Source of the DNA: a candidate division WWE3 bacterium GW2011_GWC2_41_23
GTDB taxonomy: Bacteria; Patescibacteriota; WWE3; UBA101185; UBA10185
DNA: 64,000 nucleotides
Assembly: GCA_000996895.1 (NCBI GenBank)
Contig: LCBB01000002.1
Coordinates: 27,596 to 91,595 of the forward strand
Direction: 5' to 3'
Part shown: one piece after another, positions 1 to 64,000 of the stretch
Layout of the letters: each line of letters starts with the position of its first letter
Position numbering within the stretch: the stretch's first letter is position 1
The notes under the pieces: generated by a model
The model's input: the letters and a program-made list of their open reading frames with translations, nothing else
Databases searched by the model: none
What the model was told of the DNA's origin: nothing
Position numbers and translations under genes: made by a program

Positions 1-1
1 G

Positions 2-289
2 GTTGATATTAAAAATGCTAAAAATAATTTTATTTTAGTGTTTAACCAGTCTTTTGATTCTAACTGGAAAGTATATTTTGAAGGAAAGGAAATTGGCACA
101 AATCACAACCTGGTTAACTTTTATGCCAATTTTTGGGATATCAATATTAAAGACGCAAACGGTATTCAAGACTTCCAGTTGGTTATAGAATATTACCCTC
201 AAAAGTTTGTTTATATAGGGTCTGTAATGACCACTATTTTTATTTTATTTTCAGGTGTGTTATATTTTTTACGCTTGCAAAAGAAGTAG
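2..289 (+). CDS. C-terminal fragment of a membrane protein; the gene starts upstream of the window
   Basis: Reading frame is open from nt 2 to the stop at 289. The GTG at 38 is only the first in-window start. Hydrophobic C-terminal helix IGSVMTTIFILFSGVLYFL. Confidence 0.5.
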   Translation, partial: VDIKNAKNNFILVFNQSFDSNWKVYFEGKEIGTNHNLVNFYANFWDINIKDANGIQDFQLVIEYYPQKFVYIGSVMTTIFILFSGVLYFLRLQKK

Positions 290-328
290 TGTTGTACCTT
301 ATGTCTTAGGCATATATAATCACTGCCA

Positions 329-982
329 ATGAAACATTTGTTCAAAAATTCACTTTCTATATACGAGTATTTTGTTGACTATCTTTTAAGAAAATATCTG
401 AGAAAAACAACCGAAGTGTTCGATTGCGGCTGTGGAAACGGAGACCACACCTCAATCGCTAAAAGATACTCGAACAAAGTAACTGGTGGGGATTTTGTAA
501 ACTTTTTAAATCCAAAATATGATATCGAATTTCGGAAAATAAGCGAGGGTTACTACGGAAACAAAAACGAATTTGACGTTGTAATCTCGTTTGATGTTAT
601 AGAGCATGTAAAAGATCCGCATTTATATCTCAAAATGCTGGCGGATATTGTAAAATCTGGCGGCGTAATAATAATAGGAACGCCCAACAGGCTCAGACTA
701 TCTAACAAAATTATAGAATTGATCCATGGTAAAATAACATTTCCAAGAAATTTAGGGTATCACCTTGAAAGTGGGGGCGAAATTATTCATATCCAAGAGT
801 TTACAATGCCCGAACTCATCGACTTGGGGAAGGGTGTACCGGGGTTAAAAGTCGTGGAGAAATTAAGCGGCTTCCTAGGATTGTATACTCCGTTAGGTGC
901 TTTAGGAATCAAATCAACGGGCCAGCACAGCCTGATAAAATTTGCGCAACACTTATTCATTGTTTATAACGTAACAAAATGA
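329..982 (+). CDS. class I SAM-dependent methyltransferase
   Basis: Motif I VFDCGCGNGDHT. Post-motif II region FDVVISFDVIEHV typical of the Methyltransf_11/23 fold. Confidence 0.8.
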   Translation: MKHLFKNSLSIYEYFVDYLLRKYLRKTTEVFDCGCGNGDHTSIAKRYSNKVTGGDFVNFLNPKYDIEFRKISEGYYGNKNEFDVVISFDVIEHVKDPHLYLKMLADIVKSGGVIIIGTPNRLRLSNKIIELIHGKITFPRNLGYHLESGGEIIHIQEFTMPELIDLGKGVPGLKVVEKLSGFLGLYTPLGALGIKSTGQHSLIKFAQHLFIVYNVTK

Positions 983-1198
983 TGCTTCGATTCATAGAGA
1001 AATTTTCAACAATCTGGTTCGCTTATTCTAAGCGTCAGGTGCAAAGAGTACTTGGTAGGCGCTCTTATCGGAATCCAACAACAGTGCTCTACGAAATATT
1101 TTTCGCAATAAACTAATACTGCCCACTTTCCTATAAAAGAAGTTACCTGAAACAGTTACAAAAAACATAACCAAGAATCACCCAATCCAGTTAAACAC

Positions 1199-1870
1199 TT
1201 AGAGTTTTCTAAAGTTGAAAAACACCTCTGTTATGAATACCCTAGACTCGATGTTTAGCTTCAAGGGGAGGGCGCATCCAAACCGCCACAATACCGGAGT
1301 AAAAGACATGGTACAAACTCCATCTAATTTAAATCCGAGGCTGTTGAAAATATTCGTATAATAATGAGGCAATTGCATATTAGTGTGGAATCTATCGTAC
1401 AAATGCTTAGTAGAAGGGAAAGGCACGGAAAACAGAACCCTACCACCAGAATTTAATAATTCATAAATATTTACGGCTGCCTTACCCATGTTATCAATAT
1501 GTTCGAATACGTCAAATGCTATGACTACATCGAATTTTTCCTCTAGTGGCAAGGGTTTTAAAATATCTAGTTTGTAATATCTGTTTTGTAACCCACACCC
1601 ACGGTAAATACTTGAATTAATATCTGATGCAACCACATTATTAAATCCTTTGTCATTAAGTAATTTAATAAAACCTCCGTGCCCACTACCGATTTCTATT
1701 ATTGACCGAGTCTTATCTTTCTCAAAGTCCGAACAAACTCCCTTAACTGAGATGTAATAGTTAAGAAACCACTTAGAGCTGACTTTTAACGACACGTTTC
1801 TATTGTAAACTTCGTCATAATACTTGCCACTCGAATAACTACTTGAAACGGGTTGTGTCACTGCCCCCAC
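1199..1870 (-). CDS. class I SAM-dependent methyltransferase
   Basis: IIEIGSGHGGF motif I, then FDVVIAFDVFEHI. Confidence 0.8.
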   Translation of the reverse strand: MGAVTQPVSSSYSSGKYYDEVYNRNVSLKVSSKWFLNYYISVKGVCSDFEKDKTRSIIEIGSGHGGFIKLLNDKGFNNVVASDINSSIYRGCGLQNRYYKLDILKPLPLEEKFDVVIAFDVFEHIDNMGKAAVNIYELLNSGGRVLFSVPFPSTKHLYDRFHTNMQLPHYYTNIFNSLGFKLDGVCTMSFTPVLWRFGCALPLKLNIESRVFITEVFFNFRKL

Positions 1871-2919
1871 CCCTCCCTACTCAACTCCGCACTTTTAAAG
1901 TAGCGGCCCACACGCCCTGTCCCATAAACCCACAAAGTGATCCAACAAGCGGCGGGATGAAAAAACCAGGCAGTATCAAATTTTTTAAATAATCCTGCAA
2001 TCATTTGCACAAGTAAAGGTACCACCAATACGCAAGACAAAACAAACTTTACCATTCCCCACGGATTTTTCCCGCTCAAGTCCATATCTCCCCAACTAAA
2101 TTCGCGGTCTTTCTTCTCATTTAAATGAAAAAGGTAGTCTTTCACACGCCTCTTTTGTTTCCTTGCAAACTTTCCGATATCACTTCCGCAGAAATTATGA
2201 ATTATTCCGTTTTTTACTTTAATAAATTTAACCGAGCCCTTGTCCTTTATTTCCTTCGCCAAGATATCAATATCGAACAAATAGTCGCCTGTTACCCTGC
2301 TTTTTAAAAACTCAGTTCGGAAAACAGTTCCGTTTGCCCCAATTGTAGGTACTCCCCGTCGGTCCAAGCCCAAAAGCAAGTAGCCGCCCATGTCTTCTTC
2401 TTCGTGCTCCACTTCCGTCCACTTGCCGGTTAGTAAATTCACCCTATCGTAGTTGCCTAAAAACATTACAAACGGATCGTTCATACCGATTAACGCACAA
2501 TATCTGTCTATAAATCCGTTTTCTTTTCTCCAAATATATTTCCACGGCTCGCTTCCTACCGCTTCAACGTGTTTCAACAAAGGCTCAATCATCTGACCCA
2601 ACCATCCGCTGTCCGGCAAAATATTATCTGAGTCTATTAACACCGCGAAATCCCCCGTGCAGGCCTTCAATGCTGCCGCTTTACCTGCCTCTCCGGTCTT
2701 TAATTTGTTTTGTACAACAACCGCCCCATATTCCTTAGCTAATTCAACCGTTCCGTCAGCAGAACCGCCGTCAGCTACTACTATTTCGATTTTTTCTTTG
2801 GGGTAGTTCTGATTATTTATTGATTCCAAGCAATTCTTTAACACCGAAACGGCATTAAGTGTGGGTATCAGTATGGATATTGTAGGGGTTTCGGACAAAT
2901 CTTCTGGCTGATTTTCCAT
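1858..2919 (-). CDS. glycosyltransferase family 2
   Basis: N-terminal ISILIPTLNAVSVLKNCLESINNQNYPKEKIEIVVADGGSADGT (GT-A fold) and a DSDN DxD-type motif. Overlaps the upstream MTase by 13 nt, so they are co-transcribed. Confidence 0.8.
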   Translation of the reverse strand: MENQPEDLSETPTISILIPTLNAVSVLKNCLESINNQNYPKEKIEIVVADGGSADGTVELAKEYGAVVVQNKLKTGEAGKAAALKACTGDFAVLIDSDNILPDSGWLGQMIEPLLKHVEAVGSEPWKYIWRKENGFIDRYCALIGMNDPFVMFLGNYDRVNLLTGKWTEVEHEEEDMGGYLLLGLDRRGVPTIGANGTVFRTEFLKSRVTGDYLFDIDILAKEIKDKGSVKFIKVKNGIIHNFCGSDIGKFARKQKRRVKDYLFHLNEKKDREFSWGDMDLSGKNPWGMVKFVLSCVLVVPLLVQMIAGLFKKFDTAWFFHPAACWITLWVYGTGRVGRYFKSAELSREGWGQ

Positions 2920-2962
2920 TTGTATATTGTACTACAACAGCGTTCTCCCGAGCTCCCGAAAA

Positions 2963-3610
2963 CTAAGCGGATTTTTGGGCTTTGGCTACTACTGTCTGAC
3001 TTAAAAATGACAAAAATTTAGGCGGCCTAACAACCCTATACTTAACCGTAACCGGATGGTACAAACCCAGCCAGAAATTCTCTATATCAACCCTGCCAAA
3101 CTTAGATTTACTATATAAATTTTCTAAGGATCCCTTTGTATATTCTCTTAAGTGAACGCAATCTCCAAGCACATCGGTTGTACCCAAAAACATGGGAAAA
3201 ACCGGAAACTTACCGGTAGCAATTGTCCTGACCCAGCGTCCTACTCTGAACAAATTCGGTGTGAATACATAAGCAACTCCTCCGGGTTTTAACACTCTGT
3301 ACATCTCGTTAATAAAATTCAGGTCATTTTCTACGTGCTCTAAAACGTCAAAATTTGTAATTATATCGAAGGAATTATCAGTAAAACTTAATTTATCCTT
3401 TTCAATGATATTAAACGGAAATTTACTTTTGTTCTCAGGTTTTCTTGCATCTGCAATGTCGCAGCCTATTACGTCGGCTCCACGTTTGCAAAGTTCGTAA
3501 GTTGTGTCACCGCCTCCGCAGCCAATATCCAAAACTTTCTTGTCTTTGAAATCTATCTTGTCCAAAAATTTGAGGAAATCCAAGAAATAATAATCGGTCT
3601 TCATTTCCAT
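2963..3610 (-). CDS. class I SAM-dependent methyltransferase
   Basis: VLDIGCGGGDTT motif I and FDIITNFDVLEHV. Confidence 0.8.
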   Translation of the reverse strand: MEMKTDYYFLDFLKFLDKIDFKDKKVLDIGCGGGDTTYELCKRGADVIGCDIADARKPENKSKFPFNIIEKDKLSFTDNSFDIITNFDVLEHVENDLNFINEMYRVLKPGGVAYVFTPNLFRVGRWVRTIATGKFPVFPMFLGTTDVLGDCVHLREYTKGSLENLYSKSKFGRVDIENFWLGLYHPVTVKYRVVRPPKFLSFLSQTVVAKAQKSA

Positions 3611-3648
3611 TTTTCTATTGTACTACAACCTAAACAAGCTAAGCCCGA

Positions 3649-3677
3649 TTTACTATCATAACCGATTTTGATATACT
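3649..3677 (+). promoter_or_regulatory. sigma70-like promoter P1 (TTTACT-N17-TATACT) for the small-ORF pair
   Basis: -35 TTTACT at 3649-3654, 17-nt spacer, -10 TATACT at 3672-3677. About 30 nt upstream of the SD and ATG at 3712. Confidence 0.45.
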
Positions 3678-3711
3678 ACAGGCATAAAAATCGGAGTGAA
3701 AGGGAGGGCGA

Positions 3712-3951
3712 ATGTACGATTTTTTCTTTTTCACGGTAGAGGGGTTTTCTACTGCACTGGAAAGGCTACGCAGGAGCGACAAAAGCTGGTACCACTGCTC
3801 CGAAAAGCTCCTCATCAGTTTTTATGAGGGATGCGACGCTGATTTCCTGGTGGGAGAACTTGCACTACTGGGAGTAGGCAGCGGAGCATACAAACTAGAA
3901 CGACCGGACAGGAAGAAGGGAGGAACCGAACAAAGCTCGCGCACGTGTTGA
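3712..3951 (+). CDS. hypothetical small protein (79 aa), islet orf1
   Basis: Near-consensus SD AGGGAGGG three nt before the ATG. Begins MYDFFFF. GC-richer than the flanks. No recognisable family. Confidence 0.5.
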   Translation: MYDFFFFTVEGFSTALERLRRSDKSWYHCSEKLLISFYEGCDADFLVGELALLGVGSGAYKLERPDRKKGGTEQSSRTC

Positions 3952-4004
3952 ACAACACATCTCTTTATCAGATAGCTAAACGGCACAGAAAGGCAAGGGA
4001 GGAT

Positions 4005-4226
4005 ATGTACATATTTTTTTGTTCGCCTGATGATTTGAGCAGAGCAATGCGGATTGGCGAAAAAATGCACGTGTTTGAAAGTCAGCATTATACTGTAGAC
4101 GCGGAAAAAAACCGGATAACCTTTGACAGCGCGTATCCGGAAAAAGTCCATATGTTTATAGCGGCTATCAAGCACGCTAATTCCTGCCCTGACAAACAAC
4201 CCATCTGCTTTAATATCGCACGCTAG
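4005..4226 (+). CDS. hypothetical small protein (73 aa), islet orf2
   Basis: Start moved to the internal ATG at 4005 because AGGGAGG lies 3-4 nt upstream. Begins MYIFFC, the same MY + Phe-rich start as orf1. Cys-containing C-terminus. The tool ORF 3945..4226 starts at a GTG with no SD. Confidence 0.5.
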   Translation: MYIFFCSPDDLSRAMRIGEKMHVFESQHYTVDAEKNRITFDSAYPEKVHMFIAAIKHANSCPDKQPICFNIAR

Positions 4227-4250
4227 GTTATTTTTAACCGACAGAACATA

Positions 4251-4289
4251 AGCCCGTTGTTTTTACCAAAACACAACGGGCTTTTTTTA
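4251..4289 (+). terminator. intrinsic terminator after orf2
   Basis: AGCCCGTTGT (4251-4260) pairs with ACAACGGGCT (4273-4282), followed by TTTTTTT. Confidence 0.75.
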
Positions 4290-4325
4290 TTAAACCGTGT
4301 CCTCTTTTTGGCATATACGGCTGAT

Positions 4326-4354
4326 TTGAAAACACAGCCTTATGCTGTTAGAAT
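4326..4354 (+). promoter_or_regulatory. sigma70-like promoter P2 (TTGAAA-N17-TAGAAT)
   Basis: -35 TTGAAA at 4326-4331, 17-nt spacer, -10 TAGAAT at 4349-4354. Predicted start near 4361, giving a leader of about 185 nt before orfA. Confidence 0.6.
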
Positions 4355-4545
4355 CCCATACACAAAGATAAATCCGTAAAAAAGGAGAGAAAATTATGGG
4401 CAGACACGTGAGGCGGGGTTGAGGTAAACCTGTCTTCATAAGTTGGAAAAAAGACGGTAATCAGACTGCATCTCAGAAACCAAATACAAAGGAATACTTT
4501 CCGGCGAATCCGAGGCGAGCTAACCAAACCTAAAAAGGGACTGAC

Positions 4546-4773
4546 GTGATAATTTTTATGTCTTACGATAACGCGTTGGCAGCAAGCAAACAAGTGGTCG
4601 GGCTACTCAGAACCGAGGGGTACAAAATTGAGTATCTTAAAGTTGAAATTGTCAAAAACAAAAACGGATTTTTCATTGAAGCTTCATCTGAGATGGATCC
4701 GTTGATGGCGGGCCGGTTCAGGCACCTTCTTAAGGAATACACGAAAACGTACCGAAAATACATCTCAATCTGA
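4546..4773 (+). CDS. hypothetical small protein (75 aa), islet orfA
   Basis: GTG start 6 nt after AAAAAGGGA. Alternative ATG at 4558. No family recognised. Confidence 0.5.
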   Translation: MIIFMSYDNALAASKQVVGLLRTEGYKIEYLKVEIVKNKNGFFIEASSEMDPLMAGRFRHLLKEYTKTYRKYISI

Positions 4774-4782
4774 GGAGGGGAA

Positions 4783-5076
4783 ATGTTATACAGGCTCGGT
4801 AACCTGGGAAAAGGTACGGTAGCATACGCTTCACCGAAGGCTCTTGTGTGCCATACAGGAAGGTTGTACATAAACTTTAACGTAAAGGTGACGCTGGGCT
4901 ACGACTCTGTGGGAGACAGAACTATGCGTGTTACTATGCTCGGAAAAGGAGTGCTCGTAACTCTGTGCACCATACCGAAAGGTTTCAACATACCTGTTTT
5001 GGACAGGTGGGTAATCTTGGGCACGAACTTTAGACCTGTCAAACTTGAGAAAATCGTGCGAACTAACTGCAACTAG
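4783..5076 (+). CDS. hypothetical small protein (97 aa), islet orfB; paralog of orfC
   Basis: SD GAGGAGGGG before the ATG. Shares RLYINFN / KLYINLN and GVLVTLCTIP / GVLVNMSTLP with orfC. Confidence 0.6.
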   Translation: MLYRLGNLGKGTVAYASPKALVCHTGRLYINFNVKVTLGYDSVGDRTMRVTMLGKGVLVTLCTIPKGFNIPVLDRWVILGTNFRPVKLEKIVRTNCN

Positions 5077-5088
5077 AAAGGAAGAGAA

Positions 5089-5388
5089 ATGATAAAGCTC
5101 AGGGAATTACCAGTTAACGCAAGGGTATTTGTTTCGCCGGGCGCGTTTATCAAATTTGAGGAGAAGTTGTACATAAATCTTAACTCTCAGATAAACGCGG
5201 TTTGTGATCCTTCGCGATACTTTACCGTAGAGGTCACAAGGCAGGAACAGGGGGTTTTGGTAAATATGAGCACCTTACCCGAACCACTCCTCGCACTGGA
5301 AATTGTCGACAAAATCTTTAAGAGAATAATCGACGACCATTTCCATCCAATTACCTTGGAAGGGTATAGGTTATTCGATACGTGCTAG
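5089..5388 (+). CDS. hypothetical small protein (99 aa), islet orfC; paralog of orfB
   Basis: SD AAGGAAGAG before the ATG. Tandem to orfB with a 12-nt spacer. Confidence 0.6.
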   Translation: MIKLRELPVNARVFVSPGAFIKFEEKLYINLNSQINAVCDPSRYFTVEVTRQEQGVLVNMSTLPEPLLALEIVDKIFKRIIDDHFHPITLEGYRLFDTC

Positions 5389-5403
5389 CGCTCAAAGCCA
5401 CGG

Positions 5404-5445
5404 TGTTTACTAAAATAAACTCGTGGCTTTTTTGTAATCAAATGC
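5404..5445 (+). terminator. intrinsic terminator after orfC
   Basis: AAAGCCACG (5404-5412) pairs with CGTGGCTTT (5432-5440), followed by TTTTG. Loop is 19 nt. Confidence 0.65.
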
Positions 5446-5466
5446 GTACACATTTTTTGGAAGAGT

Positions 5467-7077
5467 TTATTCTTTCTTAGCTGCTGCACCCGCAAACATA
5501 CTTTTTAATGCACTTCCCCAAAACTTAGGAGACAACCAATTTACCTTTGTCTGCTCCTTATCAAAGTCCAATAGATGGCCTAATAGTTTCCAGGCTGAGT
5601 AACCTAAAAATTTGACGTCACTCCAATTTCTTACCGAAAGTACTTTTCTTAAAATGTACTGAGGTGTGAAAAATGAAGAATAAAGTGATTGGGTTAATTC
5701 GTACAAACGTTCGTTTGAAAACGGTATTTTCATAACAGGCGCTCTCATATCAAACTTTTCATAGTCCTTTGCCCCGACCTGCAACCAATCTTTCTCCACA
5801 CACTCCTTATATAAAGGAGTCCCGGGATACGGTATTACGATTGTAGCCTGCATGGTGTCAACGTAGCCCCTTTTAAAGAGATCTTTGGCCAAGTCTATGG
5901 TCTTTTGAGCCATTTCCTCGGTTTCCCAGGGGTAGCCTAACATAACGGTTACGTGGGGCTCCAAACCTGCCTTTTTAGCTATTCTGGCGCCTTCTGCAAT
6001 CTCTTCTACCTGCAGTCCTTTATCCAACTTGTCCAAAGTAAACTGATTCGCCGATTCCATTCCATACAAAATAAATCTGAAATTGGCTTTGCCCATGAGT
6101 TCGTAATACTCGGAAGTTAAAGCGTTTAATCTCATGTTGCAGCCAAACACAACTTTCTTGCTGTAACCGGACTCTATCAGAAGTTCGCAGAACTTTTTCA
6201 ACGGCGGGCCGATAAATAAAGTTCCCGCATCATCAAAAATTTCTTTGACGCCGTAGTTGTCGACAACATGTTTAACTTCGGCAAAAAGCCTTTCGGGGGA
6301 AAATCTTCTATAGAAACCTTGTGGATTTAAAGTGTGATCCCAAACACAAAAAGTGCATCTATTCCACCAACAATCTCTTCCTGAATACATGTAAGTTGCA
6401 GGCGTATATTTATAATTTCCGTTCGCGTATGCGTAAAGTTTCCATTTTGTTAAGTCCCGGTCTACAAACGGAAGGTCATCTAAATTATGTTGCAGTTCTA
6501 AAGGTCCGCTCTGCCAGTATTCTTCTTCACCGGAAATTTCTGATTTATGCATTTTCAACCACTTGGGATCTACGGATACTTTTGTATCCCCTTTTCTACC
6601 GTAAACTCCCCCGGGTAAGTAGCTGTGGCTACTTATGGCTTCAACGGTATCGCTCAAAAGAAAATCGTAATCGCCTCCCGTTATTATGTAATCAACTTTG
6701 CAGGCGTCTAATGTTTCTACGGGGTTCCAGGTAACGTGGTCACCGACCAAAATAACTACCATATTGGGGAACTTCTCTTTGATATCATCTATTATTTTCC
6801 AGTGAAATTTCAAGACAGGAGCTTTGGTCTCCATCATAAGATAATCGGGCTGTTCTCTTTCAAGATCTGCAAGCCATTCCGTGTAGGTTTTCTTCTCCGC
6901 GATGCCGTCCATCCACACCACATCATATCCTCGTTCTTTAGCTAGTGACGCAGCATAAGCCGGAACCATGGGATAAATGTATGTGGGAGCATTAAAGTAC
7001 TGGAACTGTCTGTTCTGGGATAATAATGGCACTCCCTTGTACTGATCTATTGGAGGATACCCTATTGCAATTTTCAT
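5467..7077 (-). CDS. B12-binding-domain radical SAM protein (class B rSAM-like)
   Basis: N-terminal Rossmann-like region (IAIGYPP...VVWMDG) followed by a cysteine triad DCWWNRCTFC, which is Cx4Cx2C rather than the canonical Cx3Cx2C. TIM-barrel-length C-terminal part. Confidence 0.65.
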   Translation of the reverse strand: MKIAIGYPPIDQYKGVPLLSQNRQFQYFNAPTYIYPMVPAYAASLAKERGYDVVWMDGIAEKKTYTEWLADLEREQPDYLMMETKAPVLKFHWKIIDDIKEKFPNMVVILVGDHVTWNPVETLDACKVDYIITGGDYDFLLSDTVEAISSHSYLPGGVYGRKGDTKVSVDPKWLKMHKSEISGEEEYWQSGPLELQHNLDDLPFVDRDLTKWKLYAYANGNYKYTPATYMYSGRDCWWNRCTFCVWDHTLNPQGFYRRFSPERLFAEVKHVVDNYGVKEIFDDAGTLFIGPPLKKFCELLIESGYSKKVVFGCNMRLNALTSEYYELMGKANFRFILYGMESANQFTLDKLDKGLQVEEIAEGARIAKKAGLEPHVTVMLGYPWETEEMAQKTIDLAKDLFKRGYVDTMQATIVIPYPGTPLYKECVEKDWLQVGAKDYEKFDMRAPVMKIPFSNERLYELTQSLYSSFFTPQYILRKVLSVRNWSDVKFLGYSAWKLLGHLLDFDKEQTKVNWLSPKFWGSALKSMFAGAAAKKE

Positions 7078-7151
7078 CTTGAAAACCCTTTTTTCATTTG
7101 TTTAGTATATATAAAGCAATCGGGAAGTTCAACTAAGATATCGACAACTAT

Positions 7152-7409
7152 CTATTTGTTTTCCGGATATAAAACGTTACCTTCGAGGTCCTCAACAATA
7201 ATGGCTGTAGTGGGACATGACTTAGCACCCTTAATAATTTTTTCTGCCTCGTCCCAAGTTCCTTCTTTCGCGTACACAATACCGTTTGCATCCAAATCAA
7301 AAGTTTCCGGCGCGTGTATTATGCAAGTCGCCGCACTAATACATTTCTCGTTTATAACTTTAATTATTACTTTCGAATTCGGATTTTTATATGTAACAGT
7401 TTCTTCCAT
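7152..7409 (-). CDS. small ferredoxin (single Fe-S cluster type)
   Basis: 85 aa. KCISAATC ... AKSCPTTAI cysteine pattern, as in mono-cluster 3Fe/4Fe-4S ferredoxins. Directly upstream of the rSAM gene. Confidence 0.7.
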   Translation of the reverse strand: MEETVTYKNPNSKVIIKVINEKCISAATCIIHAPETFDLDANGIVYAKEGTWDEAEKIIKGAKSCPTTAIIVEDLEGNVLYPENK

Positions 7410-7411
7410 TT

Positions 7412-8425
7412 TTATCCTCCTAAATAATTTCCCGTTGTTTTATCGACGCCCCTCAATTTTAACGCAGGTTTTTTCAATATGCCAACTATAAAATTTATTC
7501 CGTACACTATATGAGTTAGAAAAATTCCTAAAGAAACATAAACCGCTCCTTTTAGATTTTTATCTTTGAAAAAAACGCGGGCACCTTCGCAAATCAACAT
7601 TGACAGGTATAGGACCAACCCGATTAGGTACAGCTCCCAAAGCCGGGGTAAGGCTAAAGATATGAAAGGACCCAGAACCAAGCCCGTTACAAACGCCGAA
7701 GGGGCAAAATAGGAGGGAAGCCTGGACGTTTCGGGAAAAATCCTGGCAAACTGGCCTCTGTGGCGTCCATACCTGGATATTTGCTTTAGGTGCGGGATAA
7801 AAAGGTTCCTTCTGTGATGATAAACCACCGGTGAGGGCTCATAGTTAAACTTTCTTCCCTGAGACTTTACCAGATCAAGACAAAGCTTGGTGTCCTCCCC
7901 AGGCCAAAATTCAACGGGAAAGCCCCCTACCCCATCGAATACTTTTTTCCGCACAAATAAGTTTACTGTGGGGTAGTCATCGATTTCCATACTTTTTCCG
8001 GGCGTATGCCTGTAAACCGTTCCGGCACTTGCCATCCAGGACTCCAGCACCCTCCCCGACATTTTTTCCAAAAACTCCGCATCTTTCGGTGTCATGGCGG
8101 GTCCCCCAAGAGCGTACGCTTCCTGATTTTCAAAAACTTCAACTGCCCTGTCTAACCAATCTTTTTCCGGATATGCGTCATCGTCCAAAAAAGCTAATAT
8201 GTCTCCGGAAGCTTTTGCCGCACCTATATTTCTTTTTTCACCGGGTCCTATAGGGCCGGAATTTATCAGGATAAATCTTGAGTCCTGAAAATCATAACTC
8301 TCTTCCTCGTCGGTAATGATTACTACTTCGAAATTTTGGTAAGTAAGTTCTTTCAGGTGAGAAATATTCTCTTTTAAAAACTCATTTATTTTTCTGACGG
8401 GAATAATAATGCTGAACTTATTCAC
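7412..8425 (-). CDS. glycosyltransferase family 2 with C-terminal TM segments
   Basis: FSIIIPVRKINEFLKEN...FEVVIITDEE, DDDAYP DxD motif, hydrophobic C-terminus. Confidence 0.8.
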   Translation of the reverse strand: MNKFSIIIPVRKINEFLKENISHLKELTYQNFEVVIITDEEESYDFQDSRFILINSGPIGPGEKRNIGAAKASGDILAFLDDDAYPEKDWLDRAVEVFENQEAYALGGPAMTPKDAEFLEKMSGRVLESWMASAGTVYRHTPGKSMEIDDYPTVNLFVRKKVFDGVGGFPVEFWPGEDTKLCLDLVKSQGRKFNYEPSPVVYHHRRNLFIPHLKQISRYGRHRGQFARIFPETSRLPSYFAPSAFVTGLVLGPFISLALPRLWELYLIGLVLYLSMLICEGARVFFKDKNLKGAVYVSLGIFLTHIVYGINFIVGILKKPALKLRGVDKTTGNYLGG

Positions 8426-9251
8426 CTCTCAACTCTCCTGTATTGACGCGCATATCCAACTCTTTGTCATAGACCCACTTTCTGTCACTTTTGTCATCGT
8501 AATATTTTAAAAAGTTCAATCTGTAGAAAACGGCGGCGGTGTCTAATAACATGTTTCGGATGTGCCGGTCGAGAAAGAAAAACGCCGAAAATGAGGATTC
8601 AGAAAAATCTATATTTACATATACCGGAGCTTCGTAAATATTATGAAAGCCCAAATGGCTTGCTACGGCCAATAGCTCGATGTCGAAAGCAAATTCTTTT
8701 ATTACAAGCCTGGGTAATACTTTGACCAGAACTTCCCGTTTAAATACCTTCAGCCCCGTCTGAGTATCCTTCACGTGTAAACCGAAAAGTAACCACACCA
8801 AAGTGTGATAGCCCCAGCTATAAACTCTTCTCACAATAGGATATTTAACCTTAGATGCCGGATGTTTTTTGCTCCCCACAATAATATCCGCTCCGTACCA
8901 TTCCATGTGTTCGAGAAGCATTGAAATTCCGTTGGGGTTAATGTCCATCCCTGCGTCTATGAACGAAACGTAATCGCCCGACGCCCTTGCCATACCGTAT
9001 CTGATTGCGTAACCTTTTCCTCTATTTCTCTCATAACAAAATGCTTTTAATTTTTTATTTTCCAAAGATTTTGCAATATCGTATGTTTTATCAAGCACGC
9101 CGTCGACAACTACTATAATTTCAAAATCCCACCTGGTTTGAAGCATAGTGTTCAGTATATTTTCAAGATCTTGTTTGATGGTTTTTTCTTGTTTATAGGC
9201 AGGGACAATTATCGAAACAAGTTTTTCAGATTTCTGTTGCTCTTTTTCCAT
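8418..9251 (-). CDS. glycosyltransferase family 2
   Basis: VSIIVPAYKQEKTI...FEIIVVVDGVLDKT and the IDAGMD motif. Confidence 0.8.
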   Translation of the reverse strand: MEKEQQKSEKLVSIIVPAYKQEKTIKQDLENILNTMLQTRWDFEIIVVVDGVLDKTYDIAKSLENKKLKAFCYERNRGKGYAIRYGMARASGDYVSFIDAGMDINPNGISMLLEHMEWYGADIIVGSKKHPASKVKYPIVRRVYSWGYHTLVWLLFGLHVKDTQTGLKVFKREVLVKVLPRLVIKEFAFDIELLAVASHLGFHNIYEAPVYVNIDFSESSFSAFFFLDRHIRNMLLDTAAVFYRLNFLKYYDDKSDRKWVYDKELDMRVNTGELRGE

Positions 9252-10503
9252 TGTTACCTACTATAAAAAATACGGAAAGAAGTACTAAGCTGATTATACC
9301 AGCATATATGTCGGCACTGATTACATTGTACAAAGTCGCGTGATTTGAGTTTATTAGTACATACTGGACGATTAAACCAGGCAGCAACAGTAGGAACACG
9401 GAGGTTCTATTGACGGCCAAAAAGAACAGTACCAGAAAGTTAATCACTATATATAAACCGATGAATAGCGAGAAAACCGGCAAGTACTCCACCGAGTTCA
9501 TAAATCTTTCTCCGAAAAATAGTCTGGTCAGAAAAGAAGGAAATAATGAGAAGGCTACCAATCCTCCGGCGACCAATACTAACTGAAGTGATAAAAATTT
9601 AAAAAACGCCCGGCCGTAATTTAACCCCCGCGCAGCCAGCGAAGAAATTGTAGGGAACATTACCGTAGAAACTGCACCGGCACCGAATAGAAAAATTTTA
9701 CCTAAAGTAACAGTACCCGCATAATATCCGGCCATTTCCGGATCAAAATATTTTTTAACTAGAATTATGTCTATATTATTTAGAAACATTAATCCGAAAC
9801 TTACAAACATTACCGGAAGGCTGAACGCGAGTAATCTTTTGTAGTCCTCCATTAAGCTGATGTTTTCAAAAACCGTTAAGTTCTTGCGTAAAATAAAAAA
9901 TGCGGTGAGTAGCGCTAACACACCGGCAACAAACATTCCTCCGAACGCTCCCGCTAATTTAAACCCTAATAAAACGGCAAGAACAGAAAAACCAAAACGG
10001 TAAAAGCTCGACAACACATTGAAAAAGGCGTAAGCACGGTATCTTAGCAAACCCTGAAAGTACGAGGCCGGTATTGCCCCTGCGAAAGCCAATCCCATCG
10101 AAATACCGTAAACGGTAATAAGAACGGTGTCATTGATTTTTAGTTGTTCCGAAATACTAAATCTAAGTAAAAAAATCGCTAGTGATATTCCAACCCCCAG
10201 CACCAGTGAAATTACAAGAAGTTTCCAGTACATTGCCGTAAGTTTTTTTGAATCCTGCCTCGAAGAAAGTTCCGAAACATATTTTATAAGTGAGACGCTG
10301 AAAACTCCCGCAGGAACACCCACCAAATATGAGAGAGAAATCAAAGCATTAAAAGTTCCGAAATCGGCAACTGAAAGTATTCTACCGAAAACAAATTGCA
10401 GTAAATACGAAAAAATAGAAGCCAAAACACTACCGACTCCTATATATACCGTACCCATCAGATACTTATTCGTTTTAACTTTTTGTATGAATGCCCCAAT
10501 CAT
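9226..10503 (-). CDS. polysaccharide/oligosaccharide flippase (Wzx-like, MOP superfamily)
   Basis: 425 aa with about 12 predicted TM helices and the length and pattern typical of Wzx. Confidence 0.65.
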   Translation of the reverse strand: MIGAFIQKVKTNKYLMGTVYIGVGSVLASIFSYLLQFVFGRILSVADFGTFNALISLSYLVGVPAGVFSVSLIKYVSELSSRQDSKKLTAMYWKLLVISLVLGVGISLAIFLLRFSISEQLKINDTVLITVYGISMGLAFAGAIPASYFQGLLRYRAYAFFNVLSSFYRFGFSVLAVLLGFKLAGAFGGMFVAGVLALLTAFFILRKNLTVFENISLMEDYKRLLAFSLPVMFVSFGLMFLNNIDIILVKKYFDPEMAGYYAGTVTLGKIFLFGAGAVSTVMFPTISSLAARGLNYGRAFFKFLSLQLVLVAGGLVAFSLFPSFLTRLFFGERFMNSVEYLPVFSLFIGLYIVINFLVLFFLAVNRTSVFLLLLPGLIVQYVLINSNHATLYNVISADIYAGIISLVLLSVFFIVGNNGKRATEI

Positions 10504-12092
10504 AATGAAGTTCTCTCGTACACTTTATATACTTCAACACCACGGAGATAGATGCTATCTACATACTTTAAACCGAACCTTTTCTCTTCCCCGGAAATGT
10601 CGCCCCATACAGGATAGACAAAGTACTTCGTTTTTACCGCGAAAGGCGTTAAGTCCTCGATGACCGCGTATCCCCCTATTACACGGAAAAACGGGTGAAT
10701 CTGGGTATAATATTTTTCCTGGAAAGCTACGGTTAAAGCATTTCCTGCCTCCGATCCGCTCAGAACTTTTTCTAAAGAAGTGTTGCCGTAAACAGGGTTC
10801 AATCCGTCTTCGGTCATTTTCTTTTCAAAAAAGTTTATAACTTGTCTTTCCCCGATTAGCCACTTAGGCTCCAAGACGTTTATTCCTGTTTTAAGGCCGC
10901 CGAACATCGGGTTGTAATACGACATGTAGTCAGGATGGAGGTAGAATGCAGGTATTGCCGTGGCAATTACCAAAGGAATAAATTTCAAGAAACTTCTTCC
11001 TTTTATTTTTTCCAGTAGCCAAATCCAGAACAAAGACGTGATTAAAGACAACATCATAATATTCGGTAAAATGTAACGGTCCAGTTTCTTTGACGGAATT
11101 ATTAACTGCGCGAAATAAAATCCTACAAACAACAAAACGTAGAGTAAAAACTTGCGTTGTCCTTCAACAAATATTTTTTTCCAAAATATTGCGGTTCCGA
11201 TTAAACCTAAAATTAAAAGATAAGAAGAGCGTAAACCCAAAACTACGAAATAGTAGAAAAAGCCCGGGTCTTCTACAAGCTTTCCGAAATAGAATTGTAC
11301 GTGCTCCCTTTCAATTCCGATTTCCGACACCCCGCGGTAGAGCGCTGCCAGAGCCTGCCCGGGAAATGCCCACATAGCGGGCCAAAATGCCGTGAACGTG
11401 GCTAAAAATATAAGAAGCCACAATCCGATTTTCGGTAAAGCGGTGACAATATTTTTCCTTCCTTCTATCAGCAATATAAGCCCCGCGTAAGGAAACATAA
11501 ATAATGCTGAGGTCTTGGTTAAAAAAGCCAGTCCCGCGAATACAGCCGAAACTACCAATCTTTTTTTCTTGCCCATATCCAGTGTGTAATAGTAAAGCCA
11601 CAAAAAAGACGCCAGCATAAACGTCGACATCAATCCTTCCAAATGGAACTCGCGGGTTAAAGCAAGGTAGAACGGTTCAAGAGAAAGTAAGGTAACTAAC
11701 AATAAAGCTTTTCTCGCCCCGAACAATTTTTTGAGTACGAAAAGTGAGAGACCCAGTGTTACCGCTATTGCAGTCACCACGAAGAGTTTTTGCACAAAGT
11801 GAAGCTGAAAAATCATCGCGACGCTATTTTCGGCAGGATTACTCTCGGAATAAAAATTGTAAACTTTTATTGCAGCCGTCCCGAGCCACATTAAAGTAAC
11901 CCCGGGATGATATTTCTGAATTGTCTTTTCTAAATCCCAAGTAAAGACACCGGTGCCGAAATCGTAGCTACGCGCCTTCCATTTCCATACATCGGTATTA
12001 AACGTATCGTTCCCAAGATCAGGAAGCCTGGAGGCTATAAAAAGAAGGGCAAAAAGTATTTCAAGTAAGTGGTTTTTAATAAATTTAATCAT
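10500..12092 (-). CDS. GT-C fold membrane glycosyltransferase (PMT/ArnT-like)
   Basis: Polytopic N-terminal part plus a soluble C-terminal domain. Shares the YHPGVTLMW motif with the 13575..15149 gene. Confidence 0.55.
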   Translation of the reverse strand: MIKFIKNHLLEILFALLFIASRLPDLGNDTFNTDVWKWKARSYDFGTGVFTWDLEKTIQKYHPGVTLMWLGTAAIKVYNFYSESNPAENSVAMIFQLHFVQKLFVVTAIAVTLGLSLFVLKKLFGARKALLLVTLLSLEPFYLALTREFHLEGLMSTFMLASFLWLYYYTLDMGKKKRLVVSAVFAGLAFLTKTSALFMFPYAGLILLIEGRKNIVTALPKIGLWLLIFLATFTAFWPAMWAFPGQALAALYRGVSEIGIEREHVQFYFGKLVEDPGFFYYFVVLGLRSSYLLILGLIGTAIFWKKIFVEGQRKFLLYVLLFVGFYFAQLIIPSKKLDRYILPNIMMLSLITSLFWIWLLEKIKGRSFLKFIPLVIATAIPAFYLHPDYMSYYNPMFGGLKTGINVLEPKWLIGERQVINFFEKKMTEDGLNPVYGNTSLEKVLSGSEAGNALTVAFQEKYYTQIHPFFRVIGGYAVIEDLTPFAVKTKYFVYPVWGDISGEEKRFGLKYVDSIYLRGVEVYKVYERTSL

Positions 12093-13594
12093 TAGCGGAT
12101 CATCTCCTCGACCGTGATATACGGGCCAATTCTACCTTTGTTAGACACCTCAAAAAGGGCTTTGCCCGAAGAAACTCCTTTGTCCGTTTCGATGTAATAA
12201 TAACGCGTTCCTTTAGGTAGTTTTGTTGCATCTTTCACCGCATTATTAAATACATACTTCGCTACGGGCTCTACATCCGAGCTTCCGTAAACTACCCGCG
12301 TACCCAGCGGAACTTCTGTCTCCAGAAATTTTTGCAACTCCAGCCGTGTGTCGTTTCTTAAAAATCTTACTGAATTATAAACGGACAAATAGAACGGAGG
12401 TAAAAATAAAATGAGAATTATCGGAAAATATAATGACTTCATTCCCAGACTCGCCTTATTCATAGCCCACACACAGAAATAACCGAATATGACCGAAAAG
12501 AACGGGTATGTAATGAAGTAATACTGCGAACGGCTTTTTTCGAAACCCGAAATGTAATAAATTAGGGCAAACACCGTAATTATTAAAAACATCAAAGACA
12601 CGTCAAACCTGGAAAATTTTCCTCTTAAAAATCTAATAAGAACAAGGCCGGAAGTTAGAAACAGCCCGATCAAAATTGTGTAACCTAGGTCATCCGATAT
12701 TTTAAAACTTATGTCCGTGAAAAATTTTACCAGATGCTCGGAAAAACTTACCGAACCCACGTTGGTGAACTGCCAAAAAGCTCCCACTGCCGAGTCGGTC
12801 CTGCTAAAGGTCTTATAGTCCAGGATGGCATACGGTGTACCGAGGACAAACCCCAAAAAGGCAAAAATGCCGGCTAAAAAGAGGTTCAAAATCGTCTTAA
12901 AATAGGGAAAATCGCCCCTTGTATCGGAAAGGCGTATTTTGACCAAAACCCAGCGTAAAAACGCCGCCAAAGGTACTGTAACGGCTCCCAGACCCCCGTT
13001 ATACTTGTTCGAGGCGGCGATCCCTATAAAAAACCCCGACATTATATAGTCTATAGGATATCCGTGGACAAGAATACGCGCGGCAAAGTAAACCCCCCAC
13101 GACATAAAAAACAACATGGGCGCGTCAGGGAGCGAATAGTGGGAATGCCACACGTGAAAAGGGATTAAGGTAAAAGCCAGGGCTGAGAGGAGACCGACTT
13201 TATCGCCGAACAGAACTTTTCCGGTTTTATATATTGGAATCACCGTTAACGCCCCAAGCACTGCCGCAAAAACGCGCGTTATAAAATAGAAAACGACGGT
13301 GTCGTCCCACATGAGCGGAAATATTTTAATCATAAAGTTTTGAAAGTTATAATCGATTGCGAGATCCCGGATCTTAGCAAAAACCAGATAAACAAAATAG
13401 TTAGCATATATAAAAAAGTGAGGCCAGTCGAAGTGACCGGGATTCGGATCAAACCTCACATCAAGAGCAGACCGGACTATTGTAGGTTCGTCGGGGTGGA
13501 AAATAAAAGGGAATCCGTGACTTATTCCCGCTAGTCTTAATGCAAGGGCAAGAAATATTATCAGGTATAAAAGACTACTTGTCTTCCTTGACAT
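12092..13594 (-). CDS. GT-C glycosyltransferase, family 39/83-like (ArnT/PMT_2)
   Basis: First-loop DE motif (FHPDEPTIVRSALD), about 11 TM helices, then a soluble C-terminal domain. Confidence 0.65.
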   Translation of the reverse strand: MSRKTSSLLYLIIFLALALRLAGISHGFPFIFHPDEPTIVRSALDVRFDPNPGHFDWPHFFIYANYFVYLVFAKIRDLAIDYNFQNFMIKIFPLMWDDTVVFYFITRVFAAVLGALTVIPIYKTGKVLFGDKVGLLSALAFTLIPFHVWHSHYSLPDAPMLFFMSWGVYFAARILVHGYPIDYIMSGFFIGIAASNKYNGGLGAVTVPLAAFLRWVLVKIRLSDTRGDFPYFKTILNLFLAGIFAFLGFVLGTPYAILDYKTFSRTDSAVGAFWQFTNVGSVSFSEHLVKFFTDISFKISDDLGYTILIGLFLTSGLVLIRFLRGKFSRFDVSLMFLIITVFALIYYISGFEKSRSQYYFITYPFFSVIFGYFCVWAMNKASLGMKSLYFPIILILFLPPFYLSVYNSVRFLRNDTRLELQKFLETEVPLGTRVVYGSSDVEPVAKYVFNNAVKDATKLPKGTRYYYIETDKGVSSGKALFEVSNKGRIGPYITVEEMIR

Positions 13595-15149
13595 ATATTC
13601 TCCAGTACTCCAATCCGTTAACGTAAAGCGATGAATCTTTCCTGAACCTGGTTCCGCTTTTTAAAACTTTTTCGGGCATTTCTTCGTTTATTCCTAAGAC
13701 TAATAGTTCGTAATCGCTTACCCCGTTAATCCTTATATCCGCTACTTTTGAGTTCGAGTAAATTGCTTTCATAGGCTTTGTGTCTATAAAACCCAGCTCC
13801 GGTTCACCGCCGTACTTCTCTATTATGTAGTCCTTAAGTGCCGGAACCGCGATGCCGAATGGTTTTTGGGCAATAATCCTGTTTGCCGATTCAGCAGTAC
13901 CGAACAACGGGCTGGTATATGTAAAGTAGTAAGGAAAATCCACGACCGCGGGTAGGATGTAAAAAAGAGTAAATGAGAATATTGCCAGGCTCATGAATAT
14001 TTTCTTTAACCTGGTCGTTTTTATTAATAAGTAAAATCTTAAAATTCCATGAGCAGCTAAAAGCGCTAAAAACGGATAAAGCGGAAGCATGTATCTATCA
14101 AGTTTTTTGGACGGGTAAATCATGACGAAAAAATATCCGAGATAGAACATGGCAAGATAAAGGTAAGGGTTGGAATATTTAGAGGCAAAAATTTTCATAA
14201 CCGCAGTAGCGGACTTTGCGCATTTTATTAAACAAAGCGCGAGTCCGGTTATTAAAAACGGCGTAACTTTAATTAGAAGCACCAGCGGATAAAATAAAAT
14301 CCCCGCGTCCTGTGTTGTTTCCCCGAATACTATCTGTTCGTGACCTTTTCTTATTCCTACTCTTTCAGACTCGGCAAATATCTCCGTCATGTAGTAAACC
14401 GGCCTTACCCACAAAGCGGGAAATAATAAAAAGGTTGTTACGATAAACGCACCCAATATTGTACAAAAGTATTTCAAAAGTCCTCTGAGATCTTTTTTAT
14501 TCGCAAAGTAAGCTGTTGAAAAAATCAATACAAAAAAGAGAGCGCCTATACCGATGCTTTTGGTAAGAAATGAAAGTGACAAGAACACCCCCGTCAGAAT
14601 TGTCCCCTTATAGCTAAAATTCCTGAGATTTAACCAGCTTATAAGCAAACCTATAAGCACAAACAGCGCCAGCAGTATATCCATGTGGTACAACCTGGAA
14701 TTGCCCATAAAAAAGGGTTCCAGGGAGAAAAGAAACACCGAAAAATAGGCTATTTTGAACCCAACCACCCGCGTTAAATAATATAAAAGAATAAAGGTCA
14801 GAATTAACTGGGCAGCCACCACCGAAACTTTAGCCACGGTATTAAAGGCCAGGAAGTTGAATTGATCGTAAGTGGTTATCCCCGTGATTTGTTTATAGAT
14901 CTCAATCGGCACTCCTGTAATCCACATTAAAGTGACGCCCGGATGATAATGCTGGTAAGTTCGCTCAAAATCCCCCGATTTTAAACCGACAATAAATTGC
15001 TGCGACCTATAATGCCAGTTAACTCCGTCGGGGTTTATTTCGTCGGGGCCAAGAAAAAGAAAACGCGTTAAACCAAAGACCAGTATAAAAAAAATGATAG
15101 CCACGTGCTTATTGGTAATAAGACCGGTTAAACGTTCCCGTATTTTCAT
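13575..15149 (-). CDS. GT-C fold membrane glycosyltransferase (PMT/ArnT-like); paralog of 10500..12092
   Basis: LGPDEINPDG first-loop DE motif and YHPGVTLMW. Polytopic. Confidence 0.6.
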   Translation of the reverse strand: MKIRERLTGLITNKHVAIIFFILVFGLTRFLFLGPDEINPDGVNWHYRSQQFIVGLKSGDFERTYQHYHPGVTLMWITGVPIEIYKQITGITTYDQFNFLAFNTVAKVSVVAAQLILTFILLYYLTRVVGFKIAYFSVFLFSLEPFFMGNSRLYHMDILLALFVLIGLLISWLNLRNFSYKGTILTGVFLSLSFLTKSIGIGALFFVLIFSTAYFANKKDLRGLLKYFCTILGAFIVTTFLLFPALWVRPVYYMTEIFAESERVGIRKGHEQIVFGETTQDAGILFYPLVLLIKVTPFLITGLALCLIKCAKSATAVMKIFASKYSNPYLYLAMFYLGYFFVMIYPSKKLDRYMLPLYPFLALLAAHGILRFYLLIKTTRLKKIFMSLAIFSFTLFYILPAVVDFPYYFTYTSPLFGTAESANRIIAQKPFGIAVPALKDYIIEKYGGEPELGFIDTKPMKAIYSNSKVADIRINGVSDYELLVLGINEEMPEKVLKSGTRFRKDSSLYVNGLEYWRIYVKEDK

Positions 15150-15150
15150 A

Positions 15151-16620
15151 TTATTTCTTCAACGCCCTCACAAATTTTTTCGCGTATTCAATTCCGCTTT
15201 GAACTTCTTTTTTAGTCAAATAGCCCGGAATGAAAAACGCCCAAATTAACATCCCGAACAAAAACGGAAAGAATGCAATCTTCATATTTAACGGCAACAT
15301 TGCGATCATAGAAATTGAAAACGCCTGCGCAAGTATCGCTAGATGATCAATGTTAAAATAGCTGAACTTTAATTTTTTTCCTGTAGCAACACTTATATAT
15401 AAAAAAGACATCGCAGAGCCGAAAGCCATTCCCCACGCCATGCCCGGAAGGGCGCCGATAGTGCGGTATGTTCCGAAAAAGAAAGCTGCGGTTGCCGCTA
15501 TCAGCAATGCAAACCCGGCTATCATATGTTTAACCATTTTTGCCGGAATCAAGACGCTGGATTTTACAATATTGATGAAAGAATATAGGATAAACGCGAA
15601 TATGACCGGTGCAATCAAAACGTAGGAATCCTGATACTTATCCCCTCCCACTACCAGGTTCACGATTTCGGGAGCCCAATATGAAGCAAACGCGGCTGCT
15701 GCGATGACGCTTATAAAAATCTTGTCGAAATTTTTAGTAAAAAGTCTTTTGAAATCCGCAAAATCTTTCACATATTTTTCGGAAAGAACGGGAAGGCTTA
15801 CATCCGTAACAGCATCAGAAATACTCATTAACTTCTTTGCGTACAAAAGTGCGAACGCAAAAATAGCTATAACTTCCGGAGAGTTAAATAATCCCAGAAC
15901 GTTTGTTCCAAACTTTTCCCAGTTGGTGTAAATAATTTTCACAAGATAAATTGCCATACTTATTGAAAATATTTCTTTGAAAAGACGGTTAAAATCTGAG
16001 CGGCTCGGAAACTGCATACTCCCTCTTAAAGGTTTGAAAGCTATATAACCCAAAATAATAGAGCTCAGGACATTGAACATGAAAAAGGCGTAGAAGTAGC
16101 CGTTTACCCTGTAAGTTAAAACAAGCGGTATAAAGATAACCACGCTCGCGGCGGCAATTGCGATTTGATATAGAAATAGCTGTTTAAATCTTTTTGTACC
16201 GGATATAACCGAGTTTAGAATACTCTGCACTCCCTGGAAAAGTAGTGTAAGGGCATAAATTTTAATGGGAAGGACAAGAACTTCATTTTTGTAAATATCA
16301 ACCGCCACATAATTCGCCGCAAGAAAAAGCCCGATAGCAATCGGAACGGTGATGGCGTAACGTATTACCGCCGAAGTTATGAATATTTTAAAAACTTCTT
16401 TGTCGTCAGATGCCGAAGAAATTTCACGGGTGCTTGCTGAAGCAAGACCCAAGTGTTGATAAATTCCGAGCGCGCCGCCTATTGAAATCGCGAGCTGTAT
16501 AACTCCCCACTCCCCCACACTAAGTACGCGGATTATCACAAATGTCTGCACCAGTCCCAAAAGCATCGCCATGGACCTTGACGCAAAACTAATTATTTGC
16601 CATTTTCCGAGTTCTTTCAT
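15151..16620 (-). CDS. polysaccharide flippase (Wzx-like)
   Basis: 489 aa polytopic protein with the MOP/Wzx-like pattern. Confidence 0.6.
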   Translation of the reverse strand: MKELGKWQIISFASRSMAMLLGLVQTFVIIRVLSVGEWGVIQLAISIGGALGIYQHLGLASASTREISSASDDKEVFKIFITSAVIRYAITVPIAIGLFLAANYVAVDIYKNEVLVLPIKIYALTLLFQGVQSILNSVISGTKRFKQLFLYQIAIAAASVVIFIPLVLTYRVNGYFYAFFMFNVLSSIILGYIAFKPLRGSMQFPSRSDFNRLFKEIFSISMAIYLVKIIYTNWEKFGTNVLGLFNSPEVIAIFAFALLYAKKLMSISDAVTDVSLPVLSEKYVKDFADFKRLFTKNFDKIFISVIAAAAFASYWAPEIVNLVVGGDKYQDSYVLIAPVIFAFILYSFINIVKSSVLIPAKMVKHMIAGFALLIAATAAFFFGTYRTIGALPGMAWGMAFGSAMSFLYISVATGKKLKFSYFNIDHLAILAQAFSISMIAMLPLNMKIAFFPFLFGMLIWAFFIPGYLTKKEVQSGIEYAKKFVRALKK

Positions 16621-16624
16621 ATTT

Positions 16625-18745
16625 CTACTGTATAAGTATATTCCCTATGTATAAATTTCGGGTCTTTACTTTGTTGGACATACCGACAAAAACTCTATAA
16701 TCTCCGGGGTCCAAGAAAGAAGGGAAATTAACATTCAGATCTTCAATATAGTAGCGGTCCGAATCCCAGTCGGCAGGTTGAATTAGCGAGAAAGACGGAA
16801 GACTCGCAATTTCGTAAAGCTCTCCTGTCTTTTCATTCATAAAAGTCATATACATTACAAAACCGTTCAGAGAATCACTCGTTCTTTTGAAAAAGACAAG
16901 TCTAAAATTTTCGGCAACTCCCCTTGTAGCTTTTGCAGGGTAATTGTAGTCGGCAATTTCGGTTCCGAACAAAATATTATATTCATATTTTGCCGGATAA
17001 CTGAATTTTTCCTGCATCGGAAGCAAGTCGGTTTTTTCGTGAAAACCTACTTTCTTAAAAACAAATAAGTTTCCACACCCGGTCAACAGTTCATAATCCT
17101 TGCTTTTAATAATTTCGGCAGTAACATCCCGCACTAAACTTGTTTCAACATCTAAAATAGTCAGGATCTTGCGGGAAAAAACATCGACTATCACATAGTC
17201 AGCGCTGGTGTATAAGGCCGGAAATATTGCGTAGGTTTCCCTGAGCGATAGATGTGCTCCCAAGTAGTCGGGTCCTGTGACCGATGCCCCGTCAGGTATC
17301 AAACCGACGATCTTTGCGGCGCACGCAACGTCTTTGTTGTCCAAATCAGGAAGTTTAACCACTTCCCCCACCTTTAGTTTGCTTTTCCAGACAGCTTCCG
17401 GGTCCGATTCCGCTAACACTCTTTTTCGTATGGCCTGATCAATCCAGAGGTAAACCGGATTGTTAAAGGCGTAAGACGTGTGTATGCCGGAAATAACCAT
17501 AGCTACTCCGAAAAGTATCTGAACGCCTTTTATCACGCGGGGGCGTCTTTTTCTAAAATTCCCCAAAGCGTCGGCAATCATTCCGATGGCATAAATCGAA
17601 GATATAAAAAGAACCGGAATTATCATGGAAATTCTGTGGTTTGTTATCTCTGCCGTACCGACACCGTCAGCCGAAGTTAAATAATTTATTAAAAAGTCGG
17701 GAGCGGCTATAACTAGTATCTGAGGGTACGCTAATGGTAAAAATAAAACGGGGTCGAAAGTTTTTCTCAAATTATCAATCCTGTCTCCTCCGAAAAATAT
17801 TCTGATTGCTTTCCGATGGTCCAAAACCATTCCTATGAGGACGTCGGTATAGGATTCGCCAAAGGCATCATATCTGCTTAAAAAGTAGTTGGGTTTTGAC
17901 ACATCGCGTGTGGTGTCCCCCGCAATACCTATTTCACGGGCAAACTTGTTATACCCCATAACTCTATATTGAGAATATGCCGGAATTATTATAAAAAACG
18001 CGGTTACAAACCATACTGTAGCTACCACAAACATGGACAAAGCGAGCTTTCCTGTGATTGTCTGATAAAACTTTTTTCCTTCTTCTTTGAGCGGTCTGAA
18101 GAAAAGTATGAACAACGAATACATCACAACATATAAAGGGAGCTGTTCTTTTCCTGCCATCGTAATAACAAGAAGCACCCAAAATATAATTAAGTTTTTT
18201 TTGCTAAAGTTTTTCTCTTTGTACATTTTCTCGAAAACGTAGAATGCTCCGAAAAAGAAAGGAACTGCGGCCGTAACTCCGTGAAATCCCGTCCACGCGT
18301 TTAGATAACCTAAAGCCGGGTATAAAAGGTATGAGATGCCGATCATCGCTGAAGCAGCTTTTGAACCCAATCTCAAATAAGCTATTCTGTAGACCAAATA
18401 CGCTGCCAGGATGAGTATTACGAACTGTGAGACTACCAGCGTAAGCGGGTGTTGATACACCGCGAATAAAGGAAGAAATAATAATAGTATCGGGTCGACG
18501 TGACTCATCGCCCATCTGGGTAAGTTTGTTCCGAAATAATCGGTGAGATACATAAATCTCCCGTGCATGGTATTCCAAAGCATCTGGGACATATTACCGA
18601 GATCAAATTTTCCGAAATCAAAATTGTTGTAGCGGAAAACATTTATACGGAAATTTACGGCAATATTTATCACAACAAATGCCGTGAGTATTAATATAAA
18701 TCTGTTTTCCCTAATAAACTTTATGATTTTCATCTTAACCGTCAA
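16625..18745 (-). CDS. large polytopic membrane protein, DUF2079-like, with a soluble C-terminal domain
   Basis: N-terminal FDLGNMSQMLWNTMHG...HVDPILLLFLPLFAVYQHP resembles the DUF2079 signature. Family call is from memory. 706 aa. Confidence 0.45.
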   Translation of the reverse strand: MTVKMKIIKFIRENRFILILTAFVVINIAVNFRINVFRYNNFDFGKFDLGNMSQMLWNTMHGRFMYLTDYFGTNLPRWAMSHVDPILLLFLPLFAVYQHPLTLVVSQFVILILAAYLVYRIAYLRLGSKAASAMIGISYLLYPALGYLNAWTGFHGVTAAVPFFFGAFYVFEKMYKEKNFSKKNLIIFWVLLVITMAGKEQLPLYVVMYSLFILFFRPLKEEGKKFYQTITGKLALSMFVVATVWFVTAFFIIIPAYSQYRVMGYNKFAREIGIAGDTTRDVSKPNYFLSRYDAFGESYTDVLIGMVLDHRKAIRIFFGGDRIDNLRKTFDPVLFLPLAYPQILVIAAPDFLINYLTSADGVGTAEITNHRISMIIPVLFISSIYAIGMIADALGNFRKRRPRVIKGVQILFGVAMVISGIHTSYAFNNPVYLWIDQAIRKRVLAESDPEAVWKSKLKVGEVVKLPDLDNKDVACAAKIVGLIPDGASVTGPDYLGAHLSLRETYAIFPALYTSADYVIVDVFSRKILTILDVETSLVRDVTAEIIKSKDYELLTGCGNLFVFKKVGFHEKTDLLPMQEKFSYPAKYEYNILFGTEIADYNYPAKATRGVAENFRLVFFKRTSDSLNGFVMYMTFMNEKTGELYEIASLPSFSLIQPADWDSDRYYIEDLNVNFPSFLDPGDYRVFVGMSNKVKTRNLYIGNILIQ

Positions 18746-19428
18746 TCCATAAATCTATATTTTATGAGTGTGAACAAAGCGTGTATTCCGTCCCGCCAGG
18801 TTATTTTTTTACCCTCGTTGTGAGTGCGCCCTCTGTATGAGATCGGAACTTCCCGTATCTTTAAACCCGACTTCAGTATTTTTGCCGTTATTTCAGGTTC
18901 AAAATCGAATCTTTCGGATTTTATATTTACATTTCTGACAAAATCTCCCGGCATTAGTTTGTAACAAGTCTCCATGTCGGTCAGCATTACACCGAAAAAA
19001 ATGTTTGTAATTAATGTCAGTATTTTGTTACCGAAGTAATGAAGAGTGGACATGTCCTCGTAGCTCCCTGAAAATCTACTTCCGTAGATTACTTGAGCTT
19101 TATGCTCGTCTAAGGCACGGATAAGTTTCAGGTAATCATTGGGGTCGTACTCAAGATCGGCGTCCTGCACAATTACATAATCACCGATCGTATGTTCAAA
19201 CCCAACCTTTAGAGCGTGCCCTTTTCCCCTGTTCTTCTCCTTATAATAAAAATGGACATCGGGATGGATCAATTCAAGTCCCTTTAAAATATCAATCGTA
19301 CCGTCGGTAGAAGCGTCATCTACCACGATTATTTCCTTATCCAAGCCCTGCACAGCTTTGATTTCGTTCAAAATTTTCTCTATCGTGTTTTTTTCGTTGT
19401 ACACGGGAACAACAATAGATAGCTTCAT
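18742..19428 (-). CDS. polyprenol-phosphate sugar synthase (DPM1/GtrB-like GT2)
   Basis: LSIVVPVYNEKNTIEKIL...IIVVDDASTDGT and VQDADLEYDP. 228 aa, soluble. Confidence 0.8.
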   Translation of the reverse strand: MKLSIVVPVYNEKNTIEKILNEIKAVQGLDKEIIVVDDASTDGTIDILKGLELIHPDVHFYYKEKNRGKGHALKVGFEHTIGDYVIVQDADLEYDPNDYLKLIRALDEHKAQVIYGSRFSGSYEDMSTLHYFGNKILTLITNIFFGVMLTDMETCYKLMPGDFVRNVNIKSERFDFEPEITAKILKSGLKIREVPISYRGRTHNEGKKITWRDGIHALFTLIKYRFMD

Positions 19429-19430
19429 AT

Positions 19431-20942
19431 TTAATCCTTCCGTTCAAACTTTACTATCTTTGCAAAAAACTCCGCACCGTTTACATTATAACCAAAATCT
19501 TTCACAGGTTTCAGGTAGGGTCTGGATTCCAAGTCGAGCTCCATTGTGGTGTTGTGCTCGTTCGTGATTAAAAAGTAATCGGCTCCGGTCGATAGTAAGG
19601 CCTCGTAAGTTAAGTTTTTCTTGCTTTCAGTGTTGTAATAAAAGCCTGAAACTTTCGGCGTATCCAGAACATTTAGATAGAAATCGGAAATACTGCTCAC
19701 GTCGTTGTAGGCAATCTTACCCTCAAGATTTTTCGATGCATATTCTGCCGCATTTTTTACTGAGATAAATATATCTTTGTGCAGTTTAATTACCGAACCG
19801 GACCAGAGTGACATGATTATTGCCAACGATACTACCGAAAGCCAAAATTTCTTTTTTACTATAAAAAAGACAACGGCCACCTGTAACACAAATAAAACAC
19901 CCAACAACACTTTGTCTAAAACAAGAAATTGAAGTTTCAGAAAAAACTGAGATCCTGCATACAATAACAGTAAGGACGCCGCAGTTAAGTAGATTTTTTT
20001 ATTTTCTTTTCCGTTTTCCCACCATTTTTCCAAACTCAAAGTTAATATAAGGATTAACAGAGGAACGACAGCGACAAACAATCTGGGTATCGCTGCCGGC
20101 CACAAAAGTATTAATAAAAGTTCCAGGAGTAGAAATATGGAAACGTGGAGATTGTTTGTAATAAATTTCCACACATCTTTTCTAATAAACGAAAAAGCCG
20201 GGACAAAGCCGTAAATCGCTAACAAACTCGCTATATAAATCCAGATTATTTTTAAGTCGTAAGCACGGCCCGCAGGTTCCTCCAAATATTCAGATGAGAA
20301 CGGGCTTCGGTACAAAAGCCAGGGCAGAACAACAACCAGGACCCCTAGTCCGTAATAAACATAAATTTTGAGCTTTTTTCTGTGTTCGATAAACAAAGAT
20401 AAAAACAAAGAACCCGCCAGAATATATCCTTCGAATCTGGTGAGAATAGAAAATCCGGCAACAATACCGAGAATAAATAATCGTTTAAAACTCCAACTGT
20501 CCTTCCATTTTTTATATAAATAAATTGCGAGGAGAGCTAAAAGCGCAAAAGGAACATCCGCCATTACTCTTATCGACCAATATAGAAAATCCGGATTAAA
20601 TAAAAGGAGAAGCATTCCCAGAAAAACAAAACGTTCGTCTTTTATAAATTGTCCCAAAAATTTTCCGAACAAAAACATTCCCGCCAAACCGGCTACGAAC
20701 ATAAATCCTCTTGCCCACATTACGGAGTTCACGGATTCAGGTCTGACAGCTAAAACAATCGAGTACAAAGGAGGTCTTTTTTCATCTTCGGGATAACTTC
20801 CGTCTCTGATAAATTCAGAAGCTCTGAGTATTCTATACGAATCCCCCCACTCCGCCGTGTTCGCGTTCAGCAAAAGAAAATGCACGAGTATGAACAAAAC
20901 GTAGGGTAGGTACTTAAATATAGTTTTTGATTGCAAAGTCAT
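19431..20942 (-). CDS. GT-C glycosyltransferase (ArnT/PMT-like, family 39/83)
   Basis: First-loop YPEDEKRPPLYS motif. Polytopic, 503 aa. Confidence 0.6.
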   Translation of the reverse strand: MTLQSKTIFKYLPYVLFILVHFLLLNANTAEWGDSYRILRASEFIRDGSYPEDEKRPPLYSIVLAVRPESVNSVMWARGFMFVAGLAGMFLFGKFLGQFIKDERFVFLGMLLLLFNPDFLYWSIRVMADVPFALLALLAIYLYKKWKDSWSFKRLFILGIVAGFSILTRFEGYILAGSLFLSLFIEHRKKLKIYVYYGLGVLVVVLPWLLYRSPFSSEYLEEPAGRAYDLKIIWIYIASLLAIYGFVPAFSFIRKDVWKFITNNLHVSIFLLLELLLILLWPAAIPRLFVAVVPLLILILTLSLEKWWENGKENKKIYLTAASLLLLYAGSQFFLKLQFLVLDKVLLGVLFVLQVAVVFFIVKKKFWLSVVSLAIIMSLWSGSVIKLHKDIFISVKNAAEYASKNLEGKIAYNDVSSISDFYLNVLDTPKVSGFYYNTESKKNLTYEALLSTGADYFLITNEHNTTMELDLESRPYLKPVKDFGYNVNGAEFFAKIVKFERKD

Positions 20943-22107
20943 ATATCCCGTCTATTCCTTCTATTTTTGTATTCCACGAATGTTTGGATCTAATGAGTTG
21001 AACATCGACGTCTCTTGGTGTGCCGGTAATTTCCAGAATTTTATTGGCGATTGTCTGCGGTTCCAGATTTTCGAGATAAAACACTCCTCTTATGTCCTCA
21101 CTGATTTTGAAACCGGAAACCAAACAGGGAATACCGCACGACAGTCCCTGCATAACAGCTTTGGGTAATCCCTCCCAGGATGATGGCAAAACAAATATAT
21201 CAGACACCTGATACGCGATGGGCACATGAGGATAAGGAGTATAACCGGTCTTTATTACTCGGTGCTCAACTTTTTTCAATTTCATCTGCTCATTAAGTTT
21301 TTCTAAGTATGTGGGATCGCCTGTACCTGAAAGAAGAAGTTTATAATCCTCCGGTAATAATGCGAGAGCGTCAATCAACAGGTGTATATTTTTTCTCTCG
21401 TTCATCACTCCGTGGTTAAGTATTACCTTGTCGAATCTGTCGAAACCGATTTCCTTACGGGATTTTTCTTTTTCTTCTTCGCCCACGGGCACAAACATTT
21501 CTGTGTTTACACCGGTCTCGATTAAGAAACATTTTGCCGGATTTGCACCGTAATATTCCTGCGCTTCCTTAACATTGTCCGCGCTAACAAAGACACACGC
21601 AGACGCAGCTTTTACAGCCATCTTGTCTGAGAAAACTGCCATCGGCCAACCCAACATTCTGGACATGGTTTTAATGGGTTTTCCTTGCTTTATAAAAGTC
21701 TCCCACCTGCCTTTCGCCGTGTTGTGAAAGTGTACTACTAAAGGTATTTTAAGTTCCTGAGACCACGGAAGATGCCTTTTTAAAAACACTCTATATGCGT
21801 AGAGCCACACAGCAAAGTGTCCGTGACAGTGAATAACATCGGGTTTATTTGTTTTTCTGTATTTTAAATAGCGGAAAAAAAGGACGACGCTGCTGGTAAA
21901 AAAAATGGTATTGGGGTACGGTTCGCGGTTTATTGCGTTTATTTCCAAACCATCAAGTTTTATGGGGCCGCCTGAGTTTGTCCACTGTCCGCAAAACAAT
22001 GTTACTTTATGCCCCTGCTTAAGTTGGGCAGCCGTGATTTCATATGGATGGGGAGCCAATCCCTGCCACGGATTCGGCCAATCGTAAACTATTCTTAAAA
22101 TATTCAT
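20914..22107 (-). CDS. glycosyltransferase family 4
   Basis: EGLPKAVMQGLSCGIPCLVS motif (E-x7-E region) of the GT-B/GT4 fold. Confidence 0.8.
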   Translation of the reverse strand: MNILRIVYDWPNPWQGLAPHPYEITAAQLKQGHKVTLFCGQWTNSGGPIKLDGLEINAINREPYPNTIFFTSSVVLFFRYLKYRKTNKPDVIHCHGHFAVWLYAYRVFLKRHLPWSQELKIPLVVHFHNTAKGRWETFIKQGKPIKTMSRMLGWPMAVFSDKMAVKAASACVFVSADNVKEAQEYYGANPAKCFLIETGVNTEMFVPVGEEEKEKSRKEIGFDRFDKVILNHGVMNERKNIHLLIDALALLPEDYKLLLSGTGDPTYLEKLNEQMKLKKVEHRVIKTGYTPYPHVPIAYQVSDIFVLPSSWEGLPKAVMQGLSCGIPCLVSGFKISEDIRGVFYLENLEPQTIANKILEITGTPRDVDVQLIRSKHSWNTKIEGIDGIYDFAIKNYI

Positions 22108-23297
22108 ACTTTTAATTCCTTAAATATCTCCTCATAAGAGTCTAACATCTTATCAAGGGTAAATCTCCCCATTGCCTCATTTACGGCGTTAACACCCATC
22201 CTCCGTGCCAAATCCGGGTTATCTTTCAATTCGTTTAACTTACTCCTGAATACGAAGAATTTACCGGGATTTACAAGATACCCCGTTTCTCCGTCTGTCA
22301 CGGCATCGGAAACCCCGCCCAAATTAAAGGCTACAATGGGAAGCTGTCCGAACATAGCTTCAACCAGAACCATCGGAAATCCTTCCAAACGTGAAGTCGG
22401 AAAAACAAAAGCATCAAATCTCGCGGGGTTATACATCCGCAATACCTCGGCGTAATCGAGCTTGCCCCTCAATGTTATTCTTCCTCCGCTTTTTCCCGAA
22501 ATAACGCCCAGCTCTTCCTGCAAATCCCCGGAACCTACAATATCCAAAGTAAAATCTTTCATATCTTCGCGGACAATTATTTCAGCGAGCTTCCCGATAC
22601 CTTTTGAGCGGATGAGTTGACCCACATACAGTAAACGGAATTTTCCGACGGCTCCTCTATCGCTTTCAACTGTTTCAACCTGCAAAGGTTTTATCCCGTT
22701 ATTTATAACCCTAACTTTGGCATCCTCGACAAACGTTTCATCAATCAAGGCTCTCTTTACAAAATTAGACACCGCCACAATTACACTGGAACCGTGAACA
22801 AATTCTCTTTGTACGGTAAAGAAATTTTTCAAAACATGCGGAAGGTCAAGAACAGCTTTTAATAAGCCTTTGATCGACGGGTCACTCTTAAACTTCGTTT
22901 GGAGCTCCCCGATCTTTGTTCCGTGCGAAATAGAAATTATGGGCAAACCGAATTCTTCCTTATTTCTGATTACACCCACTGCCCCCGAACTCTGCCCAAC
23001 GATTAACTCGAACTTTTCCTCCGGCTGTAATTCACGGAATACTTCGTACGATTTCTCAACCCAGCTGTCTTTTTTTGAAACTGTCACCGAACTATAATGA
23101 GCCTTTTTGCACTCAACAAAAATGTATTTGACTCCGTTTTCAATTGCCAGTTCTTTTTCTTTTATAATTCGGGGAGTAAACACCGTAACTTTGTGTCCGC
23201 GTAAAGCCAGCCCCTCGCATAAAAGCTTATTCTGAGTTTCCAGTCCTCCGTAAGAACCGCTGAAAGTCGTGGATTTAATAAATACGGCAATCTTCAT
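22104..23297 (-). CDS. glycosyltransferase family 4
   Basis: EGFPMVLVEAMFGQLPIVAFNLGGVSDAVTDGETGYLV. Confidence 0.85.
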   Translation of the reverse strand: MKIAVFIKSTTFSGSYGGLETQNKLLCEGLALRGHKVTVFTPRIIKEKELAIENGVKYIFVECKKAHYSSVTVSKKDSWVEKSYEVFRELQPEEKFELIVGQSSGAVGVIRNKEEFGLPIISISHGTKIGELQTKFKSDPSIKGLLKAVLDLPHVLKNFFTVQREFVHGSSVIVAVSNFVKRALIDETFVEDAKVRVINNGIKPLQVETVESDRGAVGKFRLLYVGQLIRSKGIGKLAEIIVREDMKDFTLDIVGSGDLQEELGVISGKSGGRITLRGKLDYAEVLRMYNPARFDAFVFPTSRLEGFPMVLVEAMFGQLPIVAFNLGGVSDAVTDGETGYLVNPGKFFVFRSKLNELKDNPDLARRMGVNAVNEAMGRFTLDKMLDSYEEIFKELKV

Positions 23298-24515
23298 TTA
23301 AATAGACTCCTTTATAATAAGATCTTCCATATGGGCAACATTTACTTCTATGTTAAATTCTGCAGTAACTTTCCCGTACGCTTCTTCCGCCAACCTACCG
23401 GCAAGTTCCTTATTATTCAAAATACTTTTCAGACTCTCAGCCAAAGCAACCGGATTCCTTTGAGGAACTACAAGCCCGCTCACTCCGTTCTCAAGAAATT
23501 CCTTAGTACTTCCTGAATCCGTGGCCACAATGGGTAAACGCGAAGCTGCTGCCTCTAACAAGACATTTGCTATACCGTCGGCGTCACCTTCTTCGGTGTT
23601 TATGCCTGAAAACACAAAAACATCACTTTCAGAGTAATATCTTTGGGTTTCGGAAAACGGAAGGCCGGTGCCCCCACCTAATATTTCAATTTGTTCCGAC
23701 AATCCTAAGGCTCCGATTTGCTCACTAAGTTCTCCGTACAAACTTCCCGGACCGATGATAAGCATTTTGAATTCCACACCGTCGTCATGAAGAATTTTTG
23801 CTGCTTCCAGTAAATATTTTTGACCCTTCTTTTCTTCGAGACGCCCGATGTTTAGTATTAAAGGGATTTTAGCGGTATGTTCCGATCTCCCGAACTTTGA
23901 TGTGTCTAACCCATGATATTTCAACAGAATTTTGTGAGAGTAGTCAGAACCAACTGCCCCGACACAACTCTCGTGTGCGTGTTTATTGCATATCAAAACA
24001 AATGCTGCGTTCTCCGACTTTTCTTTCATACAATGGGGGTTTACCGTCACATCCTTAGCGTGAGCGGAAATTGCGTAGGGAACGCCGAGCACAAGCGCGG
24101 CCACCATTACAATAGTGCTGGACTCGCTCATAAAGTGAGCAATTATAAAGTTAGGTTTAAACGGGGAAAATATCTGCGCGTATCCCATTCCTTTGAGCAA
24201 AGTGTAATACTGACGAATTTTGGGCATATGACACGAATTTAAAGTATCCAAAGCCTTGGAAATATTTGTGCCGGAAGTAAAAAAATACCTCAGCGAGAAT
24301 AAAACATCCGGAAGGGAAAGTCTTCTATACCTAACCAGGGGTTTGAGAACAGGACTGAACTCACCCGAACCTTTCAATAAAGACATTATCAAAAGATCCA
24401 GGTTTCCTCTTTCGGCTATTTTAGCGAGCTCACGTTCGATGAAAGTTTCCGTCAGCACCGGAAATTCCGGTACAAATACAAGAAGCCTCTTTTTAGTGCT
24501 GCCCGGTTGAACCAT
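23298..24515 (-). CDS. glycosyltransferase family 4
   Basis: DADGIANVLLEAAASRLPIVATDSGSTKEFLENGVSGLVV. Confidence 0.8.
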   Translation of the reverse strand: MVQPGSTKKRLLVFVPEFPVLTETFIERELAKIAERGNLDLLIMSLLKGSGEFSPVLKPLVRYRRLSLPDVLFSLRYFFTSGTNISKALDTLNSCHMPKIRQYYTLLKGMGYAQIFSPFKPNFIIAHFMSESSTIVMVAALVLGVPYAISAHAKDVTVNPHCMKEKSENAAFVLICNKHAHESCVGAVGSDYSHKILLKYHGLDTSKFGRSEHTAKIPLILNIGRLEEKKGQKYLLEAAKILHDDGVEFKMLIIGPGSLYGELSEQIGALGLSEQIEILGGGTGLPFSETQRYYSESDVFVFSGINTEEGDADGIANVLLEAAASRLPIVATDSGSTKEFLENGVSGLVVPQRNPVALAESLKSILNNKELAGRLAEEAYGKVTAEFNIEVNVAHMEDLIIKESI

Positions 24516-25878
24516 TGGTGTTAAGTAGTACTGTTTGATACAGATTCCTTGTATCTATTTTAACCATACCGTTAGTCCTTTTACCAACAGCAAAATATGT
24601 AAAGCCCGCGTCTTCAACCTTTTTTCGGTCAAGAAGATTTCTTCCGTCGAAAATAACCGGCGATTTTAGTAGTGACTTCACTTTATCTAACTCGACGGTG
24701 GCAAATTCTTTCCACTCAGTAAGCACGAACAAAGCATCGGCTTCCTGCATAGTTTCATACTTGTCTAAACAATACTCGACATTTACAGAACCTAGCACTT
24801 GTTTGGCGTTATACATTGCCTCAGGATCATAAACTTTAAGGGTTGCGCCCAAACCACGTAATTTTTTACACAGTTCAATTGAGACCGAGTCTCTTATATC
24901 ATCGGTGTTTCCCTTAAAAGCCAATCCCAATATTGCAAATGTTCTTCCGGAAAGATTTTTACCAAAATGTCTGAGTACTTTATTCATGAAGTTCTCTCTT
25001 TGAGCTATGTTAACTTCCATAACGCTTCTTAAAAGCTTAAAGTCGTAGTCCTGATCGGTTGAAGTTTTGTACAAAGCGGCAACATCTTTCGGAAAACAGC
25101 TTCCGCCGTATCCGATACCTGCGTTAAGAAATGCCGCACCCACTCTTTTGTCCAAACCCATACCTTTTGCCACTACCGAAACATCCGCTCCGGCTCTCTC
25201 ACAGATTTGAGCAATTTCATTAATGAAAGAGATCTTGGCTGCCAAAAATCCGTTTGAAGCGTATTTAATCATTTCTGATGATCTGAGATCACACTCAACA
25301 ATGGGGGCGTTCAGGTGTTCATAAAGCCTTCTCATAACTGAATGGGCTTTCTCTGTCTCGGCACCAATAACTGTTCTGTCTGGCTTAGCCATATCTTCAA
25401 CTGAAGAACCTTCCCGTAAAAATTCGGGGTTGGACGCAACATCAAATTCTAACTGTGAGTTCGGAAGATTCTCTCTGATAATCATTTTTACTTTTTCGTT
25501 AGTTCCTACCGGAACTGTGCTTTTTGTAACAATGACTTTATAACCGTTCATGCTCTTTCCGATATCTTTTGCAACTTCCCACACTTGTGAGAGATCTGCA
25601 GCACCTGTATCGCTTTGAGGTGTACCGACGCAAATGAAAACAATTTCAGCGTCCTTAATACCATCAGCAATAGAAGTTGTGAACGAAAGTCTATTCTGTG
25701 CAATATTTCTTAAAACTATCTCAGATAGACCGGGTTCATAAATAGGCATTTCGCCTTTTTTAATTCTATCTATCTTTTCGGTGTCTATATCAACACCAAC
25801 AACATCATTACCCCAATCGGAAAAAATTGCTGCACCGACCAAACCTACATAACCTGTACCTATTACGCATAGTTTCAT
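24493..25878 (-). CDS. ugd: UDP-glucose 6-dehydrogenase (nucleotide-sugar dehydrogenase)
   Basis: N-terminal VIGTGYVGLV NAD fold and the catalytic GYGGSCFPKDV motif. Confidence 0.9.
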   Translation of the reverse strand: MKLCVIGTGYVGLVGAAIFSDWGNDVVGVDIDTEKIDRIKKGEMPIYEPGLSEIVLRNIAQNRLSFTTSIADGIKDAEIVFICVGTPQSDTGAADLSQVWEVAKDIGKSMNGYKVIVTKSTVPVGTNEKVKMIIRENLPNSQLEFDVASNPEFLREGSSVEDMAKPDRTVIGAETEKAHSVMRRLYEHLNAPIVECDLRSSEMIKYASNGFLAAKISFINEIAQICERAGADVSVVAKGMGLDKRVGAAFLNAGIGYGGSCFPKDVAALYKTSTDQDYDFKLLRSVMEVNIAQRENFMNKVLRHFGKNLSGRTFAILGLAFKGNTDDIRDSVSIELCKKLRGLGATLKVYDPEAMYNAKQVLGSVNVEYCLDKYETMQEADALFVLTEWKEFATVELDKVKSLLKSPVIFDGRNLLDRKKVEDAGFTYFAVGKRTNGMVKIDTRNLYQTVLLNTNGSTGQH

Positions 25879-25929
25879 AGTTTATAAATTTCACCCCGAA
25901 ATATATACTTTATGACTTTATGAGGGGCG

Positions 25930-26688
25930 TTACTTGGCAGTGTTGTAAAGGCCCATAATATCGTGCAGCCTTATCTTCAAGACGTCAAATCCCATCTTAA
26001 TGGAGTCACGTACGGGGCTTACCCGCGTGGTCTTAACGTGTGTCCAGACTATCGGAACTTGTTTGACATTATACCCTAGTTTCTTGGCTAAGTACAAAAC
26101 CTCCACATCCCATGCTCCGGTGTACGGTTTGTCCAATTCCTTGGTGTTTTTACCGTAAACTTTCATTCTCCCGAAGATATCCTTAGCTACAGTACCCTTG
26201 AAGAGCTTAAAACCGCACTGGCTGTCTCTTATTCCGGGCAAAGCTACAATTTGTATCATGAGATTAAACGCTCTTCCCATCGCGTGTCTGTAAAAAGGTT
26301 CTCCCACCCTTTCCGCACCAATTCCTTCTCTCGAAGCGATAGCAATATCAAAATTCTGATCGGTAACCCATACGGCCAATTTTTTTAATTCCGTCATAGG
26401 AGCTGAAAGATCGGCGTCGGCCATGTATACCAAATTTCCGACCGCCGCATTCATCCCGGTTAAAACCGCGAACCCTTTTCCTTTATGAGGATTTCTAATC
26501 ACTCTGACCTCGGGATTTTCCACGGAGTACTCTTCTACTATGGAAGCTGTGGCGTCTTTACTACCATCATCAATGACAATAATTTCAAAACTTTGACAAA
26601 ACGTTCTCATAAAGTTCACAGCCTGCGTTAAAGATGATGATATTTTGTCCGCTTCATTGTACGCGGGGATTACTACCGAATAATCCAT
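25930..26688 (-). CDS. polyprenol-phosphate sugar synthase-like GT2
   Basis: YSVVIPAYNEADKI...FEIIVIDDGSKDAT and ADADLSAP. Confidence 0.8.
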   Translation of the reverse strand: MDYSVVIPAYNEADKISSSLTQAVNFMRTFCQSFEIIVIDDGSKDATASIVEEYSVENPEVRVIRNPHKGKGFAVLTGMNAAVGNLVYMADADLSAPMTELKKLAVWVTDQNFDIAIASREGIGAERVGEPFYRHAMGRAFNLMIQIVALPGIRDSQCGFKLFKGTVAKDIFGRMKVYGKNTKELDKPYTGAWDVEVLYLAKKLGYNVKQVPIVWTHVKTTRVSPVRDSIKMGFDVLKIRLHDIMGLYNTAK

Positions 26689-26694
26689 ATATTG

Positions 26695-27819
26695 TTACCT
26701 TTTATTAACCTTCCAAATTATTTTACTATAAACTGTGAAATTCCATATCAACCCGAAAATTATACCAATTAAAAAGGCTGTGTTTGAAACGAGAGCTGTA
26801 TCTCCGAACGTGCTAACGGAAAATCCTACAAGTCTTGAACGGACCGCTATAGGTATAAAGGAAGATACGATGTACAAAATAAATCCCAGCACTTTCTTTT
26901 GTACCCCGTCGATTTTTCTTTCCCCGAACGACCAATAGTTATTCAATAAAAAGGTCACTATCATGGCTACAAAACCCGAAGCCACGGCAGAATCACGTGA
27001 GCTCAATACACTAATTCTGAAAATATTGAACAGCCCGGCGTCAACTATAAATCCTATTCCGCCGACTACGAGAAATCTTACAAAGTTTTTATTCTCGTTG
27101 TACCTAAGGGTAACGACAACTCTCAAAGAATCCCGCAAATTATTTTTTTCCATTTTTGAATCACCGCGGTCACGTAATCCGAATTTTATCGGAACTTCTT
27201 TTATTTTTGCGCCCAATCTGTGCATTTTGAACAGAAGGTCAATTTTGTATGCAAACCCCTGCGACAATATTGCTTCCAGAGGCAACTTATCTACAAATCC
27301 TTTTACGCGCGACGCTTTAAAACCTGAAGTGAAATCATTAACATCAAAGATTCCCAGAACAATTTTTGAAAAAATGTTTCCGCCTACACTGAAAAATTTA
27401 CGCTTAAACGCCCATTCATCCGGAATGCTCCCGCCCTTTGTAAACCTCGAACCAATAACATAGTCGTAACCGTTATCTATCTCATCGACAATTCTGACTA
27501 CGTCTTTCGGGTCGTGCTGAAAATCCGCATCCATTTCAACAATAACATCCGCTTTTAGTTCATTCATGGCTTCTTTGAACCCATAAACATACGCGGCTCC
27601 CAGGCCCGCTTTGACTTTTTCCATCAGCAAATGAATATTCGGATTGTTTTTCATTTTTTCACGTACTACTTCCGCGGTGCCATCGGGTGAATTTCCCTCG
27701 ACCACAAGAATATGGAAATCGTGTTGAGATCTTTTTAAAAATTCCTGCTGAAGAACATCTGCAAGCCTTCCGATATTATCTGCTTCGTTATAAGTAGGTA
27801 TTACAATAACTATTTTCAT
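26695..27819 (-). CDS. GT2 (DPM-synthase-like) fused to a C-terminal GtrA-like membrane domain
   Basis: Start moved to the internal MKIVIVIPTYNEADNI. The 27936 start would overlap the upstream gene. EMDADFQHDP motif. C-terminal FLVVGGIGFIVDAGLFN matches the GtrA family. Confidence 0.8.
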   Translation of the reverse strand: MKIVIVIPTYNEADNIGRLADVLQQEFLKRSQHDFHILVVEGNSPDGTAEVVREKMKNNPNIHLLMEKVKAGLGAAYVYGFKEAMNELKADVIVEMDADFQHDPKDVVRIVDEIDNGYDYVIGSRFTKGGSIPDEWAFKRKFFSVGGNIFSKIVLGIFDVNDFTSGFKASRVKGFVDKLPLEAILSQGFAYKIDLLFKMHRLGAKIKEVPIKFGLRDRGDSKMEKNNLRDSLRVVVTLRYNENKNFVRFLVVGGIGFIVDAGLFNIFRISVLSSRDSAVASGFVAMIVTFLLNNYWSFGERKIDGVQKKVLGFILYIVSSFIPIAVRSRLVGFSVSTFGDTALVSNTAFLIGIIFGLIWNFTVYSKIIWKVNKR

Positions 27820-27821
27820 AT

Positions 27822-28082
27822 TTAGAAACTCAGGACAGTATACAGCAGGAAAAAAATGAGTACGCCAAACACCGCGTACTCGGCTGCGATAAATTTGGTC
27901 AGCCTTCCTTCCACAGCATGATGAATAATCCCCCAAAGAACATAACCGAAGGAAGCAACCCCGGATAAGAATATCAGTACCCTGTGGTCATACCTGAAGT
28001 AGTAAAACAACAAACTTATTATGGCAGCGAGGGACAACAAGACTGCATATTCAACTAAGTGTGTGTCAGTCTTTTCTTTCAT
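27822..28082 (-). CDS. small two-helix membrane protein (86 aa)
   Basis: ATGA start/stop overlap with the CAP-domain gene at 28079-28082. Two hydrophobic helices. No family. Confidence 0.5.
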   Translation of the reverse strand: MKEKTDTHLVEYAVLLSLAAIISLLFYYFRYDHRVLIFLSGVASFGYVLWGIIHHAVEGRLTKFIAAEYAVFGVLIFFLLYTVLSF

Positions 28083-29068
28083 AAAACTATCCCCGGAGTC
28101 AGAACAAACCAGATACTGGCAACCACAAGTACCAAAATACCCAAATGGGCAACTGTGTGCCCCGTAAATTTGTGAATTCCTTTTCTCTTTGAATACCATA
28201 CGTCCAGAGCTAAAAGTGTGCCGACAAATCCGCCGAAGACCGCACTGACGGTTTTGGTAGCCACAGTCACATCAAGAGCGGGGTTTTCCGGAAGTGCTTG
28301 TGTATACACGGGCTGTTGTAAAGACTCTGAGGTGCCCTCTGTTGCGGGCAATTCTACCCTTTCAGATACCGCTGCCGTAGCTTCTTTCTCAAGAACAGTT
28401 TGTTCTTCATAAACTGATGCTACCTGAGCAGCATTTCTTGGTCTTCCGAACATCTGTACTACCAAAGTTGTTTCATAGCCTTCTATAACTCCGTTAACTA
28501 CGGCAAACCCTATTTCATCATAGTTCGGGCTTAAAAGATTTTCTTTGTGGGAAGTAGATTTCATCCACGCTTCGACCACATCTTTTGAGTTGCTAAAATT
28601 CTTTGCCAGGTTTTCTCCCGCGTAAATATAATCGTAATTCTGACCCAAAATAAAATCCCACGGTTCCGTGCCATCGGGGGAAATGTGCGCCCAATACTGA
28701 TCCTTAAACATATCCTCAGCCTTTTGGTGCGCAGCTGAAGTTAACGCAGAATTTAAACGCAGTTCGGACAACCCTGCGTCTTTCCTTCTTGCATTCGTAT
28801 ATGTTAAAAGGTCTTTTACCGTAATGTCCGAAGCGTAACCTAAAACCCCGGGCACTACTTTAGGTAAAAACCTAAACACGCCTGCGATAAGAAGCATCGC
28901 CAGACAATATATAACGATAGCTCTGTTAGAAAGTAAAGTTGCCCGCTTCTGCTGCTCCGGATGGGGTAAAAAGTGGTGCACAAACTGGAATTTTTCGATT
29001 GATTTAGGCTGTTGGCGCCAATCTTTTACGATATTAGACTTCTTTTTTCCTGTAAGCACGGACATCAA
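28079..29068 (-). CDS. CAP/SCP/PR-1-like domain protein with N- and C-terminal TM anchors
   Basis: CAP-domain signature stretches HISPDG ... YAGENLAKNF ... EAWMKSTSHKENLLSPNYDEIGFAV. Confidence 0.75.
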   Translation of the reverse strand: MMSVLTGKKKSNIVKDWRQQPKSIEKFQFVHHFLPHPEQQKRATLLSNRAIVIYCLAMLLIAGVFRFLPKVVPGVLGYASDITVKDLLTYTNARRKDAGLSELRLNSALTSAAHQKAEDMFKDQYWAHISPDGTEPWDFILGQNYDYIYAGENLAKNFSNSKDVVEAWMKSTSHKENLLSPNYDEIGFAVVNGVIEGYETTLVVQMFGRPRNAAQVASVYEEQTVLEKEATAAVSERVELPATEGTSESLQQPVYTQALPENPALDVTVATKTVSAVFGGFVGTLLALDVWYSKRKGIHKFTGHTVAHLGILVLVVASIWFVLTPGIVL

Positions 29069-29155
29069 AGAAATTATATCTCAAAGGTACAGAAAGGACT
29101 AGAACGGACGCTTTTGGTAAAAAAAACTAACTTCCGTACCCGGTAAGACTATAGG

Positions 29156-29183
29156 TTGACAATATCTTACGGGGTGCTAGAAT
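29156..29183 (+). promoter_or_regulatory. near-consensus sigma70 promoter (TTGACA-N16-TAGAAT)
   Basis: -35 TTGACA at 29156-29161 and -10 TAGAAT at 29178-29183, upstream of the 64-aa ORF. Confidence 0.65.
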
Positions 29184-29241
29184 TACATTTATCAATAGAT
29201 GTGACAAAGGCAGGGTACGTTAGGTAAAGAGGAGGAAAGAA

Positions 29242-29436
29242 ATGGAAACGAAGTATGTGGTCGCCAAGATTTTAACGTGGGTTTTTATTCTGGCGGAAAT
29301 AGTTTTGGTGGCAGTCTGTGTTATTCACAGAACAGACGTTACACCGTCACTAAAAGCCCTTTTTGTTTTACTCCTGTTCTTGGGTATAGGTTTTTGGGAC
29401 AAATATGCTCATCGACCGCAAGACCAGGATGATTAG
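29242..29436 (+). CDS. small two-TM membrane protein (64 aa)
   Basis: SD AGAGGAGGAAAG before the ATG. Its own promoter and terminator. Hydrophobic helices VVAKILTWVFILAEIVLVAVCVI and LFVLLLFLGIGFW. Confidence 0.6.
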   Translation: METKYVVAKILTWVFILAEIVLVAVCVIHRTDVTPSLKALFVLLLFLGIGFWDKYAHRPQDQDD

Positions 29437-29448
29437 TTTCAAGTACGC

Positions 29449-29496
29449 AGCACCTCAAATTTGGAGAAATCTAAATTATGGGGTGCTTTTTTTATT
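29449..29496 (+). terminator. hairpin + T7 terminator after the 64-aa ORF
   Basis: AGCACC pairs with GGTGCT (long loop), followed by TTTTTTT. Lies at the convergent junction with adk. Confidence 0.45.
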
Positions 29497-30112
29497 CTTG
29501 AAGTTTCTTTTTTACTTCCTCAAAAACTTCCTCCGGAGAGCCGGAACCGTCTACCTCAATAAGAATACCGTCGGAACGGAACTTCTCTATTTGAACGCTT
29601 GTCTCGTTTTTAAAAATCTCGAGTCTTCTTAAAATCGCTTCTTCTTTATCGTCATCCCTTTGCTTAAGTGCTCCCCCGCATTTATCGCAAACTCCTTCGA
29701 CTTTGGGAGGTTTTGACACAATGTTATAAACAGCACCACATGACTCGCATGTTCTTCTTGTGGATAACCTTGCCAAAGAAAGCTCACGAGGAATGTTTAT
29801 TAAAAAGACTTTGTCGTACGTGGGATCAAAAAATACCAAATCTTCTGTCGTCCTCCCCCAACCGTCCATGATGTATCCTTTTTCGTAGCCGGGACCTGAA
29901 ACAGTTTCTTTTAAAATCTCGGCAACTTTGTCCTGGGGCGCGAGATGCCCGGCTAAAAGCGCATCATTAATCTCCCGGTACCACGGATGCCCCGGTTTTA
30001 GGTCGCGTAGAGCCTGTCCTACTGATACCAGAGGCAATCCGAGGTGTTTACTCAGCATTTCGCCCTGTGTACCTTTTCCTGAGCCTACGGTCCCCATTAA
30101 TAATATTTTCAT
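29492..30112 (-). CDS. adk: adenylate kinase
   Basis: P-loop GTVGSGKGTQ and the zinc lid Cx2C...Cx2C (CESCG...CDKCG). Confidence 0.95.
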   Translation of the reverse strand: MKILLMGTVGSGKGTQGEMLSKHLGLPLVSVGQALRDLKPGHPWYREINDALLAGHLAPQDKVAEILKETVSGPGYEKGYIMDGWGRTTEDLVFFDPTYDKVFLINIPRELSLARLSTRRTCESCGAVYNIVSKPPKVEGVCDKCGGALKQRDDDKEEAILRRLEIFKNETSVQIEKFRSDGILIEVDGSGSPEEVFEEVKKKLQE

Positions 30113-30120
30113 TTAGCGGT

Positions 30121-30387
30121 TTAAAGTCCGGGGAGTCCGAGATCCTGCAACTGCCCCCTCATTTGTTTCTCAACTTTTTTGTCGACGTCCTTAAAGGCAT
30201 CATTTAACAACTCTCTTAAAACCTTGTCGTCCTGTCCGTCTATTTCCAGTTTTTCGATTCTTTTGTCGCCTCTAATTACTATTCTCAGCCTGCCCTTTTC
30301 GGAGGTAACAAAAATATTCTCCATTTGTTTTTTAATACCGGACTGGGCTTTTCTTAATTTATTTATGTCTTTTAATTTATCGAACAT
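30121..30387 (-). CDS. ybaB: YbaB/EbfC-family nucleoid-associated protein
   Basis: 88 aa. Aligns along its length with E. coli YbaB (MF.K...AQ..., VT.E.G, EID, AF.D). Confidence 0.7.
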   Translation of the reverse strand: MFDKLKDINKLRKAQSGIKKQMENIFVTSEKGRLRIVIRGDKRIEKLEIDGQDDKVLRELLNDAFKDVDKKVEKQMRGQLQDLGLPGL

Positions 30388-30396
30388 CTTTCCTCC

Positions 30397-31653
30397 TTAG
30401 AACAAAAACTTATCGTAGCTTCTTGTTACCATTAACGATTCTGTCTGTCTAATTGTCTCAAGCACAACGGACACCACGATGAGTAAGCTCGTACCTCCGA
30501 CGGTCATGGCCGTAGATCCTGCAGCTCCCTGGAAAAAGAACGGAAGGATTGCGATTAAACCAAGAAACACGGCCCCCGCCAGAGTGATTCTATTTACAAC
30601 GCTTTTGAGATAACGTGCGGTGCCCATTCCAGGTCTGATTCCCGGGATGAAACCTCCCCGTTTTTTAACATCGTCCGCAATTTTTTGAGGGTTGAATTGT
30701 ATACCTGTATAAAAGAATGTGAACGCAACAACCAATATGAAATATAGGACGTTGTAAGCAATATCGTTTTGACCGAAATTAATCGACAGAAATGTTCCTA
30801 TGTCCTGCAAAGTGCCGTTACCAGAACCCACCAAAGGACCTGCCAGCAGGGAGGGTACCATAACTACGGAAACTGCAAAAATAATGGGAATAACACCGGC
30901 CTGATTGATTTTAAGCGGAAGGTAGTTAGTAACCTTCTGACTTCTGGTGCCTGTTCTGCCGTACTCAATTACCAGATTTCTGGTACCCTCGTTGACCAGT
31001 ACCACGCTGGCAACAATTACTACCGCCAGAACTGCGAATAAAAGGGCACTGAAAACTGTGTCTGATGTGAGTGTAGCAATATATGCATAAATTTGTTGAG
31101 GAAACCTACTGATGATTCCCACGAAGATTAACAGTGAAACTCCGTTTCCTATGCCACGTTCCGTAACCAAGTCACCGAGCCAGACTAAAAACATTGCTCC
31201 TGCAGACATTGTTACCATTAGAACCAGAAGATCTATAGAGCTAAGTATCGGAATTGCCCCCTGTTTGTTTAACAAAAAATATATTCCGTAAGCCTGGATA
31301 ATCGTCATCGGCACACTAAGGTATTTAGTATAAAGGTTTATCTTTTCTCTTCCGTACTCCCCCTCTTTTGCCATCTCCTCGAGCGAGGGAACCATAACGG
31401 TTAAAAGCTGCATAATAATGGACGCGTTGATGTAAGGTCCCAACCCAAGAGTAACAATGGAAAAGTTTTGAAATCCACCTCCGCTGAAAAGGTCGAACAT
31501 TCCAAATAACGCGTTGCCGGATAGAAATGATCTAATGGTAGCAACGTCTACGCCCGGAACCGGAACGTGCGCTAAAAGTCTGAATATTACAATGATCGAA
31601 AGGGTAAAAATAATTTTTCTTCTTACTTCAGGGTATCTGAATAGTTTAATCAT
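30397..31653 (-). CDS. secY: preprotein translocase SecY
   Basis: 418 aa, 10 TM helices. Position after rplO. Confidence 0.95.
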   Translation of the reverse strand: MIKLFRYPEVRRKIIFTLSIIVIFRLLAHVPVPGVDVATIRSFLSGNALFGMFDLFSGGGFQNFSIVTLGLGPYINASIIMQLLTVMVPSLEEMAKEGEYGREKINLYTKYLSVPMTIIQAYGIYFLLNKQGAIPILSSIDLLVLMVTMSAGAMFLVWLGDLVTERGIGNGVSLLIFVGIISRFPQQIYAYIATLTSDTVFSALLFAVLAVVIVASVVLVNEGTRNLVIEYGRTGTRSQKVTNYLPLKINQAGVIPIIFAVSVVMVPSLLAGPLVGSGNGTLQDIGTFLSINFGQNDIAYNVLYFILVVAFTFFYTGIQFNPQKIADDVKKRGGFIPGIRPGMGTARYLKSVVNRITLAGAVFLGLIAILPFFFQGAAGSTAMTVGGTSLLIVVSVVLETIRQTESLMVTRSYDKFLF

Positions 31654-32083
31654 TTAGGGTAGAGCCCGATTTTTTTGCTTCCTCAAGTGCTCCTCTAGAA
31701 TAGGTGAACCCCTTAAGGATCAGTTTCTTTTTAAGGCTTCCTCCACCAATGATTTTAACACCCTGGCGTGTAAGAGTTCTAATGATTCTTTTCTTAAGGA
31801 GACTCATTGGAGTTACTTCGGTACCTTCTTCGAACTTGTTCAATTCTTCTAATCTTATCCCTACAGCTTTTTTTAAAGATTTAAATCCGCCGAGCTGGGG
31901 GAGTCTTTTATAAAGAGGAACCTGACCTCCCTCAAATCCTACCGCTAAGTTATGGCCGGTTCTGGACAATTGACCTTTCATCCCTCTTCCGACTGTGTGG
32001 CCGCCTTTACCTGAACCGTAACCGCGTCCCAGTCTTTTTTTGCTTCTTTTTGTTTTTAAAGATACTAAGTTAGATAGATCCAT
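31646..32083 (-). CDS. rplO: 50S ribosomal protein L15
   Basis: KRLGRGYGSGKGGHTVGRGMKGQ. Confidence 0.95.
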   Translation of the reverse strand: MDLSNLVSLKTKRSKKRLGRGYGSGKGGHTVGRGMKGQLSRTGHNLAVGFEGGQVPLYKRLPQLGGFKSLKKAVGIRLEELNKFEEGTEVTPMSLLKKRIIRTLTRQGVKIIGGGSLKKKLILKGFTYSRGALEEAKKSGSTLND

Positions 32084-32086
32084 ATT

Positions 32087-32545
32087 TTATCCTTTTAATT
32101 TCTTCAGGGCTTTTAAAGTACACCTTACGTTACTTATTTTATTGTTTGCTCCGATCATTTTAGCTGAAATGTCTTTTATTCCTGCTAATTCCAAAACTGC
32201 ACGTACTGCGCCGCCTGCAATTACTCCGGTACCTTTAGGAGCCGGCTTTAAGAAAACCTTGGCTGATTCATACTTTGCAAGAACTTCATGAGAAATTGTG
32301 GGGCCGTTCAATTTGATTTCGACCATCGATTTCTTTGCTTTACCTATAGCTTTGTTTATTGAACTCGCAACGTCGGGCGCTTTTCCATAACCTACACCGA
32401 CCCTACCGTTGTTATTTCCGACAATAGCGAGTACCGCGAAAGCAATTGTGTTGCCTCCCTTGGTCTTTTTGGAAACTCTTCTGATCTCCAGGACCTTCTC
32501 TTCAATTTCATCAAATTTCGTTGTGTTGACATCTGCGGTCATCAT
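32087..32545 (-). CDS. rpsE: 30S ribosomal protein S5
   Basis: RRVSKKTKGGNTIAFAVLAIVGNNNGRVGVGYGKA. Only 3 nt from rplO, so there is no rpmD. Confidence 0.95.
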   Translation of the reverse strand: MMTADVNTTKFDEIEEKVLEIRRVSKKTKGGNTIAFAVLAIVGNNNGRVGVGYGKAPDVASSINKAIGKAKKSMVEIKLNGPTISHEVLAKYESAKVFLKPAPKGTGVIAGGAVRAVLELAGIKDISAKMIGANNKISNVRCTLKALKKLKG

Positions 32546-32901
32546 AATTTTAAGCCCCCTTCTCTGGCTCCGTCAGCTAAAGCCTTTACTCTTCCGTGAA
32601 ATCTGAATCCGTTCCTGTCGAACACCGCTTCTTTTATCTTGTGTTCTATCGCTTTTGCTGCCAAAGCTTTTCCTGCTTCAAATGCGATTTCCGTCTTGGT
32701 TTTTCCTTTAACAGTTTTTTCAACCTCTACGGACACCGCTGCAATTGTATGCCCTTTTACATCATCAATAAGCTGGGCGTAAATGTGCTTGCTAGTTCTG
32801 AAGACGGAAATTCTGGGAGTTTTTCCCGTTCCTGAGATCTTTTTTCTGACTCTCAGTTTTCGTCTTTCAATATTTGTTTTTCTTAAATTTACTTTATACA
32901 T
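32542..32901 (-). CDS. rplR: 50S ribosomal protein L18
   Basis: Sequence and operon position. Confidence 0.9.
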   Translation of the reverse strand: MYKVNLRKTNIERRKLRVRKKISGTGKTPRISVFRTSKHIYAQLIDDVKGHTIAAVSVEVEKTVKGKTKTEIAFEAGKALAAKAIEHKIKEAVFDRNGFRFHGRVKALADGAREGGLKL

Positions 32902-32910
32902 ATATTTATA

Positions 32911-33492
32911 TTACTTAGCAGACTTCGCTGCCTTTCCCGCTTTTCTTCTAACTTTTTCGCCTGCATATTTTATTCCTTTACCTTTGTAAGGTTCCGGTTT
33001 TCTTAGTTTTCTAATCTTAGCCGCTGTAAGTCCCACCAGATCTTTGTCTATTCCTTTAACTGTTAAAGTCTGATTTTCTCCGACCTCGAATTTTATGCCT
33101 TCCGGAGCTTTTATTTTCACCGGATGGGAAAAACCCAAAGTAAGCGAAATCGCGTCGGGAGCTTCCTGTTTAACCCTGTAGCCCACTCCGATAAGTTCAA
33201 GATTTTTATTAAAGCCGTCTGTAACTCCTTCGACCATATTGGCAACCAAAGATCGGGTCATTCCCCAAAACGCACTGGACTGCTTGGTCTCAATGGCTAT
33301 AGAAACCTTTGCTTCGTCGCCCTCAACCTGTACCGCTATTTCAGGCCTTACGTTAAGCTTAAGTTCGCCTTTGGGACCTTTTACGGTAACCAGCGAATCT
33401 TTAATCTCAAATGTGACCCCTGCGGGTATTTTTACAGGTAGCTTTCCTAATCGGCTCATATTAATAAACCTCGCAAATAATCTCTCCGCCAA
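32911..33492 (-). CDS. rplF: 50S ribosomal protein L6
   Basis: Two-domain L6 sequence and operon position. Confidence 0.9.
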   Translation of the reverse strand: MAERLFARFINMSRLGKLPVKIPAGVTFEIKDSLVTVKGPKGELKLNVRPEIAVQVEGDEAKVSIAIETKQSSAFWGMTRSLVANMVEGVTDGFNKNLELIGVGYRVKQEAPDAISLTLGFSHPVKIKAPEGIKFEVGENQTLTVKGIDKDLVGLTAAKIRKLRKPEPYKGKGIKYAGEKVRRKAGKAAKSAK

Positions 33493-33859
33493 TTTTTTTC
33501 TTTCTGGCCTCGGTAGAACTCATAATACCTTTTGATGTTGACACGACCATAACACCGAAACCTCTTTTGAAAGTACCGATTTCATCGGCCCCTCTGTATA
33601 TTCTTCTTCCGGGTTTCGAAACTCTTCTTGCCTCAGTAAGAGCAAAAACGTTATCGTCTATTGCCAGCTCTATGTGCAATCTCTTTACGGTCGTCTTTTC
33701 AGGTTTAAACACCTTAACGCTTTCCAGAAAACCTTTTTCTTTCAGGACTTTGGCGACTTCTTCGCACTCTTTTGAATACCTTGTTTCCACAACTTTCTTA
33801 CCCGCCATCGAAGCGTTTTTTAAAGAACTTAACATGTTAGATAATCTGTCCATTGACAT
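33461..33859 (-). CDS. rpsH: 30S ribosomal protein S8
   Basis: Sequence and operon position. Confidence 0.9.
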   Translation of the reverse strand: MSMDRLSNMLSSLKNASMAGKKVVETRYSKECEEVAKVLKEKGFLESVKVFKPEKTTVKRLHIELAIDDNVFALTEARRVSKPGRRIYRGADEIGTFKRGFGVMVVSTSKGIMSSTEARKKKIGGEIICEVY

Positions 33860-33864
33860 AGAAG

Positions 33865-34050
33865 TTACCAGCTGGCCTTTCTTATTCCGGGTAACACGCC
33901 TGAGTGCGCGAGCTCCCTAAAACACTTCCTGCACATTTTAAATCTTCTGTAGTATCCTCTGGGATTTCCGCAAAGAGGACATCTGTGGTACGCTCTCGAA
34001 CTAAATTTTGCTTCTCTTTTTTGTTTTGCTATTAATGACTTTTTTGCCAT
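33865..34050 (-). CDS. rpsZ: 30S ribosomal protein S14, zinc-binding type (61 aa)
   Basis: [13 protein letters not shown]...[23 protein letters not shown] with two CxxC pairs. Start moved to the internal Met. Confidence 0.9.
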
Positions 34051-34051
34051 A

Positions 34052-34597
34052 TTAATCGTCCTTCCTAAACGGCATTCCCAAACCCGCAAGTAAGTATTTG
34101 TTATGTTCAACATCGGACGTGCTGAAAACCACGGTGATCTGCATGCTTCTTAAACCTTTTGTGGTGTTCGGGTTAACCTCCGGGAAAATAACATGTTCTC
34201 TGATGCCAAGGGAATAATTTCCATTGCCGTCGAAGGACGTGTCCTCTAACCCTCTGAAGTCCCTTACTCTGGGTATCGCGATGTTAATTAATTTATCAAG
34301 AAATGCCCACATTCTCTCGCCCCTTAAGGTCACTGAGTAACCTACTATATCACCTTGTCTTATCTTAAATCCAGCTACCGATTGACGGGCTTTTCTTGGA
34401 TACGCTTTTTGTCCGGCTAAAGATGAAAATTCCTCCAGGAATGACTCCAATGCTTCCCTGTTTTCCCTGAAAGGACCCACGCCGGAGTTTATTGAAACTT
34501 TCAGTACTTTCGGCAAAGCCATGACATTAGAAATTTTTAGTTCTTTCATCATCTTCGGTGCTATTTCTTTAATGTATTTTTCTTTAAGTCTGTTCAT
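34052..34597 (-). CDS. rplE: 50S ribosomal protein L5
   Basis: Sequence and operon position. Confidence 0.95.
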
Positions 34598-34917
34598 TTT
34601 CCTTTTTTAACCTCAATAACTTCACCTGATTTTTTATTTATTCTGTATTTTTTTCCGTCAATTATTTTGTATCCGACCCTTACCGGATCTCCGGACTTTT
34701 GATCTATCAACATGACGTTAGAAACATTGACCGGTTTTTCCATACTAATAATGCCACCTTCTTTTGAAACTTTACCCGGCTTTACGTGTTTCTTTATAAT
34801 GTTTACTCCCTCAACCAAAACTTTTCCTTTGGCAAGCAACACCTTTAACACTTTTCCGGTTTTACCCTTGTCTTTTCCTGCTATTACTTTTACTTTGTCG
34901 TCTTTTAATATTTTCAT
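34594..34917 (-). CDS. rplX: 50S ribosomal protein L24
   Basis: KOW motif. Start moved to the internal MKILKDDKVKVIAGKDKGK. Confidence 0.9.
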   Translation of the reverse strand: MKILKDDKVKVIAGKDKGKTGKVLKVLLAKGKVLVEGVNIIKKHVKPGKVSKEGGIISMEKPVNVSNVMLIDQKSGDPVRVGYKIIDGKKYRINKKSGEVIEVKKGK

Positions 34918-34921
34918 ATTC

Positions 34922-35287
34922 TTACCAAACCTCTTTAGCCAAAGATACAATCTTCAAAAGTCCTCTGTCTCTGATTTCCCTGGCTATCGGACCGAAGATA
35001 CGGGTCCCGATTAAGTTTCTATCTTTGTCTACAACCACGGCTGCGTTGTCGTCGAATCTAATGTAGCTACCGTCTTTCCTTCTAACCTCTTTTTTTGTTC
35101 TCACAACTATGGCTTTTACAACAGTGTGGTCTTTTACAGTACCCGCGGAATCGGCACCTTTTACAACAGCAGTAACCAAGTCGCCTATCCTGGCAACGGT
35201 CTTTCTTGAACCGGGAATGCCAATTATTTTTAGTTTCTTGGCTCCGGAATTATCCGCTAGGTTTACTGTAGTACCGATCTGCAGCAT
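34922..35287 (-). CDS. rplN: 50S ribosomal protein L14
   Basis: MLQIGTTVNLADNSGAKK. Confidence 0.95.
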   Translation of the reverse strand: MLQIGTTVNLADNSGAKKLKIIGIPGSRKTVARIGDLVTAVVKGADSAGTVKDHTVVKAIVVRTKKEVRRKDGSYIRFDDNAAVVVDKDRNLIGTRIFGPIAREIRDRGLLKIVSLAKEVW

Positions 35288-35288
35288 A

Positions 35289-35570
35289 TTATTTTTCCTT
35301 TTTCCCCGGCTGTTTAATCACTTCCACAACTTTCCAGGTAACTTCCTTGCTAAAAGGTGCACATTCCTCAACAATAACTTCGGCACCTACGGGCACTCCT
35401 ATCTCGTCTCTGGCTTTCAACCTCTTATTTGTTTTAACAGGCTTACTGTATAAAGGGTGCCTGGTGGAAATATCTATTTTTACCACTACAGTTTTCTGCA
35501 TCTTGGTAGAAACAACCTTTCCTTGTATTCTTCTTGCGCTAGTAGTTTTTTCAGTCATACTAATTCCCAA
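35289..35570 (-). CDS. rpsQ: 30S ribosomal protein S17
   Basis: Sequence and operon position. Confidence 0.9.
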   Translation of the reverse strand: MGISMTEKTTSARRIQGKVVSTKMQKTVVVKIDISTRHPLYSKPVKTNKRLKARDEIGVPVGAEVIVEECAPFSKEVTWKVVEVIKQPGKKEK

Positions 35571-35772
35571 CCTTTTCCGTACTTAAAATTTTATTCTCAT
35601 TAATAACTGTAAGAATCTTAGCCATGTCTCTTCTGAGCAATCCTGCCTTTTTAACATTTTTCTCCTTGCCCTGTAAAGTGTTTAAGGATACTTCTCTTAT
35701 TTCCTTCTCCAGGTTTTTCTTGGTGTCTAATAATTCTTGTTCGCTTTTTTGTCTTAATTCTTTGGCGTTCAT
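35560..35772 (-). CDS. rpmC: 50S ribosomal protein L29
   Basis: Sequence and operon position. Confidence 0.85.
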   Translation of the reverse strand: MNAKELRQKSEQELLDTKKNLEKEIREVSLNTLQGKEKNVKKAGLLRRDMAKILTVINENKILSTEKVGN

Positions 35773-35776
35773 ATAT

Positions 35777-36184
35777 TTATTCCTTGGTCACAAACCTCAT
35801 TTTAATAGGGAGCTTGGCTGAGGCTTTCTTAAAAGCGTGCTTGGCCAATTCTCTTGTAACACCGCCTATTTCAAATACTACTTTGCCCGGTTTTATAACG
35901 GCAGAGTAGTGATCGGTATTTGCTTTTCCGCTTCCCATTCTGGTTTCTGCAGGTTTCGCAACAACCGGCTTATCGGGGAAAACTCTAATCCATAACTTTC
36001 CTCCTCTTTTGGTTTCGTGCATGACGGCTTTTCTTGCTGCTTCGATTTGTCTGGACGTTAAAAGTCCCCTATCTGCGGCTTTCAATGCGTAATCACCGTA
36101 AACAATCTTTGATCCTCTCACAGCAATACCTTTATTGTTACCTCTTTGCTGTTTTCTAAATTTTACTTTCTTCGGCATCAACAT
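35777..36184 (-). CDS. rplP: 50S ribosomal protein L16
   Basis: Sequence and operon position. Confidence 0.95.
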   Translation of the reverse strand: MLMPKKVKFRKQQRGNNKGIAVRGSKIVYGDYALKAADRGLLTSRQIEAARKAVMHETKRGGKLWIRVFPDKPVVAKPAETRMGSGKANTDHYSAVIKPGKVVFEIGGVTRELAKHAFKKASAKLPIKMRFVTKE

Positions 36185-36186
36185 AG

Positions 36187-36819
36187 TTAAATCGTCTTTT
36201 CACCTTTATAAATCCATACTTTTATTCCGATTGTTCCGTAAAGTAAGTGGCAATCAATTTGAGCGTAATCAATCTCCGCTCTTAAGGTTTGAAGCGGGAT
36301 GGAACCCAGCGTGTACTGTTCCGATCTGGAAATTGTGTTGGATCCGCTTAAAACTCCTGACAATCTTATTTTTATTCCTTTTGCTCCCTTATCCATTGCT
36401 CCGCTCAATGCGAACTTTACGACTCTTCTGTAAGGCATCCTTCTTTTTATTTGTCTTGCCAGGTAATCTCCGACAAGCTGGGCTTCCATTTCAGGAGATT
36501 TAACTTCCTCGGCTGTAATCTTAACTTTGGCCTTTGTAAGTTTCTTGATTTCTTTTTCAATTTCTTCTACTCCGGTACCGCCTCTTCCGATGACTACTCC
36601 GGGTTTCGATACTCTCACTGTTATGCTGATGTCGTTTTCAGTTCTTTCGATATCCACCTCTTTTAAACCGGCCATTTCCAATTTCTTTTTTAGGTACTTT
36701 CTTATCTTTATATCTTCGTGTGCTACATCGGCATAAGAAGATGAAGGCGCGTACCATCTGGACTGCCAGTCTCTTGATATTCCTAATCTGTACCCAATCG
36801 GGTTTATCTTTTGTCCCAT
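36187..36819 (-). CDS. rpsC: 30S ribosomal protein S3
   Basis: KH domain plus S3-C domain. Confidence 0.95.
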   Translation of the reverse strand: MGQKINPIGYRLGISRDWQSRWYAPSSSYADVAHEDIKIRKYLKKKLEMAGLKEVDIERTENDISITVRVSKPGVVIGRGGTGVEEIEKEIKKLTKAKVKITAEEVKSPEMEAQLVGDYLARQIKRRMPYRRVVKFALSGAMDKGAKGIKIRLSGVLSGSNTISRSEQYTLGSIPLQTLRAEIDYAQIDCHLLYGTIGIKVWIYKGEKTI

Positions 36820-36820
36820 A

Positions 36821-37189
36821 TTATTTAACCTTTTTTCCTACCTGACTTAACCCAACATAAATATGACTTGTCCTTTTTATAATGGGGCTGAATCTTCCTT
36901 TTGCAACAAACTGTCCGCTTTTTGAAACTGGGCCGCCGCTCACCCAAAGCTCGGATAATACCAGGCTTTTTTTGTCGAATTTGTTGTTGTTTACAGCGTT
37001 AGCCTCGGCAGATTTTAGCACTTTAAGCACCAAAGCGGCAGCTTTAGTTCTATCAAAAGCTAGAATCAACTTAGCCTCTGCTACCGGCTTTCCTCTGACA
37101 AGATCCATTACCGGGGCTACCTTCTTAGGCGATATTCTTGCTTTCATGTGTTTTGCGTATACTTCCGACTTGTTCATATATTTATGCAA
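36821..37189 (-). CDS. rplV: 50S ribosomal protein L22
   Basis: Sequence and operon position. Confidence 0.9.
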
Positions 37190-37451
37190 TCTTCTTAGAA
37201 GAGTGAGCCCTGAATGTTCTCGTAGGTGAGAACTCTCCTAATTTGTGGCCGACCATTGATTCAGTTACAAATACAGGAATATGCTTTTTTCCGTTGTGTA
37301 CTTCGAATGTTAATCCCACCATTTCAGGTACGATGGTTGACCTTCTTGCCCATGTTTTTATAGGAGTTCTTGCTCCGTTGGAAAGGGCTGTCTTTACCTT
37401 CTTCATTAATTTTTCGTCTGTATATATTCCTTTTTTTAATGACCTTGTCAT
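37182..37451 (-). CDS. rpsS: 30S ribosomal protein S19
   Basis: Sequence and operon position. Confidence 0.95.
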
Positions 37452-37475
37452 AATTTATTCCTTTAGAAGATTAAG

Positions 37476-38306
37476 TTATTTCTTCTTCTCCCTCTTTTTA
37501 ACTATGGTGTAATCAGTATGAACACGCTTTCTGCTTTTAACACCCCTTGTTTTCCATCCCCAGGGAGATAAAGGTGCTGGTCTTCCGATACCTGTGGTAC
37601 CGTACTTGCCTGCGTGCGGATGGTCCTTCTTCGGATTTGCCATCGCAACACCACGAACGTGGGGTCTAAAGCCCAGATATCTTCTCTTTCCGGCCTTTCC
37701 TAACCGCACATTCCTGGTATCGGGATTGGATAATGTACCGACCGAAGCGTAGCACTTTCCGAGGATTTTCTTTACTTCTCCGCTCGGGAGCCTCAGATTA
37801 ACATATGCCCCTTCTTTAGCCAATACCTGCGCCGAATTTCCGGCTCCTCTTGCTAACACTCCGCCACCTCCGATGTTTAACTCGATGTTGTGTACGGAAG
37901 TACCCAACGGGATATTTTCCAAAGGTAGCGCATTACCGGGCGTAAGCTCGGCTTCCGGTCCTGAAACTACTTCCATTCCTATATCTAAGCCTTCGGGAGC
38001 GAGTATGTATCTCTTCTCTCCGTCAGCAAAATTGACCAAAGCAATGTTTGATCCTCTGTTGGGGTCATACTCAATAGATGCTACTTTAGCGGGTATCAAC
38101 AGTTTGTTTCTTTTAAAATCGATTATTCTGTATCTTTTTTTGGTGCCCCTCTCTCTGTATCTTGTGGCAATCCTTCCGCGGTTTCTTCCTGCCGGGCCTT
38201 TTAATGTAGATGTTAATGCTTTTACAGGTCTGGCTTTACTAACCTCTCTTACGAGTGTTTTTCTTGTTCGTTGTCCCTGACTTGTAGGTTTATATCTTTT
38301 AAGCAT
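37476..38306 (-). CDS. rplB: 50S ribosomal protein L2
   Basis: Sequence and operon position. Confidence 0.95.
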   Translation of the reverse strand: MLKRYKPTSQGQRTRKTLVREVSKARPVKALTSTLKGPAGRNRGRIATRYRERGTKKRYRIIDFKRNKLLIPAKVASIEYDPNRGSNIALVNFADGEKRYILAPEGLDIGMEVVSGPEAELTPGNALPLENIPLGTSVHNIELNIGGGGVLARGAGNSAQVLAKEGAYVNLRLPSGEVKKILGKCYASVGTLSNPDTRNVRLGKAGKRRYLGFRPHVRGVAMANPKKDHPHAGKYGTTGIGRPAPLSPWGWKTRGVKSRKRVHTDYTIVKKREKKK

Positions 38307-38310
38307 TTGT

Positions 38311-38601
38311 TTATTCCTTGGGCATTATATCAATTGTCTGACCCTCTTTTAACTTTACCGTGGCTTTCTTCCATTTAACTCTTCCTGTTCGCCTTCTTGT
38401 TCCTGAAACTCTTCTGTTTTTACCGGGGACCACAATTGTCTTTACTGCAGTGACTTTGACTCCGTACATTTTTTCTATTTCTTTTGCTACAGATTCCTTA
38501 TTTGCGTCCATGGCAACCTTAAAAGAGTAGAAACCGTTTGTTGCCTGCGCGTAAGTTTTCTCGGTTACTATTGGTTTGTAGATTAAATTGTTTAATCTCA
38601 T
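38311..38601 (-). CDS. rplW: 50S ribosomal protein L23
   Basis: Sequence and operon position. Confidence 0.9.
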   Translation of the reverse strand: MRLNNLIYKPIVTEKTYAQATNGFYSFKVAMDANKESVAKEIEKMYGVKVTAVKTIVVPGKNRRVSGTRRRTGRVKWKKATVKLKEGQTIDIMPKE

Positions 38602-39221
38602 TTTTTAAACCTCTCGTTTATATCAAGTATGGCGTCTTTTTCAAATAGAACTGTTTTTGCGGCGATTAAATCGTAGGGATTCAATGATCCGGCGTAAGCT
38701 GCTCTAATTTTTGTTAAGTTTGAAATACTTTTCATTACGTTGTCGTCTTTTTTATTCCAAACGTATAGAACAGAACCTTTGAGTCCCAGTGTTTTCAAAA
38801 CACCTGACATTGCTGAAGTTGAAATTTTTTCCAACCCTAATCCGTTTACAACAAATAAAGACTCGCCGGTCTCCTTTAAAGAAAGGGCTGATCTCATGGC
38901 CAATTTCTTCATTTTCTTCGGCAATTTCAAAGTCCAATCCTTTGGAAGGGGACCGTGAGTAACACCTCCGTGAACCCAAATAGGGCTTCTCGAGGATCCA
39001 GCTCTTGCGCGGCCGGTTCCTTTTTGTCTCCAGGGTTTTGCACCGCCCCCAGCTACCTCTGCTTTGTTTTTTACTTTGGAAGTTCCGGTTCTCTGGTTGG
39101 TTGTATAAACTCTTATATACTGCGCTAAAACGCTGTTGTTGGGTTCGATTTTAAATACCTCATCATGAAGGTTTATTTCTTCGACTTTTTTACCTTTGTT
39201 GTCTAATACTTGTTTTTTCAT
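38598..39221 (-). CDS. rplD: 50S ribosomal protein L4
   Basis: Sequence and operon position. Confidence 0.9.
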   Translation of the reverse strand: MKKQVLDNKGKKVEEINLHDEVFKIEPNNSVLAQYIRVYTTNQRTGTSKVKNKAEVAGGGAKPWRQKGTGRARAGSSRSPIWVHGGVTHGPLPKDWTLKLPKKMKKLAMRSALSLKETGESLFVVNGLGLEKISTSAMSGVLKTLGLKGSVLYVWNKKDDNVMKSISNLTKIRAAYAGSLNPYDLIAAKTVLFEKDAILDINERFKK

Positions 39222-39223
39222 AT

Positions 39224-39652
39224 TTACTTTAACTCGATTGTAATTTTAGAATTTCTCGCTCCCGGCACGGGACCTGAAACCATAAGCTGTTTCTGATCGG
39301 GCATTACTCTTACAATTTTTAAACCTTTTATCGTCACTCTGTCTCCGCCCAACCTTCCTGCCATTTTTTTACCTTTTCTTACTCTTCCCGGTGTCTGACT
39401 GCCGATCGAACCCGGTGCTCTGGGTTTTGTGCTTTGTCCTCCGGTAGCAGGACCTCCGGAAAAATGCCATCTCTTCATTCCGCCTGCAAAACCTTTTCCT
39501 TTTGAAATGCCGACAATATATACGGGCTTGTTTTCCATATCGGCAGTAAGATCTTCACTTATTTTGCCGATTACCGTTACAGGAATTACCTTTCCCGTGT
39601 CGAGAAATATTTGGCTCATGTTAAGTTTTATTCCTTTTATCTTTTCTGTCAT
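39224..39652 (-). CDS. rplC: 50S ribosomal protein L3, unusually short (142 aa)
   Basis: N-terminus (IKGIKLNMSQIF...VIPVTVI) and C-terminus (SKGKGFAGGMKRW...GSIGSQTPGRV...KGKKMAG) match L3. About 55-65 central residues present in E. coli L3 are missing. Confidence 0.85.
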   Translation of the reverse strand: MTEKIKGIKLNMSQIFLDTGKVIPVTVIGKISEDLTADMENKPVYIVGISKGKGFAGGMKRWHFSGGPATGGQSTKPRAPGSIGSQTPGRVRKGKKMAGRLGGDRVTIKGLKIVRVMPDQKQLMVSGPVPGARNSKITIELK

Positions 39653-39654
39653 GG

Positions 39655-39679
39655 CAAAAAATTAGCGCCCAAGGGGCGC
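39655..39679 (-). promoter_or_regulatory. terminator-like hairpin (GC stem + T6) in the rpsJ-rplC spacer, immediately 5' of the rplC start
   Basis: Minus strand reads GGGCGCCCCTTGGGCGC TAATTTTTTGCC ATG. A 6-7 bp GC stem followed by a U-run. Candidate attenuator. Confidence 0.35.
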
Positions 39680-39814
39680 CCACTAATGTAACCCTTGTTA
39701 TTAATTACTTTTGCCGGATAAACCGGCTATTTTTAAACGTTTCCTGCATTGAGCGACTTATATTACCCTAGATTACGGCAAAAATCCATACTTTTACCGC
39801 TTTCAATCCACAAC

Positions 39815-40135
39815 TTACATCTTCATCGTTATACCGACACCCGCCGGCAAACTAAGCTTTGACAGGCTCTCTACGGTCTGTGCTGTCGGATTCAGTACAT
39901 CAACCACTCTTTTATGGGTTCTCAGCTCAAACTGCTCCCTGGACCTCTTATCAATATGTGGCCCTCTGATAACTGTGAACTTCTCTATTCTGGTGGGTAG
40001 GGGCACCGGTCCTACTACTTTGGCTCCGGTTCTTATCGCTGTATCCACTATCTTTGAGCAACTAAGATCTATGATCCTGCTGTCGTAGGAATTGAGCTTT
40101 ATTCTGATTTTTGTTTCTTTTTGAGCTTTAGCCAT
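39815..40135 (-). CDS. rpsJ: 30S ribosomal protein S10
   Basis: Sequence and operon position. Confidence 0.95.
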
Positions 40136-40188
40136 TTTGATGCACCGATAGAGCTGCCCCCTTCCGGGGGCAGTTCAAAACTTTTTCT

Positions 40189-41367
40189 TTATGCTGTTAC
40201 TTTAGAGATAACTCCTGCTCCTACAGTATGTCCGCCTTCTCTTATAGCGAATCTCATACCATCTTCGAGTGCCACCGGTGTAATGAGTTTAACTTTCATG
40301 TTTACTTTATCTCCGGGCATTACCATCTCGACACCTTCGGGGAGAACAATCTCACCCGTAACGTCAGTGGTTCTGATATAAAACTGTGGCCTGTATCCGC
40401 TGAAGAAAGGTTTCTGTCTTCCGCCCTCTTCCTTGGATAATATGTAAACCTCAGCATCGAAATCTGTGTGGGGCTTGGTGCTGCCGGGCTTGGCCAACAC
40501 TTGTCCTCTTTCCACATCGGTTCTCTCAATACCTCTAAGAAGGATACCTACGTTGTCTCCTGCGAGACCTTCCTGCATCTGCTTCTTAAACATTTCTACT
40601 CCGGTAACTACTGATTTCTTTGTATCCTTAATACCTACGATTTCGACTTCTTCGTTTATCTTTATCTTGCCTCTCTCGATTCTTCCCGTAACGACAGTTC
40701 CTCTTCCTGAGATTGTGAATACGTCTTCAACGGGCATTAAGAAAGGCTTGTCTAGCTCTCTGACAGGAGTGGGTATAAATGTATCAACTGCCTCCATAAG
40801 TTCCTCGATGCTTTTTATGGCGTCAGCGTCACCTTCCAGAGCTTTCATTGCGGATCCTTTGATTATCGGTGTGGTGTCTCCGGGGAAGCCGTACTTGGTC
40901 AATAATTCTCTTACTTCGAGCTCGACGAGATCAAGAATCTCTTTGTCCTGAACCATGTCTGTCTTGTTCATGAAGACGACCATAGCAGGAACGTTAACTT
41001 GCTTCGCTAACAAGATATGCTCTCTTGTTTGAGGCATTGGTCCGTCAGGAGCTGAGACCACGAGTATGGCTCCGTCCATCTGGGCGGCACCTGTGATCAT
41101 ATTCTTGATGTAGTCCGCATGTCCGGGTGCATCTATGTGGGCGTAGTGCCTCTTATCGGTCTCGTACTCGACGTGAGTAATATTGATCGTGATACCTCGG
41201 GCTCTCTCTTCGGGAGCCTTATCGATATTCTCGTAGCTAATGTATTGCGCCTGACCTTTTCCGGCAAGCACTTTAGTGATAGCTGCGGTTAATGTGGTTT
41301 TTCCATGGTCAACGTGACCAATGGTACCTATGTTTACGTGTTCTTTATTTCTTATAAATTCGGCCAT
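40189..41367 (-). CDS. tuf: elongation factor Tu
   Basis: [18 protein letters not shown] and NKTD GTPase motifs. Confidence 0.98.
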
Positions 41368-41487
41368 GTTAAATTATCTATCCTTTCGAAATTATATAAA
41401 ATTAATACTTTAAGTTGTTTAGACTAATTCGACAACTGCTAGTTAACCAGATTAATACCGAAAAATCAAGCATTTTAGGGAAAAAGC

Positions 41488-43572
41488 CTATCTCCTGCTT
41501 GTCTTTACGATTTCCGGTAAAACGCTGGCGGGAACTTCCTCGTAGTGGCTAGGCTCCATAGCAAAAGAAGCCCTTCCCTGCGTCATACCCCTCAACTCCG
41601 TAGCATACCCGAACATCTCGGCTAAAGGAGCTGTACTGGTTATAACACGGGCATTTCCGCGCTGTTCGGTGCTTTCAATCTTGCCTCTTTTTGAGGACAA
41701 ATTACCGATAACGTCTCCCATGTAGTCGTCGGGTGTTACCACCTCAATCTTCATTATAGGTTCAATTATGAAGGAATCGGCACTTCGCTGGGCATCTCTA
41801 ATGGCTTCGATAGCAGCCATCTTGAAGGCCATTTCCGAAGAGTCAACTTCGTGGAAAGATCCGTCGTATAAACTGACTCTCAGGTCAACAAGGGGGTAAC
41901 CGGCCAAGATACCGCTTTCTACCGCTTCCTTGACACCTTTTTCAACTGCAGGAATGTATTCCCTGGGAATTGAGCCACCGACAAGCTTGTCCACAAATTC
42001 CAGCCCTTTTCCTCTCTCCAAGGGTTCGACTTTGAGAACGACGTGACCGTACTGACCACGGCCGCCCGACTGACGGATGTATTTACCTTCAACATCAACT
42101 GCTTTTCTAATAGTCTCTCTGTAAGCAACCTGAGGTTTCCCTGTATTTACCTCGACACCGAACTCTCTTTTCATACGGTCTACAATAATTTCCAAGTGGA
42201 GTTCACCCATTCCATAAAGAACGCCCTGTCCTGTTTCTTCGTTTGTTTTTATTTTTAAAGTAGGATCTTCTTCCAAAAACTTTTTGATTGCCACGGACAT
42301 TTTATCTCTGTCAGCCTTTGATTTAGGTTCCAACACAAGTCCGATAACCGGTTCTGCAAAACTTATGGATTCCAAAACAATCGGGTACGCCTCACTGCAC
42401 AGAGTATCACCCGTAACAGCATCCAAACCAACCGCGGCACAAATCTCACCTGCTTTTATTTCGTGCAGTTCTTCTCTGTGATTTGCGTGCATCAGAAGAA
42501 GTCGTCCTATTCTTTCTTTTCTATCTTTAGTCGAGTTATAAATGTAAGAACCGGCGGTTATTTGTCCGGAGTAAACACGGAGATAAGTTAATCTTCCTAC
42601 ATACGGGTCAGTTTGAACTTTAAACGCCAGAGCAACAAAGGGGCCGTTCTCATCATGAGCTAGCTTCATTTTTTCGCCTGTAGATTGATCATAACCTTCC
42701 GTATCGGGGGTATCTATAGGAGACGGGAGGTAAGCAACAACACCGTCTAAAAGTTTTTGAATTCCCACATTTGATAAAGAAGCTCCGCAAAATACAGGAT
42801 AAAGTTTGGCCTGAACGGTTAACTTTCTAATACCTGATTTAATCTCTTCGATTGTCAGCTCTTCCCCGTTCAAATATTTTTCTATAAGCGAGTCGTCGCT
42901 CTCCGCAACTTTTTCAACTAATTTCTGTCTGAAGTCTTCAACTTTCTGTTTCATATCCTCGGGAATATCTATTTCTACAATATTCTCTCCAAGATTTCCT
43001 TCGAACTTAAAAGCTTTTCTTTCTACTAAATCTATGACTGCGTTAAATTCATTTTCTATACCGATGGGAAGTTGTACCGCGACGGCGTCCTTGGCAAGTT
43101 TTTCAAGAACAGAATCAACGGACATATAAAAATCTCCGCCGATCTTATCCAGTTTATTTACAAAAAATAACAAAGGTACGTGATATTTCTGAGCCTGTCT
43201 GAAAACTGTTTCCGATTGAGGCTCGACACCCTGTGATCCGTCAAGAATAATTACACCGCCGTCAAGAACCCTAAGGGATCTTTCAACTTCAGCCGTAAAG
43301 TCAACGTGGCCCGGAGTGTCGATAATATTTATTCTGGTGTCATCCCAAAAACAAGTGGTAGCCGCGGACGTGATAGTGATGCCTCTTTCGCGCTCCTGAG
43401 CCATCCAGTCCATCTGGGCAGCACCCTCGTGAACCTCACCGATTTTATGAGATTTTCCGGTGTAATAAAGTATACGTTCGGAAGTGGTAGTTTTTCCCGC
43501 GTCAATATGAGCAATGATGCCTATATTGCGAATTTTTTCTAAAGGGTATTGCTTGTTGGATGTTTCGGCCAT
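41488..43572 (-). CDS. fusA: elongation factor G
   Basis: [10 protein letters not shown] and DTPGHVDF motifs. 694 aa. Confidence 0.98.
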
Positions 43573-43606
43573 ATTTATAGAAACCTTCGTTAATAGAAAT
43601 TAGTAA

Positions 43607-44074
43607 TTATCTCCTAGCAAAATGTGCAAATGCCCTATTGGCGTCAGCCATTCTATGAGTGTCGTCACGTTTCTTAATAGCATCGCCCATACTTTGATAG
43701 GCATTGTTAAGTTCTTCGTAGAGCTTTTCTTCCATCGGTTTACCCTTTTTGTTTCTCGCGGCTGTGATAAGCCATCTTAATGCCAAAGCTTCCGATCTTT
43801 CGTGTTTTAACGGCATAGGCACCTGGTATGTGGCGCCTCCCACTCTTTTAGATCTGACTTCCTGTTGAGGCATTACATTTTTAACAGCTGTTTCAAACAT
43901 TCTGAGGCCTTCTTTTCTATCTTCGTTAAGACGGTCAATGGCACCGTAAACAACAGATTCGGCGATGGATTTCTTTCCGCTCTGCATGACTATGTTTATC
44001 ATCCTGTTAACAATTTTTGACTTGAAAACCGGATCTCCTAACAACATTCTTTTCTTTGCGGGCTTGCCTCTCAT
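43607..44074 (-). CDS. rpsG: 30S ribosomal protein S7
   Basis: Sequence and operon position. Confidence 0.95.
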
Positions 44075-44493
44075 TTTTTAGCCTCCTTAGGTTTCTTAGT
44101 ACCGTAGATCGAGCGTGAAGTTTTTCTTGACTGAACACCGGCAAGATCCAAGGTTCCTCTGACGATGGTGTATTTGACACCTGGAAGATCCTGAACTTTT
44201 CCGCCTTTTACCAAAACAACTGAGTGTTCCTGAAGGTTGTGACCTTCGCCCGGAATATAAACAGTTACTTCTTTCTTATTTGACAACCTTACTCTCGCAG
44301 TCTTTCGAAGTGCTGAGTTAGGTTTCTTCGGAGTTTGAGTTCGCACCAAAAGTACAACACCCCTCTTGAAAGGACCCTGTCTCTTAATCGGGCGTCTTTT
44401 CAAGGTATTGAATGCTTCCTTCAAAGCCCTTGTCGAAGACTTTTTAGATTTGGTTTTTCTGCTTTTTCTAAGTAACTGGTTTATCGTAGGCAT
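44071..44493 (-). CDS. rpsL: 30S ribosomal protein S12
   Basis: PTINQL N-terminus and the [10 protein letters not shown] motif. Confidence 0.95.
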
Positions 44494-44495
44494 AA

Positions 44496-47400
44496 TTACT
44501 CCAATCGCGCACGGTCACCTGTCGGGATTAATCTACCAATTATCACGTTTTCTTTCAATCCCAAAAGATAATCAACCTTACCAGACGACGCTGCGTCGGT
44601 CAACACGTTACTGGTCTGAATAAATGAAGCTGCGGACAAGAAACTATCAGTATTTAACGAAGCTCTGGTGATACCGAGCATTGTCAGTTTACCTGTTGCA
44701 GGAGCTCCGCCGCTGGCAATAACTTCTTCGTTAACTTCCATAAATCTTGCTTTGGTGCTTAGTTCACCCTCCATAAATTCCGTGTCTCCTACCTCATCGA
44801 TTTTAACGTGATTGAACATTTGTTTTACGATAATTTCTATATGCTTATCATTAAGAGCAACACCTTGAGATGCATAAACTTTCTGGATTTCTTCGATGAT
44901 GTATCTCTTGGTCTCGTCGACTCCTACAGTTCTGAATAAGTCAGTAAGATCCAGATTCCCTGCAGTCAGTTTTTCGCCTTTCGCAACTATTTCCCCTTCT
45001 TTGACTATGATTTCTTCAACCGGGTCCACCAAGTATTCGGCGGCATCCTCATCACGGTCTGAAGGAATGATTATAATTTTTCTCTCATCGCCGCTTTTAA
45101 CTATGCTTACGGTACCGGTAACATCCGACATCAGCGAAAGGAATTTAGGGGCTCTTGCCTCAACCAACTCTTCAACTCTGGGCAAACCTTGAGTGATATC
45201 TTTTCCTGCAATGCCGCCGGTGTGGAATGTTCTCATTGAAAGCTGAGTTCCGGGTTCTCCGATTGACTGGGCTGCCGCAACACCTACTGCTGTTCCCATG
45301 TTCACAAGTTTTCCTGTCATTAGATCGTTACCGTAGCACTTACCGCAAAGGCCTCTTCTGGTCTCGCAGTGCATCGGGGATCTAATAACAATGTTCTCAA
45401 TTCCTTCGGCTTCTACTTTGGCTACGTCTTCGCGGGTAAGTAGTGTCCCTCTTTTTACCAAGGTTTTTCCTTTAACTTTTACATCGGTAGCAAGGTATCT
45501 TCCGATAACTCTGTCTGCAAAAGTTTGAAGAAGGGTTCCTTCTCCTACCTTCATTGTTCTACCGTGTTCGGTTCCGCAGTCTTCAATACGGACTATAACA
45601 TCCTGCGAAACGTCAACGAGTCTTCTTGTTAGGTAACCTGCGTCTGCTGTCTTCAATCCTTTGTCTACCAATCCCTTTCTTGCACCTTTTGCACCGATGA
45701 AGTACTCCAGTGCCGACAATCCGTATTTGTAATTACCAAGAATTGGAACTTCAACTGTCTTTCCTGATGTGTCGACAATTAAACCCTTCATACCGGCAAC
45801 CTGCTTAACCTGGTCTCTTGAAGCTCGGGTTGAGCCTGATTTAACCAAAACTTTAACAGGGTTGTCATCGGCCATTCCATCCCAGATGGCTGCATCAAGA
45901 TCGGAAATGACTTTATTCCATGTATCCTCTTTAAGCCTTGAGGCTTCGGCTCTGGTTATCAAACCTCTTTTGTAGTTAGACTCAATCTCAGCTACCGTTG
46001 ATTTTCCGCCGGTTATAATCGAAGTTCTGGCCTGAGGAACCTGTATATCGGACAAAGAAACCGACTGACCGCTGATAGTACCGAATTTCAATCCGATGTC
46101 TTTAAGGTCATCAATAAATTTAACAACAACTTCGTTCGGTTCAGTCTCAAATGTTTTCTGCAAAATAGCATTGATTTGTTTCTTATCCATTGTCTGATTA
46201 ACATATCCGAATCTCGCCGGTACGACTCTGTTGAAAATAAGCCTTCCGTATGTAGTTTCCAAGATTTCTCCGTTAACACCTATTTTTATTTTTTGTCTCA
46301 GGTTCACCTCTTTATTAACATCCACCGCGTGCATAAGTTCGTATTCGTCCGAGAATACTCTTTCGAACAGGGGTAACTTCTCTTCAATAGATGTAATGTA
46401 GTAAACACCGAACAACATAATTTTAGTAGGTATTGAGATAGGAGATCCGTTCGAAGGATTCAACAGATTGTTGGTAGATATCATTACTGTTTTGGCTTCT
46501 TCTATGGCCTTTTCTCCCAAAGGAACGTGGACGGCCATCTGGTCTCCGTCGAAGTCGGCATTGTAGCCAGAGCATACACAGAGATGCAACTTGATAGAAT
46601 TCCCTTCCACAAGTTTCGGGTAGAATGCCTGGATGCCCAATCTCCAAAGAGTAGGTGCACGGTTCAAAAGCACGGGGTGTCCCTGAACAACTTCTTCAAG
46701 AATATCCCAAACTTCAGGCACACGTGATTCCAGATAATACTTCGCGCTCTTTACGTTGGGAGCATACCCTCTTCCGAGGATTTCTCTTAAAACCATAGGC
46801 TTGAATAACTCAAGAGCCATGTCTTTGGGAAGTCCGCATTCGTTTAATTTCAAATTGGGTCCGTTTATGATAACGCCTCTACCTGAGTAATCGACTCTTT
46901 TTCCCAATAGGTTCAATCGGAATATTCCCTGTTTACCCTTGATCATGTCGGCAAGTGATCTTAATTCTTTTTTGCCTCTGGTCACTCTGGTCTTTTGTCT
47001 CTGCTTCGATGCGTCGAAAAGTGCGTCAACAGATTCCTGCAACATTCTCTTTTCGTTTCTGACAATAATTTCGGGGGCACCTAAGTCTAGCAATCTTCCC
47101 AATCGGTTATTTCTATTGATAAGTCTTCTATATAAATCGTTCAGGTCGGAACTTGCGAAACGTCCGCCTTCCAACTGAACCATAGGTCTCAAATCCGGCG
47201 GAATTACAGGAATAATCTCCATGATCATTCTGTCGGGAGATATGCTTGCTTTTCTGAATTGTTCCACGACCTTTAATCTTTTGTTTATTCTTTGAGCCTT
47301 CTGTCCCTTGGAAGTAGTCAGGTCTACTCTAAGTTTCTCTGACAGATTATTAAGGTCCATGCTCTTTAATATGTTCTGCAAAGCCTCCGCGCCAATCTCG

Positions 47401-48164
47401 AGTTGGGCGAATACCTCCAGGTAGTTTACCAGCTGGACGTACTCATTCTCTGAAATGACCGAGTACTGCTCGACACTCTCAATCTTTTTCTGAACTATCT
47501 TGAAATGTTTTTCCTGTTCTTCAATCTTTTTTTCGTACTGAGTTCTTACCTGTTGAGTTTTTTCTCTGATTTTTCTTTCTTCTTCGGCACGTTTTATTTC
47601 TTCCGGAATTTTTGCGATGGTTTTTAAAGCAACTTCTATTTCCTGTACTTTGCCGTCAGCTTCTTTATTTATTGTGGCTTTAACTTTTTCGAAGTCTTTT
47701 GTAATCATGTCTATGGCTTCTGCCTTCTTTTTCCCGTCCATCACGGTAACGATGAATGACGCGAAATAGACAACCGATTCTACATTTCTCGGTGTTAAAT
47801 CAAGCAATAACGCCATTTTTGAAGGAATGCCTTTGAAGAACCAAACGTGAGCTACGGGAGAAGCGAGCTTTATGTGTCCCATTCTTTCTCTTCTCACTCT
47901 TGAGTGTGTTACTTCAACACCGCACTTATCGCACAAGACACCTTTGTATCTAATGCCCTTATATTTTCCGCAGTAACACTCGTAATTCTTGGAAGGACCG
48001 AAAATACGTTCGTCAAACAATCCCTCCCTTTCGGGTTTGAATGTTCTGTAATTAATGGTTTCCGGCTTTGTAACTTCACCGAATGACCAGCTCAGTAATT
48101 CCTGGCTTGAAGCTAAGTAAATTTTTATGGCGTCGAAATCTTTTAGTTGACTAATGTCTTTCAT
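44496..48164 (-). CDS. rpoC: DNA-directed RNA polymerase subunit beta'
   Basis: [12 protein letters not shown] catalytic motif, zinc-binding Cys clusters, 1222 aa. Confidence 0.98.
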
Positions 48165-48178
48165 ATATATTTGCGGAA

Positions 48179-51100
48179 TTATTCTTCCGACTCCGCCTCC
48201 TGCTCGGAAATTTCTTCACTGGCTGTTTCTACAATTAATTCAGCAGACGGATCTGCTACTTCCGGTATAGCTTCCTCAGCCACTTCGGCCGGGCTTGAAT
48301 TTTCCTCTGAGGAATAAGCCTCAAGTCCCAAACCTAATCCGTTAAGTTTTCTGACTAGTAATTTAAATGTTTCAGGAACCGAGGATTCCGGAATTTCTTT
48401 TCCCTGCACCATCGCGCTGTAGGCCTGAGTTCTTCCCAGCATGTCGTCTGATTTGATGGTCAGTATTTCCTTAAGAATATTCGCGGCACCGTATGCTTCG
48501 AGAGCCCAAACTTCCATTTCCCCGAATCTTTGTCCGCCGAATTGAGCTTTACCTCCGAGAGGTTGCTGTGTAATCAAAGAGTAAGGACCTGTGGATCTGG
48601 CGTGCATCTTTTCTTCAGACATATGTATTAGTTTTAGAATGTAGGTATCTCCGACAACGATCTCGTTGTGGAAATATTCACCGTTTCTTCCGTCAATAAG
48701 TTTCATCTTTCCTGTTACGGGAAGACCTGCTTTTCGAAGTTCTGCCTCAATAAGCTCTTCGGGAATTTCCTGCAAAGAAGGGACTTCGTAAGTCTTACCT
48801 AATGTTTTTCCTGCCATTCCCAACGAAGCTTCCAATATTTGTCCGACATTCATACGTTTCAGAACTGCTTCTGAAGAAAATATAATGTCAACCGTAGAAC
48901 CGTCATCAAGCATAGGCATGTCTATTGAAGGAACGATTGCTGAAATAACACCTTTATTACCGTGTCTCCCCGCCAGTTTGTCCCCGACGTCAATTTTCTT
49001 TTGTTGGGCTACGTAAACCGTGATTCTCTCTATAGTTCCCGCGGGTAATGACTCATTGTCTTTTTTAGTAACTCTTTTTATTCCTATGACAACACCGTGC
49101 TCACCGTGTGGCATATATAAAGATGTATCACGTACATCTTTTGCCTTCTCACCGAAGATAGCTCTTAGAAGTCTTTCTTCAGATGTAAGATCCATTTCAC
49201 CTTTAGGGGCAACTTTACCGACTAGAATATCGCTGGATTTAACTTTGGAACCGATGGCAACTATCCCGTCCTCATCAAGATTTCTCAATGATTCTTCGGA
49301 AACGTTGGGTATGTCCCTTGTTATTTCTTCCGGTCCTAATTTAGTTTCCTGTACGGAAGTCTGGTAGTCGGATACGTGAATTGAAGTTAAAACATCTTCT
49401 TTCACAAGTCTGTCCGAAATAACAATTCCGTCTTCAAACTCCAAACCTTCATAAATCATGTAGGCTACTTTCATATTGGTTCCGATGGAAAGTTCGCCAT
49501 TATTTACTGCGGGTCCTTCGACAAGAACGTCTCCTGCTTTTACTTTTTGTCCTGTTTCAACGACTACATACTGGTTAAAACAAGTATCGCTGTTGGTCTG
49601 CTCAAATTTAGCGGCTGTGTATTCTACCTTGGAACCTTTTCCTCCGCGGCCGTATTTAACTACAACTCTTCTGGCATCGGCAAACTCAACAACCCCATCG
49701 TCATCTGCAAGAATAAGTGCGTTTGTATTACGTGCAATCTCACCTTCAATTCCTGTACCTATAATAGGCGTTTCAGGTCTGACCAAAGGAACAGCCTGTG
49801 ACATTTGCTGGGTTCCCATGAGTGCTCTTGCAATATCGTTATTTTGTAAGAAAGGAATAAGTCCTGCAGCTACGCCCACAACCTGTCGGGGAACAACTTC
49901 GATGTATTCAGCTAAAGCGGCATCGCCTAAGAAAAAGTTTCCACCTTTTCTCAGAGGAACTTGTTTATCAGTAATAAAACCTTTTTCATCCACCGCTACC
50001 GACTGGTCTGTAATGTGAGCGTTTTCTTCGTCGTAAGCAGCCAAATATACTATTTCGTCCGTTAATCTGACATCGCCTGACGGCTTTTTCTCGAGTTTAA
50101 TGTAAGGAGTTTCCAAAAATCCGTATTCGTTTACCTTGGCGTAAGAAGCTAGGTAGTTGATCAAACCAATATTCGGACCTTCCGGGGTTCTGACGGGGCA
50201 TACTCTTCCGAATGAGGAGTAATGAACGTCTCGTACTGAGAAACTCGCCCTTTCCTTTGTTAAACCCCCGGGTCCCAAAACTGAGAGTCTCCTTAAATGG
50301 TCGAGGGCGGTTAATGGATTTTGCTGATCATGAAGTTGTGACAGCTGACCGGTCGCAAAAAAACTGTGAACCGCTGCGGCTATAGCTCTGGGTGATATAA
50401 GAACACCAGGTTCGGGAAGAGTTTCCCGGGGTGACAAAGACATTCTCTCTTTGATATTCTTTTCCATTCTCAAAAAACCGATTCTCATCTGCCACTGTAA
50501 TAGCTCTCCCACGCTCTTTACACGTCTGTTTCCTAAAAAGTCGACGTCGTCGGGAACTCCTACTCCGTTATTTAGTTCTATTATTCTTGAAACTATTTTT
50601 AATAAATCCTCTAAGGTAAGCAATCTGTGGTCAGGATCATTTGGTATGTTTAAACCCAAGGATTTGTTTAATTTAAATCTTCCTACGTGGCCCATACTAA
50701 ACCTTCTTTTATTAAAGAACATGGCTGCCACAAGAGCTTTAGCGTTTTCCAACACCAGGGGCTCTCCGGGTCTCATTTTTCTGTATATTTCGATGCAAGA
50801 CTCCTCAAAACTGGATGCAGGATCCTTTGCCAAAGTCTCGTTTATGTAGTTTATCTCGGGATTAGATTCGACCCCTTCGAAAGCTTTTCTTATGTCTTCA
50901 TCTTCCTCAAGTCCGAAAACCCTCAATAAGGTAGTTACGGATATCTTTCTCTTTCTGTCTATCCTTACACTTAAAACACCGTTCCTTGAAGTTTCGAATT
51001 CCAACCAGACACCGCTCTTTGGCAGTATTTTTGCCCCGGCAAGAAACTGTCCCGTAACGGGAGACGGTTCTCCCGTAAAGAGAACTCCTTCTGCACGAAT

Positions 51101-51481
51101 TAATTGGTTAACGATAGTTCTTTCAACGCCGCTAATAACAAAAGTGCCTCTTTCGGTCATTAAAGGCAAATCGCCCATATATATATTGGATACTTTCTTC
51201 TTTTTTGTAAGTGGGTCTTCAATTGTGGCCTTGACGTACCAAGGCGCGTCGTAAGTTCTGCCGGTTCTCTTGGCTTCGGGTATGGATATATTTGCCTTCT
51301 CAATAGAAGGATCGGAAAGGGTAACTACCCATCCTCTGCCTGAGCTGTCCTCAACTGTACCCAACTCCTCAAGAATCTCTTTTAGACCCTCGGTCATGAG
51401 CCAGTTGTATGAATTTAATTGTATGTCTGCTAAGTTCGGAAGATTTAAAGCTATTTTTCTTTTAGAAAAGGTTTCTCTCAT
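48179..51481 (-). CDS. rpoB: DNA-directed RNA polymerase subunit beta
   Basis: 1100 aa with conserved RpoB blocks. Immediately upstream of rpoC. Confidence 0.98.
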   Translation of the reverse strand: MRETFSKRKIALNLPNLADIQLNSYNWLMTEGLKEILEELGTVEDSSGRGWVVTLSDPSIEKANISIPEAKRTGRTYDAPWYVKATIEDPLTKKKKVSNIYMGDLPLMTERGTFVISGVERTIVNQLIRAEGVLFTGEPSPVTGQFLAGAKILPKSGVWLEFETSRNGVLSVRIDRKRKISVTTLLRVFGLEEDEDIRKAFEGVESNPEINYINETLAKDPASSFEESCIEIYRKMRPGEPLVLENAKALVAAMFFNKRRFSMGHVGRFKLNKSLGLNIPNDPDHRLLTLEDLLKIVSRIIELNNGVGVPDDVDFLGNRRVKSVGELLQWQMRIGFLRMEKNIKERMSLSPRETLPEPGVLISPRAIAAAVHSFFATGQLSQLHDQQNPLTALDHLRRLSVLGPGGLTKERASFSVRDVHYSSFGRVCPVRTPEGPNIGLINYLASYAKVNEYGFLETPYIKLEKKPSGDVRLTDEIVYLAAYDEENAHITDQSVAVDEKGFITDKQVPLRKGGNFFLGDAALAEYIEVVPRQVVGVAAGLIPFLQNNDIARALMGTQQMSQAVPLVRPETPIIGTGIEGEIARNTNALILADDDGVVEFADARRVVVKYGRGGKGSKVEYTAAKFEQTNSDTCFNQYVVVETGQKVKAGDVLVEGPAVNNGELSIGTNMKVAYMIYEGLEFEDGIVISDRLVKEDVLTSIHVSDYQTSVQETKLGPEEITRDIPNVSEESLRNLDEDGIVAIGSKVKSSDILVGKVAPKGEMDLTSEERLLRAIFGEKAKDVRDTSLYMPHGEHGVVIGIKRVTKKDNESLPAGTIERITVYVAQQKKIDVGDKLAGRHGNKGVISAIVPSIDMPMLDDGSTVDIIFSSEAVLKRMNVGQILEASLGMAGKTLGKTYEVPSLQEIPEELIEAELRKAGLPVTGKMKLIDGRNGEYFHNEIVVGDTYILKLIHMSEEKMHARSTGPYSLITQQPLGGKAQFGGQRFGEMEVWALEAYGAANILKEILTIKSDDMLGRTQAYSAMVQGKEIPESSVPETFKLLVRKLNGLGLGLEAYSSEENSSPAEVAEEAIPEVADPSAELIVETASEEISEQEAESEE

Positions 51482-51700
51482 TAAGTTTTCCTCTAAATTT
51501 GGCCGTAAAAAAAATTTTACTACAAAAATGCGCTTTTATTAAGTTTTTCCGTAATTTCAATATGAAAAGTGGACCTTCTCAATATGAAAATGAAGCTTTT
51601 TCCAATAGAAAATCGACCCCAAAGGTCTTATTTCACAAAAATATTGGAAATGCTTTAGAACAGTGCGAAAACTACCACATCCCGAAAAGGTTGTCAACAT

Positions 51701-52288
51701 CTAATTTACGAACCCTGCCTTCCCTATCGGCCAAAACCGGAAAACCACCCTTCCGACGATATCCGAAGCTTCAACCATGCCGAAAACCCGAGAATCCAGA
51801 GAATTGCGCCTATTATCCCCCATTACTACGTAGTGACCCGCTTCGACTTCCACAGACCTACCCTCCAGCAAAAACTGACTTCCACCTACAGTACAACCGT
51901 TAGAACCCAGGTATTCCTCGTCCAGAGTAAACTGCTTACCATCACGGTAAATGTAAATTTTACACTCAAACACCTTAATGATGTCACCGGGTAACCCGAT
52001 GACCCTTTTTATAAAATGCTTAGAATCTTCGGTAGGGGGTACGAGCACAACCACCTCTCCTCTTTCATAATCTCTAAAATTTTTGGATATTTTATCTACC
52101 AGTATCCTTTCGCCTGTTTCGAAATTCGGTTCCATACTCGCCCCCCAAACTACCTCAACAGAACCTATCGTTATGTATAATATAAGAACTACGACAAGCG
52201 AAGTTAAAAATGATTCTGTTATTTCATAAAAATGTCTCTTTATATTCATGCAGGTTTTATGGTATTTATATAATATATAAATATGCAA
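51701..52288 (-). CDS. lepB: signal peptidase I
   Basis: S26 boxes: GASMEPNF (Ser box), KRVIGLPGD, GDNRRNSLDSR. The true start may be the internal Met (MNIKR) at 52249. Confidence 0.9.
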   Translation of the reverse strand: MHIYILYKYHKTCMNIKRHFYEITESFLTSLVVVLILYITIGSVEVVWGASMEPNFETGERILVDKISKNFRDYERGEVVVLVPPTEDSKHFIKRVIGLPGDIIKVFECKIYIYRDGKQFTLDEEYLGSNGCTVGGSQFLLEGRSVEVEAGHYVVMGDNRRNSLDSRVFGMVEASDIVGRVVFRFWPIGKAGFVN

Positions 52289-53881
52289 AACAATGCTCAG
52301 AAAGAAATTACATCACTTAAGGATTTTTTTCAAATCGCAAAAGAAAACTGGGTTACATTCTTTTTACTTCTCTTACTAGTCTTAATAGCTTACGGAAATA
52401 TGGCCAGAGGTGGGTTCCTGAATATGGACGACGAAAAAGGTATTTTGTACAACCCGGATATCGGGAATGTAGGGAAAAACTTTAGTTCCGGAATGCTTTA
52501 CAGCATGGAGTGGTCTTTGGTACATTCCGTTTTCGGATTAAAACCGGGGGCATTTCATATGTTTTCGGTGTTTACCCACTACATTAATGTGGTGATTCTG
52601 TTTCTCTTTGCCTATGCGGTCTTTGACAAACAAAAAGCTTTCATAGCCAGCCTTCTATTCGCAGTACACCCTGTGGCAAGCGAAGCCGTGGGGTGGCTAT
52701 CGGCAATCCACTATCTGCATGTTGTTTTCTTTACCCTGATTACGATGATTTTTCACTATCTTTTCTGGAAATCAAGACAAAAAAAATACTACGTCGCAGA
52801 AATTGGCATCTTCATCCTAGCTTTGGTAGTACTTAGAAACGCGTGGGTACTCACGTTACCTTTCTCTATGCTTGTTTTTGACCAGCTTATACTAAGAAAA
52901 AAGATTAATCTTAAATCGGCTCTTTGGATACTTCCCTATTTCATTTTGGCGGGCCTTCACGCCTACATAAATTTATTCGGAGGTTTTACCGCCAGGGTTA
53001 CAGATCTAAAACAAGACTACTATTACAACCCGTACACAGCTACCCCCTTGTTAAATAGGACACCCTACATAGTCTTCACTGTAGCAAAGCTATTGATATC
53101 ACCCCTGCCGTTAACGGTCTACCACGAAGGAATATACATAAGTATTGTTTCTTATATGGCAATGATTGCGATCACACTCGCCGTAATAATAGGAATATTC
53201 AAACTATATAAGAAGGCTCCCCCAGTAGCAGGACTCGTCCTGATTATCCTCATCTCAACTCTGCCTTCATTCAGTCCGGTAGCAATTGCCTGGTTTATTG
53301 CTGAGAGATATTTGTACCTTTCGACAATGGCATTCTGTTTAATACTGGCTTTTTTCATCCCCTACTTAGAAAAATATACGGGAATAAAGAAATTCACCTT
53401 TTATACTGTTGCACTGTTGTTAGCTTTCTACACAATAAGAACGGCAATCAGAACCCAGGATTTATTAAGCACGAGTAACCTATGGCACGCAACTCAAAAA
53501 GTATCACCTTTCAGTTTTAGAGTTTACAACAATCTCGGAGATGTTTACGCGAAAGAGGGAAGATTTGATCTTGCCATAGCAAACTTCCAAAAATCAATTC
53601 AGCTGGACCCCACTTTCGCGGACGCCGTTCACAACCTAGGCTATGTATATTTACAAATGAAAGATTACGATAACGCCTGGAAGTATCTTGAACAATCTTA
53701 CAAAATGAATCCCAGAATGTTTGGGGCAACTTACAAAATGGGAGTGATAGCTTATTATAAAGGTGATTATGACACAGCCAGAGCGATGTGGAATAAAACT
53801 CTCGAACTCAACCCCGGAGATGCAAATGCTATTTACGCGCTGGATATGCTGGAGAAAGCTGTTTCCGAAGTAGCGCAATAA
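52283..53881 (+). CDS. TMTC-like polytopic membrane protein with C-terminal TPR repeats (putative GT-C O-mannosyltransferase homolog)
   Basis: N-terminal GGFLNMDDEKGILYNPDI resembles the F.DD...I..N motif of the TMTC/DUF1736 family. About 10 TM helices. C-terminal TPR repeats (AKEGRFDLAIANFQKSIQLDP, ADAVHNLGYVYLQMKDYDNAWKYLEQ...). Confidence 0.65.
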   Translation: MQNNAQKEITSLKDFFQIAKENWVTFFLLLLLVLIAYGNMARGGFLNMDDEKGILYNPDIGNVGKNFSSGMLYSMEWSLVHSVFGLKPGAFHMFSVFTHYINVVILFLFAYAVFDKQKAFIASLLFAVHPVASEAVGWLSAIHYLHVVFFTLITMIFHYLFWKSRQKKYYVAEIGIFILALVVLRNAWVLTLPFSMLVFDQLILRKKINLKSALWILPYFILAGLHAYINLFGGFTARVTDLKQDYYYNPYTATPLLNRTPYIVFTVAKLLISPLPLTVYHEGIYISIVSYMAMIAITLAVIIGIFKLYKKAPPVAGLVLIILISTLPSFSPVAIAWFIAERYLYLSTMAFCLILAFFIPYLEKYTGIKKFTFYTVALLLAFYTIRTAIRTQDLLSTSNLWHATQKVSPFSFRVYNNLGDVYAKEGRFDLAIANFQKSIQLDPTFADAVHNLGYVYLQMKDYDNAWKYLEQSYKMNPRMFGATYKMGVIAYYKGDYDTARAMWNKTLELNPGDANAIYALDMLEKAVSEVAQ

Positions 53882-54812
53882 AGAATCCGTCGAAATACTT
53901 ATCCGGTAAAATCCTCGAAGCGCGTGAAATCCGCTCATCTAATTTATCTCCTTTGTGCAAAGTAAGACCCTGCACAAGCGTAAATTTTTTTATTCCGGTT
54001 TTTATCTCTACCATATCCAAGTCCGAAAATTTTTTAAGTGCCCAATTCACAACTGCTTCGTTTTCTTCGAAAGAATAGGTACACGTAGAATAAACCATAA
54101 GTCCGCCCGGCTTGAGCATGTTGTATCCGGAAGCAAGAATTTTCTTTTGTAGCATCGATATTTTTTTAGGAAGCTTAGGATTCCAAAATTTAAAAGAACC
54201 TTCATCCGAAAACCTAACATTACCTTCATTTGAACACGGAACATCGACTAAAACTTTATCGAACGTTCCACAAATCTGTGGGTATCTGGTACTCAAACCG
54301 ACTGCGTTGGATTTGATAGTTATCACGTGGGAGTATCCCTGTGAAAGTAAATTCTTTTTCATTGAATAGAAACGGGTAGAATTATTTTCAACAGCGTATA
54401 TATTTTCCGGCTCATCTGTAAGTGACGCTATATAAGAAGTTTTACTCCCGGGACTCGCGCACAAATCCAGTATCTTTTCTCCGGGTTTAGGATCCAGTAC
54501 GTTCACACCCAGCATACTGCTCAGTCCCTGAACATAAACAACTCCGTTTTTAAAAAGGTTGGTTTGTGAAATTTTTAATCCGTGAAGTGAAGATAAATTT
54601 ACGAAAGAACCCGCTAACGGGCCTTCGGTAATTTCAAACTCGGTCTCCCGCAACTTCTCCAACACTTTATCAACACCCGACTTCTTTGAATTTATCCTGA
54701 AAGTTTCGTACCTCGGACCGGAAATTGCATTCAAAACGTATTCTGCTTTATCGCCGAAAATCTCATTTAACTTATTAACGAACAACTCACGTTTCGTTAA
54801 GTTATTTTCCAT
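53829..54812 (-). CDS. RsmB/RsmF (NOP2/Sun) family RNA m5C methyltransferase
   Basis: ILDLCASPGSKTSYIA (SAM motif I), DVPCSNEGNVR (PC motif) and VYSTCT (TC motif). Confidence 0.85.
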   Translation of the reverse strand: MENNLTKRELFVNKLNEIFGDKAEYVLNAISGPRYETFRINSKKSGVDKVLEKLRETEFEITEGPLAGSFVNLSSLHGLKISQTNLFKNGVVYVQGLSSMLGVNVLDPKPGEKILDLCASPGSKTSYIASLTDEPENIYAVENNSTRFYSMKKNLLSQGYSHVITIKSNAVGLSTRYPQICGTFDKVLVDVPCSNEGNVRFSDEGSFKFWNPKLPKKISMLQKKILASGYNMLKPGGLMVYSTCTYSFEENEAVVNWALKKFSDLDMVEIKTGIKKFTLVQGLTLHKGDKLDERISRASRILPDKYFDGFFIALLRKQLSPAYPARK

Positions 54813-54829
54813 GACAGTGCTTTAATTTA

Positions 54830-57388
54830 CTAACGCAAGTTTTGCCCATGACAAAACTTATACTTCTTCCCGCTCCCGCATGGGCACGGATCATTTCTTC
54901 CGACTTTAACTTTACCTGACAATACCTGCTCTACTTTCAGAGTCCTCCCCATCTGATCTACCACCCTCGGACTGGAATTTCCCGATGCTTCTTCAGCCAC
55001 ACCGGTTTCCAGCTCGCCGTGCTGATAGCTTAATCCGGACAAAAGATTATTTTCCGCCGAAGACGCCCTTACTACGGTGCCTTTACTTGCCTTACTCAAC
55101 CTCTCCCCCACAAAAGCGTAAATACGCCCCAGTAAAATCTCAAACCTTTCGTGTCCCTCTTTTTTATATTCCACCATCGGATCTCTTTGGGCGTAGCCTC
55201 TTAATCCTATGCCGTCACGCACCTGATCCATATCAACAAGGTGATCCATCCAAAAATTGTCTATAACCGGCAAACTCCAGTCGGATAAAATATCGAGCCA
55301 GGTATCTTCTCCAAATTCTTTTTCTTTTTCGGTCCAAAGTTCTTCTGTCAGAACGGACGAGGATGCAAGTTTCTGCATTAACCAATCTTTATGTTCGGTA
55401 GTACCTGATTCAAGTTCTAATATTCTTCTTCTCAAAGAATAAATAACTTCACGGTGTACATTTATAACGTCGTCCATTTCAACAACTTGTTTTCTGCGGT
55501 CGAAGTTAAATCCCTCTACTCTTTTTTGAGCATTCTCTATAGACCTGGTGACCAGTCCTGCTTCCAATGGAACTGTTTCGTCGATACCAAACCTGTCCAT
55601 CATTCTGCTGACCTGCTCGCCGCCGAAAATTCTCATGAGGTCATCCTGAAGTGACACAAAGAATCTGGTTTCTCCCGGATCTCCCTGCCTACCCGAACGT
55701 CCTCTTAACTGATTATCGATTCTTCTCGAGTCGTGTCTTTCAGTTCCTATAACATACAAACCGCCTGCTTCTACAACTTCCCTTTGTTCATCCCCGACTG
55801 CAGGATCTCCTCCCAAAATAATATCGACTCCTCTTCCCGCCATGTTAGTTGAAATAGTCACCCCGCCTCTTCTTCCTGCCTGGGCAATTATCAATGCCTC
55901 CCGTTCGTGGTTCTTAGCATTTAATATTTCGTGCGGAACTTTTCGTCTCGACAAAAGTTCGTGAAGTTGTTCGCTTTTTTCAACAGAAGTTGTTCCCACC
56001 AAAACCGGCTGTCCTTTAGCATGTCTTTCTACTATATCATCAGCTACGGCTTTGAATTTTGCGCTCTCCGTTTTATAAACAACATCGTTCTGATCTTTTC
56101 TTGTATTTGGTTTGTTGGTAGGAATTACTACAACATCGAGTTTGTAAATTTTGTAAAATTCTTCGGCCTCGGTAGCAGCGGTACCTGTCATACCGGCGAG
56201 TTTCTTATACATTCTAAAATAGTTTTGATAAGAAATTTCCGCTAAGGTTTTTGATTCCTGCTGTATTTCCACTCCTTCTTTTGCTTCAATGGCCTGGTGA
56301 AGCCCGTGAGAAAACCTGTTGCTGGGTAATAATCTTCCGGTGAATTGATCGACAATAACAACCTTCCCGTCCTTAACAACATAATCCCGGTCTTTTTCAT
56401 AAAGAGCGTGAGCGGTCAGAGCTTCCTCCATTAAATGGACCATTTCGAAATCCTGCTCATACAAATTGTTTACTCCCAGCAATCTTTCAACACGTCTAAT
56501 ACCGAGATCGGTTAATGTTACGTTTTTATATTTTTCTTCAACTTCGTAATCAGAATTTTTCGCCAAAGTTTTAACAATACGGTCGGCGTCGAAATATCTT
56601 GAAGATGGTTTGGCATCAGCCGCTGAAATTATTAAAGGCGTCCTTGCTACGTCTATTAATATGGAGTCGACCTCGTCAACAATGGCAAAGTTGTGAACAC
56701 CGAACTCTCCGTTAGGATTTGTCTGCACCATGGAACCCAGCGAACGAACCATGTTGTCCCTAAGGTAATCGAAGCCGAACTCGTGATTTGTTCCGTAAAC
56801 AATTCCGCATTTGTAAGCGTCCTGTCTGGAAACTTCCCGTAAATGCACTGCATAGATGTCGTCGAATTCAGTTCCTTCAAAACTTTTGTCGTAAACAAAA
56901 GCCCTCTCCTGCATGATTACCCCGACACCAATTCCGAGATAGTCATAAATGTCGCCCATCCAACCTGCGCCGTGCCTGGAGAGATAATCGTTGGGGGTAA
57001 CCAAATGAGCTCCCCGCCCCGTCAAAGAATTTAAAAACAATGGTAAGGTCGCCGTAAGAGTTTTTCCTTCTCCTGTCTTTTGTTCGGAAATCTTGCCTTC
57101 GTGTAAAACCACACCCGCCATCAACTGAACGTCGAAATGGCGTTTTTCCAAAGTCCTGACCGATGCCTCGCGTACAAATGCAAAAGCTTCGGGAAGGATT
57201 TTTTCCATAACTTTTTTCTGAGCCTCGGCGTCTAAACCCGACAACTCTTTCTTCCATTCCTCTATTTTCAAAAGCATTTCTTCCCGGCTCATGTTTTTAA
57301 CAGATGGTTCGAAGGAGTTTATTGCAGCTACAAAGGGTTCTATCTTTTTCAGCTGTTTTTCGTTTGAATCAACAAATAACTTAAACAT
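54830..57388 (-). CDS. secA: preprotein translocase ATPase SecA
   Basis: 852 aa. DEAD-like motor, [10 protein letters not shown], and the C-terminal zinc finger [14 protein letters not shown]. Confidence 0.97.
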
Positions 57389-57426
57389 ATCGAAAATGAT
57401 TATATCACCGCTAGGTTAAGCAGGTA

Positions 57427-58251
57427 CTAATAGAGATATAAAAATATAAGTAATAACGAGAGCGCCAAACGGTAAACTACGAAAACTTTGAGCCCGTGGG
57501 AGTTCAAATATTTCATAAGACCTGAAACTGCAAGATACCCGGAAACAGCGCTTGAAAGAAATCCGGATATTAAAATTCCCATACCTGCGCCTGAGTAATC
57601 TCCTAAAGCATCGGGGAGTTGAAAGATACCCGCGGCGGCAATTATCGGTATAGACAGTAGAAATGAAACCTTTGCTGCCTGTAATCTGTTCAACCCCGAC
57701 AAGAGACCTCCCGATATAGTTGCCCCCGATCTTGAAAATCCGGGAAATAAGGCGAGACATTGAAATAAACCTGAAGTTAAGATTTTCTTAAAACTCAGCG
57801 CAGGTGCGGGTAATGCTTTATCTACAAGCTTCGTTTTTTTCTCGGCTACGAGCATAAGAATTGAACCCAGTATTAAAAAAATGGCCACGCTTAACATACT
57901 TCTAAAAGTCGCTTCGAGAAAGTCACCGAGGAAATATCCTCCTAACCCTGCGGGTATGGTCGCGATAAGTAGCCACATGACCAACTTACTTTCAGGAGAA
58001 AATTGTGAAAAAAATCGGCCGTATTTCTTAAAATCCAAGAGCAGCGAGTTAAACATCCCACGGAGGTCTTTGTAAAAATAAACAAGAAGAGCTGTTAACG
58101 TACCTAAATGGAGCGTGGTATCAAAAGCCAAACCACCTTGTTCCCACCCCAGTAACTCGGGAAATATAATAAGATGCCCGGAAGATGACACGGGAATAAA
58201 CTCGGTTAAACCCTGAACTATACCCAAAACAACTGATTGAAAAAAAGTCAT
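57427..58251 (-). CDS. uppP: undecaprenyl-diphosphate phosphatase
   Basis: GIVQGLTEFIPVSSSGHL N-terminal motif. 8 TM helices. Confidence 0.9.
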   Translation of the reverse strand: MTFFQSVVLGIVQGLTEFIPVSSSGHLIIFPELLGWEQGGLAFDTTLHLGTLTALLVYFYKDLRGMFNSLLLDFKKYGRFFSQFSPESKLVMWLLIATIPAGLGGYFLGDFLEATFRSMLSVAIFLILGSILMLVAEKKTKLVDKALPAPALSFKKILTSGLFQCLALFPGFSRSGATISGGLLSGLNRLQAAKVSFLLSIPIIAAAGIFQLPDALGDYSGAGMGILISGFLSSAVSGYLAVSGLMKYLNSHGLKVFVVYRLALSLLLIFLYLY

Positions 58252-58260
58252 TTATAAAGG

Positions 58261-58968
58261 TCAGACTTTTCCGTAGATTAATACGTTGTCTGAATTTGTG
58301 TAACCTGCAACTACTAAACAAGTAACGTTTTGCAAAAAATCACCAAGATATTCGATGAAGATATTTACATCGTCCTGATGGTGGTCAAGGTATATCCTGT
58401 TAAAAATTAAAAGACCGCCGGGTCTGACCATTTTCTTTACCGAAGTAATAAAATTCCCGGATTTTCCAAGATCCGGATACTTCTCGCCCTGAAAGATGTC
58501 GACAATACACACATTAAAAAACTCCGGCTTAAGGTCAAATTCCTCCGGTTCAATAACAACCCTCAGTGCGTCATCTATTATTACTCTATGGTTCGGGATT
58601 GAATCCAGATCGAAATAGTTTTTCGCGATATCCACCATAACAGGATCGATTTCGACGCTAACCATATTAGGAGCGTTGAATTTTTCGGAAATTAAGTGGG
58701 CCATTGTACCGCCGCCCAAGCCCAAAAGGAGTATATTTTTAAAATCCGGGGCGTTTTCTTCAAGGACTTCAATGACCTTTCCCCAAACAAGACGGTTAGC
58801 TGAGGGAGATGTATGTGATATCGATTGATCTATCTTGTCGACTTTGATTTTACGGGTCTTACCGACTTCCCAAACCTGCACCTTCCCGTTAAATTTCGAC
58901 TCTGTTTCGTATATGATCTTCGGCAACTGAATCCCGTCAAAAATGTTCATATTGACCCATACTATCAA
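58261..58968 (-). CDS. spermidine synthase-like (PABS fold) protein
   Basis: ILLLGLGGGT, VSVEIDPVMVDIAK and a D..Y..D-type region. Confidence 0.6.
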   Translation of the reverse strand: MIVWVNMNIFDGIQLPKIIYETESKFNGKVQVWEVGKTRKIKVDKIDQSISHTSPSANRLVWGKVIEVLEENAPDFKNILLLGLGGGTMAHLISEKFNAPNMVSVEIDPVMVDIAKNYFDLDSIPNHRVIIDDALRVVIEPEEFDLKPEFFNVCIVDIFQGEKYPDLGKSGNFITSVKKMVRPGGLLIFNRIYLDHHQDDVNIFIEYLGDFLQNVTCLVVAGYTNSDNVLIYGKV

Positions 58969-60248
58969 ATAATTTTCTGTTTGGGCAGAATTTTGTCGAA
59001 ATTTACATATTTTCTTAGAACTTCGGGAACAGTTATGCTGCCGTCCACGTTCTGGTAGTTTTCGATAACGGCAGCTAAAAGCCTTGGTGTGGCTGCAACG
59101 GTGTTGTTTAGGGTGTATACGTATTTCAGTTCGCCTGCTGAATCTCTATACTTTATGTTTAATCTCCTGGACTGGAAATCTCTAAAATAAGAGTCTGAGT
59201 GAGTCTCCCGGTAATTACTCTGGGATGGAAACCAAGTCTCCAAATCGTACTTTTTCACCTGCCCGGCACCCATGTCTCCGGTGCACATTAAAAGTACCCT
59301 ATAGGGAAGGTTTAGTCCTTTTAGGACATTTTCGGCGTGATTTAACATTTTGTCATGCCATTCTCTGGTTAACTCTTCGTTAGCAGTTGTCAACACTACC
59401 TGCTCAACTTTGTTAAATTGGTGAAGTCTGAAAATTCCTTTCGTGTCTTTGCCATAAGCACCGACTTCTTTTCTAAAGCACGGACTCAACCCAAACAGCT
59501 TCACGGGAAGATCGGATTCGTTCAGGACTTCGCCGGCATAGTAAGAGGTGAGAGATACTTCAGCTGTTCCGATTAAAGCTTTGTCATCTTCCAACCTGTA
59601 GTGGTCATCTTCTCCCCACGGGAAATAGCCTGTTCCGGTGAAAAATTCCGGTTTTACTATCCACGGAACACTGAGCATTGTGTAACCCTCTCCGAGCATG
59701 AGGTCACATGCGTATCTCAGGATGGCCTGCTCAAGCTGGGCGCCCTCATTTTTTAGAAAGTATCCTCTGAATCCGCCGATTTTTGTTCCTCTCTCAAGAT
59801 CCATAATGTCCAGGGACAGCCCAAGGTCTACGTGATCCTTAGGTTTAAACGAAGGCTCTTTAATACTTCCTTCTTCCCTAACGACCTTGTTTCCGCTCTC
59901 GTCCTGCCCCACGGGTACGTCATCGGCAGGAACGCTGGGTACCCAAAGCATCATTTGATCAAAAATCGACTTAATTTCGGTTAAGTCCTTTTCGAATTTA
60001 ATAAGCTCCTCCTTAACCGCCGTAGCCTCTGTAATAAGCTTGGGCCTGTCTTCAGCAGCAACTTTTGAAATACCCTCGGAAAGCTTGTTTCTAAGGGCTC
60101 TGTGCAATTCCACCTTCTTCAGAAGGCTCAAATACAGGTCGTGGGTTTCTATTAACTTGTCTATAGAGATGGTTTTACTGAGCTGCTTGTCCTCAACGGC
60201 CTTTTTGACTAAATCTTTGTTGTTTTTAATAAAATTTATGTCCAGCAT
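58965..60248 (-). CDS. serS: seryl-tRNA synthetase
   Basis: N-terminal coiled-coil arm and class II aaRS motifs (FRGYF...; GSALAV-type region). 427 aa. Confidence 0.95.
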   Translation of the reverse strand: MLDINFIKNNKDLVKKAVEDKQLSKTISIDKLIETHDLYLSLLKKVELHRALRNKLSEGISKVAAEDRPKLITEATAVKEELIKFEKDLTEIKSIFDQMMLWVPSVPADDVPVGQDESGNKVVREEGSIKEPSFKPKDHVDLGLSLDIMDLERGTKIGGFRGYFLKNEGAQLEQAILRYACDLMLGEGYTMLSVPWIVKPEFFTGTGYFPWGEDDHYRLEDDKALIGTAEVSLTSYYAGEVLNESDLPVKLFGLSPCFRKEVGAYGKDTKGIFRLHQFNKVEQVVLTTANEELTREWHDKMLNHAENVLKGLNLPYRVLLMCTGDMGAGQVKKYDLETWFPSQSNYRETHSDSYFRDFQSRRLNIKYRDSAGELKYVYTLNNTVAATPRLLAAVIENYQNVDGSITVPEVLRKYVNFDKILPKQKII

Positions 60249-60382
60249 AGGAAATCCCTTTTTGATTGATTTTTACATATACAATGGTAATATAGATTTC
60301 GTCGCTGGAAAAGTCAATGAAACCTCAATATCTCAATATTGGGACCGACAAAAACACCCCGGGAAATCCCGGAGAGAGTTTG

Positions 60383-60411
60383 TTGACCTATGGTAACGCT
60401 TCTGTTACAAT
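60383..60411 (+). promoter_or_regulatory. sigma70 promoter (TTGACC-N17-TACAAT) upstream of infA
   Basis: -35 at 60383-60388 and -10 at 60406-60411. Confidence 0.55.
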
Positions 60412-60440
60412 CAAGCGCGTTCGTTGAGTCAGAAAGCTAA

Positions 60441-60659
60441 ATGAGCACAAAAGAAGTAATAACAAAAGATGGAAAAATAACAGAAACCCACATGGGAGGG
60501 ATGTTTAAGATAGAACTTGAAGATGAAACCAAGGCTTTGGCTGTCGTTTCGGGTAAAATGAGGAAGGCCCACATTAGGGTTTTACCGGGAGATAAAGTTA
60601 GAATCGAGTTCTCCCCACACGATCTGACAAGAGGCAGAATCATTTATAGGCTGAAATAA
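60441..60659 (+). CDS. infA: translation initiation factor IF-1
   Basis: 72 aa S1-like fold: KDGKITE...MFKIELEDE...GKMRKAHIRVLPGDKV. Confidence 0.95.
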   Translation: MSTKEVITKDGKITETHMGGMFKIELEDETKALAVVSGKMRKAHIRVLPGDKVRIEFSPHDLTRGRIIYRLK

Positions 60660-60685
60660 CTCAATAAAGAAAGAATTTTTGAAAC

Positions 60686-60802
60686 ATGAAAGTAAGATCA
60701 TCTGTAAAGCCAATCTGTAAAGATTGCAAAATTATTATAAGAAGCGGGGTAGTTAGGGTTATTTGTAAAAGAAACCCTAAACATAAGCAGAGACAAGGTT
60801 AA
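60686..60802 (+). CDS. rpmJ: 50S ribosomal protein L36 (38 aa)
   Basis: [38 protein letters not shown]. Too short for the ORF track, found by hand. Confidence 0.9.
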
Positions 60803-60804
60803 TT

Positions 60805-61191
60805 ATGCCAAGAATTAAAGGTGTAGACATACCGGGAGAAAAAAGAATAGAAGCATCCTTGAGATATATCTACGGTATCGGACCGACAATATCTAAGAAA
60901 GTACTCGAAAAATCAGGCATTAACCCCGACACCAGAGCCAAAAACCTTACCGACGAAGACGTAGCAAAGATAAACGCAGCTATAGCCGCCATGGAACTTC
61001 ATGTCGAGGGAGAACTAAAAAGGCTGGTTAATCAAAACATCAGACGTCTGCAGGAAGTAAAATCCTACAGGGGACTTAGACATCTGGCAGGACTTCCCGT
61101 AAGGGGACAACGCACAAGAACTAATTCCCGAACGAGAAAAGGTAAGAGAAAGACCGTAGGCGGACAGAAAAAGAAATTAGCGAAGAAATAG
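60805..61191 (+). CDS. rpsM: 30S ribosomal protein S13
   Basis: Sequence and operon position. Confidence 0.95.
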
Positions 61192-61251
61192 GATGCATTT
61201 CGGGGATTACCCCAAAAAGTAGGATGCATTTCGGGGATTACCCCAAAAAGT
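61190..61251 (+). repeat. perfect 31-bp tandem duplication (2 copies) in the rpsM-rpsK spacer
   Basis: AGGATGCATTTCGGGGATTACCCCAAAAAGT at 61190-61220 is repeated exactly at 61221-61251. Each copy carries a GGGG-ATTA-CCCC mini-hairpin. Confidence 0.9.
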
Positions 61252-61254
61252 AAT

Positions 61255-61644
61255 ATGGCTCAAACAACAAAGAAAACAAAAAAGAAAGAAAAAATAATAA
61301 CTCCGAGCGGGAGAGTCTATATCACCGCGGGTATGAATAACACCATTATTACGGTAACCGATTCTGAAGGTAACACACTATTTACAGCCAGCTCAGGAAG
61401 CGCGGGGTTTAAAGGATCAAGAAAATCAACTCCTTACGCTTCAACAAAAGCAGCTGAAATTGCAGGTTCCGCAGCTTCAAAAGCAGGCGTCAGAGACGTC
61501 TCAGTCTATTTAAAAGGAGCAGGACTGGGCAGAATTTCTTCCATCAAGGCTCTGAAAACAGCAGGTCTTAATGTCGTGTCAATTTCCGATCTTACCCCCA
61601 TCCCTCATAACGGATGCAGACCGGAGAAAAAGAGAAGGGTCTAA
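61255..61644 (+). CDS. rpsK: 30S ribosomal protein S11
   Basis: Sequence and operon position. Confidence 0.95.
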   Translation: MAQTTKKTKKKEKIITPSGRVYITAGMNNTIITVTDSEGNTLFTASSGSAGFKGSRKSTPYASTKAAEIAGSAASKAGVRDVSVYLKGAGLGRISSIKALKTAGLNVVSISDLTPIPHNGCRPEKKRRV

Positions 61645-61648
61645 TAAT

Positions 61649-63160
61649 ATGGCAAGGTATACCGAAGCAAAATGCAGATTATGCAGAAGAGAAGGCGTAA
61701 AACTGTACTTAAAAGGTTCAAGGTGCGAATCAGATAAGTGTGCTATATCAAAAAAAGCGCAAGCTCCCGGACAACACGGAACAAGAAGAAAGTCAGTTTC
61801 AGAATACGGAAAACAGTTAAGAGAAAAACAAAAAGCAAAAAGAATCTACGGAATTTTAGAAAAACAATTCAAGAACTACGTTAACAAAGCCTTGAACTCA
61901 AAAGGTGTCTCAGGTGATATCTTAATGCAGCTGTTGGAATCAAGACTGGATAATATGGTCTACAGAAGCGGCTTTGCAGCTTCCAGAGCACAGGCCAGAC
62001 AATTTATAAGAAGAGGTTTATTTAACGTCAACGGTAAGGAAGTAAACATTCCTTCAATGGCACTTAAAATCGATGACGTGGTAAAACCGGTAAGCTTTGA
62101 AAAAATACAATTAAGAGAGGGCATTGTACTTCCTGAATGGCTTGAGGCGAATATTAAAGAAAGGTATGTAAAATATTCGAGACTTCCTATGCCGGAAGAC
62201 ACTCAGGAAAAAGTAGATGTGCAGGCAATTATAGAATTGATGATAGTCACTAAAGAAAATTTAAAAATAAATCCGATAAAGGAAAGCAACGAGATAAGCA
62301 CTTATTCCGTTGAACCTCTCCCTACAGGGTTCGGACACACGCTCGGGAATGCCTTAAGACGCGTGCTGTTAACAGAAATTGAAGGCGCCGCAGTAACACA
62401 AGTAAAGATTTCGGGTGCTTCGCACCAATTTACTACCATCCCCGGTGTAAAAGAGGACGTAGTTCAGCTTACTTTGAACATAAAAAAGCTGAGATTCAAG
62501 ATACACACGGACAATCCTGTTGTAGCTACTATCAGAAAAAAGGGTGCAGGAGTAATAACAGCTAAGGATTTAGAGTTACCCTCAGATCTGGAAGTAATGA
62601 ATAAAGACCTTCACATCGCTACTCTCGCCGATTCAAAAAGCGAGCTTAATGTCGAACTTATTGTTGAACCGGGCGTCGGATACTCACCCATGGAGGAAAG
62701 ACAGACCTCAAAGGTCGGAGTAATTGTGCTGGATGCACTTTTCTCTCCCGTATTAAACGTAACTTACGAAGTTGAACCTACCAGGTTCGGCGACAAAACA
62801 GATTTGGATAAACTTCTGATAACTGTTGAAACAGACGGAAGCGTACTTCCAAAACAAGCACTTGTTAAAGCTTCCGCTATTCTTAAAGGCTACTATGAAT
62901 CCTTTGAGAAGTGGGAACTTGAAACAGATAAGAGTGTTGAACCCGAGGAAGAAGATGCAGCAGTAGTCGATATAGAAGATGTTGCCGTAGACGAACTTCC
63001 TCTTCAGACAAGAACTATCAATGCCCTTAAGAAACACGGCATCGATACTCTTAAACAACTCGCAAAGAAATCAGATGACGAAATCGCCGACATTAAAAAT
63101 CTCGGAGAAAAGTCACTTGAAGAAATAAAAAAACTTCTAAAGAAGGAAGGTCTTAGATAA
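61649..63160 (+). CDS. rpsD-rpoA: ribosomal protein S4 and RNA polymerase alpha subunit in one continuous reading frame (apparent S4-RpoA fusion; S4 about 61649-62239, RpoA from the ATG at 62240)
   Basis: S4 N-terminal zinc ribbon MARYTEAKCRLCRREG and C-terminal ...VQAIIEL run straight into RpoA (MIVTKEN...GFGHTLGNALRRVLL...) with no stop codon. Three stops (TGATGATAG) lie in the adjacent frame at the junction. Confidence 0.8.
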   Translation: MARYTEAKCRLCRREGVKLYLKGSRCESDKCAISKKAQAPGQHGTRRKSVSEYGKQLREKQKAKRIYGILEKQFKNYVNKALNSKGVSGDILMQLLESRLDNMVYRSGFAASRAQARQFIRRGLFNVNGKEVNIPSMALKIDDVVKPVSFEKIQLREGIVLPEWLEANIKERYVKYSRLPMPEDTQEKVDVQAIIELMIVTKENLKINPIKESNEISTYSVEPLPTGFGHTLGNALRRVLLTEIEGAAVTQVKISGASHQFTTIPGVKEDVVQLTLNIKKLRFKIHTDNPVVATIRKKGAGVITAKDLELPSDLEVMNKDLHIATLADSKSELNVELIVEPGVGYSPMEERQTSKVGVIVLDALFSPVLNVTYEVEPTRFGDKTDLDKLLITVETDGSVLPKQALVKASAILKGYYESFEKWELETDKSVEPEEEDAAVVDIEDVAVDELPLQTRTINALKKHGIDTLKQLAKKSDDEIADIKNLGEKSLEEIKKLLKKEGLR

Positions 63161-63177
63161 TCAGGAGATTATAAGAT

Positions 63178-63651
63178 ATGAGACACAGAGTAGAAAAGAA
63201 AAAAATGGGAAGACCCGAAGGACACAGAGGATCACTCGAGAAGAATCTTGCTGTCAGTCTCATAATGCACGAGAAGATTGAAACAACCTTGGAAAAAGCC
63301 AAGTTCGTGAAGCCTTTCGTAGAAAGACTTATTACGAAGGCAAAAAAAGGCTTTGCTTCGTCCGACAAAATAGTGGTATTCAACACTGTAAAAGACCTGA
63401 GAAAGAATCTTACAAACGAAGAAGCAATCAAAAAACTGATGGATAACATCGCAGGACGCTTTGAGAATAGACCCGGCGGTTACACAAGGATAATAAAGAC
63501 AGGAAACAGAGACGGAGACAACGCTAATACTGCCAGGATTGAACTATTACCTGCGGAAAGAAAAGAAGAAGCTCCTAAAGAATCAAAGAAAGCCGAAAAG
63601 AAGGTTGAAGCAAAAAAGACAGAAAAGAAGGTAAAGAAAAATGATAAATAA
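63178..63651 (+). CDS. rplQ: 50S ribosomal protein L17 with a Lys/Glu-rich C-terminal tail
   Basis: L17 core, then ERKEEAPKESKKAEKKVEAKKTEKKVKK. Confidence 0.9.
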   Translation: MRHRVEKKKMGRPEGHRGSLEKNLAVSLIMHEKIETTLEKAKFVKPFVERLITKAKKGFASSDKIVVFNTVKDLRKNLTNEEAIKKLMDNIAGRFENRPGGYTRIIKTGNRDGDNANTARIELLPAERKEEAPKESKKAEKKVEAKKTEKKVKKNDK

Positions 63652-64000
63652 AACAACAGCAGCTAAAAAAGAACAGAACAGAAAGTGGTATTTTTACGAT
63701 GCCTCAAATAAGGTATTGGGAATGCTTGCTGCAGATATTGCGAAAATTCTTATCGGTAAAAATAATCCTGAATACTCCCCTAATCAGAATACAGGCGGAG
63801 TGGTTGTAGTTACCAATGCAGAAAAGATTGCACTAACAGGTAACAAGATGAAAAAGAAAGTCTACATTCACCACACCGGTTTCCCAAAAGGACTCAGGGA
63901 AGTGAAGATTGAAAAGATACTGGAAAACGATCCGGCACAAATATTAGTCCGAGCCGTAACAGGAATGCTTCCTAAAAATAAACTACGAAGTGAAAGATTA
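63641..64000 (+). CDS. rplM: 50S ribosomal protein L13 (3' end beyond the window)
   Basis: WYFYDASNKVLGMLAADIAKILIGKNNPEYSP...GGVVVVTNAEKI. Start overlaps the rplQ stop. Confidence 0.85.
   Translation, partial: MINKTTAAKKEQNRKWYFYDASNKVLGMLAADIAKILIGKNNPEYSPNQNTGGVVVVTNAEKIALTGNKMKKKVYIHHTGFPKGLREVKIEKILENDPAQILVRAVTGMLPKNKLRSERL

What the first reader, a model, noticed from the sequence alone, without database searches (positions are those of the whole stretch)
3649..5445. GC-richer islet of five small unannotatable ORFs in two self-contained mini-operons inside the glycan locus
A 1.8-kb plus-strand insert sits between two minus-strand glycan-modification genes, the MTase starting at 3610 and the B12-rSAM gene ending at 5467. 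It is visibly GC-richer than its AT-rich neighbours. It contains two mini-operons. In the first, P1 (TTTACT-N17-TATACT) drives two ORFs of 79 and 73 aa. Both begin MY followed by a Phe-rich stretch, both have a near-perfect AGGGAGG SD 3-4 nt from the ATG, and a hairpin + T7 terminator follows. In the second, P2 (TTGAAA-N17-TAGAAT) is followed by a leader of about 185 nt and three ORFs of 75, 97 and 99 aa with GAGGAGGGG and AAGGAAGAG SDs, ending in a terminator. I cannot assign any of the five proteins to a family. The complete promoter-SD-terminator signal set argues that they are expressed genes. Their placement next to an rSAM/ferredoxin pair and methyltransferases suggests a small accessory module. 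Possibilities are RiPP-like substrate peptides, a toxin/immunity or defence pair, or a glycan-associated regulator.
Basis: seen in the sequence. Interest (0 to 1): 0.72.

Follow-up and report, generated by a model that had tools for sequence, protein, structure and literature searches.

The report
Fast-evolving orphan small-protein locus in WWE3
The five small genes are real and conserved, but only within one narrow group of WWE3 (candidate-phyla) bacteria, where they diverge far faster than their neighbours, match no known protein family, and have no demonstrated function.

Summary
Five plus-strand ORFs sit between the methyltransferase and the B12-radical-SAM gene, with two promoters, strong ribosome-binding sites and two hairpin terminators.

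They are genuine genes: dN/dS is 0.12-0.23 and orthologues occupy the same site in at least 10 related WWE3 genomes. They are not strain-private, and nothing marks them as mobile.

More distant relatives have an empty site, with the radical-SAM gene abutting the next gene. The block is therefore an old insertion into a sugar-chain (glycan) operon.

- **Lost gene:** the "185-nt leader" is the stump of a sixth gene, X, which relatives keep.
- **Families:** O4, O5 and X form one beta-rich family. O2 is predicted ferredoxin-like. O1 shows only weak similarity to O2. O3 is a separate family.
- **Homology:** nothing in Pfam, NCBIfam, PHROGs, PADLOC or PDB. The only structural matches are uncharacterised phage proteins.
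- **Rate:** flanking genes are 73-94% identical between genomes, block proteins 28-79%, with mosaic patterns and persistently raised GC3.

RiPP substrates are effectively excluded. My best guess, at low confidence, is a non-enzymatic accessory or conflict module. Interest is moderate.

The parts
3649..3677 (+). Promoter P1 (TTTACT-N17-TATACT, TG-extended -10). It lies in the divergent intergenic region between the methyltransferase gene and O1.
   Evidence: Found by the scan. The same -35/-10 pair is conserved upstream of the first block gene in L005, L035, L009, L006 and L089.
3712..3951 (+). O1, family A, 79 aa. Acidic, with a basic tail. The structure model is poor.
   Evidence: Orthologues are 28-73% identical. 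dN/dS is 0.12-0.17. pLDDT is 36-63 in the fused model. Similarity to family B is weak (hhalign E = 0.014 over 51 columns).
4005..4226 (+). O2, family B, 73 aa. Predicted beta-alpha-beta-beta-alpha-beta (ferredoxin-like) mini-domain. This is the most widely retained member of the block.
   Evidence: pLDDT is 87-98. Only generic ferredoxin-fold PDB matches, E >= 0.07. Orthologues are present in 9 genomes or contigs. dN/dS is 0.16-0.18. The ATG at 4005 is supported by the conserved AGGGAGG and by orthologue starts.
4250..4290 (+). Intrinsic terminator T1 (hairpin 4250-4283 plus U7), ending the O1-O2 operon.
   Evidence: -18.4 kcal/mol, z = -3.5. Conserved at 84-95% nucleotide identity in L004, L005, L006 and L035.
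4326..4354 (+). Promoter P2 (TTGAAA-N17-TAGAAT, TG-extended).
   Evidence: 10/12 matches. Conserved in L004, L005, L006, L035 and L089.
4361..4545 (+). Remnant of the lost sixth gene X. The 5' UTR, the ribosome-binding site AAGGAGAG (4382-4389) and the ATG (4396) are kept. The reading frame stops after 8 codons (4396-4422, MGRHVRRG*). The rest of the gene is deleted or decayed.
   Evidence: Alignment with the intact X genes (87-127 aa) of L004, L005, L006 and L035. blastn identity of 79-87% runs from upstream of P2 to the start codon and then ends. No Rfam match.
4546..4773 (+). O3, family C, 75 aa from GTG 4546. Basic (pI 9.4). Predicted alpha-beta-beta-alpha domain.
   Evidence: pLDDT is 84-96. 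The GTG aligns with the ATG of orthologues and has an AAGGG ribosome-binding site. The family has 18 invariant positions. Found only in the closest genomes.
4783..5076 (+). O4, family D/X (D4 branch), 97 aa, strongly basic (pI 10.1).
   Evidence: Paralogue of O5. hhalign D4 against D5 gives probability 98.9%. Orthologues are 35-53% identical.
5089..5388 (+). O5, family D/X (D5 branch), 99 aa. Beta-rich fold with a C-terminal helix. In every relative it is the last gene, next to the 3' end of the radical-SAM gene.
5394..5436 (+). Intrinsic terminator T2 (hairpin 5394-5430 plus U6), ending the O3-O5 operon.
   Evidence: -17.4 kcal/mol, z = -4.4. Conserved in 6 genomes, with a compensatory GCCACG/CGTGGC to GCCGCG/CGCGGC change.

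Best explanation
**What it is (shown).** The window comes from candidate division WWE3 bacterium GW2011_GWF2_41_45. The block is a lineage-restricted locus of small soluble proteins that was inserted, in an ancestor of one WWE3 subclade, into a conserved cell-surface glycan operon. It lies immediately after the HpnJ-like B12 radical-SAM gene, on the opposite strand. It has stayed at that site ever since.

- Its fullest form is A-B | X-C-D4-D5, with P1, T1, P2 and T2.
- More distant members carry B-X-D or A-(Y-B fusion)-X-D with no detectable gap.
- This genome has lost X.
- The genes fall into orphan families: the beta-rich D/X family (O4, O5, lost X), the ferredoxin-like B (O2) with a weak link to A (O1), and C (O3).
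- They are under purifying selection but diverge 3-10 times faster than their neighbours.
- They show duplication, fusion, gene loss, incongruent similarity patterns between the two halves, and persistently raised GC3.

**How it most likely works (inferred, low confidence).** No protein has a detectable catalytic, DNA-binding, membrane or secretion feature. I therefore expect them to act by binding, either to each other or to a changing partner.

The pattern of variation, the position in the variable spot of a surface-glycan locus, and the only structural relatives being small early-region phage proteins together point to a conflict or accessory role. Examples would be phage exclusion or immunity-like neutralisation, as opposed to glycan chemistry.
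For: **Real genes.**
- dN/dS is 0.12-0.23.
- The annotated frame is the best of six for all five ORFs.
- Family alignments show conserved hydrophobic cores.
- O2 and O3 give confident AlphaFold2 models.

**Fixed position.**
- Every member recovered lies convergent with the radical-SAM gene.
- Empty sites: the radical-SAM gene sits 15-130 nt from the GT353 homologue in L011, L012, L013, L029, L032, L034 and L067. In L010 it sits 5 nt from the next same-strand gene.

**Narrow distribution.**
- The D/X profile finds 12 true members among 1.84 billion representative proteins.
- The word-indexed searches return only WWE3-type proteins.

**Fast, mosaic evolution.**
- The radical-SAM protein is 88-93% identical among six genomes, against A 28-73%, B 39-79%, X 31-63%, C 49-70%, D4 35-53% and D5 41-70%.
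- A and B group the window with L004 and L006. D5 groups it with L089 and L006.

**Gene turnover.**
- An extra A'-Y-B' set in L006.
- A Y-B fusion in L084.
- Loss of X in the window.
- D duplicated.

**Composition.** GC3 is raised in all lineages: 0.50-0.54 against 0.37-0.46 in five of six relatives, and 0.43 against 0.40 in L007.

**Phage link.** The O5 model matches three phage proteins. One is Clavibacter phage CN1A gp69, which lies among small early genes and belongs to phrog_34264, of unknown function.

**Signals.** Promoters and terminators are conserved.
Against: - There is no functional evidence of any kind. No known defence, toxin, immunity or regulator family is detected.
- Stable synteny over a clade in which the radical-SAM protein has diverged to 80% identity is unusual for defence or conflict genes, which normally move.
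- dN/dS is well below 1, so positive selection is not demonstrated. Fast divergence could simply reflect weak constraint on small proteins.
- The phage link is structural only. TM is about 0.6 against a model of pLDDT 72, and the sequence score is 8 bits.
- Strict linkage to the radical-SAM/ferredoxin/glycosyltransferase module equally fits a role in that pathway.
- Raised GC3 could reflect high expression. C-ending two-fold codons are 0.59 in the block, against 0.64 in the gene at 40189-41367, which I take to be EF-Tu from its N-terminus.
Confidence: 0.35

Rival explanations
1. Pathway accessory or regulator. The small ferredoxin-fold proteins (ACT/PII/RRM-like) and D/X proteins bind the radical-SAM enzyme, ferredoxin, methyltransferase or glycosyltransferases, or their mRNA or a metabolite, and tune the surface-glycan pathway in this subclade.
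For: - Every copy of the block found is next to the radical-SAM/ferredoxin/glycosyltransferase module.
- O2 has the fold used by many small ligand- or RNA-binding regulators.
- O3 and O4 are basic.
- Separate promoters would allow independent control.
Against: - The glycan module is conserved in 80 loci across WWE3, Roizmanbacteria and Microgenomates. Only the closest WWE3 relatives carry the block.
- All occurrences belong to one narrow clade, so the linkage may be pure inheritance.
- Partners of a radical-SAM protein that stays about 90% identical would not be expected to diverge to 30-50% identity.
- The block is convergent with the operon, not co-transcribed with it.
Confidence: 0.22
2. 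Toxin-antitoxin or addiction-type modules. O1-O2 form a pair, and O3-O4-O5 form a second set with a chaperone or antitoxin.
For: - Small adjacent genes with a strong promoter.
- The A-(Y)-B unit is duplicated as a block in L006.
- O4 (+9.6) and O5 (-2.3) carry opposite charges.
- Gene decay and copy-number change.
Against: - No hit to any toxin or antitoxin family in Pfam, NCBIfam or PADLOC.
- No HTH, RHH or AbrB-type DNA-binding domain was detected.
- O1 and O2 are 49-77 nt apart in most genomes, each with its own ribosome-binding site.
- The chromosomal site is fixed, with no sporadic distribution.
- Distant members carry the genes as one B-X-D run.
Confidence: 0.1
3. Relic cargo of an old phage or mobile element, now drifting with little or no function.
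For: - It is an insertion relative to the empty sites.
- Codon usage is atypical.
- The fold is shared with phage proteins.
- One gene is already lost.
Against: - Purifying selection acts on all five genes.
- Promoters, ribosome-binding sites and terminators are conserved, with compensatory changes, although synonymous sites are saturated.
- No tRNA in the window and no flanking repeats.
- No PHROG hits.
- GC3 elevation has been maintained and has not drifted back toward the genome average.
Confidence: 0.1
4. RiPP-like precursor peptides modified by the adjacent B12 radical-SAM enzyme.
For: Small ORFs lie next to a B12 radical-SAM enzyme and a ferredoxin. Weak RiPP-type radical-SAM family hits exist (ApyD 63 bits, rSAM_ocin_1 45 bits).
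Against: - The enzyme occurs in 80 fetched loci, of which only the closest carry these ORFs.
- The orientation is convergent.
- The enzyme's best match is HpnJ, a sugar/lipid-type enzyme (152 bits), and it sits in a glycosyltransferase / PMT_2 / Polysacc_synt operon.
- O2 and O3 fold into compact domains (pLDDT 84-98).
- Conservation spreads over the whole length, with no leader/core split.
- No PqqD-like recognition element was detected.
Confidence: 0.03

Closest known systems
Flexible (hypervariable) islets inside cell-surface glycan loci, as described for O-antigen and capsule loci under the phage-predation 'constant diversity' view.
   Same: - It sits in the variable spot of a glycan operon. 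The neighbouring gene is also swapped: a methyltransferase here and in L004 and L088-L090, a 143-146 aa membrane protein in others, and different genes in L008.
- Alleles are mosaic, gene content varies, and composition is atypical.
   Different: - The variable genes are not glycan enzymes. They are tiny orphan proteins on the opposite strand with their own promoters and terminators.
- The gene set is inherited in place and is not replaced wholesale.
Small early-region phage proteins of unknown function: Clavibacter phage CN1A gp69 (phrog_34264), a Rhodococcus phage Weasels2 131-aa protein, and A0A6G5YFK0.
   Same: - They share the predicted fold of O5, over nearly the full length for CN1A gp69 (Foldseek probability 1.0, TM 0.57-0.65).
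- Size is similar.
- There is a faint shared N-terminal motif (L..l..G..vyi...a.v....LyvN; 8 bits, P about 1e-4).
   Different: - No significant sequence homology: PHROG scan and tblastn are negative.
- The function of the phage proteins is itself unknown.
- The WWE3 genes are chromosomal and stably inherited.
Stand-alone ferredoxin-fold (beta-alpha-beta-beta-alpha-beta) small proteins: ACT, PII/GlnB, RRM, Cas2/VapD, protease propeptides.
   Same: O2 is confidently predicted with this topology at about 70 aa. O1 shows weak profile similarity to O2 in the same register.
   Different: - Only generic, non-significant structural matches (best E = 0.07).
- No family motif and no sequence match to any of these families.
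Type II toxin-antitoxin operons
   Same: Pairs of small genes behind a strong promoter, duplicated as a unit in one relative, with evidence of turnover.
   Different: No family match, no DNA-binding antitoxin domain detected, separate ribosome-binding sites with 49-77 nt spacers, and a fixed site in the genome.
RiPP clusters with B12 radical-SAM methyltransferases
   Same: Small ORFs are adjacent to a B12 radical-SAM enzyme and a ferredoxin.
   Different: The ORFs are dispensable for the enzyme across the fetched loci, convergent with it, and encode folded domains. The enzyme is HpnJ-like and lies within a glycan operon.

Membership tests
RiPP precursor / radical-SAM maturase cluster | The precursor has a conserved leader and a short, variable core, and is not a globular domain. 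| tested here: not met
   O2 and O3 are modelled as compact domains with pLDDT 84-98. Conservation is spread along the whole length.
RiPP precursor / radical-SAM maturase cluster | Precursor and maturase co-occur across genomes and are co-oriented. | tested here: not met
   The radical-SAM gene is present in 80 loci. The block was found in only seven of them (L004-L007, L009, L035) counting the closest set, and it is always convergent.
RiPP precursor / radical-SAM maturase cluster | The maturase belongs to a RiPP radical-SAM family, or a PqqD-like recognition element is present. | tested here: not met
   Best NCBIfam match is HpnJ at 152 bits. RiPP families score 45-63 bits. All are below their cut-offs. 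No PqqD hit.
Type II toxin-antitoxin system | Homology of at least one partner to a known toxin or antitoxin family, or an antitoxin DNA-binding domain (HTH, RHH, AbrB). | tested here: not met
   Pfam, NCBIfam and PADLOC are negative. The best is AbiEi at E = 0.023, 12.5 bits. PDB profile searches are negative.
Type II toxin-antitoxin system | Toxicity of one gene, neutralised by its neighbour. | not testable with these tools
   This requires expression experiments.
Known anti-phage defence systems (PADLOC-DB 2.0) | A match to a model of a described defence protein. | tested here: not met
   Only chance-level hits, E >= 0.018 and about 12 bits.
Prophage / integrative mobile element | A tRNA target, flanking direct repeats, or phage gene families. 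| tested here: not met
   No tRNA in the 64 kb. No flanking repeats. No PHROG hits. No tblastn match in phage or plasmid collections. The block sits at the same site in all relatives.
Cis-regulatory leader RNA / riboswitch (for 4361-4545) | A match to an RNA family, or a conserved structured leader. | tested here: not met
   Rfam finds nothing at gathering or E-value thresholds. In relatives the region is occupied by an intact 87-127 aa gene.
Ferredoxin-like (beta-alpha-beta-beta-alpha-beta) fold class. This is a fold, not a family. | Four-stranded sheet with two helices in beta-alpha-beta-beta-alpha-beta order. | tested here: met
   In the fused model O2 occupies residues 155-227: strands at 155-159, 183-186, 191-194 and 223-226, and helices at 162-174 and 199-213, with pLDDT 87-98. 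The top PDB matches are all of this fold. This holds for O2 only. The O1 model is unreliable.
D/X orphan family (defined in this analysis) | About 90-100 aa, the motif L..LP.n..vfvSPgA.v...g.LYiN.n, and a position as last gene or genes next to the 3' end of the radical-SAM gene. | tested here: met
   O4 against O5: hhalign probability 98.9%. X against D: probability 91%, E = 1e-6. The library holds 12 true members.

The most novel reading that the evidence does not exclude
The locus is a previously undescribed, non-enzymatic conflict system specific to WWE3 (Katanobacteria). It would be built from two new protein folds or families: mini ferredoxin-like A/B(/Y) proteins and beta-rich D/X proteins related to phage early proteins. 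Under this reading, alleles are kept diverse by recombination and frequency-dependent selection, for example to block phages or to mediate host-episymbiont recognition, and the module operates alongside the variable surface glycan.
Probability: 0.2. Interest if true: 0.7.

Novelty: new variant of a known kind. Interest (0 to 1): 0.42.

Why it matters
Candidate-phyla bacteria have tiny genomes, largely lack the well-known phage-defence systems, and carry many genes of unknown function.

This locus is a clean, well-delimited example:
- three to six small genes with textbook expression signals;
- retained for a long time at one site inside a conserved surface-glycan operon;
- diverging several-fold faster than everything around it;
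- matching no known family.

If the proteins prove to mediate phage resistance or host interaction, they would add a new type of small-protein system and two new folds. If they regulate the HpnJ-like radical-SAM glycan pathway, they would give a handle on an uncharacterised and widespread glycan modification in these bacteria.

As it stands, this is a well-documented orphan locus, not a discovery of mechanism.

Tried and rejected
- **Family scans.** Pfam, PHROGs, PADLOC and NCBIfam on all five proteins, plus X, the Y-B fusion and the extra L009 protein, gave nothing significant.
- **Phage and plasmid collections.** tblastn of the concatenated proteins found no match.
- **PDB by sequence.** Profile searches for families A, B, C and D found nothing.
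- **AFDB50.** The library was unavailable.
- **Fused alignments for structure prediction.** I worked around this with a fused window sequence plus individual homologue rows. The O1 part still modelled poorly.
- **Deep profile search.** One extra hit, a 2018-aa eukaryotic mucin-like protein (P0037, E = 4e-4), was rejected as a repeat-driven artefact.
- **Are A, B and C one superfamily?** A against B is only suggestive (E = 0.014). C against A or B shows no signal. The idea is left open.
- **RNA element in the 'leader'.** Rejected.
- **Mobile-element signatures.** None found.
- **Shared operator.** A possible GATTT...AAATC inverted repeat around P1 and P2 was inspected by eye. It is too weakly conserved to claim.
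- **Literature.** Searches found no description of this locus.
- **3' remnant of gene X.** MAFFT suggests one, but blastn and tblastn find no significant match. Only the 5' remnant is claimed as shown.
Full report
**Source and observation**

The window is from candidate division WWE3 bacterium GW2011_GWF2_41_45.

| ORF | Coordinates | Length |
|---|---|---|
| O1 | 3712-3951 | 79 aa |
| O2 | 4005-4226 | 73 aa |
| O3 | 4546-4773 | 75 aa (GTG start) |
| O4 | 4783-5076 | 97 aa |
| O5 | 5089-5388 | 99 aa |

They lie between a minus-strand class-I methyltransferase (2963-3610) and a minus-strand B12-binding radical-SAM gene (5467-7077), which is followed by a ferredoxin gene.

Both promoters are picked up by the consensus scan:
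- P1: 3649-3677, 9/12 matches.
- P2: 4326-4354, 10/12 matches.
- Both have a TG-extended -10.
- The number of promoter-like sites in the region is no higher than chance.

The terminator scan missed both hairpins. Folding shows they are strong and followed by U-tracts:
- T1: 4250-4283 plus U7, -18.4 kcal/mol, z = -3.5.
- T2: 5394-5430 plus U6, -17.4 kcal/mol, z = -4.4.

The GC excess is real but small and confined to third codon positions:
- The block is 43.7% GC against 41.4% for the window (z = 1.5).
- Pooled GC3 is 0.525, above all 44 large genes of the window (0.419 +/- 0.033, maximum 0.493).
- Tetranucleotide composition is ordinary.

**Are they genes?**

Yes, on four counts:
- The annotated frame has the best codon score of all six frames for each ORF, although the scores are below those of the large genes.
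- Orthologues exist.
- Nei-Gojobori dN/dS against them is 0.12-0.23 wherever dS is not saturated.
- The family alignments show conserved hydrophobic cores, and family C has 18 invariant positions.

**Distribution**

A scan of one genome per species with the radical-SAM protein returned 80 loci from WWE3, Roizmanbacteria, Microgenomates and related bins. tblastn and family HMMs find the small proteins only in the closest WWE3 genomes:
- L004 (RIFOXYD1_FULL_43_17)
- L005 (RAAC2_WWE3_1, a complete genome)
- L006 (RIFOXYB1_FULL_43_24)
- L035 (RIFOXYC2_FULL_42_13)
- partly in L007 (KatS3mg101) and L009

In every case they occupy the same place: after the 3' end of the radical-SAM gene, on the opposite strand. 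Further contigs found through the protein databases (L084-L093) show the same arrangement without exception.

In relatives whose radical-SAM protein is 65-76% identical, that gene sits 15-130 nt from the GT353 homologue (L011, L012, L013, L029, L032, L034, L067). In L010 (78%) it sits 5 nt from the next same-strand gene.

The block is therefore an insertion that split a co-directional glycan operon in the ancestor of one subclade, and it has been inherited in place since. Nothing marks it as a recent mobile element: the 64 kb contains no tRNA, there are no flanking repeats, and there are no phage or plasmid matches.

**Anatomy across genomes**

The fullest form (L004, L005, L006, L089) is P1 - A - B - T1 - P2 - X - C - D4 - D5 - T2.

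- **Conserved signals.** T1, P2, the 5' UTR and the ribosome-binding site are conserved at 79-95% nucleotide identity, although synonymous sites of the genes are saturated. P1 is conserved in five further genomes. T2 shows a compensatory stem change.
- **The 185-nt 'leader' is a decayed gene.** In the window, P2, the UTR, the AAGGAGAG ribosome-binding site and the ATG (4396) of gene X are kept. The frame stops after eight codons (MGRHVRRG*), and about 120 nt of unalignable sequence replace the 87-127-codon gene of relatives. Rfam finds nothing there.
- **O3 start.** The same alignment supports the GTG at 4546, which aligns with the ATG of orthologues (MKHFLSY...).
- **Distant members.** They carry B-X-D (L007, L087) or A-(Y-B fusion)-X-D (L084) with no detectable gap. 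The T1/P2 split is therefore derived, and the genes probably work together.
- **Other variants.** L006 has an extra A'-Y-B' set. L035 lacks D4. L008 has unrelated, larger opposite-strand ORFs at the same spot.

**Families and folds**

*D/X family (O4, O5, lost X).*
- O4 and O5 are paralogues (29% identity; hhalign probability 98.9%).
- With enlarged alignments, X joins them (probability 91%, E = 1e-6 over 84 columns).
- A profile of this family, scored against all 1.84 billion representative proteins, finds 12 true members, all 70-102 aa. One further hit, a eukaryotic mucin-like repeat protein, is spurious.
- AlphaFold2 gives O5 a beta-rich fold with a C-terminal helix (pLDDT 72, pTM 0.63).
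- Foldseek against viral models finds three matches with probability 1.0 and TM 0.57-0.65.
- One match is Clavibacter phage CN1A gp69, a 95-aa protein among small early-region genes, in phrog_34264 of unknown function. The family HMM scores it only 8 bits. This is a fold resemblance with a hint of homology, not a demonstrated relationship.

*O1, O2 and O3.* A fused-chain model gave the following:
- O2: pLDDT 87-98, a beta-alpha-beta-beta-alpha-beta ferredoxin-like mini-domain.
- O3: pLDDT 84-96, alpha-beta-beta-alpha.
- O1: pLDDT 36-63, a poor model.

PDB matches for O2 are generic and non-significant: RRM, PII, papillomavirus E2 DNA-binding domain, a protease propeptide, all at E >= 0.07. O1 aligns weakly with O2 in the same structural register (E = 0.014). 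O3 shows no detectable link to either.

No family matches any Pfam, NCBIfam, PHROG, PADLOC or PDB sequence profile.

**Evolutionary behaviour**

Identity among six genomes:

| Protein | Identity |
|---|---|
| Radical-SAM | 88-93% |
| Ferredoxin | 87-94% |
| GT337 | 73-91% |
| A | 28-73% |
| B | 39-79% |
| X | 31-63% |
| C | 49-70% |
| D4 | 35-53% |
| D5 | 41-70% |

- **Incongruent patterns.** A and B group the window with L004 and L006 and leave L089 far away. D5 groups the window with L089 and L006 and leaves L004 far away. The two halves of the block therefore have different histories, which points to recombination between alleles.
- **Persistent GC3 elevation.** GC3 of the block genes exceeds that of flanking genes in the relatives too: 0.50-0.54 against 0.37-0.46 in five of six, and 0.43 against 0.40 in L007. 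It is a maintained property, not a fading trace of foreign origin. It would fit high expression: C-ending two-fold codons are 0.59 in the block, against 0.64 in the gene at 40189-41367, which I take to be EF-Tu from its N-terminus. It would also fit recombination-associated GC bias.

**Interpretation**

*Shown:*
- a clade-restricted, stably positioned locus of small soluble proteins with expression signals;
- orphan families;
- purifying but weak constraint;
- turnover by duplication, fusion and loss;
- mosaic alleles.

*Excluded or very unlikely:*
- **RiPP substrates.** The enzyme is HpnJ-like (152 bits, against 45-63 bits for RiPP families). It sits in a glycosyltransferase / PMT_2 / Polysacc_synt operon and occurs without the block in most of the 80 loci. 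The ORFs are convergent with it and encode folded domains.
- **A riboswitch leader.**
- **A recent mobile insert.**

*Not excluded:* a regulator of the glycan pathway, a toxin-antitoxin-like pair, or a drifting relic.

*My commitment (about 0.35):* these are non-enzymatic binding proteins forming a self-contained accessory or conflict module. Four things support this:
- the fast, mosaic divergence;
- the gene-content turnover;
- the location in the variable spot of a surface-glycan locus;
- the fact that the only structural relatives are small early phage proteins.

Every functional step of that statement is inference.

**Verdict**

Its suggested functions are mostly unsupported, and one feature, the 'leader', was misread. 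The finding is a well-delimited orphan locus of moderate interest. It is novel as protein families and ordinary as a genomic phenomenon.

Noticed in passing
window 2913-2938 and 3604-3629: A 26-nt direct repeat (92% identical) covers the start codon and upstream region of both GT353 (start 2919) and the methyltransferase MT215 (start 3610). MT215 is present only in the window, L004 and L088-L090. Other relatives carry a 143-146 aa membrane protein (MYLLLTEMGHL...) there instead. The duplicated junction looks like the scar of the methyltransferase insertion or swap.
   Followed up: partly
L008:11591-14658 (CAZTDP010000009.1): A relative whose radical-SAM protein is 80% identical carries four unrelated, larger opposite-strand ORFs (145-212 aa, strong ribosome-binding sites) at the same spot, on both sides of the membrane-protein gene. 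The site may be a general landing place for orphan genes.
   Followed up: partly
L084:5250-5687 and L006 (gap-region coordinates 755-979): There is a further small family, 'Y' (about 74 aa). It is free-standing in L006 and fused to the N-terminus of a B-family domain in L084 (145 aa). This fusion suggests that Y and B act together.
   Followed up: partly
L090:2675-4260: In one groundwater contig the radical-SAM gene next to the block is called as two pieces (93 aa and 435 aa). This is a possible frameshift, pseudogene or assembly error.
   Followed up: no
window 4863-4881 and 5166-5184: O4 and O5 share a 19-nt stretch at 89% nucleotide identity over the LYIN motif, although the proteins are only 29% identical overall. 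This may be local gene conversion or strong constraint.
   Followed up: no
window 3645-3695 and 4322-4377: Both promoters are bracketed by short GATTT...AAATC inverted elements: CCGATTT twice and AAATCGG around P1, and TGATTT and AAATCCG around P2. They are only loosely conserved in relatives. This could be an operator or a coincidence of AT-rich promoter sequence (seen by eye).
   Followed up: partly
window 1-64000: No tRNA gene and no Rfam match at gathering thresholds in the whole 64 kb. 40 of the 44 non-overlapping large ORFs are on the minus strand, which makes the plus-strand block stand out.
   Followed up: no
P0037: A 2018-aa eukaryotic mucin-like protein with tandem repeats reached E = 4e-4 against the D/X profile through six repeat matches (..SLYVNGY..). 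I judged it a false positive. It is a reminder that repeat proteins inflate scores for short profiles.
   Followed up: yes

Follow-up and report, generated by a model that had tools for sequence, protein, structure and literature searches.

What does a B12-type radical SAM enzyme do within a surface-glycan locus of a candidate division WWE3 bacterium, a member of the CPR/Patescibacteria, whose cell envelopes are almost unstudied biochemically? The first-pass annotation of the 64,000-nucleotide stretch analysed here (the window) had drawn attention to a 536-aa protein of this type with a Cx4Cx2C cysteine triad, to a ferredoxin gene beside it, and to a neighbourhood rich in glycosyltransferases, and had suggested a radical modification of a sugar or polyprenol-linked intermediate or, conceivably, of a peptide. 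The genes that bear on the question are the following.

5467-7077, reverse strand: B12-type radical SAM protein, 536 aa, recognised from its open reading frame, Pfam, fold and homologues.
7152-7409, reverse strand: mono-cluster ferredoxin, 85 aa, three Cys, likely redox partner; Fer4_13, Fer4_19 and Fer4_15 above their cutoffs.
7412-8425, reverse strand: GT2 whose C-terminal part (about aa 240-320) contains transmembrane helices, upstream of the radical SAM gene in 58/61 loci.
8418-9251, reverse strand: soluble GT2, weakly like the polyprenyl-phosphate sugar synthases PgfS, ArnC, PpgS and AglJ, in 49/61 loci.
9226-10503, reverse strand: Polysacc_synt (Wzx-type) flippase, in 47/61 loci.
10500-15149, reverse strand: three tandem PMT_2 (GT-C, ArnT/PMT-like) membrane glycosyltransferases, in 25-28/61 loci.
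1858-2919, reverse strand: GT2 with a C-terminal transmembrane segment, elsewhere the usual gene downstream of the radical SAM gene, in 28/60 loci.
2963-3610, reverse strand: class I SAM methyltransferase, a variable accessory gene, in 16/60 loci.
3712-5388, forward strand: islet of five small open reading frames of 75-99 aa.
57427-58251: BacA/UppP.

The radical SAM gene is real, intact and very well conserved, and three regions of its product are relevant to function.

5887-6378, reverse strand: radical SAM core, aa 234-397 (Pfam PF04055, E 2.8e-17).
6628-7077, reverse strand: N-terminal Rossmann-like domain of cobalamin-binding type, about aa 1-150, delimited by a sub-threshold Pfam match, AF2 secondary structure and invariant columns.
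6340-6372, reverse strand: cluster loop CWWNRCTFCVW, that is C236-x4-C241-x2-C244 followed by x-W246, read from the translation and kept in the close homologues.

The Pfam evidence confirmed one half of the proposed architecture and left the other below threshold: Radical_SAM scores 63.8 bits over aa 234-397 (GA 29.5), while B12-binding (PF02310) reaches 24.6 bits over aa 34-134 (GA 32.1), though most homologues are annotated with this domain, and in three of them (P0122-P0124) its score is 34-40 bits. The AF2 model (pLDDT 79, pTM 0.79) most closely matches MgmA, AprD4, TsrM, OxsB, TokK and CysS (E 1e-16 to 1e-10, TM 0.5-0.6), mostly class B-type structures, and a profile search of the PDB with our family alignment (A1) added nothing beyond MgmA and AprD4. 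By its modelled architecture, with a B12-type N-terminal domain fused to a radical SAM barrel, the protein is a cobalamin-type (class B) radical SAM enzyme, as first annotated, and would be expected to bind cobalamin. The enzyme class is a known one, of which this protein is an uncharacterised member, and the system is not of a new kind. Literature searches on the CPR family, on WWE3 with radical SAM or cobalamin, and on glycan C-methylation by B12 radical SAM enzymes found nothing relevant and no experiment on any member.

The spacing of the cluster cysteines is genuine. The protein has seven Cys (126, 236, 241, 244, 297, 313 and 426), among which C236, C241 and C244 form the only triad, a spacing variant of that of the superfamily; as the first-pass annotation had stated, Cx3Cx2C occurs nowhere in the 536 residues. 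The pattern CW[WY]x[RK]C[TV]FC is kept in 120/120 of the closest homologues (71-91% identity, WWE3/Patescibacteria), which align across 98-100% of the query. Since the spacing is shared by all of these homologues, which run collinear with the query, a frameshift or assembly error that had converted a canonical Cx3Cx2C is ruled out. As a novelty, however, Cx4Cx2C had been overstated. The same spacing is known in OxsB (PMC9204698) and reported for GenD1 (PMC4340712), so it is not unprecedented, and many Cys-spacing variants are found in RadicalSAM.org (PMC9477430). The loop is also plastic within the clade, with first-to-second-Cys lengths of x3, x4, x7 and x9-x18, and aligns with the canonical loop of genuine HpnJ, CRSKCTFCLW, with a one-residue gap. 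This large natural series of loop lengths in one clade would be useful for probing the role of the loop beside cobalamin.

Immediately after the triad, C244-V-W246 is invariant and places a Trp one residue past the third Cys in the manner of TokK, in which Trp215 stacks between the cluster and cobalamin (PMC9204698); Cys-x-Trp is present in 62 of the 106 family representatives that carry a motif. An auxiliary Fe-S cluster built from the remaining cysteines was considered and rejected, as no motif was found and conservation is incomplete (C297 and C313 occur in many but not all family members, and only close relatives keep C426). Two further observations concern the cysteines of the family: inteins have repeatedly invaded at the cluster cysteines, and two Cys-less paralogues (P0142 and P0145) lie on short or uninformative contigs.

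Cobalamin contacts in OxsB, TsrM and TokK have been assigned to a downstream [GA]-x-[ST] on the β3 loop, a Gly on β4 and a Gly-Glu at α5 (PMC9204698). The corresponding positions here are T84 on the β3 loop, G112-D113-H114 with G112 on β4, and G135-D136 at the start of α5. T84, G112 and G135-D136 are invariant and align with the TSTP, GxH and GE of canonical relatives, but the [GA] position is Met and GE has become GD. The N-terminal domain also has a long invariant β1-α1 loop, LLSQNRQFQYF. Judged from the alignment, the cobalamin-contact positions appear to be largely retained. These invariant positions, the invariant Cys-x-Trp, and the many homologues that exceed the B12-binding threshold speak against a cobalamin-independent enzyme that keeps only the B12-like Rossmann domain, such as a sugar diol-dehydratase; so does a score of 41.4 bits against the NCBIfam model of the AprD4 family diol-dehydratases (NF033070, cutoff 500). 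Cobamide synthesis is not known from CPR genomes, which favours such an enzyme, as does the sub-threshold B12-binding score, and no cobalamin riboswitch was found in the 64-kb window or in six related loci. AprD4 itself, reported not to bind cobalamin (PMC12931638), is both the best PDB sequence match (E 3e-9) and the second-best fold match. The weak B12-binding score, the lack of a riboswitch and the example of AprD4 count against a cobalamin methylase, but taken together we consider a cobalamin-independent enzyme improbable.

The surroundings of the gene point to glycans. The genes from 5467 to 15149 overlap or are tightly packed. The neighbours include three class I SAM methyltransferases (329-982, 1199-1870 and 2963-3610), GT2 genes at 1858, 7412, 8418, 18742, 25930 and 26695, two Polysacc_synt flippases, four PMT_2 GT-C enzymes, one DUF2079 protein, three GT4 enzymes and a UDP-glucose dehydrogenase, and BacA/UppP indicates that recycling of the undecaprenyl-phosphate carrier is encoded as well. 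Visual inspection showed hairpins with long loops near 4240-4275 and 5395-5440; a simple terminator scan missed both.

This setting is conserved. Across 80 species genomes, the gene order flippase-GT2-GT2-ferredoxin-radical SAM-GT2 recurs, and of all genes in the locus the radical SAM gene, found in every one of the 80 loci, is conserved best (median identity 66%). At least 420 matches were found in GTDB representatives, and the subfamily, itself uncharacterised, is a conserved one among WWE3, Roizmanbacteria and CPR bacteria of the Microgenomates type. The most constant partner is the membrane-anchored GT2 of the 7412-8425 type. In one divergent locus (L086), a 39%-identical radical SAM protein with the canonical motif adjoins a GT2 of this same type (32% identity, E 5e-47), surrounded by PMT, epimerase and NDP-sugar genes, and a 29%-identical relative is found on Lawsonia plasmids in a cluster of GT2, heptose and methyltransferase genes. 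The glycan context that had been proposed from the window, with its GT2, GT4 and GT-C enzymes, flippases and SAM methyltransferases, is thus upheld by synteny, and since it is conserved far beyond the source genome, a sugar or lipid-linked glycan is the most reasonable substrate.

A substrate other than the glycan has, in our estimate, a slim chance. It could be the polyprenyl or lipid carrier, as class B enzymes are known to modify lipids (HpnP, HpnR and the archaeal tetraether methylase Gmm) and the protein has amphipathic C-terminal helices; or it could be a surface protein later glycosylated by the GT-C enzymes, proteins being possible targets of PMT_2. The constant partners of the gene, however, are glycosyltransferases and not genes for lipid synthesis or target proteins, and the loci contain no conserved candidate protein substrate.

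The peptide substrate entertained in the first-pass annotation fares worse. Five small open reading frames do adjoin the radical SAM gene, and the protein weakly matches radical SAM models from RiPP pathways, but the scores are far below the cutoffs (ApyD, 63 bits against 750; rSAM_ocin_1, 45 bits against 282), and comparison with RiPP-maturing B12 radical SAM enzymes (TIGR03975, NF050148) revealed no conserved adjacent precursor peptide. The small open reading frames lie on the opposite strand, encode globular-looking products of 75-99 aa without a family match, and have homologues in only 5/80 loci, those of the closest WWE3 relatives (L003-L007), while the radical SAM gene is found in 80/80 and its GT2 partners are constant. 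Because the islet is limited to five close relatives, a peptide is an unlikely substrate, and the idea that the enzyme matures RiPPs encoded by the islet is barely tenable and effectively refuted by this phyletic pattern. The islet is judged to be a lineage-specific insertion between the radical SAM gene and the next glycan genes, outside the system. Comparison of homologous loci therefore supports a glycan and not a RiPP context.

The ferredoxin is encoded 74 bp upstream of the radical SAM gene on the same strand, 2 bp past the stop codon of the GT2 at 7412-8425. It had been described as a single-cluster protein and a probable electron donor. It is a mono-cluster ferredoxin by its Pfam matches (Fer4_13, Fer4_15 and Fer4_19; 37.2 bits against 24.5) and its ligand pattern, but the cysteines number only three, C23, C29 and C65, arranged as CxxAxxC...CP. 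This arrangement is seen in 52/53 ferredoxin homologues, and the nearest solved relatives are 4id8 and 8amp. Mono-cluster ferredoxins of the [3Fe-4S] type have this pattern and are often insufficiently reducing for a radical SAM cluster. As a neighbour the gene is conserved (43/61 loci, and 48/66 in a second count), with 37/53 copies no more than 250 bp from the radical SAM gene. Its absence from about 30% of loci counts against a role with the enzyme, as does its position where genes are inserted, in which case it stays beside the GT2 and not the radical SAM gene. On balance, the three-Cys ferredoxin is the likely redox partner of the radical SAM enzyme, and electrons would presumably flow from it to the enzyme.

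How might these components work together? In our preferred reading, C236, C241 and C244 would hold a [4Fe-4S] cluster on a loop one residue over the canonical length, and the reduced cluster would cleave SAM to give a 5'-deoxyadenosyl radical. The radical would abstract hydrogen from one of the sugars in a glycan intermediate that is anchored in the membrane (polyprenyl-phosphate- or lipid-linked) and made on the cytoplasmic face by the co-transcribed GT2s, chiefly the transmembrane-anchored enzyme at 7412-8425. The favoured chemistry is C-methylation, in which a methyl group would pass from methylcobalamin to the sugar radical at a cost of two electrons per turnover, supplied by the co-encoded three-Cys ferredoxin. 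Once the tailored intermediate had been extended, the Wzx-type flippase could move it across the membrane, and the GT-C (PMT_2) enzymes would transfer it on the outer side. Precedent comes from the Cx4Cx2C class B enzymes GenD1 and OxsB, both of which act on sugars, and C-methyltransferases occur in each class B group from which a member has been characterised (PMC12931638). We give about an even chance to this reading as a whole, namely that the enzyme, a radical SAM protein of cobalamin type, modifies a glycan intermediate anchored in the membrane, most probably by C-methylation, with the three-Cys ferredoxin as its redox partner.

The most serious competitor leaves the lipid-linked sugar as the substrate and changes the chemistry to a radical rearrangement or ring contraction (known from OxsB and proposed for HpnJ and Cds), or else to epimerisation, dehydration or oxidation, with the ferredoxin merely priming the cluster or accepting electrons. 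The nearest curated families, HpnJ (152 bits) and BchE (95 bits), are non-methylases and clearly outscore the models of the methylases PhpK (56 bits), MgmA (47 bits) and HpnR (40 bits), which counts against a methylase. OxsB has the same Cx4Cx2C spacing, contraction of a lipid-linked hexose has been proposed for HpnJ and Cds (PMC13459092), and the gene for HpnJ likewise adjoins one for a membrane GT2, HpnI. A [3Fe-4S]-type ferredoxin would suit electron acceptance and donation alike. These resemblances are weakened by several points. Identity to genuine HpnJ is 29%, the same as to the unrelated enzyme of the Lawsonia glycan cluster; HpnI is unrelated to the GT2 at 7412-8425 (E 0.57); a dedicated ferredoxin would be less necessary for a rearrangement that is redox-neutral; and, according to reviews, sequence cannot separate non-methylases from methylases. 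We regard non-methylation chemistry as possible but unlikely, and retain C-methylation as the favoured chemistry.

The gene is the most conserved member of a glycan module common to hundreds of species-level genomes, which makes it a tractable entry point to the CPR surface glycan; co-expression of four or five genes could show what the glycan is and how radical chemistry modifies it. If the enzyme is cobalamin-dependent, envelope synthesis in these ultra-small episymbionts would be tied to cofactor scavenging. A bolder proposal, which we put forward as doubtful, is that the enzyme is a near-universal component of envelope biogenesis in Microgenomatia/WWE3, placing an undescribed radical modification (such as a sugar that is C-branched, or carbocyclic and ring-contracted) on a lipid-linked surface-glycan precursor in cells dependent on scavenged B12 and a dedicated ferredoxin. 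Were this true, conservation at a housekeeping level and the repeated invasion of its cluster cysteines by inteins would reflect its importance to the envelope, and minimal, presumably cobamide-auxotrophic cells would need scavenged B12 and a dedicated ferredoxin to build their surface.

Among known systems, HpnJ is the best curated family match. It shares the architecture of a B12 domain and radical SAM core, the Cys-x-Trp after the triad, a gene adjoining that of a membrane GT2, and, as proposed here, action on a lipid-linked sugar. It differs in its canonical spacing (CRSKCTFC) and in its loci, which lack a ferredoxin, and the window lacks hopanoid genes. With a score of 152.4 bits against a cutoff of 577.6 (TIGR03471), 29% identity to the Paraburkholderia protein, an unrelated partner GT2 and no hopanoid family among the neighbours, an HpnJ/HpnI system is ruled out. 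The BchE annotation given to homologues by JGI is likewise excluded by score (TIGR02026, 95.5 bits against 481.35).

At the level of the locus, the Agl pathway of Haloferax (AglJ, AglG, AglM, AglP, AglR and AglS) offers a parallel in its weakly AglJ- and AglG-like GT2s, UDP-glucose dehydrogenase, SAM methyltransferases, Polysacc_synt flippase and PMT_2-type GT-C enzymes, with all Agl matches far under their family cutoffs. The Agl pathway as described is not known to include a radical SAM enzyme or a ferredoxin.

The closest solved structures by sequence and fold are AprD4 (PDB 6FD2) and MgmA (PDB 9CCB), at 16-17% identity; AprD4 acts on a sugar and is reported not to bind cobalamin, and MgmA methylates a protein glutamine. 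OxsB (PDB 5UL2-4), with a cobalamin domain (cobalamin base-off) joined to a radical SAM barrel, shares the Cx4Cx2C loop and acts on a sugar ring, contracting that of deoxyribose. It matches in fold (E 1.6e-14, TM 0.58; target-normalised TM-score 0.44; 14% identity) but gave no phmmer match at E<=1, is longer (about 730 aa) with extra domains and a different domain organisation, and belongs to nucleoside antibiotic synthesis. Lastly, the class B aminoglycoside C-methyltransferases GenD1 and GenK, compared by description only, act in actinomycetes on a soluble secondary-metabolite pseudotrisaccharide, unlike the substrate envisaged here, but GenD1 shares the Cx4Cx2C spacing and C-methylates gentamicin A at a sugar carbon with cobalamin (PMC4340712).

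The B12-type radical SAM protein (rSAM) is encoded at 5467-7077 on the minus strand and has 536 residues, beginning MKIAIGYPP. Among its seven cysteines (126, 236, 241, 244, 297, 313 and 426) there is a single triad, C236-WWNR-C241-TF-C244, with the spacing Cx4Cx2C (window positions 6340-6372, minus strand, translating to CWWNRCTFCVW). Inspection of the full 536 aa found no Cx3Cx2C, in agreement with the first-pass annotation, whose other sequence observations (a radical SAM protein with Cx4Cx2C, an upstream ferredoxin and glycan neighbours) were all borne out by checks of ORFs, motif, Pfam matches and neighbours. The Pfam search that it had proposed was positive for Radical_SAM (aa 234-397, 63.8 bits against a GA of 29.5) and sub-threshold for B12-binding (aa 34-134, 24.6 bits, under the GA of 32.1).

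A search of 5.8 billion proteins returned more than 6,600 relatives, of which the closest 120 were inspected (71-91% identity, 98-100% query coverage; from WWE3, Patescibacteria or Saccharimonadales MAGs where named). All 120 carry CW[WY]x[RK]C[TV]FC, identical to the query motif in 109, and a frameshift or assembly error concealing a canonical Cx3Cx2C is therefore excluded. Across the 150 best representatives of 50%-identity clusters in the family, the first two cysteines are separated by four residues in 37 (mainly the CW[WY] type), three in 51 (e.g., CPYRCTFC), seven in 7 (e.g., CWWRKDGGCTFC) and 9 to 18 in several. Alignment with genuine HpnJ places CR-SKCTFCLW against CWWNRCTFCVW, and thus indicates a one-residue insertion in the rSAM. 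The triad is wholly missing from a few full-length members of the survey; P0142, P0145, P0149, P0150 and P0153, full-length relatives of 31-38% identity, lack all three cluster cysteines and are therefore likely catalytically dead paralogues. Inteins (Hint plus LAGLIDADG) break other remote members from outside the window (P0122-P0126 and P0266) at cluster-ligand cysteines. Four of these (P0122, P0124, P0125 and P0126) show the pattern CW[WY]...CTF / C-intein...N / C-SWTT, which makes the third motif cysteine the +1 extein nucleophile, while the P0123 intein is placed ahead of the first, giving two independent insertion sites.

With 41 family sequences as input, AlphaFold2 gave a model (pLDDT 79, pTM 0.79) whose confidence was low only at the beta1-alpha1 loop (aa 16-36) and near the cluster loop (aa 218-254), which a model lacking cofactors would be expected to show. 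Foldseek against the PDB ranked MgmA, AprD4, TsrM, OxsB, TokK and CysS in that order (E 2e-16 to 5e-10, TM 0.5-0.6, 11-17% identity), with MiaB between OxsB and TokK and generic radical SAM barrels far lower; AprD4 and MgmA were the sole detectable matches in a sequence search of the PDB. Its architecture places the rSAM in the cobalamin-type radical SAM class. Cobalamin-contact positions were located using motif definitions from the OxsB, TsrM and TokK structures (PMC9204698) and alignment with canonical relatives. The family has invariant E83-T84-K85 in the beta3 loop, G112-D113-H114 on beta4 and G134-G135-D136 at alpha5, where canonical relatives have TSTP, GxH and GE, respectively. Invariant W246, one residue beyond the neighbour of C244 (+2), corresponds to TokK Trp215, the residue stacked between cluster and cobalamin (PMC9204698), and the very long beta1-alpha1 "His loop" carries an invariant LLSQNRQFQYF. 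Invariant residues at every contact position support, but do not prove, cobalamin binding; AprD4 has the same architecture without cobalamin (PMC12931638). No cobalamin riboswitch clue was found in the window or six related loci.

A ferredoxin gene (7152-7409, minus strand, 85 aa) lies 74 bp upstream of the rSAM gene on the same strand, starting 2 bp past the stop of a GT2 gene. All genes from 5467 to at least 26688 share the minus-strand orientation. Starting with the ferredoxin and going upstream, most of them overlap or abut.

Genes surrounding the rSAM and ferredoxin genes
7412-8425, minus strand: GT2 (GT2_7412), upstream of the ferredoxin
8418-9251, minus strand: GT2 (GT2_8418), next upstream
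Upstream of GT2_8418, minus strand: Polysacc_synt flippase, then three PMT_2 GT-C enzymes
Further upstream, minus strand: second flippase, then DUF2079, GT2 and PMT_2
End of the upstream run, minus strand: three GT4, UDP-glucose dehydrogenase and GT2
26695-27936, minus strand: GT2 fused to a GtrA/DPMS transmembrane domain, polyprenyl-phosphate sugar synthase type
28079-29068, minus strand: CAP (cysteine-rich secretory protein) domain protein, 329 aa, at the glycan-locus edge
Downstream of the rSAM: methyltransferase, GT2, methyltransferase

The window also contains a BacA/UppP gene. Transmembrane helices are found at the C terminus of GT2_7412 (two or three) and of GT2_1858 (1858-2919, minus strand; one or more), whereas GT2_8418 is a soluble protein with weak resemblance to polyprenyl-phosphate sugar synthases. 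Elsewhere, at 61571-63160 (plus strand), ribosomal protein S4 domains (aa 29-171) and the complete RpoA domains (aa 248-524) share one 529-aa ORF that no stop interrupts (...VDVQAIIEL-MIVTKENL...); this looks like either an rpsD-rpoA fusion or the loss of a stop codon.

The ferredoxin matches Fer4_13, Fer4_19 and Fer4_15, all over their cutoffs, and has three cysteines (CxxAxxC...CP), a pattern also present in 52 of 53 homologues from related loci. Its closest solved relatives are small mono-cluster types, such as 4id8 and Mycobacterium 8amp (the latter appearing fused to CYP143 in 8amq), which we take to be [3Fe-4S] proteins. In 37/53 copies no more than 250 bp separate the ferredoxin from the rSAM downstream of it; in the others the ferredoxin stays joined to the GT2, with one to six variable genes before the rSAM. 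Its role as a dedicated redox partner is well supported, with the direction of electron transfer and its thermodynamic adequacy putative.

Scanning GTDB at one genome per species yielded at least 420 loci that encode an rSAM relative. The best 80 (61-92% identity) came from WWE3, Roizmanbacteria, Microgenomates, Patescibacteria and MAGs labelled Saccharibacteria or Gammaproteobacteria, the last two with the same synteny; the top match was the complete genome of WWE3 bacterium RAAC2_WWE3_1 (92%), which points to a related WWE3 bacterium as the most likely source of the window. About 20 MAGs labelled "uncultured Gammaproteobacteria" or "Pseudomonadales" (L037, L042, L046-L048, L053 and others) carry the module with Roizmanbacteria-like identity and synteny, and these labels are probably wrong. 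Among 61 loci with at least 4 kb upstream, the same strand encoded a GT2_7412-type enzyme in 58, a GT2_8418-type enzyme in 49, a flippase in 47, the ferredoxin in 43 and PMT_2 genes in 25-28; downstream, a GT2_1858-type gene was present in 28 of 60 loci and a methyltransferase in 16. Other recurrent neighbours (NDP-sugar epimerases/dehydratases, DegT aminotransferases, GT4s, a TylC3-like methyltransferase and acetyltransferases) were all glycan genes on inspection of representative sequences. Of the two contexts to be compared, glycan and RiPP, it is the glycan one that is conserved across species. No other gene of the module is as well conserved as the rSAM (median identity 66%, against 58% for GT2_8418, 54% for the ferredoxin, 40% for GT2_7412 and 37% for the flippase).

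Distant relatives, too, are paired with glycan genes. One of 39% identity that has canonical CPMKCSFC (L086) is followed by a GT2_7412-type GT2 (32% identity, E 5e-47), a relative with x7 spacing abuts a GT2, one with x4 spacing abuts a Bac_transf phosphoglycosyltransferase, and a Lawsonia plasmid enzyme (29% identity) lies amid GT2, GalE, heptose-pathway and methyltransferase genes. The metagenomic glycan cluster L086 (653-12556) holds four different B12-type rSAM genes amid GT2, PMT, YfhO-like and NDP-sugar genes. In 18 of the 80 loci (19 ORFs; absent from the window), a polytopic membrane protein of ~166 aa (motifs DVDHLFDY and HGWEW; e.g., L040 11594-12091) directly follows the rSAM, at a median gap of 26 bp. 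An LPG_synthase_TM-like membrane protein is found ~8 kb upstream in 20 CPR loci (e.g., L031 92-1003), and a Paraburkholderia protein annotated with such a domain comes after hpnJ-hpnI (L090 7482-8534); their similarity is marginal (E 2e-4).

The first-pass annotation had thought a peptide substrate conceivable from an adjacent islet of five plus-strand ORFs of 75-99 aa (3712-5388). None has a Pfam or PHROG match, and among the best 80 loci their homologues are confined to the five closest WWE3 loci and show much lower conservation than the rSAM, which makes a peptide substrate very unlikely. Other genomes have different insertions at this site, a variable hotspot that separates the rSAM from the glycan genes that follow. 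Hairpin-plus-T-run sequences flank the islet at ~4240-4275 and ~5395-5440, and ORFs 4783-5076 and 5089-5388 look paralogous (LYINFNVKV and LYINLNSQI).

It is reasonably probable, in general terms, that the rSAM is a class B-type enzyme tailoring a glycan intermediate anchored in the membrane. In this reading the neighbouring GT2 enzymes would build the intermediate, the rSAM would tailor it, a Wzx-type flippase would then flip it, and GT-C enzymes would transfer the flipped glycan. C-methylation specifically is a tentative assignment, favoured because it is the dominant activity of class B enzymes, because GenD1, whose loop has equal spacing, sets a precedent, because the rSAM has the TokK-type Trp, and because a two-electron demand suits a dedicated ferredoxin. 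The main rival, a non-methylating rearrangement or ring contraction in the style of HpnJ, Cds or OxsB, is rather unlikely; it is favoured by the best curated family matches, HpnJ and BchE, and reviews hold that methylating and non-methylating activities are not separable by sequence (PMC12931638). Literature searches brought up nothing on this CPR family; it is of interest for being conserved at a housekeeping level in a phylum that is poorly understood, for its likely reliance on cobalamin in minimal genomes, and for the natural series of cluster-loop lengths in its clade. Membership tests rejected the rSAM as HpnJ, BchE, AprD4, OxsB or a RiPP maturase. Cx4Cx2C is on record for two class B enzymes acting on sugars, OxsB (PMC9204698) and GenD1 (PMC4340712), and radical SAM spacing variants have been catalogued (PMC9477430); the spacing is therefore a family signature and not a novelty of kind.

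Follow-up and report, generated by a model that had tools for sequence, protein, structure and literature searches.

Which product could require a groundwater bacterium with a tiny genome to keep an operon of about 20 genes, five of them for GT-C membrane glycosyltransferases? We addressed this in a window of 64,000 nucleotides from candidate division WWE3 bacterium GW2011_GWC2_41_23 (contig LCBB01000002.1, positions 27,596 to 91,595). Our best reading is that the operon encodes a multi-module extracytoplasmic glycosylation line using polyprenol-phosphate sugars, akin to the GT-A/flippase/GT-C systems of Gram-positive bacteria and to lipoglycan assembly in actinobacteria, and that it does not belong to the variable loci for O-antigen or capsule. 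Its genes, named hereafter by their lower coordinate, and those downstream of it are:

27822..28079, minus: first operon gene; small 85-aa membrane protein that contains a GIIHH motif and is predicted to have three helices
26695..27819, minus: polyprenol-phosphate-hexose synthase of archaeal-type DPMS architecture (Pfam GT2 and GtrA_DPMS_TM)
25930..26688, minus: soluble DPM1/ArnC-like GT2, 252 aa (Pfam GT2), adjoining Ugd
24493..25878, minus: UDP-glucose 6-dehydrogenase (Ugd), three UDPG_MGDP_dh domains; supplies UDP-glucuronic acid
23298..24515, minus: GT4 (GT-B), EpsE/WcaL-like, cytoplasmic (Pfam Glycos_transf_1, 106 bits)
22104..23297, minus: GT4, cytoplasmic (Pfam; secondary GT4-conflict match, 37 bits)
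20914..22107, minus: GT4, cytoplasmic (Pfam; orthologues at the equivalent position in relatives)
19431..20942, minus: GT-C (Pfam PMT_2 35.8 bits and PMT 25.1 bits, both above cut-off)
18742..19428, minus: soluble DPM1-like GT2, 228 aa (Pfam GT2, 121 bits; conserved DxSxD and QDADLE motifs)
16625..18733, minus: DUF2079 protein, 702 aa, start at 18733 (Pfam DUF2079, 119 bits)
15151..16620, minus: Wzx/MOP flippase (Pfam Polysacc_synt_3 63.7 bits and Polysacc_synt 61.4 bits; many hydrophobic segments)
13575..15149, minus: GT-C (Pfam PMT 24.6 bits, above cut-off; conserved D41)
12092..13594, minus: GT-C (Pfam PMT_2 47.7 bits; conserved H-x-D35-E36-P in the first loop)
10500..12092, minus: GT-C (Pfam PMT_2; AlphaFold2 and Foldseek)
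9226..10503, minus: second Wzx/MOP flippase (Pfam Polysacc_synt, 70 bits)
8418..9251, minus: soluble GT2, 277 aa (Pfam GT2, 87 bits), without the canonical second Asp of DxD
7412..8425, minus: membrane-anchored GT2, 337 aa (Pfam GT2 and Glyco_trans_2_3; C-terminal hydrophobic helices)
7152..7409, minus: small 4Fe-4S ferredoxin (Pfam Fer4_13), 2 bp downstream of the last GT2
5467..7077, minus: B12-binding radical SAM enzyme, distantly HpnJ-like (Pfam Radical_SAM and B12-binding)
1858..2919, minus: further GT2 with SAM methyltransferases on its flanks (Pfam)

We found that, apart from 1858, these genes form one tightly packed operon, which starts at about 28079 and extends to 7152 or beyond, probably as far as 5467. 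Of the 17 junctions between the small membrane protein gene and the ferredoxin gene, 15 have spacings from -29 to +8 bp; the 25930-Ugd junction measures +51 bp and, further on, the ferredoxin-radical SAM junction +74 bp. All 16 open reading frames described in an earlier, sequence-only reading lie on the minus strand where it had placed them, every one with a significant Pfam match. Two gene starts had to be corrected: the DUF2079 gene starts at 18733, and 26695 does not begin at a TTG at 27936, as had been proposed, but at the ATG at 27819, giving 374 aa (its orthologues have 372-376 aa), and a separate, conserved 85-aa reading frame occupies 27822-28079. A reading frame of 85 aa stands at the equivalent position in two distant relatives. 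The protein has no Pfam or NCBIfam match, and it may act as a membrane partner of the soluble GT2s or as a small flippase.

The four PMT/ArnT-like glycosyltransferases and the DUF2079 protein proposed from sequence were borne out as GT-C enzymes by PMT_2 or PMT matches in the former and, for 10500 and the DUF2079 protein, by structure prediction. The AlphaFold2 model of 10500 (pLDDT 92.5) finds GT-C folds in all of its best 37 PDB matches with Foldseek, including ALG12, ArnT (second-best), STT3, AftA, AglB, Pmt4 and PglB. The model of the DUF2079 protein (pLDDT 86) joins a GT-C-fold membrane domain to a large, beta-sandwich-rich extracytoplasmic C-terminal domain, and its best 19 Foldseek matches are likewise all GT-C (AglB, STT3, DPY19, PglB, ArnT and Pmt4 among them). 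TM-scores against solved GT-C enzymes are low (0.36-0.55, and about 0.4 for DUF2079 with AglB), and sequence searches of the PDB with the GT-C proteins found nothing. To our knowledge, no member of the DUF2079 family has been characterised. Since the membrane proteins fall among GT-C enzymes in the fold search, and no WaaL, Wzy or SEDS protein appears among the significant fold matches, their reading as polymerases or ligases is not upheld.

The four PMT_2-type proteins are interlinked by profile-profile comparison at 80-100% probability. The 12092 family aligns with the 10500, 13575 and 19431 families at 96-97% (hhalign; 96% for 19431), and 13575 is a paralogue of 10500 (31% identity over 426 aa; hhalign 100%). 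The 10500 protein in turn shows 100% identity with one annotated as hypothetical in WWE3 bacterium GW2011_GWF2_41_45. The conserved acidic residue sought in the first outer loop was located in all five operon GT-Cs, as an invariant Asp 10-15 residues past the first helix. Invariant positions include D34, YHPG, E139-P140, K193 and KLDRY in the 10500 family, the E31-W-G-D34 motif of 19431 (33/33 orthologues) and, just past the first helix of the DUF2079 protein, K42-F-D44.

Outside the operon, at a distance of 24 kb, we found a sixth enzyme of this type:

52283..53881, plus: TPR-fused GT-C of TMTC-like architecture (TPR matches; family profile)

Its membrane domain, at the N-terminus, is of the PMT_2 superfamily and is followed by a TPR domain at the C-terminus; the gene adjoins signal peptidase I and lies near SecA. 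The N-terminal domain alone has no Pfam match; its assignment to GT-C, already suggested from the sequence, comes from the family profile, which aligns with the 10500 family at 94.6% (hhalign), and from PMT_2 matches in 13 of 29 relatives. The Asp-Asp pair of loop 1 (D49-D50) is invariant in the family.

Three polyprenol-phosphate-sugar synthases had been proposed (26695, 18742 and 25930), and this function fits, since their closest solved relatives are DPMS, ArnC and GtrB. In 26695 a GT-A domain is followed by a four-helix GtrA/DPMS membrane domain, and the protein aligns over its full length with the Pyrococcus furiosus DPMS 5mlz (E 1e-39; residues 37-394 against 20-358 of 374). What had been described as a GtrA fusion is this GtrA_DPMS_TM domain, which belongs to the archaeal-type DPMS architecture and is no separate flippase. 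The 25930 protein, a candidate second lipid-phosphate-sugar synthase on sequence grounds, has ArnC as its best NCBIfam match (E 2e-19; 70 bits against a cut-off of 529) and, in the PDB, DPMS followed by ArnC and GtrB. For 18742 the best NCBIfam match is AglJ (E 9e-32, below cut-off), and the PDB matches are DPMS, over residues 1-205, then ArnC and GtrB; its identities (60-93%) are the highest among the operon proteins compared across loci. This enzyme is the candidate donor synthase of the adjacent GT-C 19431. Both genes form a cassette that is absent as a whole from five loci, and such joint gain and loss parallels synthase/GT-C pairs already known, as compiled in PMC8035078. Two more GT2s did not figure in the sequence-only description. 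The first, 8418, resembles 18742 and 25930 (blastp E 1e-19 to 1e-20), has mixed PDB matches and is possibly a fourth DPM1-like enzyme, of uncertain role because of the missing Asp. The other, 7412, carries DDD and Q-x-x-R-Y motifs and has weak NCBIfam matches to MftF (best), AglG (second) and EpsD; in the PDB it gave no diagnostic match. Matches to named-enzyme NCBIfam models are all far below cut-off (for instance, 111 bits for AglJ, against 325), and it may be that the soluble GT2s make no lipid-phosphate sugars but work as conventional glycosyltransferases on a glycan already linked to lipid.

The remaining enzymes expected from the sequence, namely two Wzx-like flippases, three GT4s and Ugd, were all matched by Pfam. 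Ugd scores 469 bits with TIGR03026 (cut-off 190) and 563 bits with the TuaD model, below its 700-bit cut-off; it also matches the NCBIfam AglM model, and its gene is missing from the operon of one relative. Because Ugd adjoins the ArnC-like GT2 25930, glucuronic acid may be loaded on the lipid carrier. The GT4 23298 reaches 136 bits with NCBIfam EpsE, below cut-off. Wzx proteins usually flip diphosphate-linked oligosaccharides, for which a priming enzyme would be required, and none is seen in the window. An MprF-flippase-like protein is also carried by most relatives.

Comparison of synteny found the genes in colinear order in about 50 species-level genomes (35-70% protein identity), including a complete genome of 0.88 Mb. 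An identical order in so many genomes is not a chance arrangement, and within the WWE3 (Katanobacteria) lineage the operon has a housekeeping character. Its neighbour is always the secY/ribosomal operon, and in distant relatives the full stretch from the CAP gene to the ferredoxin gene is found beside secY. WWE3 genomes were described as unusually abundant in glycosyltransferases, and they encode sortases, large surface proteins and type IV pili (Kantor et al., PMC3812714).

We propose, with a probability of about 0.6, that the operon stacks several modules, each of a GT-A synthase, a flippase and a GT-C transferase, and that the product is most likely a lipoglycan or a wall-associated polysaccharide. 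The genes present, their folds and acidic residues, and the deep synteny are observed; the donors, order of steps, flippase roles and acceptor we infer as follows. On the cytoplasmic face, 26695 together with 25930 and 18742, and perhaps 8418, would load single nucleotide-sugar residues onto polyprenol phosphate, including a uronic acid derived from the product of Ugd, while the three GT4s and the membrane GT2 7412 would make a lipid-anchored primer glycan. The two Wzx proteins would carry the lipid-linked species to the outer face, a step to which the MprF-flippase-like protein of most relatives could contribute. Each of the five GT-Cs would then add a specific residue or linkage to the growing envelope glycoconjugate, working through the conserved Asp of its first outer loop.

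Similar divisions of labour are known. In the Gram-positive systems CsbB/GtcA/YfhO, GtlA/GtlB, CsdA-F, GtsABC and GacI/J/K/L, a GT-A enzyme makes the C55-P-sugar, a GtrA- or Wzx-type flippase moves it and a multi-pass GT-C, often of the PMT_2 type, transfers it; a soluble GT-A may require a small membrane partner, as GacI does with GacJ (PMC8035078). As in these systems, synthase and GT-C genes adjoin in the WWE3 operon, and its soluble GT2s occur with an 85-aa membrane reading frame in a manner recalling GacI/GacJ. However, the Gram-positive modules are single, scattered and strain- or serotype-specific, whereas the WWE3 operon is lineage-wide and gathers five GT-Cs, one of them a DUF2079 protein, with three to four synthase-like GT2s and two to three flippase candidates. 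Actinobacteria assemble LM/LAM and arabinogalactan with PimA/PimB' (GT4), Ppm1 (DPM1-like) and the GT-Cs PimE, MptA/B/C, Emb and Aft, and the lipomannan anchor of Corynebacterium is GlcA-diacylglycerol. The likeness is that GT4s prime a lipid anchor, a DPM1-like enzyme provides the polyprenol-phosphate sugar and many GT-Cs extend the glycan outside; Ugd in the operon recalls the uronic-acid anchor, and AftA, AftB, AftD, Emb and PimE are among the structural matches of 10500. This is a likeness of roles and not an established orthology: actinobacterial GT-Cs are of the DUF2029, Arabinose_trans and DUF3367 types, unlike the PMT_2 and DUF2079 families of WWE3, and their genes are mostly dispersed. 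No genes for phosphatidylinositol or decaprenyl-phosphoarabinose were seen in the window. The ArnC-like GT2 adjoins a UDP-glucose dehydrogenase, and the lipid-phosphate sugar of ArnC derives from UDP-glucuronic acid. In Rhizobium, RgtE and RgtA-D decorate lipid A and core; as in Arn and Rgt systems, several ArnT-like GT-Cs could share one donor and modify different positions. Unlike the ArnC/ArnT systems, WWE3 has no lipid A or LPS genes (PMC3812714). ArnA, ArnB and ArnD genes are absent from the window, and no ArnT equivalog match was obtained.

Other explanations have to be weighed against this one. The GT-Cs might move polyprenol-phosphate sugars directly onto Ser/Thr residues of exported proteins, for example pilins, S-layer proteins or sortase substrates; actinobacterial PMT/Ppm1, animal TMTC and TfpW, which acts on the pilin of Pseudomonas, are precedents. 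The PMT and PMT_2 matches, relatives automatically annotated as "glycosyltransferase family 39 protein", the PMT-like Asp-Glu pair in loop 1 of 12092, the sortases, surface proteins and pili of WWE3, the operon abutting secY and a TPR-fused GT-C with signal peptidase I as its neighbour and SecA and SecY close by all agree with such a general O-glycosylation. Still, none of the five GT-Cs matches PMT_4TMC or the NCBIfam PMT model, MIR domains are lacking and the Asp-Glu pair occurs in only one of them, so that membership of the GT39 protein O-mannosyltransferases was rejected. Similarly, 52283 joins a GT-C domain to TPR repeats as TMTC does, but the TMTC domain DUF1736 is on record for only one of its 120 listed relatives, the distant protein P0282. 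Moreover, three GT4s, two Wzx proteins and a membrane GT2 would be superfluous for single-sugar O-mannosylation, and the nearest small-domain matches of the DUF2079 beta-sandwich include a glycan-binding Wzt domain, although this match is weak and generic. Protein O-glycosylation seems to us unlikely; from the initial comparison with O-mannosylation or lipoglycan pathways, the lipoglycan part is retained, alongside a wall-associated polysaccharide, as the most likely product and GT39 O-mannosylation is not.

We consider even less probable an archaeal-style route, in which a DPM1/AglJ-like GT2 primes polyprenol monophosphate, GT2s and GT4s extend an oligosaccharide with glucuronic acid, Wzx flips it and one GT-C, with the DUF2079 protein as candidate, transfers it en bloc, the other GT-Cs adding final sugars. 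Its parallel is N-glycosylation in Haloferax volcanii (AglJ, AglG, AglI, AglE, AglM, AglR, AglS and AglB), where a Wzx-like flippase serves, no phosphoglycosyltransferase is needed and a GT-C adds sugar from a lipid-phosphate donor after flipping. This route would explain the missing priming phosphoglycosyltransferase, and it agrees with AglJ as the best NCBIfam similarity of 18742 and 26695, AglG as the second of 7412, the AglM-like Ugd and the oligosaccharyltransferases AglB, STT3 and PglB as best structural matches of DUF2079. Against it, the lineage is bacterial, the Agl scores are far under their equivalog cut-offs, the TM-scores to AglB are low, and no GT-C of the operon carries the WWDYG motif of STT3/AglB/PglB or is an STT3/AglB-type oligosaccharyltransferase. 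An ordinary variable locus (Wzx/Wzy capsule or O-antigen, phage defence or serotype conversion), with polymerases, ligases or gtrABC-like decoration modules as its multi-pass proteins, appears very improbable. Two Wzx genes with GT2s and GT4s are typical of such loci, and 22104 has its GT4-conflict match; yet the membrane proteins group with GT-C folds, no WaaL or STT3 motif occurs in the operon, PADLOC returned no defence-system match, 22104 included, and an order fixed at one chromosomal site across about 50 species is the opposite of serotype-locus hypervariability. In addition, neither the operon nor the 10-kb flanks in five related loci contain a priming phosphoglycosyltransferase, Wzy, Wzz or a ligase, which supports the earlier view that the locus differs from those for a classical O-antigen or capsule; export machinery is absent as well.

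The downstream end of the glycosylation operon is also conserved. The ferredoxin occupies the equivalent position in 29 related loci, and the B12-binding radical SAM enzyme (152 bits with NCBIfam HpnJ, cut-off 577) follows downstream in 39 loci with 63-92% identity; its probable target is a sugar or lipid moiety of what the operon makes. The GT2 1858..2919, which accompanies the operon in 17 related loci, is an accessory with looser linkage.

We found that the glycosylation genes, named here by their lower coordinate, lie within an unbroken series of minus-strand open reading frames from 28079 down to 5467. Of the 17 junctions that lead from the first gene to the ferredoxin gene, 15 have a spacing of -29 to +8 bp. 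The gap between 25930 and the UDP-glucose dehydrogenase gene (Ugd) is +51 bp, and the one beyond this stretch, between the ferredoxin and radical SAM genes, is +74 bp. Because of this spacing, the layout is that of one single operon, spanning about 21-23 kb or roughly 2.5% of a 0.88-Mb genome. Promoter and terminator consensus scans gave counts equal to the shuffled expectation and are uninformative either way, and tRNA and Rfam scans gave no match. Every domain named by the sequence-only reading was recovered by Pfam and NCBIfam scans, together with two GT2 enzymes that it had included in its span without describing them.

Domains of the operon proteins in Pfam and NCBIfam scans
10500, 12092, 13575 and 19431, minus strand, PMT_2/PMT domain
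16625, minus strand, DUF2079
9226 and 15151, minus strand, Wzx-type Polysacc_synt
20914, 22104 and 23298, minus strand, GT4
24493, minus strand, three-domain nucleotide-sugar dehydrogenase (Ugd)
18742, 25930 and 26695, minus strand, GT2
7412 and 8418, minus strand, the two additional GT2 enzymes

The protein 24493 has the three-domain architecture of a UDP-glucose 6-dehydrogenase (UDPG_MGDP_dh domains, E 1e-67, 1e-35 and 3e-32) and scores above a curated cut-off (TIGR03026, 469 bits against 190), while the TuaD model gives 563 bits, under its cut-off of 700. Both 9226 and 15151 exceed the cut-offs of the Polysacc_synt family (70 and 63.7 bits, respectively) and carry the numerous hydrophobic segments of a multi-pass topology, as members of the Wzx/MOP family do.

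When 185,579 species-representative genomes were scanned, 77 related loci were obtained, nearly all from WWE3 or allied Patescibacteria; RAAC2_WWE3_1, a complete genome of 878 kb, has one of them. For 10500, identity reaches 100% with a hypothetical protein from the candidate division WWE3 bacterium GW2011_GWF2_41_45, and nearly all of its relatives carry the label WWE3 or Patescibacteria, which places the window in a genome of the candidate phyla radiation. Comparison of synteny showed a colinear order in the roughly 50 loci of sufficient length, at 35-70% protein identity: GT-C (19431), GT2 (18742), DUF2079, Wzx, GT-C (13575), GT-C (12092), GT-C (10500), Wzx, GT2 (8418), GT2 (7412). The upstream half (a CAP-domain gene, an 85-aa ORF, a DPMS gene, a GT2, usually Ugd, and three GT4s) is also kept around distant DUF2079 orthologues, directly beside secY. 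Since order and chromosomal site are kept across the whole class-level lineage, the operon product is marked as a core envelope component and not an optional coat. Serotype and capsule loci show the opposite behaviour. A defence or serotype-conversion locus was also considered and dropped, as PADLOC gave no defence-system match among ten operon proteins.

Some variation in gene content was observed. In 48 of 62 loci, the first Wzx gene and GT-C 13575 are separated by a gene for an LPG_synthase_TM protein (MprF-flippase-like; for example at 13519-14406 of locus L080). The clade of the window has cleanly lost this gene, and there 13575 (ending at 15149) and 15151 abut with a 1-bp gap; locus L038 is without a 12092 orthologue. 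A CAP/YkwD-domain protein (28079-29068, minus strand) is encoded where the ribosomal operon, at its secY/adk end, gives way to the first glycosylation gene, and three distant relatives have it at that position as well. The genes that recur downstream are the following.

Genes downstream of the glycosylation genes in related loci
Ferredoxin, 29 loci
B12-radical-SAM enzyme, 39 loci, 63-92% identity
Further GT2, 17 loci

In the window, the B12-binding radical SAM enzyme and the small ferredoxin follow the glycosylation genes at 5467-7409 (minus strand). The former matches HpnJ best, scoring 152 bits where 577 are required, so that it is only distantly HpnJ-like, and across related loci it is better conserved than the GT-Cs.

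The membrane proteins had been taken for GT-C glycosyltransferases, and structure prediction with fold searching places 10500 and DUF2079 in this superfamily. We proceeded from family alignments to structure prediction and then to a fold search of the PDB because PDB sequence searches found nothing relevant, either with 10500 and 12092 as single sequences or with profiles of 40 sequences (10500 family) and 35 sequences (DUF2079). All of the best 37 PDB matches of the 10500 model (pLDDT 92.5, pTM 0.93) are GT-C-fold proteins, with TM-scores up to 0.55: ALG12, ArnT, STT3, ALG9, AftA, AglB, Pmt4, DPY19, PglB and Pmt1/2, as well as AftB, Emb, AftD and the GPI-transamidase subunit PIG-U. The proteins 12092, 13575 and 19431 are tied to GT-C by Pfam scores above cut-off and by hhalign, which gives 80-100% probability among the four PMT_2-type proteins. 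A recent tandem duplication of these genes was rejected, since only 10500 and 13575 are paralogues detectable by blastp, at 31% identity. Besides a multi-pass core that superposes on solved GT-Cs (10500 and DUF2079 models), all five operon GT-Cs have an invariant Asp 10-15 residues past the first helix, the site that catalytic residues occupy in GT-C enzymes. By the positive-inside rule and from the models, this first loop with its conserved acids would lie on the outer side of the membrane.

Conserved acidic residues of the first loop
10500, D34
13575, D41
12092, D35-E36
19431, D34 (33 of 33 orthologues)
DUF2079 (16625), D44
52283, D49-D50

For the DUF2079 protein, hhalign against the PMT_2-type families gave less than 20%, which is not significant, and its GT-C status rests on the structure model (pLDDT 86), whose best 19 PDB matches are all GT-C (AglB, STT3, DPY19, PglB, ArnT and Pmt4). 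The C-terminal extracytoplasmic part of the model contains beta-sandwich modules. Small-domain matches include the glycan-binding Wzt domain, which is only a hint because generic Ig-like folds match as well. The database copy of this protein begins 4 codons after the TTG start. Our literature search found no papers for DUF2079 and none describing any DUF2079 protein; the model gives a first structural assignment of these proteins as GT-C enzymes.

A sixth GT-C, 52283 (plus strand), is encoded outside the operon and had been described as a TMTC-like, TPR-containing enzyme. The architecture holds, with TPR matches at E down to 1e-22 and a family profile that matches the 10500 family in hhalign (94.6%, E 7e-8), but this does not make 52283 a demonstrated TMTC family member, since the TMTC-specific DUF1736 domain was not found in it. 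Its N-terminal membrane domain has no Pfam match and its single sequence reached less than 10% against GT-C profiles; PMT_2 matches occur in 13 of its 29 relatives, and an Asp-Asp in loop 1 is invariant in the family. The stretch 51701-57388 is a protein-export neighbourhood around this gene.

Genes around 52283
51701-52288, signal peptidase I, flanking 52283
53829-54812, rRNA methyltransferase, after 52283
54830-57388, SecA, after the rRNA methyltransferase

Near SecA, there is also an undecaprenyl-diphosphatase BacA/UppP (57427-58251, minus strand, 256 bits). This enzyme recycles the lipid carrier, and its presence agrees with a polyprenol-based pathway.

Regarding the GT2 enzymes, residues 37-394 of 26695 align with residues 20-358 of the 374 of Pyrococcus furiosus DPMS (E 1e-39), a full-length match to a solved enzyme that takes in the four-helix membrane domain. 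The supposed fusion to a GtrA flippase is thus set aside, the domain being the DPMS membrane domain. This alignment and orthologues of 372-376 aa place the true start of 26695 at ATG 27819, and the space freed upstream is taken by the conserved ORF of 85 aa, for which three membrane helices are predicted. Both 18742 and 25930 are short, soluble and without membrane segment, and their nearest solved relatives, DPMS, ArnC and GtrB, match only in the catalytic domain and adjacent region. From sequence, 26695 is a predicted polyprenol-phosphate-sugar synthase, and 18742 and 25930 match this type in part. With 60-93% identity across related loci, 18742 is the most conserved of the operon proteins compared. 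It is missing jointly with GT-C 19431 in five genomes (L011, L045, L053, L068 and L074), where a GT4 gene abuts DUF2079 directly. This joint loss is the behaviour expected of a donor-synthase/transferase pair, and suggests that 19431 and 18742 form a two-gene cassette; comparable pairs have been tabulated (PMC8035078). In turn, 25930 is ArnC-like and adjoins Ugd, so that its donor may be one made from a uronic acid. As for the remaining GT2s, 8418 resembles 18742 and 25930 without a canonical DxD, and 7412 is membrane-anchored, its matches in the PDB search not going beyond the generic N-terminal half of GT2s.

In the best-supported reading, the operon stacks several GT-A/flippase/GT-C modules, which together would assemble or decorate a single envelope glycoconjugate. 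Lipid-phosphate sugars would be made inside the cell, the GT4 and GT2 enzymes would make a primer glycan, the Wzx-type proteins would flip the lipid-linked species, and the five GT-Cs would add sugars outside. Of this, the folds, motifs and synteny were observed, and the donors, the sequence of steps and the acceptor are inferred. The sequence-only reading, in which polyprenol-phosphate sugars are made, flipped and transferred outside, is supported. The nearest counterparts among described systems are actinobacterial lipomannan/LAM assembly, lipid A decoration of the Rhizobium Rgt / Arn kind, the Agl pathway of Haloferax, and the multi-component transmembrane glycosylation systems of Gram-positive bacteria. 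The last are defined by the joint action of three components, a lipid-phosphate-sugar synthase of GT-A type, a flippase of GtrA or Wzx type and a GT-C transferase (PMC8035078). In the operon, the three components are present, adjacent and co-conserved, and they may act jointly on one acceptor.

A possible alternative is protein O-glycosylation, in which the sugars would be attached to proteins. The export setting of 52283 is compatible with a protein acceptor for that enzyme, and PMT and PMT_2 matches occur among the operon proteins; no protein matched in Pfam, at E <= 0.01, the PMT_4TMC domain expected of GT39 (PMT), and the Asp-Glu pair of loop 1 is confined to 12092. An Agl-like pathway, with the glycan transferred en bloc, would agree with AglB, STT3 and PglB among the structural matches of DUF2079, and set against it are the absence of WWD[YWFN]G from all six GT-Cs in a pattern search and a single NCBIfam match of STT3/AglB/PglB type, a 55-residue stretch of 12092 with 26.7 bits against a cut-off of 450. 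An ordinary Wzx/Wzy locus would account for the two Wzx proteins, yet no ORF for a priming phosphoglycosyltransferase, Wzy, Wzz, WaaL or an LCP family protein was found in the window or five related loci, nor any Bac_transf, Glycos_transf_4, Wzy_C or Wzz domain among the scanned window ORFs and the called genes of those loci. This supports the earlier judgement that this is not a classical O-antigen or capsule locus. Likeness to ArnT (5f15 and 5ezm, TM-score about 0.49 in the 10500 fold search) does not extend to GT83 membership, since no GT-C matched the NCBIfam ArnT model at E <= 0.01; the window holds no arnA, arnB or arnD genes. The five membrane proteins are GT-C enzymes, but not demonstrable members of GT39, GT83 or STT3.

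The module stack may be taken further, to a reading that is possible but less likely than not, with about three chances in ten. The operon would then assemble the main envelope glycopolymer of Katanobacteria/WWE3, one that defines the lineage. This polymer would be a lipoglycan or a wall polysaccharide, which the five GT-Cs make from polyprenol-phosphate sugars on the outer side of the membrane, with DUF2079 as a polymer-binding transferase and the B12-radical-SAM enzyme tailoring the product. If true, this would be a second, independent extracytoplasmic envelope pathway in the style of LAM/arabinogalactan, outside Actinobacteria and in a genome of about 0.9 Mb.

Bacteria of the candidate phyla radiation are ultra-small, mostly uncultured and thought to be attached to other cells, and to our knowledge almost nothing is known of their surface chemistry. 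Kantor et al. described WWE3 as especially rich in glycosyltransferases, proposed polysaccharides, glycoproteins or a glycosylated S-layer, and could not trace peptidoglycan synthesis in full in that genome of about 0.9 Mb (Kantor et al., 2013; PMC3812714). Our search of the literature on WWE3, Katanobacteria, GT39 and Patescibacteria found no paper describing the operon; a lipocone paper was checked and is unrelated. The operon is of interest for being lineage-wide, unusually GT-C-dense for so small a genome, and for the fold assigned to DUF2079. Its five GT-Cs, each with a candidate catalytic Asp, and its full-length DPMS-like synthase are enzymes that can be put to the test, and it offers a genetic marker for studies of surface glycans and host attachment and for strategies of WWE3 enrichment or labelling.

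Two further observations were made in the window. Three SAM-dependent methyltransferases (329-982, plus strand; 1199-1870 and 2963-3610, minus strand) surround the GT2 gene at 1858-2919; they are poorly conserved, and that GT2 is the one recurring near the operon in 17 loci. At 61571-63160 (plus strand), ribosomal protein S4 and RNA polymerase alpha share one stop-free open frame, either a true fusion or an assembly difference. Neither a 503-aa nor a 529-aa product is on record by exact match in the gene-call index, and Pfam places S4 at residues 29-171 and RNA polymerase alpha at residues 248-524 of this frame.

Follow-up and report, generated by a model that had tools for sequence, protein, structure and literature searches.

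An apparent fusion of rpsD and rpoA in a groundwater WWE3 genome record is very probably an artefact of assembly

Does a bacterium of candidate division WWE3 make ribosomal protein S4 and the alpha subunit of RNA polymerase as one polypeptide? The question is raised by a stretch of 64,000 nt, which is called the window below and in which rpsD and rpoA follow each other without a stop codon. An earlier note on this DNA had offered two readings of the arrangement: either the two proteins are truly translated as one, or the assembly is wrong by a single base within the final codons of rpsD. To answer the question, we consider the fused frame as it stands in the record, the same locus in independently assembled siblings and related lineages, and the breaks and joins that other records carry at the same place.

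The fused frame in the record

That rpsD and rpoA lie in one unbroken frame, as the earlier note had stated, was confirmed. The ORF at 61571..63160 on the forward strand has zero internal stops, and from ATG 61649 it encodes an S4-RpoA product of 503 aa that closes at TAA 63158-63160. The distance from the S4 ATG at 61649 to the RpoA ATG at 62240 is 591 nt, or 197 codons, with no stop between. In the window the junction reads ...GCA ATT ATA GAA TTG ATG ATA GTC..., within the stretch ...CAATTATAGAATTGATGATAGTCAC... (also written ...ATTATAGAATTGATGATAGTC...), and the peptide across the fused junction is ...VDVQAIIELMIVTK.... The usual spacer between the two genes is missing, again as had been noticed: we checked the bases directly 5' of rpoA and found no Shine-Dalgarno (SD) sequence in the record, and stop and spacer are likewise absent. 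No second copy of rpsD or rpoA was seen within the window.

Profile searches with Pfam and NCBIfam models placed uS4 on residues 1-197 of the fused product. Both uS4 domains were present (PF00163 at residues 3-97, E=1.9e-31; PF01479 at residues 99-145, E=5.2e-14), and the match covered positions 1-199 of 202 in NF003717 and positions 1-197 of 200 in TIGR01017; the TIGR01017 score of 173.2 bits lies below the cut-off of 177.2 bits for a full-length uS4 equivalog. Codons 1-196 of rpsD (61649..62236, +) are the same as in the intact 200-aa S4 of sibling assemblies, with residues 1-196 identical to those of the intact protein (P0276) and 100% nucleotide identity to two sibling contigs (L009 and L012). 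Relative to P0276 and these contigs, the S4 of the window is without the residues FYSR and the TAA stop. A complete RpoA was recognised from residue ~198 onwards: TIGR02027 gave 306.4 bits against an equivalog cut-off of 227.8, NF003519 also matched, and the dimerisation, insert and C-terminal domains (PF01193, PF01000 and PF03118) were all found. The placement of the RpoA N-terminus at the junction and of a normal C-terminal end at 63160 stands. The rpoA gene itself (62240..63160, +; stop TAA) encodes 306 aa identical to a stand-alone RpoA (P0275), and its own SD is missing in the record. Gene calls on identical loci place rpsM (60805-61191, +) and rpsK (61255-61644, +) upstream in the alpha operon, and rplQ, encoding L17 (63178..63651, +), lies downstream.

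A separate observation concerns the spacer between rpsM and rpsK, which is occupied by a perfect 2 x 31-nt tandem repeat (AGGATGCATTTCGGGGATTACCCCAAAAAGT) at 61190-61251. Each unit can form a GGGG-ATTA-CCCC hairpin, with a fold z-score of only -1.2. The repeat is present at 100% identity in the independent assemblies L009 and L012 and absent from the sister lineages L001, L008 and L011, in which the spacer measures 3-16 nt; no further copy was found in the window.

Intact siblings and a 31-nt difference

Sibling contigs were found by exact-protein look-ups with L17, S11, RpoA, RpoB, SecY and one glycosyltransferase of the window, and the independent assemblies retrieved were JGI 3300025010, the MEGAHIT re-assemblies ERZ909595 and ERZ27254805 and the SPAdes assembly ERZ4902915; several GenBank MAGs were retrieved too. 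The nearest proteins were RpoA of groundwater candidate division WWE3 (Katanobacteria, Patescibacteria/CPR) MAGs. Siblings agreed with the window at 100% and without indels over 500-22092 (L017) and 20397-41653 (L019), at 99.996% with one mismatch over 38179-61481 (L023), and at 100% over 57255-62238 and 62234-64000 (L009 and L012). The contigs compared belong to SPAdes, JGI and MEGAHIT assemblies. The sole indel against siblings in ~63.5 kb is one of 31 nt at the rpsD/rpoA boundary, and L009 minus these 31 nt is exactly the window.

Ribosomal protein L3 is called in the window at only 131-142 aa (~39224-39652, -), and ~160-195 nt are left unassigned between rpsJ and rplC. The L3 of E. coli has ~209 aa. 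Because the independent assembly L019 has the same sequence (100% to the window), the short L3 is probably a trait of the lineage and not an error.

Across the rpsD/rpoA boundary the sequence of the siblings is ...ATT ATA GAA TTT TAT TCC AGG TAA ATTTTTAAAGGAGGAATTG ATG ATA GTC...; S4 ends there with ...IIEFYSR*, and a 19-nt spacer with the rpoA SD AAAGGAGG stands before rpoA. The 31 nt lost in the window are TTTTATTCCAGGTAAATTTTTAAAGGAGGAA, or an equivalent segment after a shift within GAATT, and with them went S4 codons 197-200, the TAA stop and the entire spacer including the SD. The GAATT at 62234..62238 (+), where the BLAST segments overlap, is the one copy left of a direct repeat of 5 nt on either side of the missing segment; computation of this microhomology allows the deletion join to be placed anywhere from 62233/62234 to 62238/62239, with 62236/62237 included. 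Alignment to the siblings further resolves TTG (Leu) at 62237..62239 (+) as a hybrid codon, its TT coming from S4 Phe197 (TTT) and its G being the last base before the rpoA ATG. The earlier note had taken ...VDVQAIIEL as the normal C-terminus of S4, which was wrong: the intact sibling S4 ends ...VDVQAIIEFYSR*, and the last L belongs to the hybrid junction codon. In the siblings 622 nt separate the start codons, which are in different frames, versus 591 nt in the window; since 622 nt minus 31 nt gives 591 nt, a multiple of 3, rpsD and rpoA come to be read as one frame.

In more distant WWE3 lineages (81-88% identical in DNA) the two genes are likewise separate, with a spacer of 18 nt between them, and the order of 200-aa S4, stop, 18-19-nt spacer and 306-aa RpoA was found in the same-population assemblies as well as in the related lineages examined. 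Separate genes stand at all of L001-L013, L015 and L016, where a natural fusion should have recurred and did not. The difference is private to one record, as is typical of an assembly error in a MAG, and the independent assemblies agree with each other. The junction variants had also brought up the possibility that the window is a chimera of L001-like and L008-like strains; this candidate was rejected, as those loci are 81-88% identical overall and siblings at 100% exist.

These alignments bear directly on the second reading of the earlier note, which was right in kind, an assembly error, but not in extent, the lesion being a deletion of 31 nt and not of a single base. According to that reading, a stop at TGATGATAG is masked by an indel of one base or by a homopolymer error close to the rpsD end, as the three out-of-frame stops at 62238-62246 seemed to suggest. 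The triplets TGA TGA TAG are indeed present (62238..62246, +) but incidental, the same bases being found in intact relatives. When six intact assemblies were aligned, a clean 31-nt gap and no 1-nt difference appeared, and TGATGATAG is in the intact genomes too; in all intact relatives it consists of the spacer end and rpoA codons 1-2 and has no tie to the S4 stop, which in the orthologs compared is the TAA within the missing segment. We consequently leave a single-base error virtually no chance. The probability of recoding is likewise negligible. Recoding would give a separate S4 from the fused frame if the genetic code were unusual or if a +1 frameshift were programmed after TTG (62237-62239), where the shifted ribosome would meet TGA at once; against this, the stops of neighbouring genes are ordinary ones, TAA and TAG, in relatives S4 ends at a plain TAA in frame with nothing conserved for recoding, the site offers no known frameshift-stimulating context, and the arrangement is private to one record. 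On the sequence comparison with siblings and other WWE3 lineages, a single-base error is refuted and the fusion is not conserved.

Record counts, breaks and collapsed gaps

In public data the fused product is KKS03482.1, from a GW2011 Rifle-groundwater WWE3 MAG, and it lies on one NCBI contig of 132,590 nt; UniRef100_A0A0G0VUX4 carries it under the name "Multifunctional fusion protein". Counted by contigs, the fused product occurs on 1, the identical stand-alone RpoA (P0275) on 44, and the intact 200-aa S4 (P0276), which is identical to the S4 of the window after the 31 nt are restored, on 32. The RpoA gene call appears in 78 index blocks.

Searches for further fusions covered both nucleotide and protein collections. 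The exact fused junction was not found in the genome and metagenome contig collections, in which the intact 57-mer gave only 1 and 2 matches, all of the 88%-identity lineage; because these collections miss most intact siblings, the negative junction scan carries little weight. A HMMER search with the fused query returned no full-length S4-RpoA among the best 150 of 1.84 billion cluster representatives, a ranking that hides non-representative members and near the top of which a true full-length S4-RpoA would be expected, at >300 bits. Several proteins were considered as precedents for a fusion and rejected: P0123, P0127 and P0153 are RpoA-RpoA duplications, and the hybrids P0124, P0136 and P0231 are singletons in which domains are truncated or the linker is out of frame. 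The clustering has a peculiarity of its own, in that through KKS03482.1 the S4 proteins and the RpoA proteins come together in one cluster at 90% identity, and P0272 (216 aa), which represents this cluster, is likewise the product of a mis-join. As a non-representative member of this mixed cluster, KKS03482.1 is hidden from representative-based searches; since searches of representatives only can hide fused members in this way, they are weaker evidence for the absence of a fusion anywhere. In the literature, rpsD-rpoA is listed under the 'gene fusion' links of STRING, with no actual fusion protein described (PMC9514032).

A genuine functional fusion would tether RNA polymerase to the 30S subunit and couple transcription to translation in a hard-wired way. 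Such a protein would be in keeping with an open frame, with two parts that are almost complete, with a loss of 31 nt that brings rpoA into frame, and with S4 itself, which reportedly binds RNA polymerase and has NusA-like antitermination activity. The description of rpsD in PMC9514032 goes only so far as a gene encoding a protein that links transcription and translation. The conserved translational fusion envisaged in the earlier note finds no support in the comparison: separate genes were found in every independent same-population assembly and every related lineage examined, and an S4-alpha fusion in none of them. The best 150 representatives hold no full-length S4-RpoA, and the hybrids P0124, P0136 and P0231 are the singletons described above. 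Ribosomes far outnumber RNA polymerase, and with no free S4 an obligatory fusion is therefore implausible by stoichiometry. All evidence for an artefact counts against a functional fusion too, and we regard it as very improbable. The more specific version, in which a real deletion has become fixed in the subpopulation sampled, the S4-alpha fusion is the only source of S4, and alpha is tethered to the 30S near the mRNA entry side, deserves similarly scant belief. If true, it would be a striking case of hard-wired transcription-translation coupling and a natural experiment in a CPR bacterium; the evidence is strongly against it.

Other records break at the very same place. Eight GW2011 GenBank contigs stop at exactly window base 62236 (...ATTATAGAA), and each of them encodes a 196-aa "S4, partial" (P0280); L014 is one such end. 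Base 62236 falls inside the 5-nt GAATT ambiguity of the window deletion, and the window can therefore be written as the left contig ending at 62236 followed directly by TTGATGATAG.... In LCER01000025.1 (L030; GW2011_GWA2_42_9, GCA_000994825.1), 62236 is joined to a position that in the intact sequence lies 114 nt further downstream; the join reads ...ATAGAA followed at once by CCCTACAGGG, without Ns, and yields an S4 of 216 aa whose tail is out of frame and an RpoA cut short to 265 aa. The same contig has a second deletion, of 118 nt, in rplM. The L014 contig end, the presence of P0280 on 8 contigs and the L030 join together mark 62236..62237 (+) as a recurrent assembly breakpoint, and one left edge with different right edges across assemblies indicates dropped gaps and not biology.

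Related disturbances surround this point. In the two MEVX01 scaffolds of RIFOXYB1_FULL_43_24, the end of one and the start of the other share a 79-nt overlap that spans the junction, and in RIFOXY MAGs S4 is cut to fragments of 185 and 193 aa at the ends of contigs. The rpsD/rpoA boundary itself falls within a block of 113 nt over which co-occurring WWE3 lineages do not differ, the kind of non-unique stretch where assemblers stop. A MEGAHIT contig over window 59163-64000 (L011; ERZ27254805 k141_218790) matches the window at 88% to the left of 62189 and at 100% over the 1767 nt on the other side; it comes either from a chimeric assembly of strains or from a real recombinant, and the point of the switch falls within the 113-nt shared block.

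Lesions of the same type were found elsewhere in the project's records, in addition to the site being shared with contig ends and mis-joins, and both observations are of the sort that identifies an assembly error. Sister records have private deletions of 64 nt in rpsD (L010), 32 nt in tuf (L020) and 70 nt (L014). In L024, 76 nt of rpoC are deleted and replaced by 'NN', which is an under-sized scaffold gap, and the Logan contig L018 has private deletions of 86 and 120 nt. Private deletions of 32-120 nt in GenBank and Logan records of this population thus hit the essential genes rpsD, rpoA, rplM, tuf and rpoC; such deletions are systematic collapsed gaps and are relevant to users of these MAGs. 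IDBA_UD was the assembler behind the GW2011 scaffolds (PMC4742961), and local assembly errors were described as especially prominent in IDBA-UD, together with non-unique scaffold ends (Chen et al., 2020; PMC7111523).

One finding speaks against an artefact, namely the GAATT repeat at the edges of the missing segment, since a repeat of at least 5 nt would flank a 31-nt deletion by chance in only ~0.0015-0.0075 of cases; the microhomology at the other deletions in sister records is 0-2 nt. A direct repeat of 5 nt, rare by chance, is the signature of a slipped-strand deletion, and it raises the possibility of a real 31-bp deletion allele that arose by replication slippage between the GAATT repeats and was present in part of the population or, transiently, as a mutant in a single sample, probably deleterious and without evolved function. 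A minor allele of this kind would also make a bubble in the assembly graph and could contribute to the recurrent breaks, including the left contig end at 62236. We nevertheless consider such an allele unlikely. It would be represented by 1 contig versus 32-44 intact contigs of identical sequence, MEGAHIT re-assemblies of the PRJNA268031 groundwater runs among them; its left edge is the same to the base as 8 contig ends and as the different, 114-nt collapse in L030, which points to software rather than biology; and it would abolish free S4 and remove the SD of rpoA.

The data establish a private deletion, a shared breakpoint and intact siblings. We conclude that the fused ORF is very probably an assembly artefact, in which 31 nt were lost where two assembled pieces were joined, as a collapsed scaffold gap, and that in the organism rpsD and rpoA are almost certainly two ordinary genes, separate from each other. 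The fusion was rated an artefact also because, from the only copies of rpsD and rpoA seen in the window, no free S4 could be made and the SD of rpoA is gone. The true locus would be the alpha operon rpsM-rpsK-rpsD-rpoA-rplQ, with an S4 of 200 aa, a TAA stop, a 19-nt spacer with the SD AAAGGAGG and an RpoA of 306 aa. Assemblers may halt or switch strain in the 113-nt block that is common to co-occurring WWE3 lineages, and the left piece of the project's IDBA-UD scaffolds would terminate at 62236. The next piece, beginning 3 nt before the rpoA ATG, would then have been abutted or merged without intervening bases or Ns, and some step of software or curation would have dropped the 31 nt. An overlap-based merge of contig ends could leave the same GAATT footprint as slippage.

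Relation to known systems

The S4-RpoA fusion is almost certainly not a real feature; the locus is a standard alpha operon, and the class of lesion has already been well described. Its biological significance is little, and the practical worth of the case is in database hygiene, KKS03482.1 being in GenBank. Inferences of the Rosetta-stone kind, such as the STRING links between rpsD and rpoA in PMC9514032, can pick up artefacts like this one.

The bacterial alpha operon has the order rpsM-rpsK-rpsD-rpoA-rplQ (Thomas, Bedwell and Nomura, 1987, as cited in PMC9514032). Compared with that of E. coli and B. subtilis, gene order and orientation are alike, and the intact siblings keep rpsD and rpoA as separate cistrons with a short spacer and an SD for rpoA. 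Unlike these, the cluster of the window's lineage runs on into rplM-rpsI and is detached from the spc/secY/adk cluster, which is on the other strand. Across ~29500-64000 of the window, the alpha cluster infA-rpmJ-rpsM-rpsK-rpsD-rpoA-rplQ-rplM-rpsI on the forward strand diverges from, and is separated from, the cluster rpoB-rpoC-rpsL-rpsG-fusA-tuf-S10-spc-secY-adk on the reverse strand; secA, serS, bacA and genes for an RsmB-like methyltransferase and a TPR protein are among those between the two.

The rpoB-rpoC fusion of Helicobacter and Wolbachia is natural and conserved throughout its clades, and protein data stand behind such fusions. It resembles the S4-RpoA frame in joining neighbouring operon genes into one polypeptide; in contrast, S4-RpoA is private to one MAG record and contradicted by siblings of identical sequence. 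The closest likeness in kind is to the local assembly errors of MAGs (Chen et al., 2020; PMC7111523), with which it shares the loss of tens of nt in one record at a point that is not unique between strains, sibling contigs ending at the same base, and a wrong protein spread into public databases. It differs from them in that the loss in the window is in frame and flanked by a 5-nt repeat, and in this way mimics a clean Rosetta-stone fusion.
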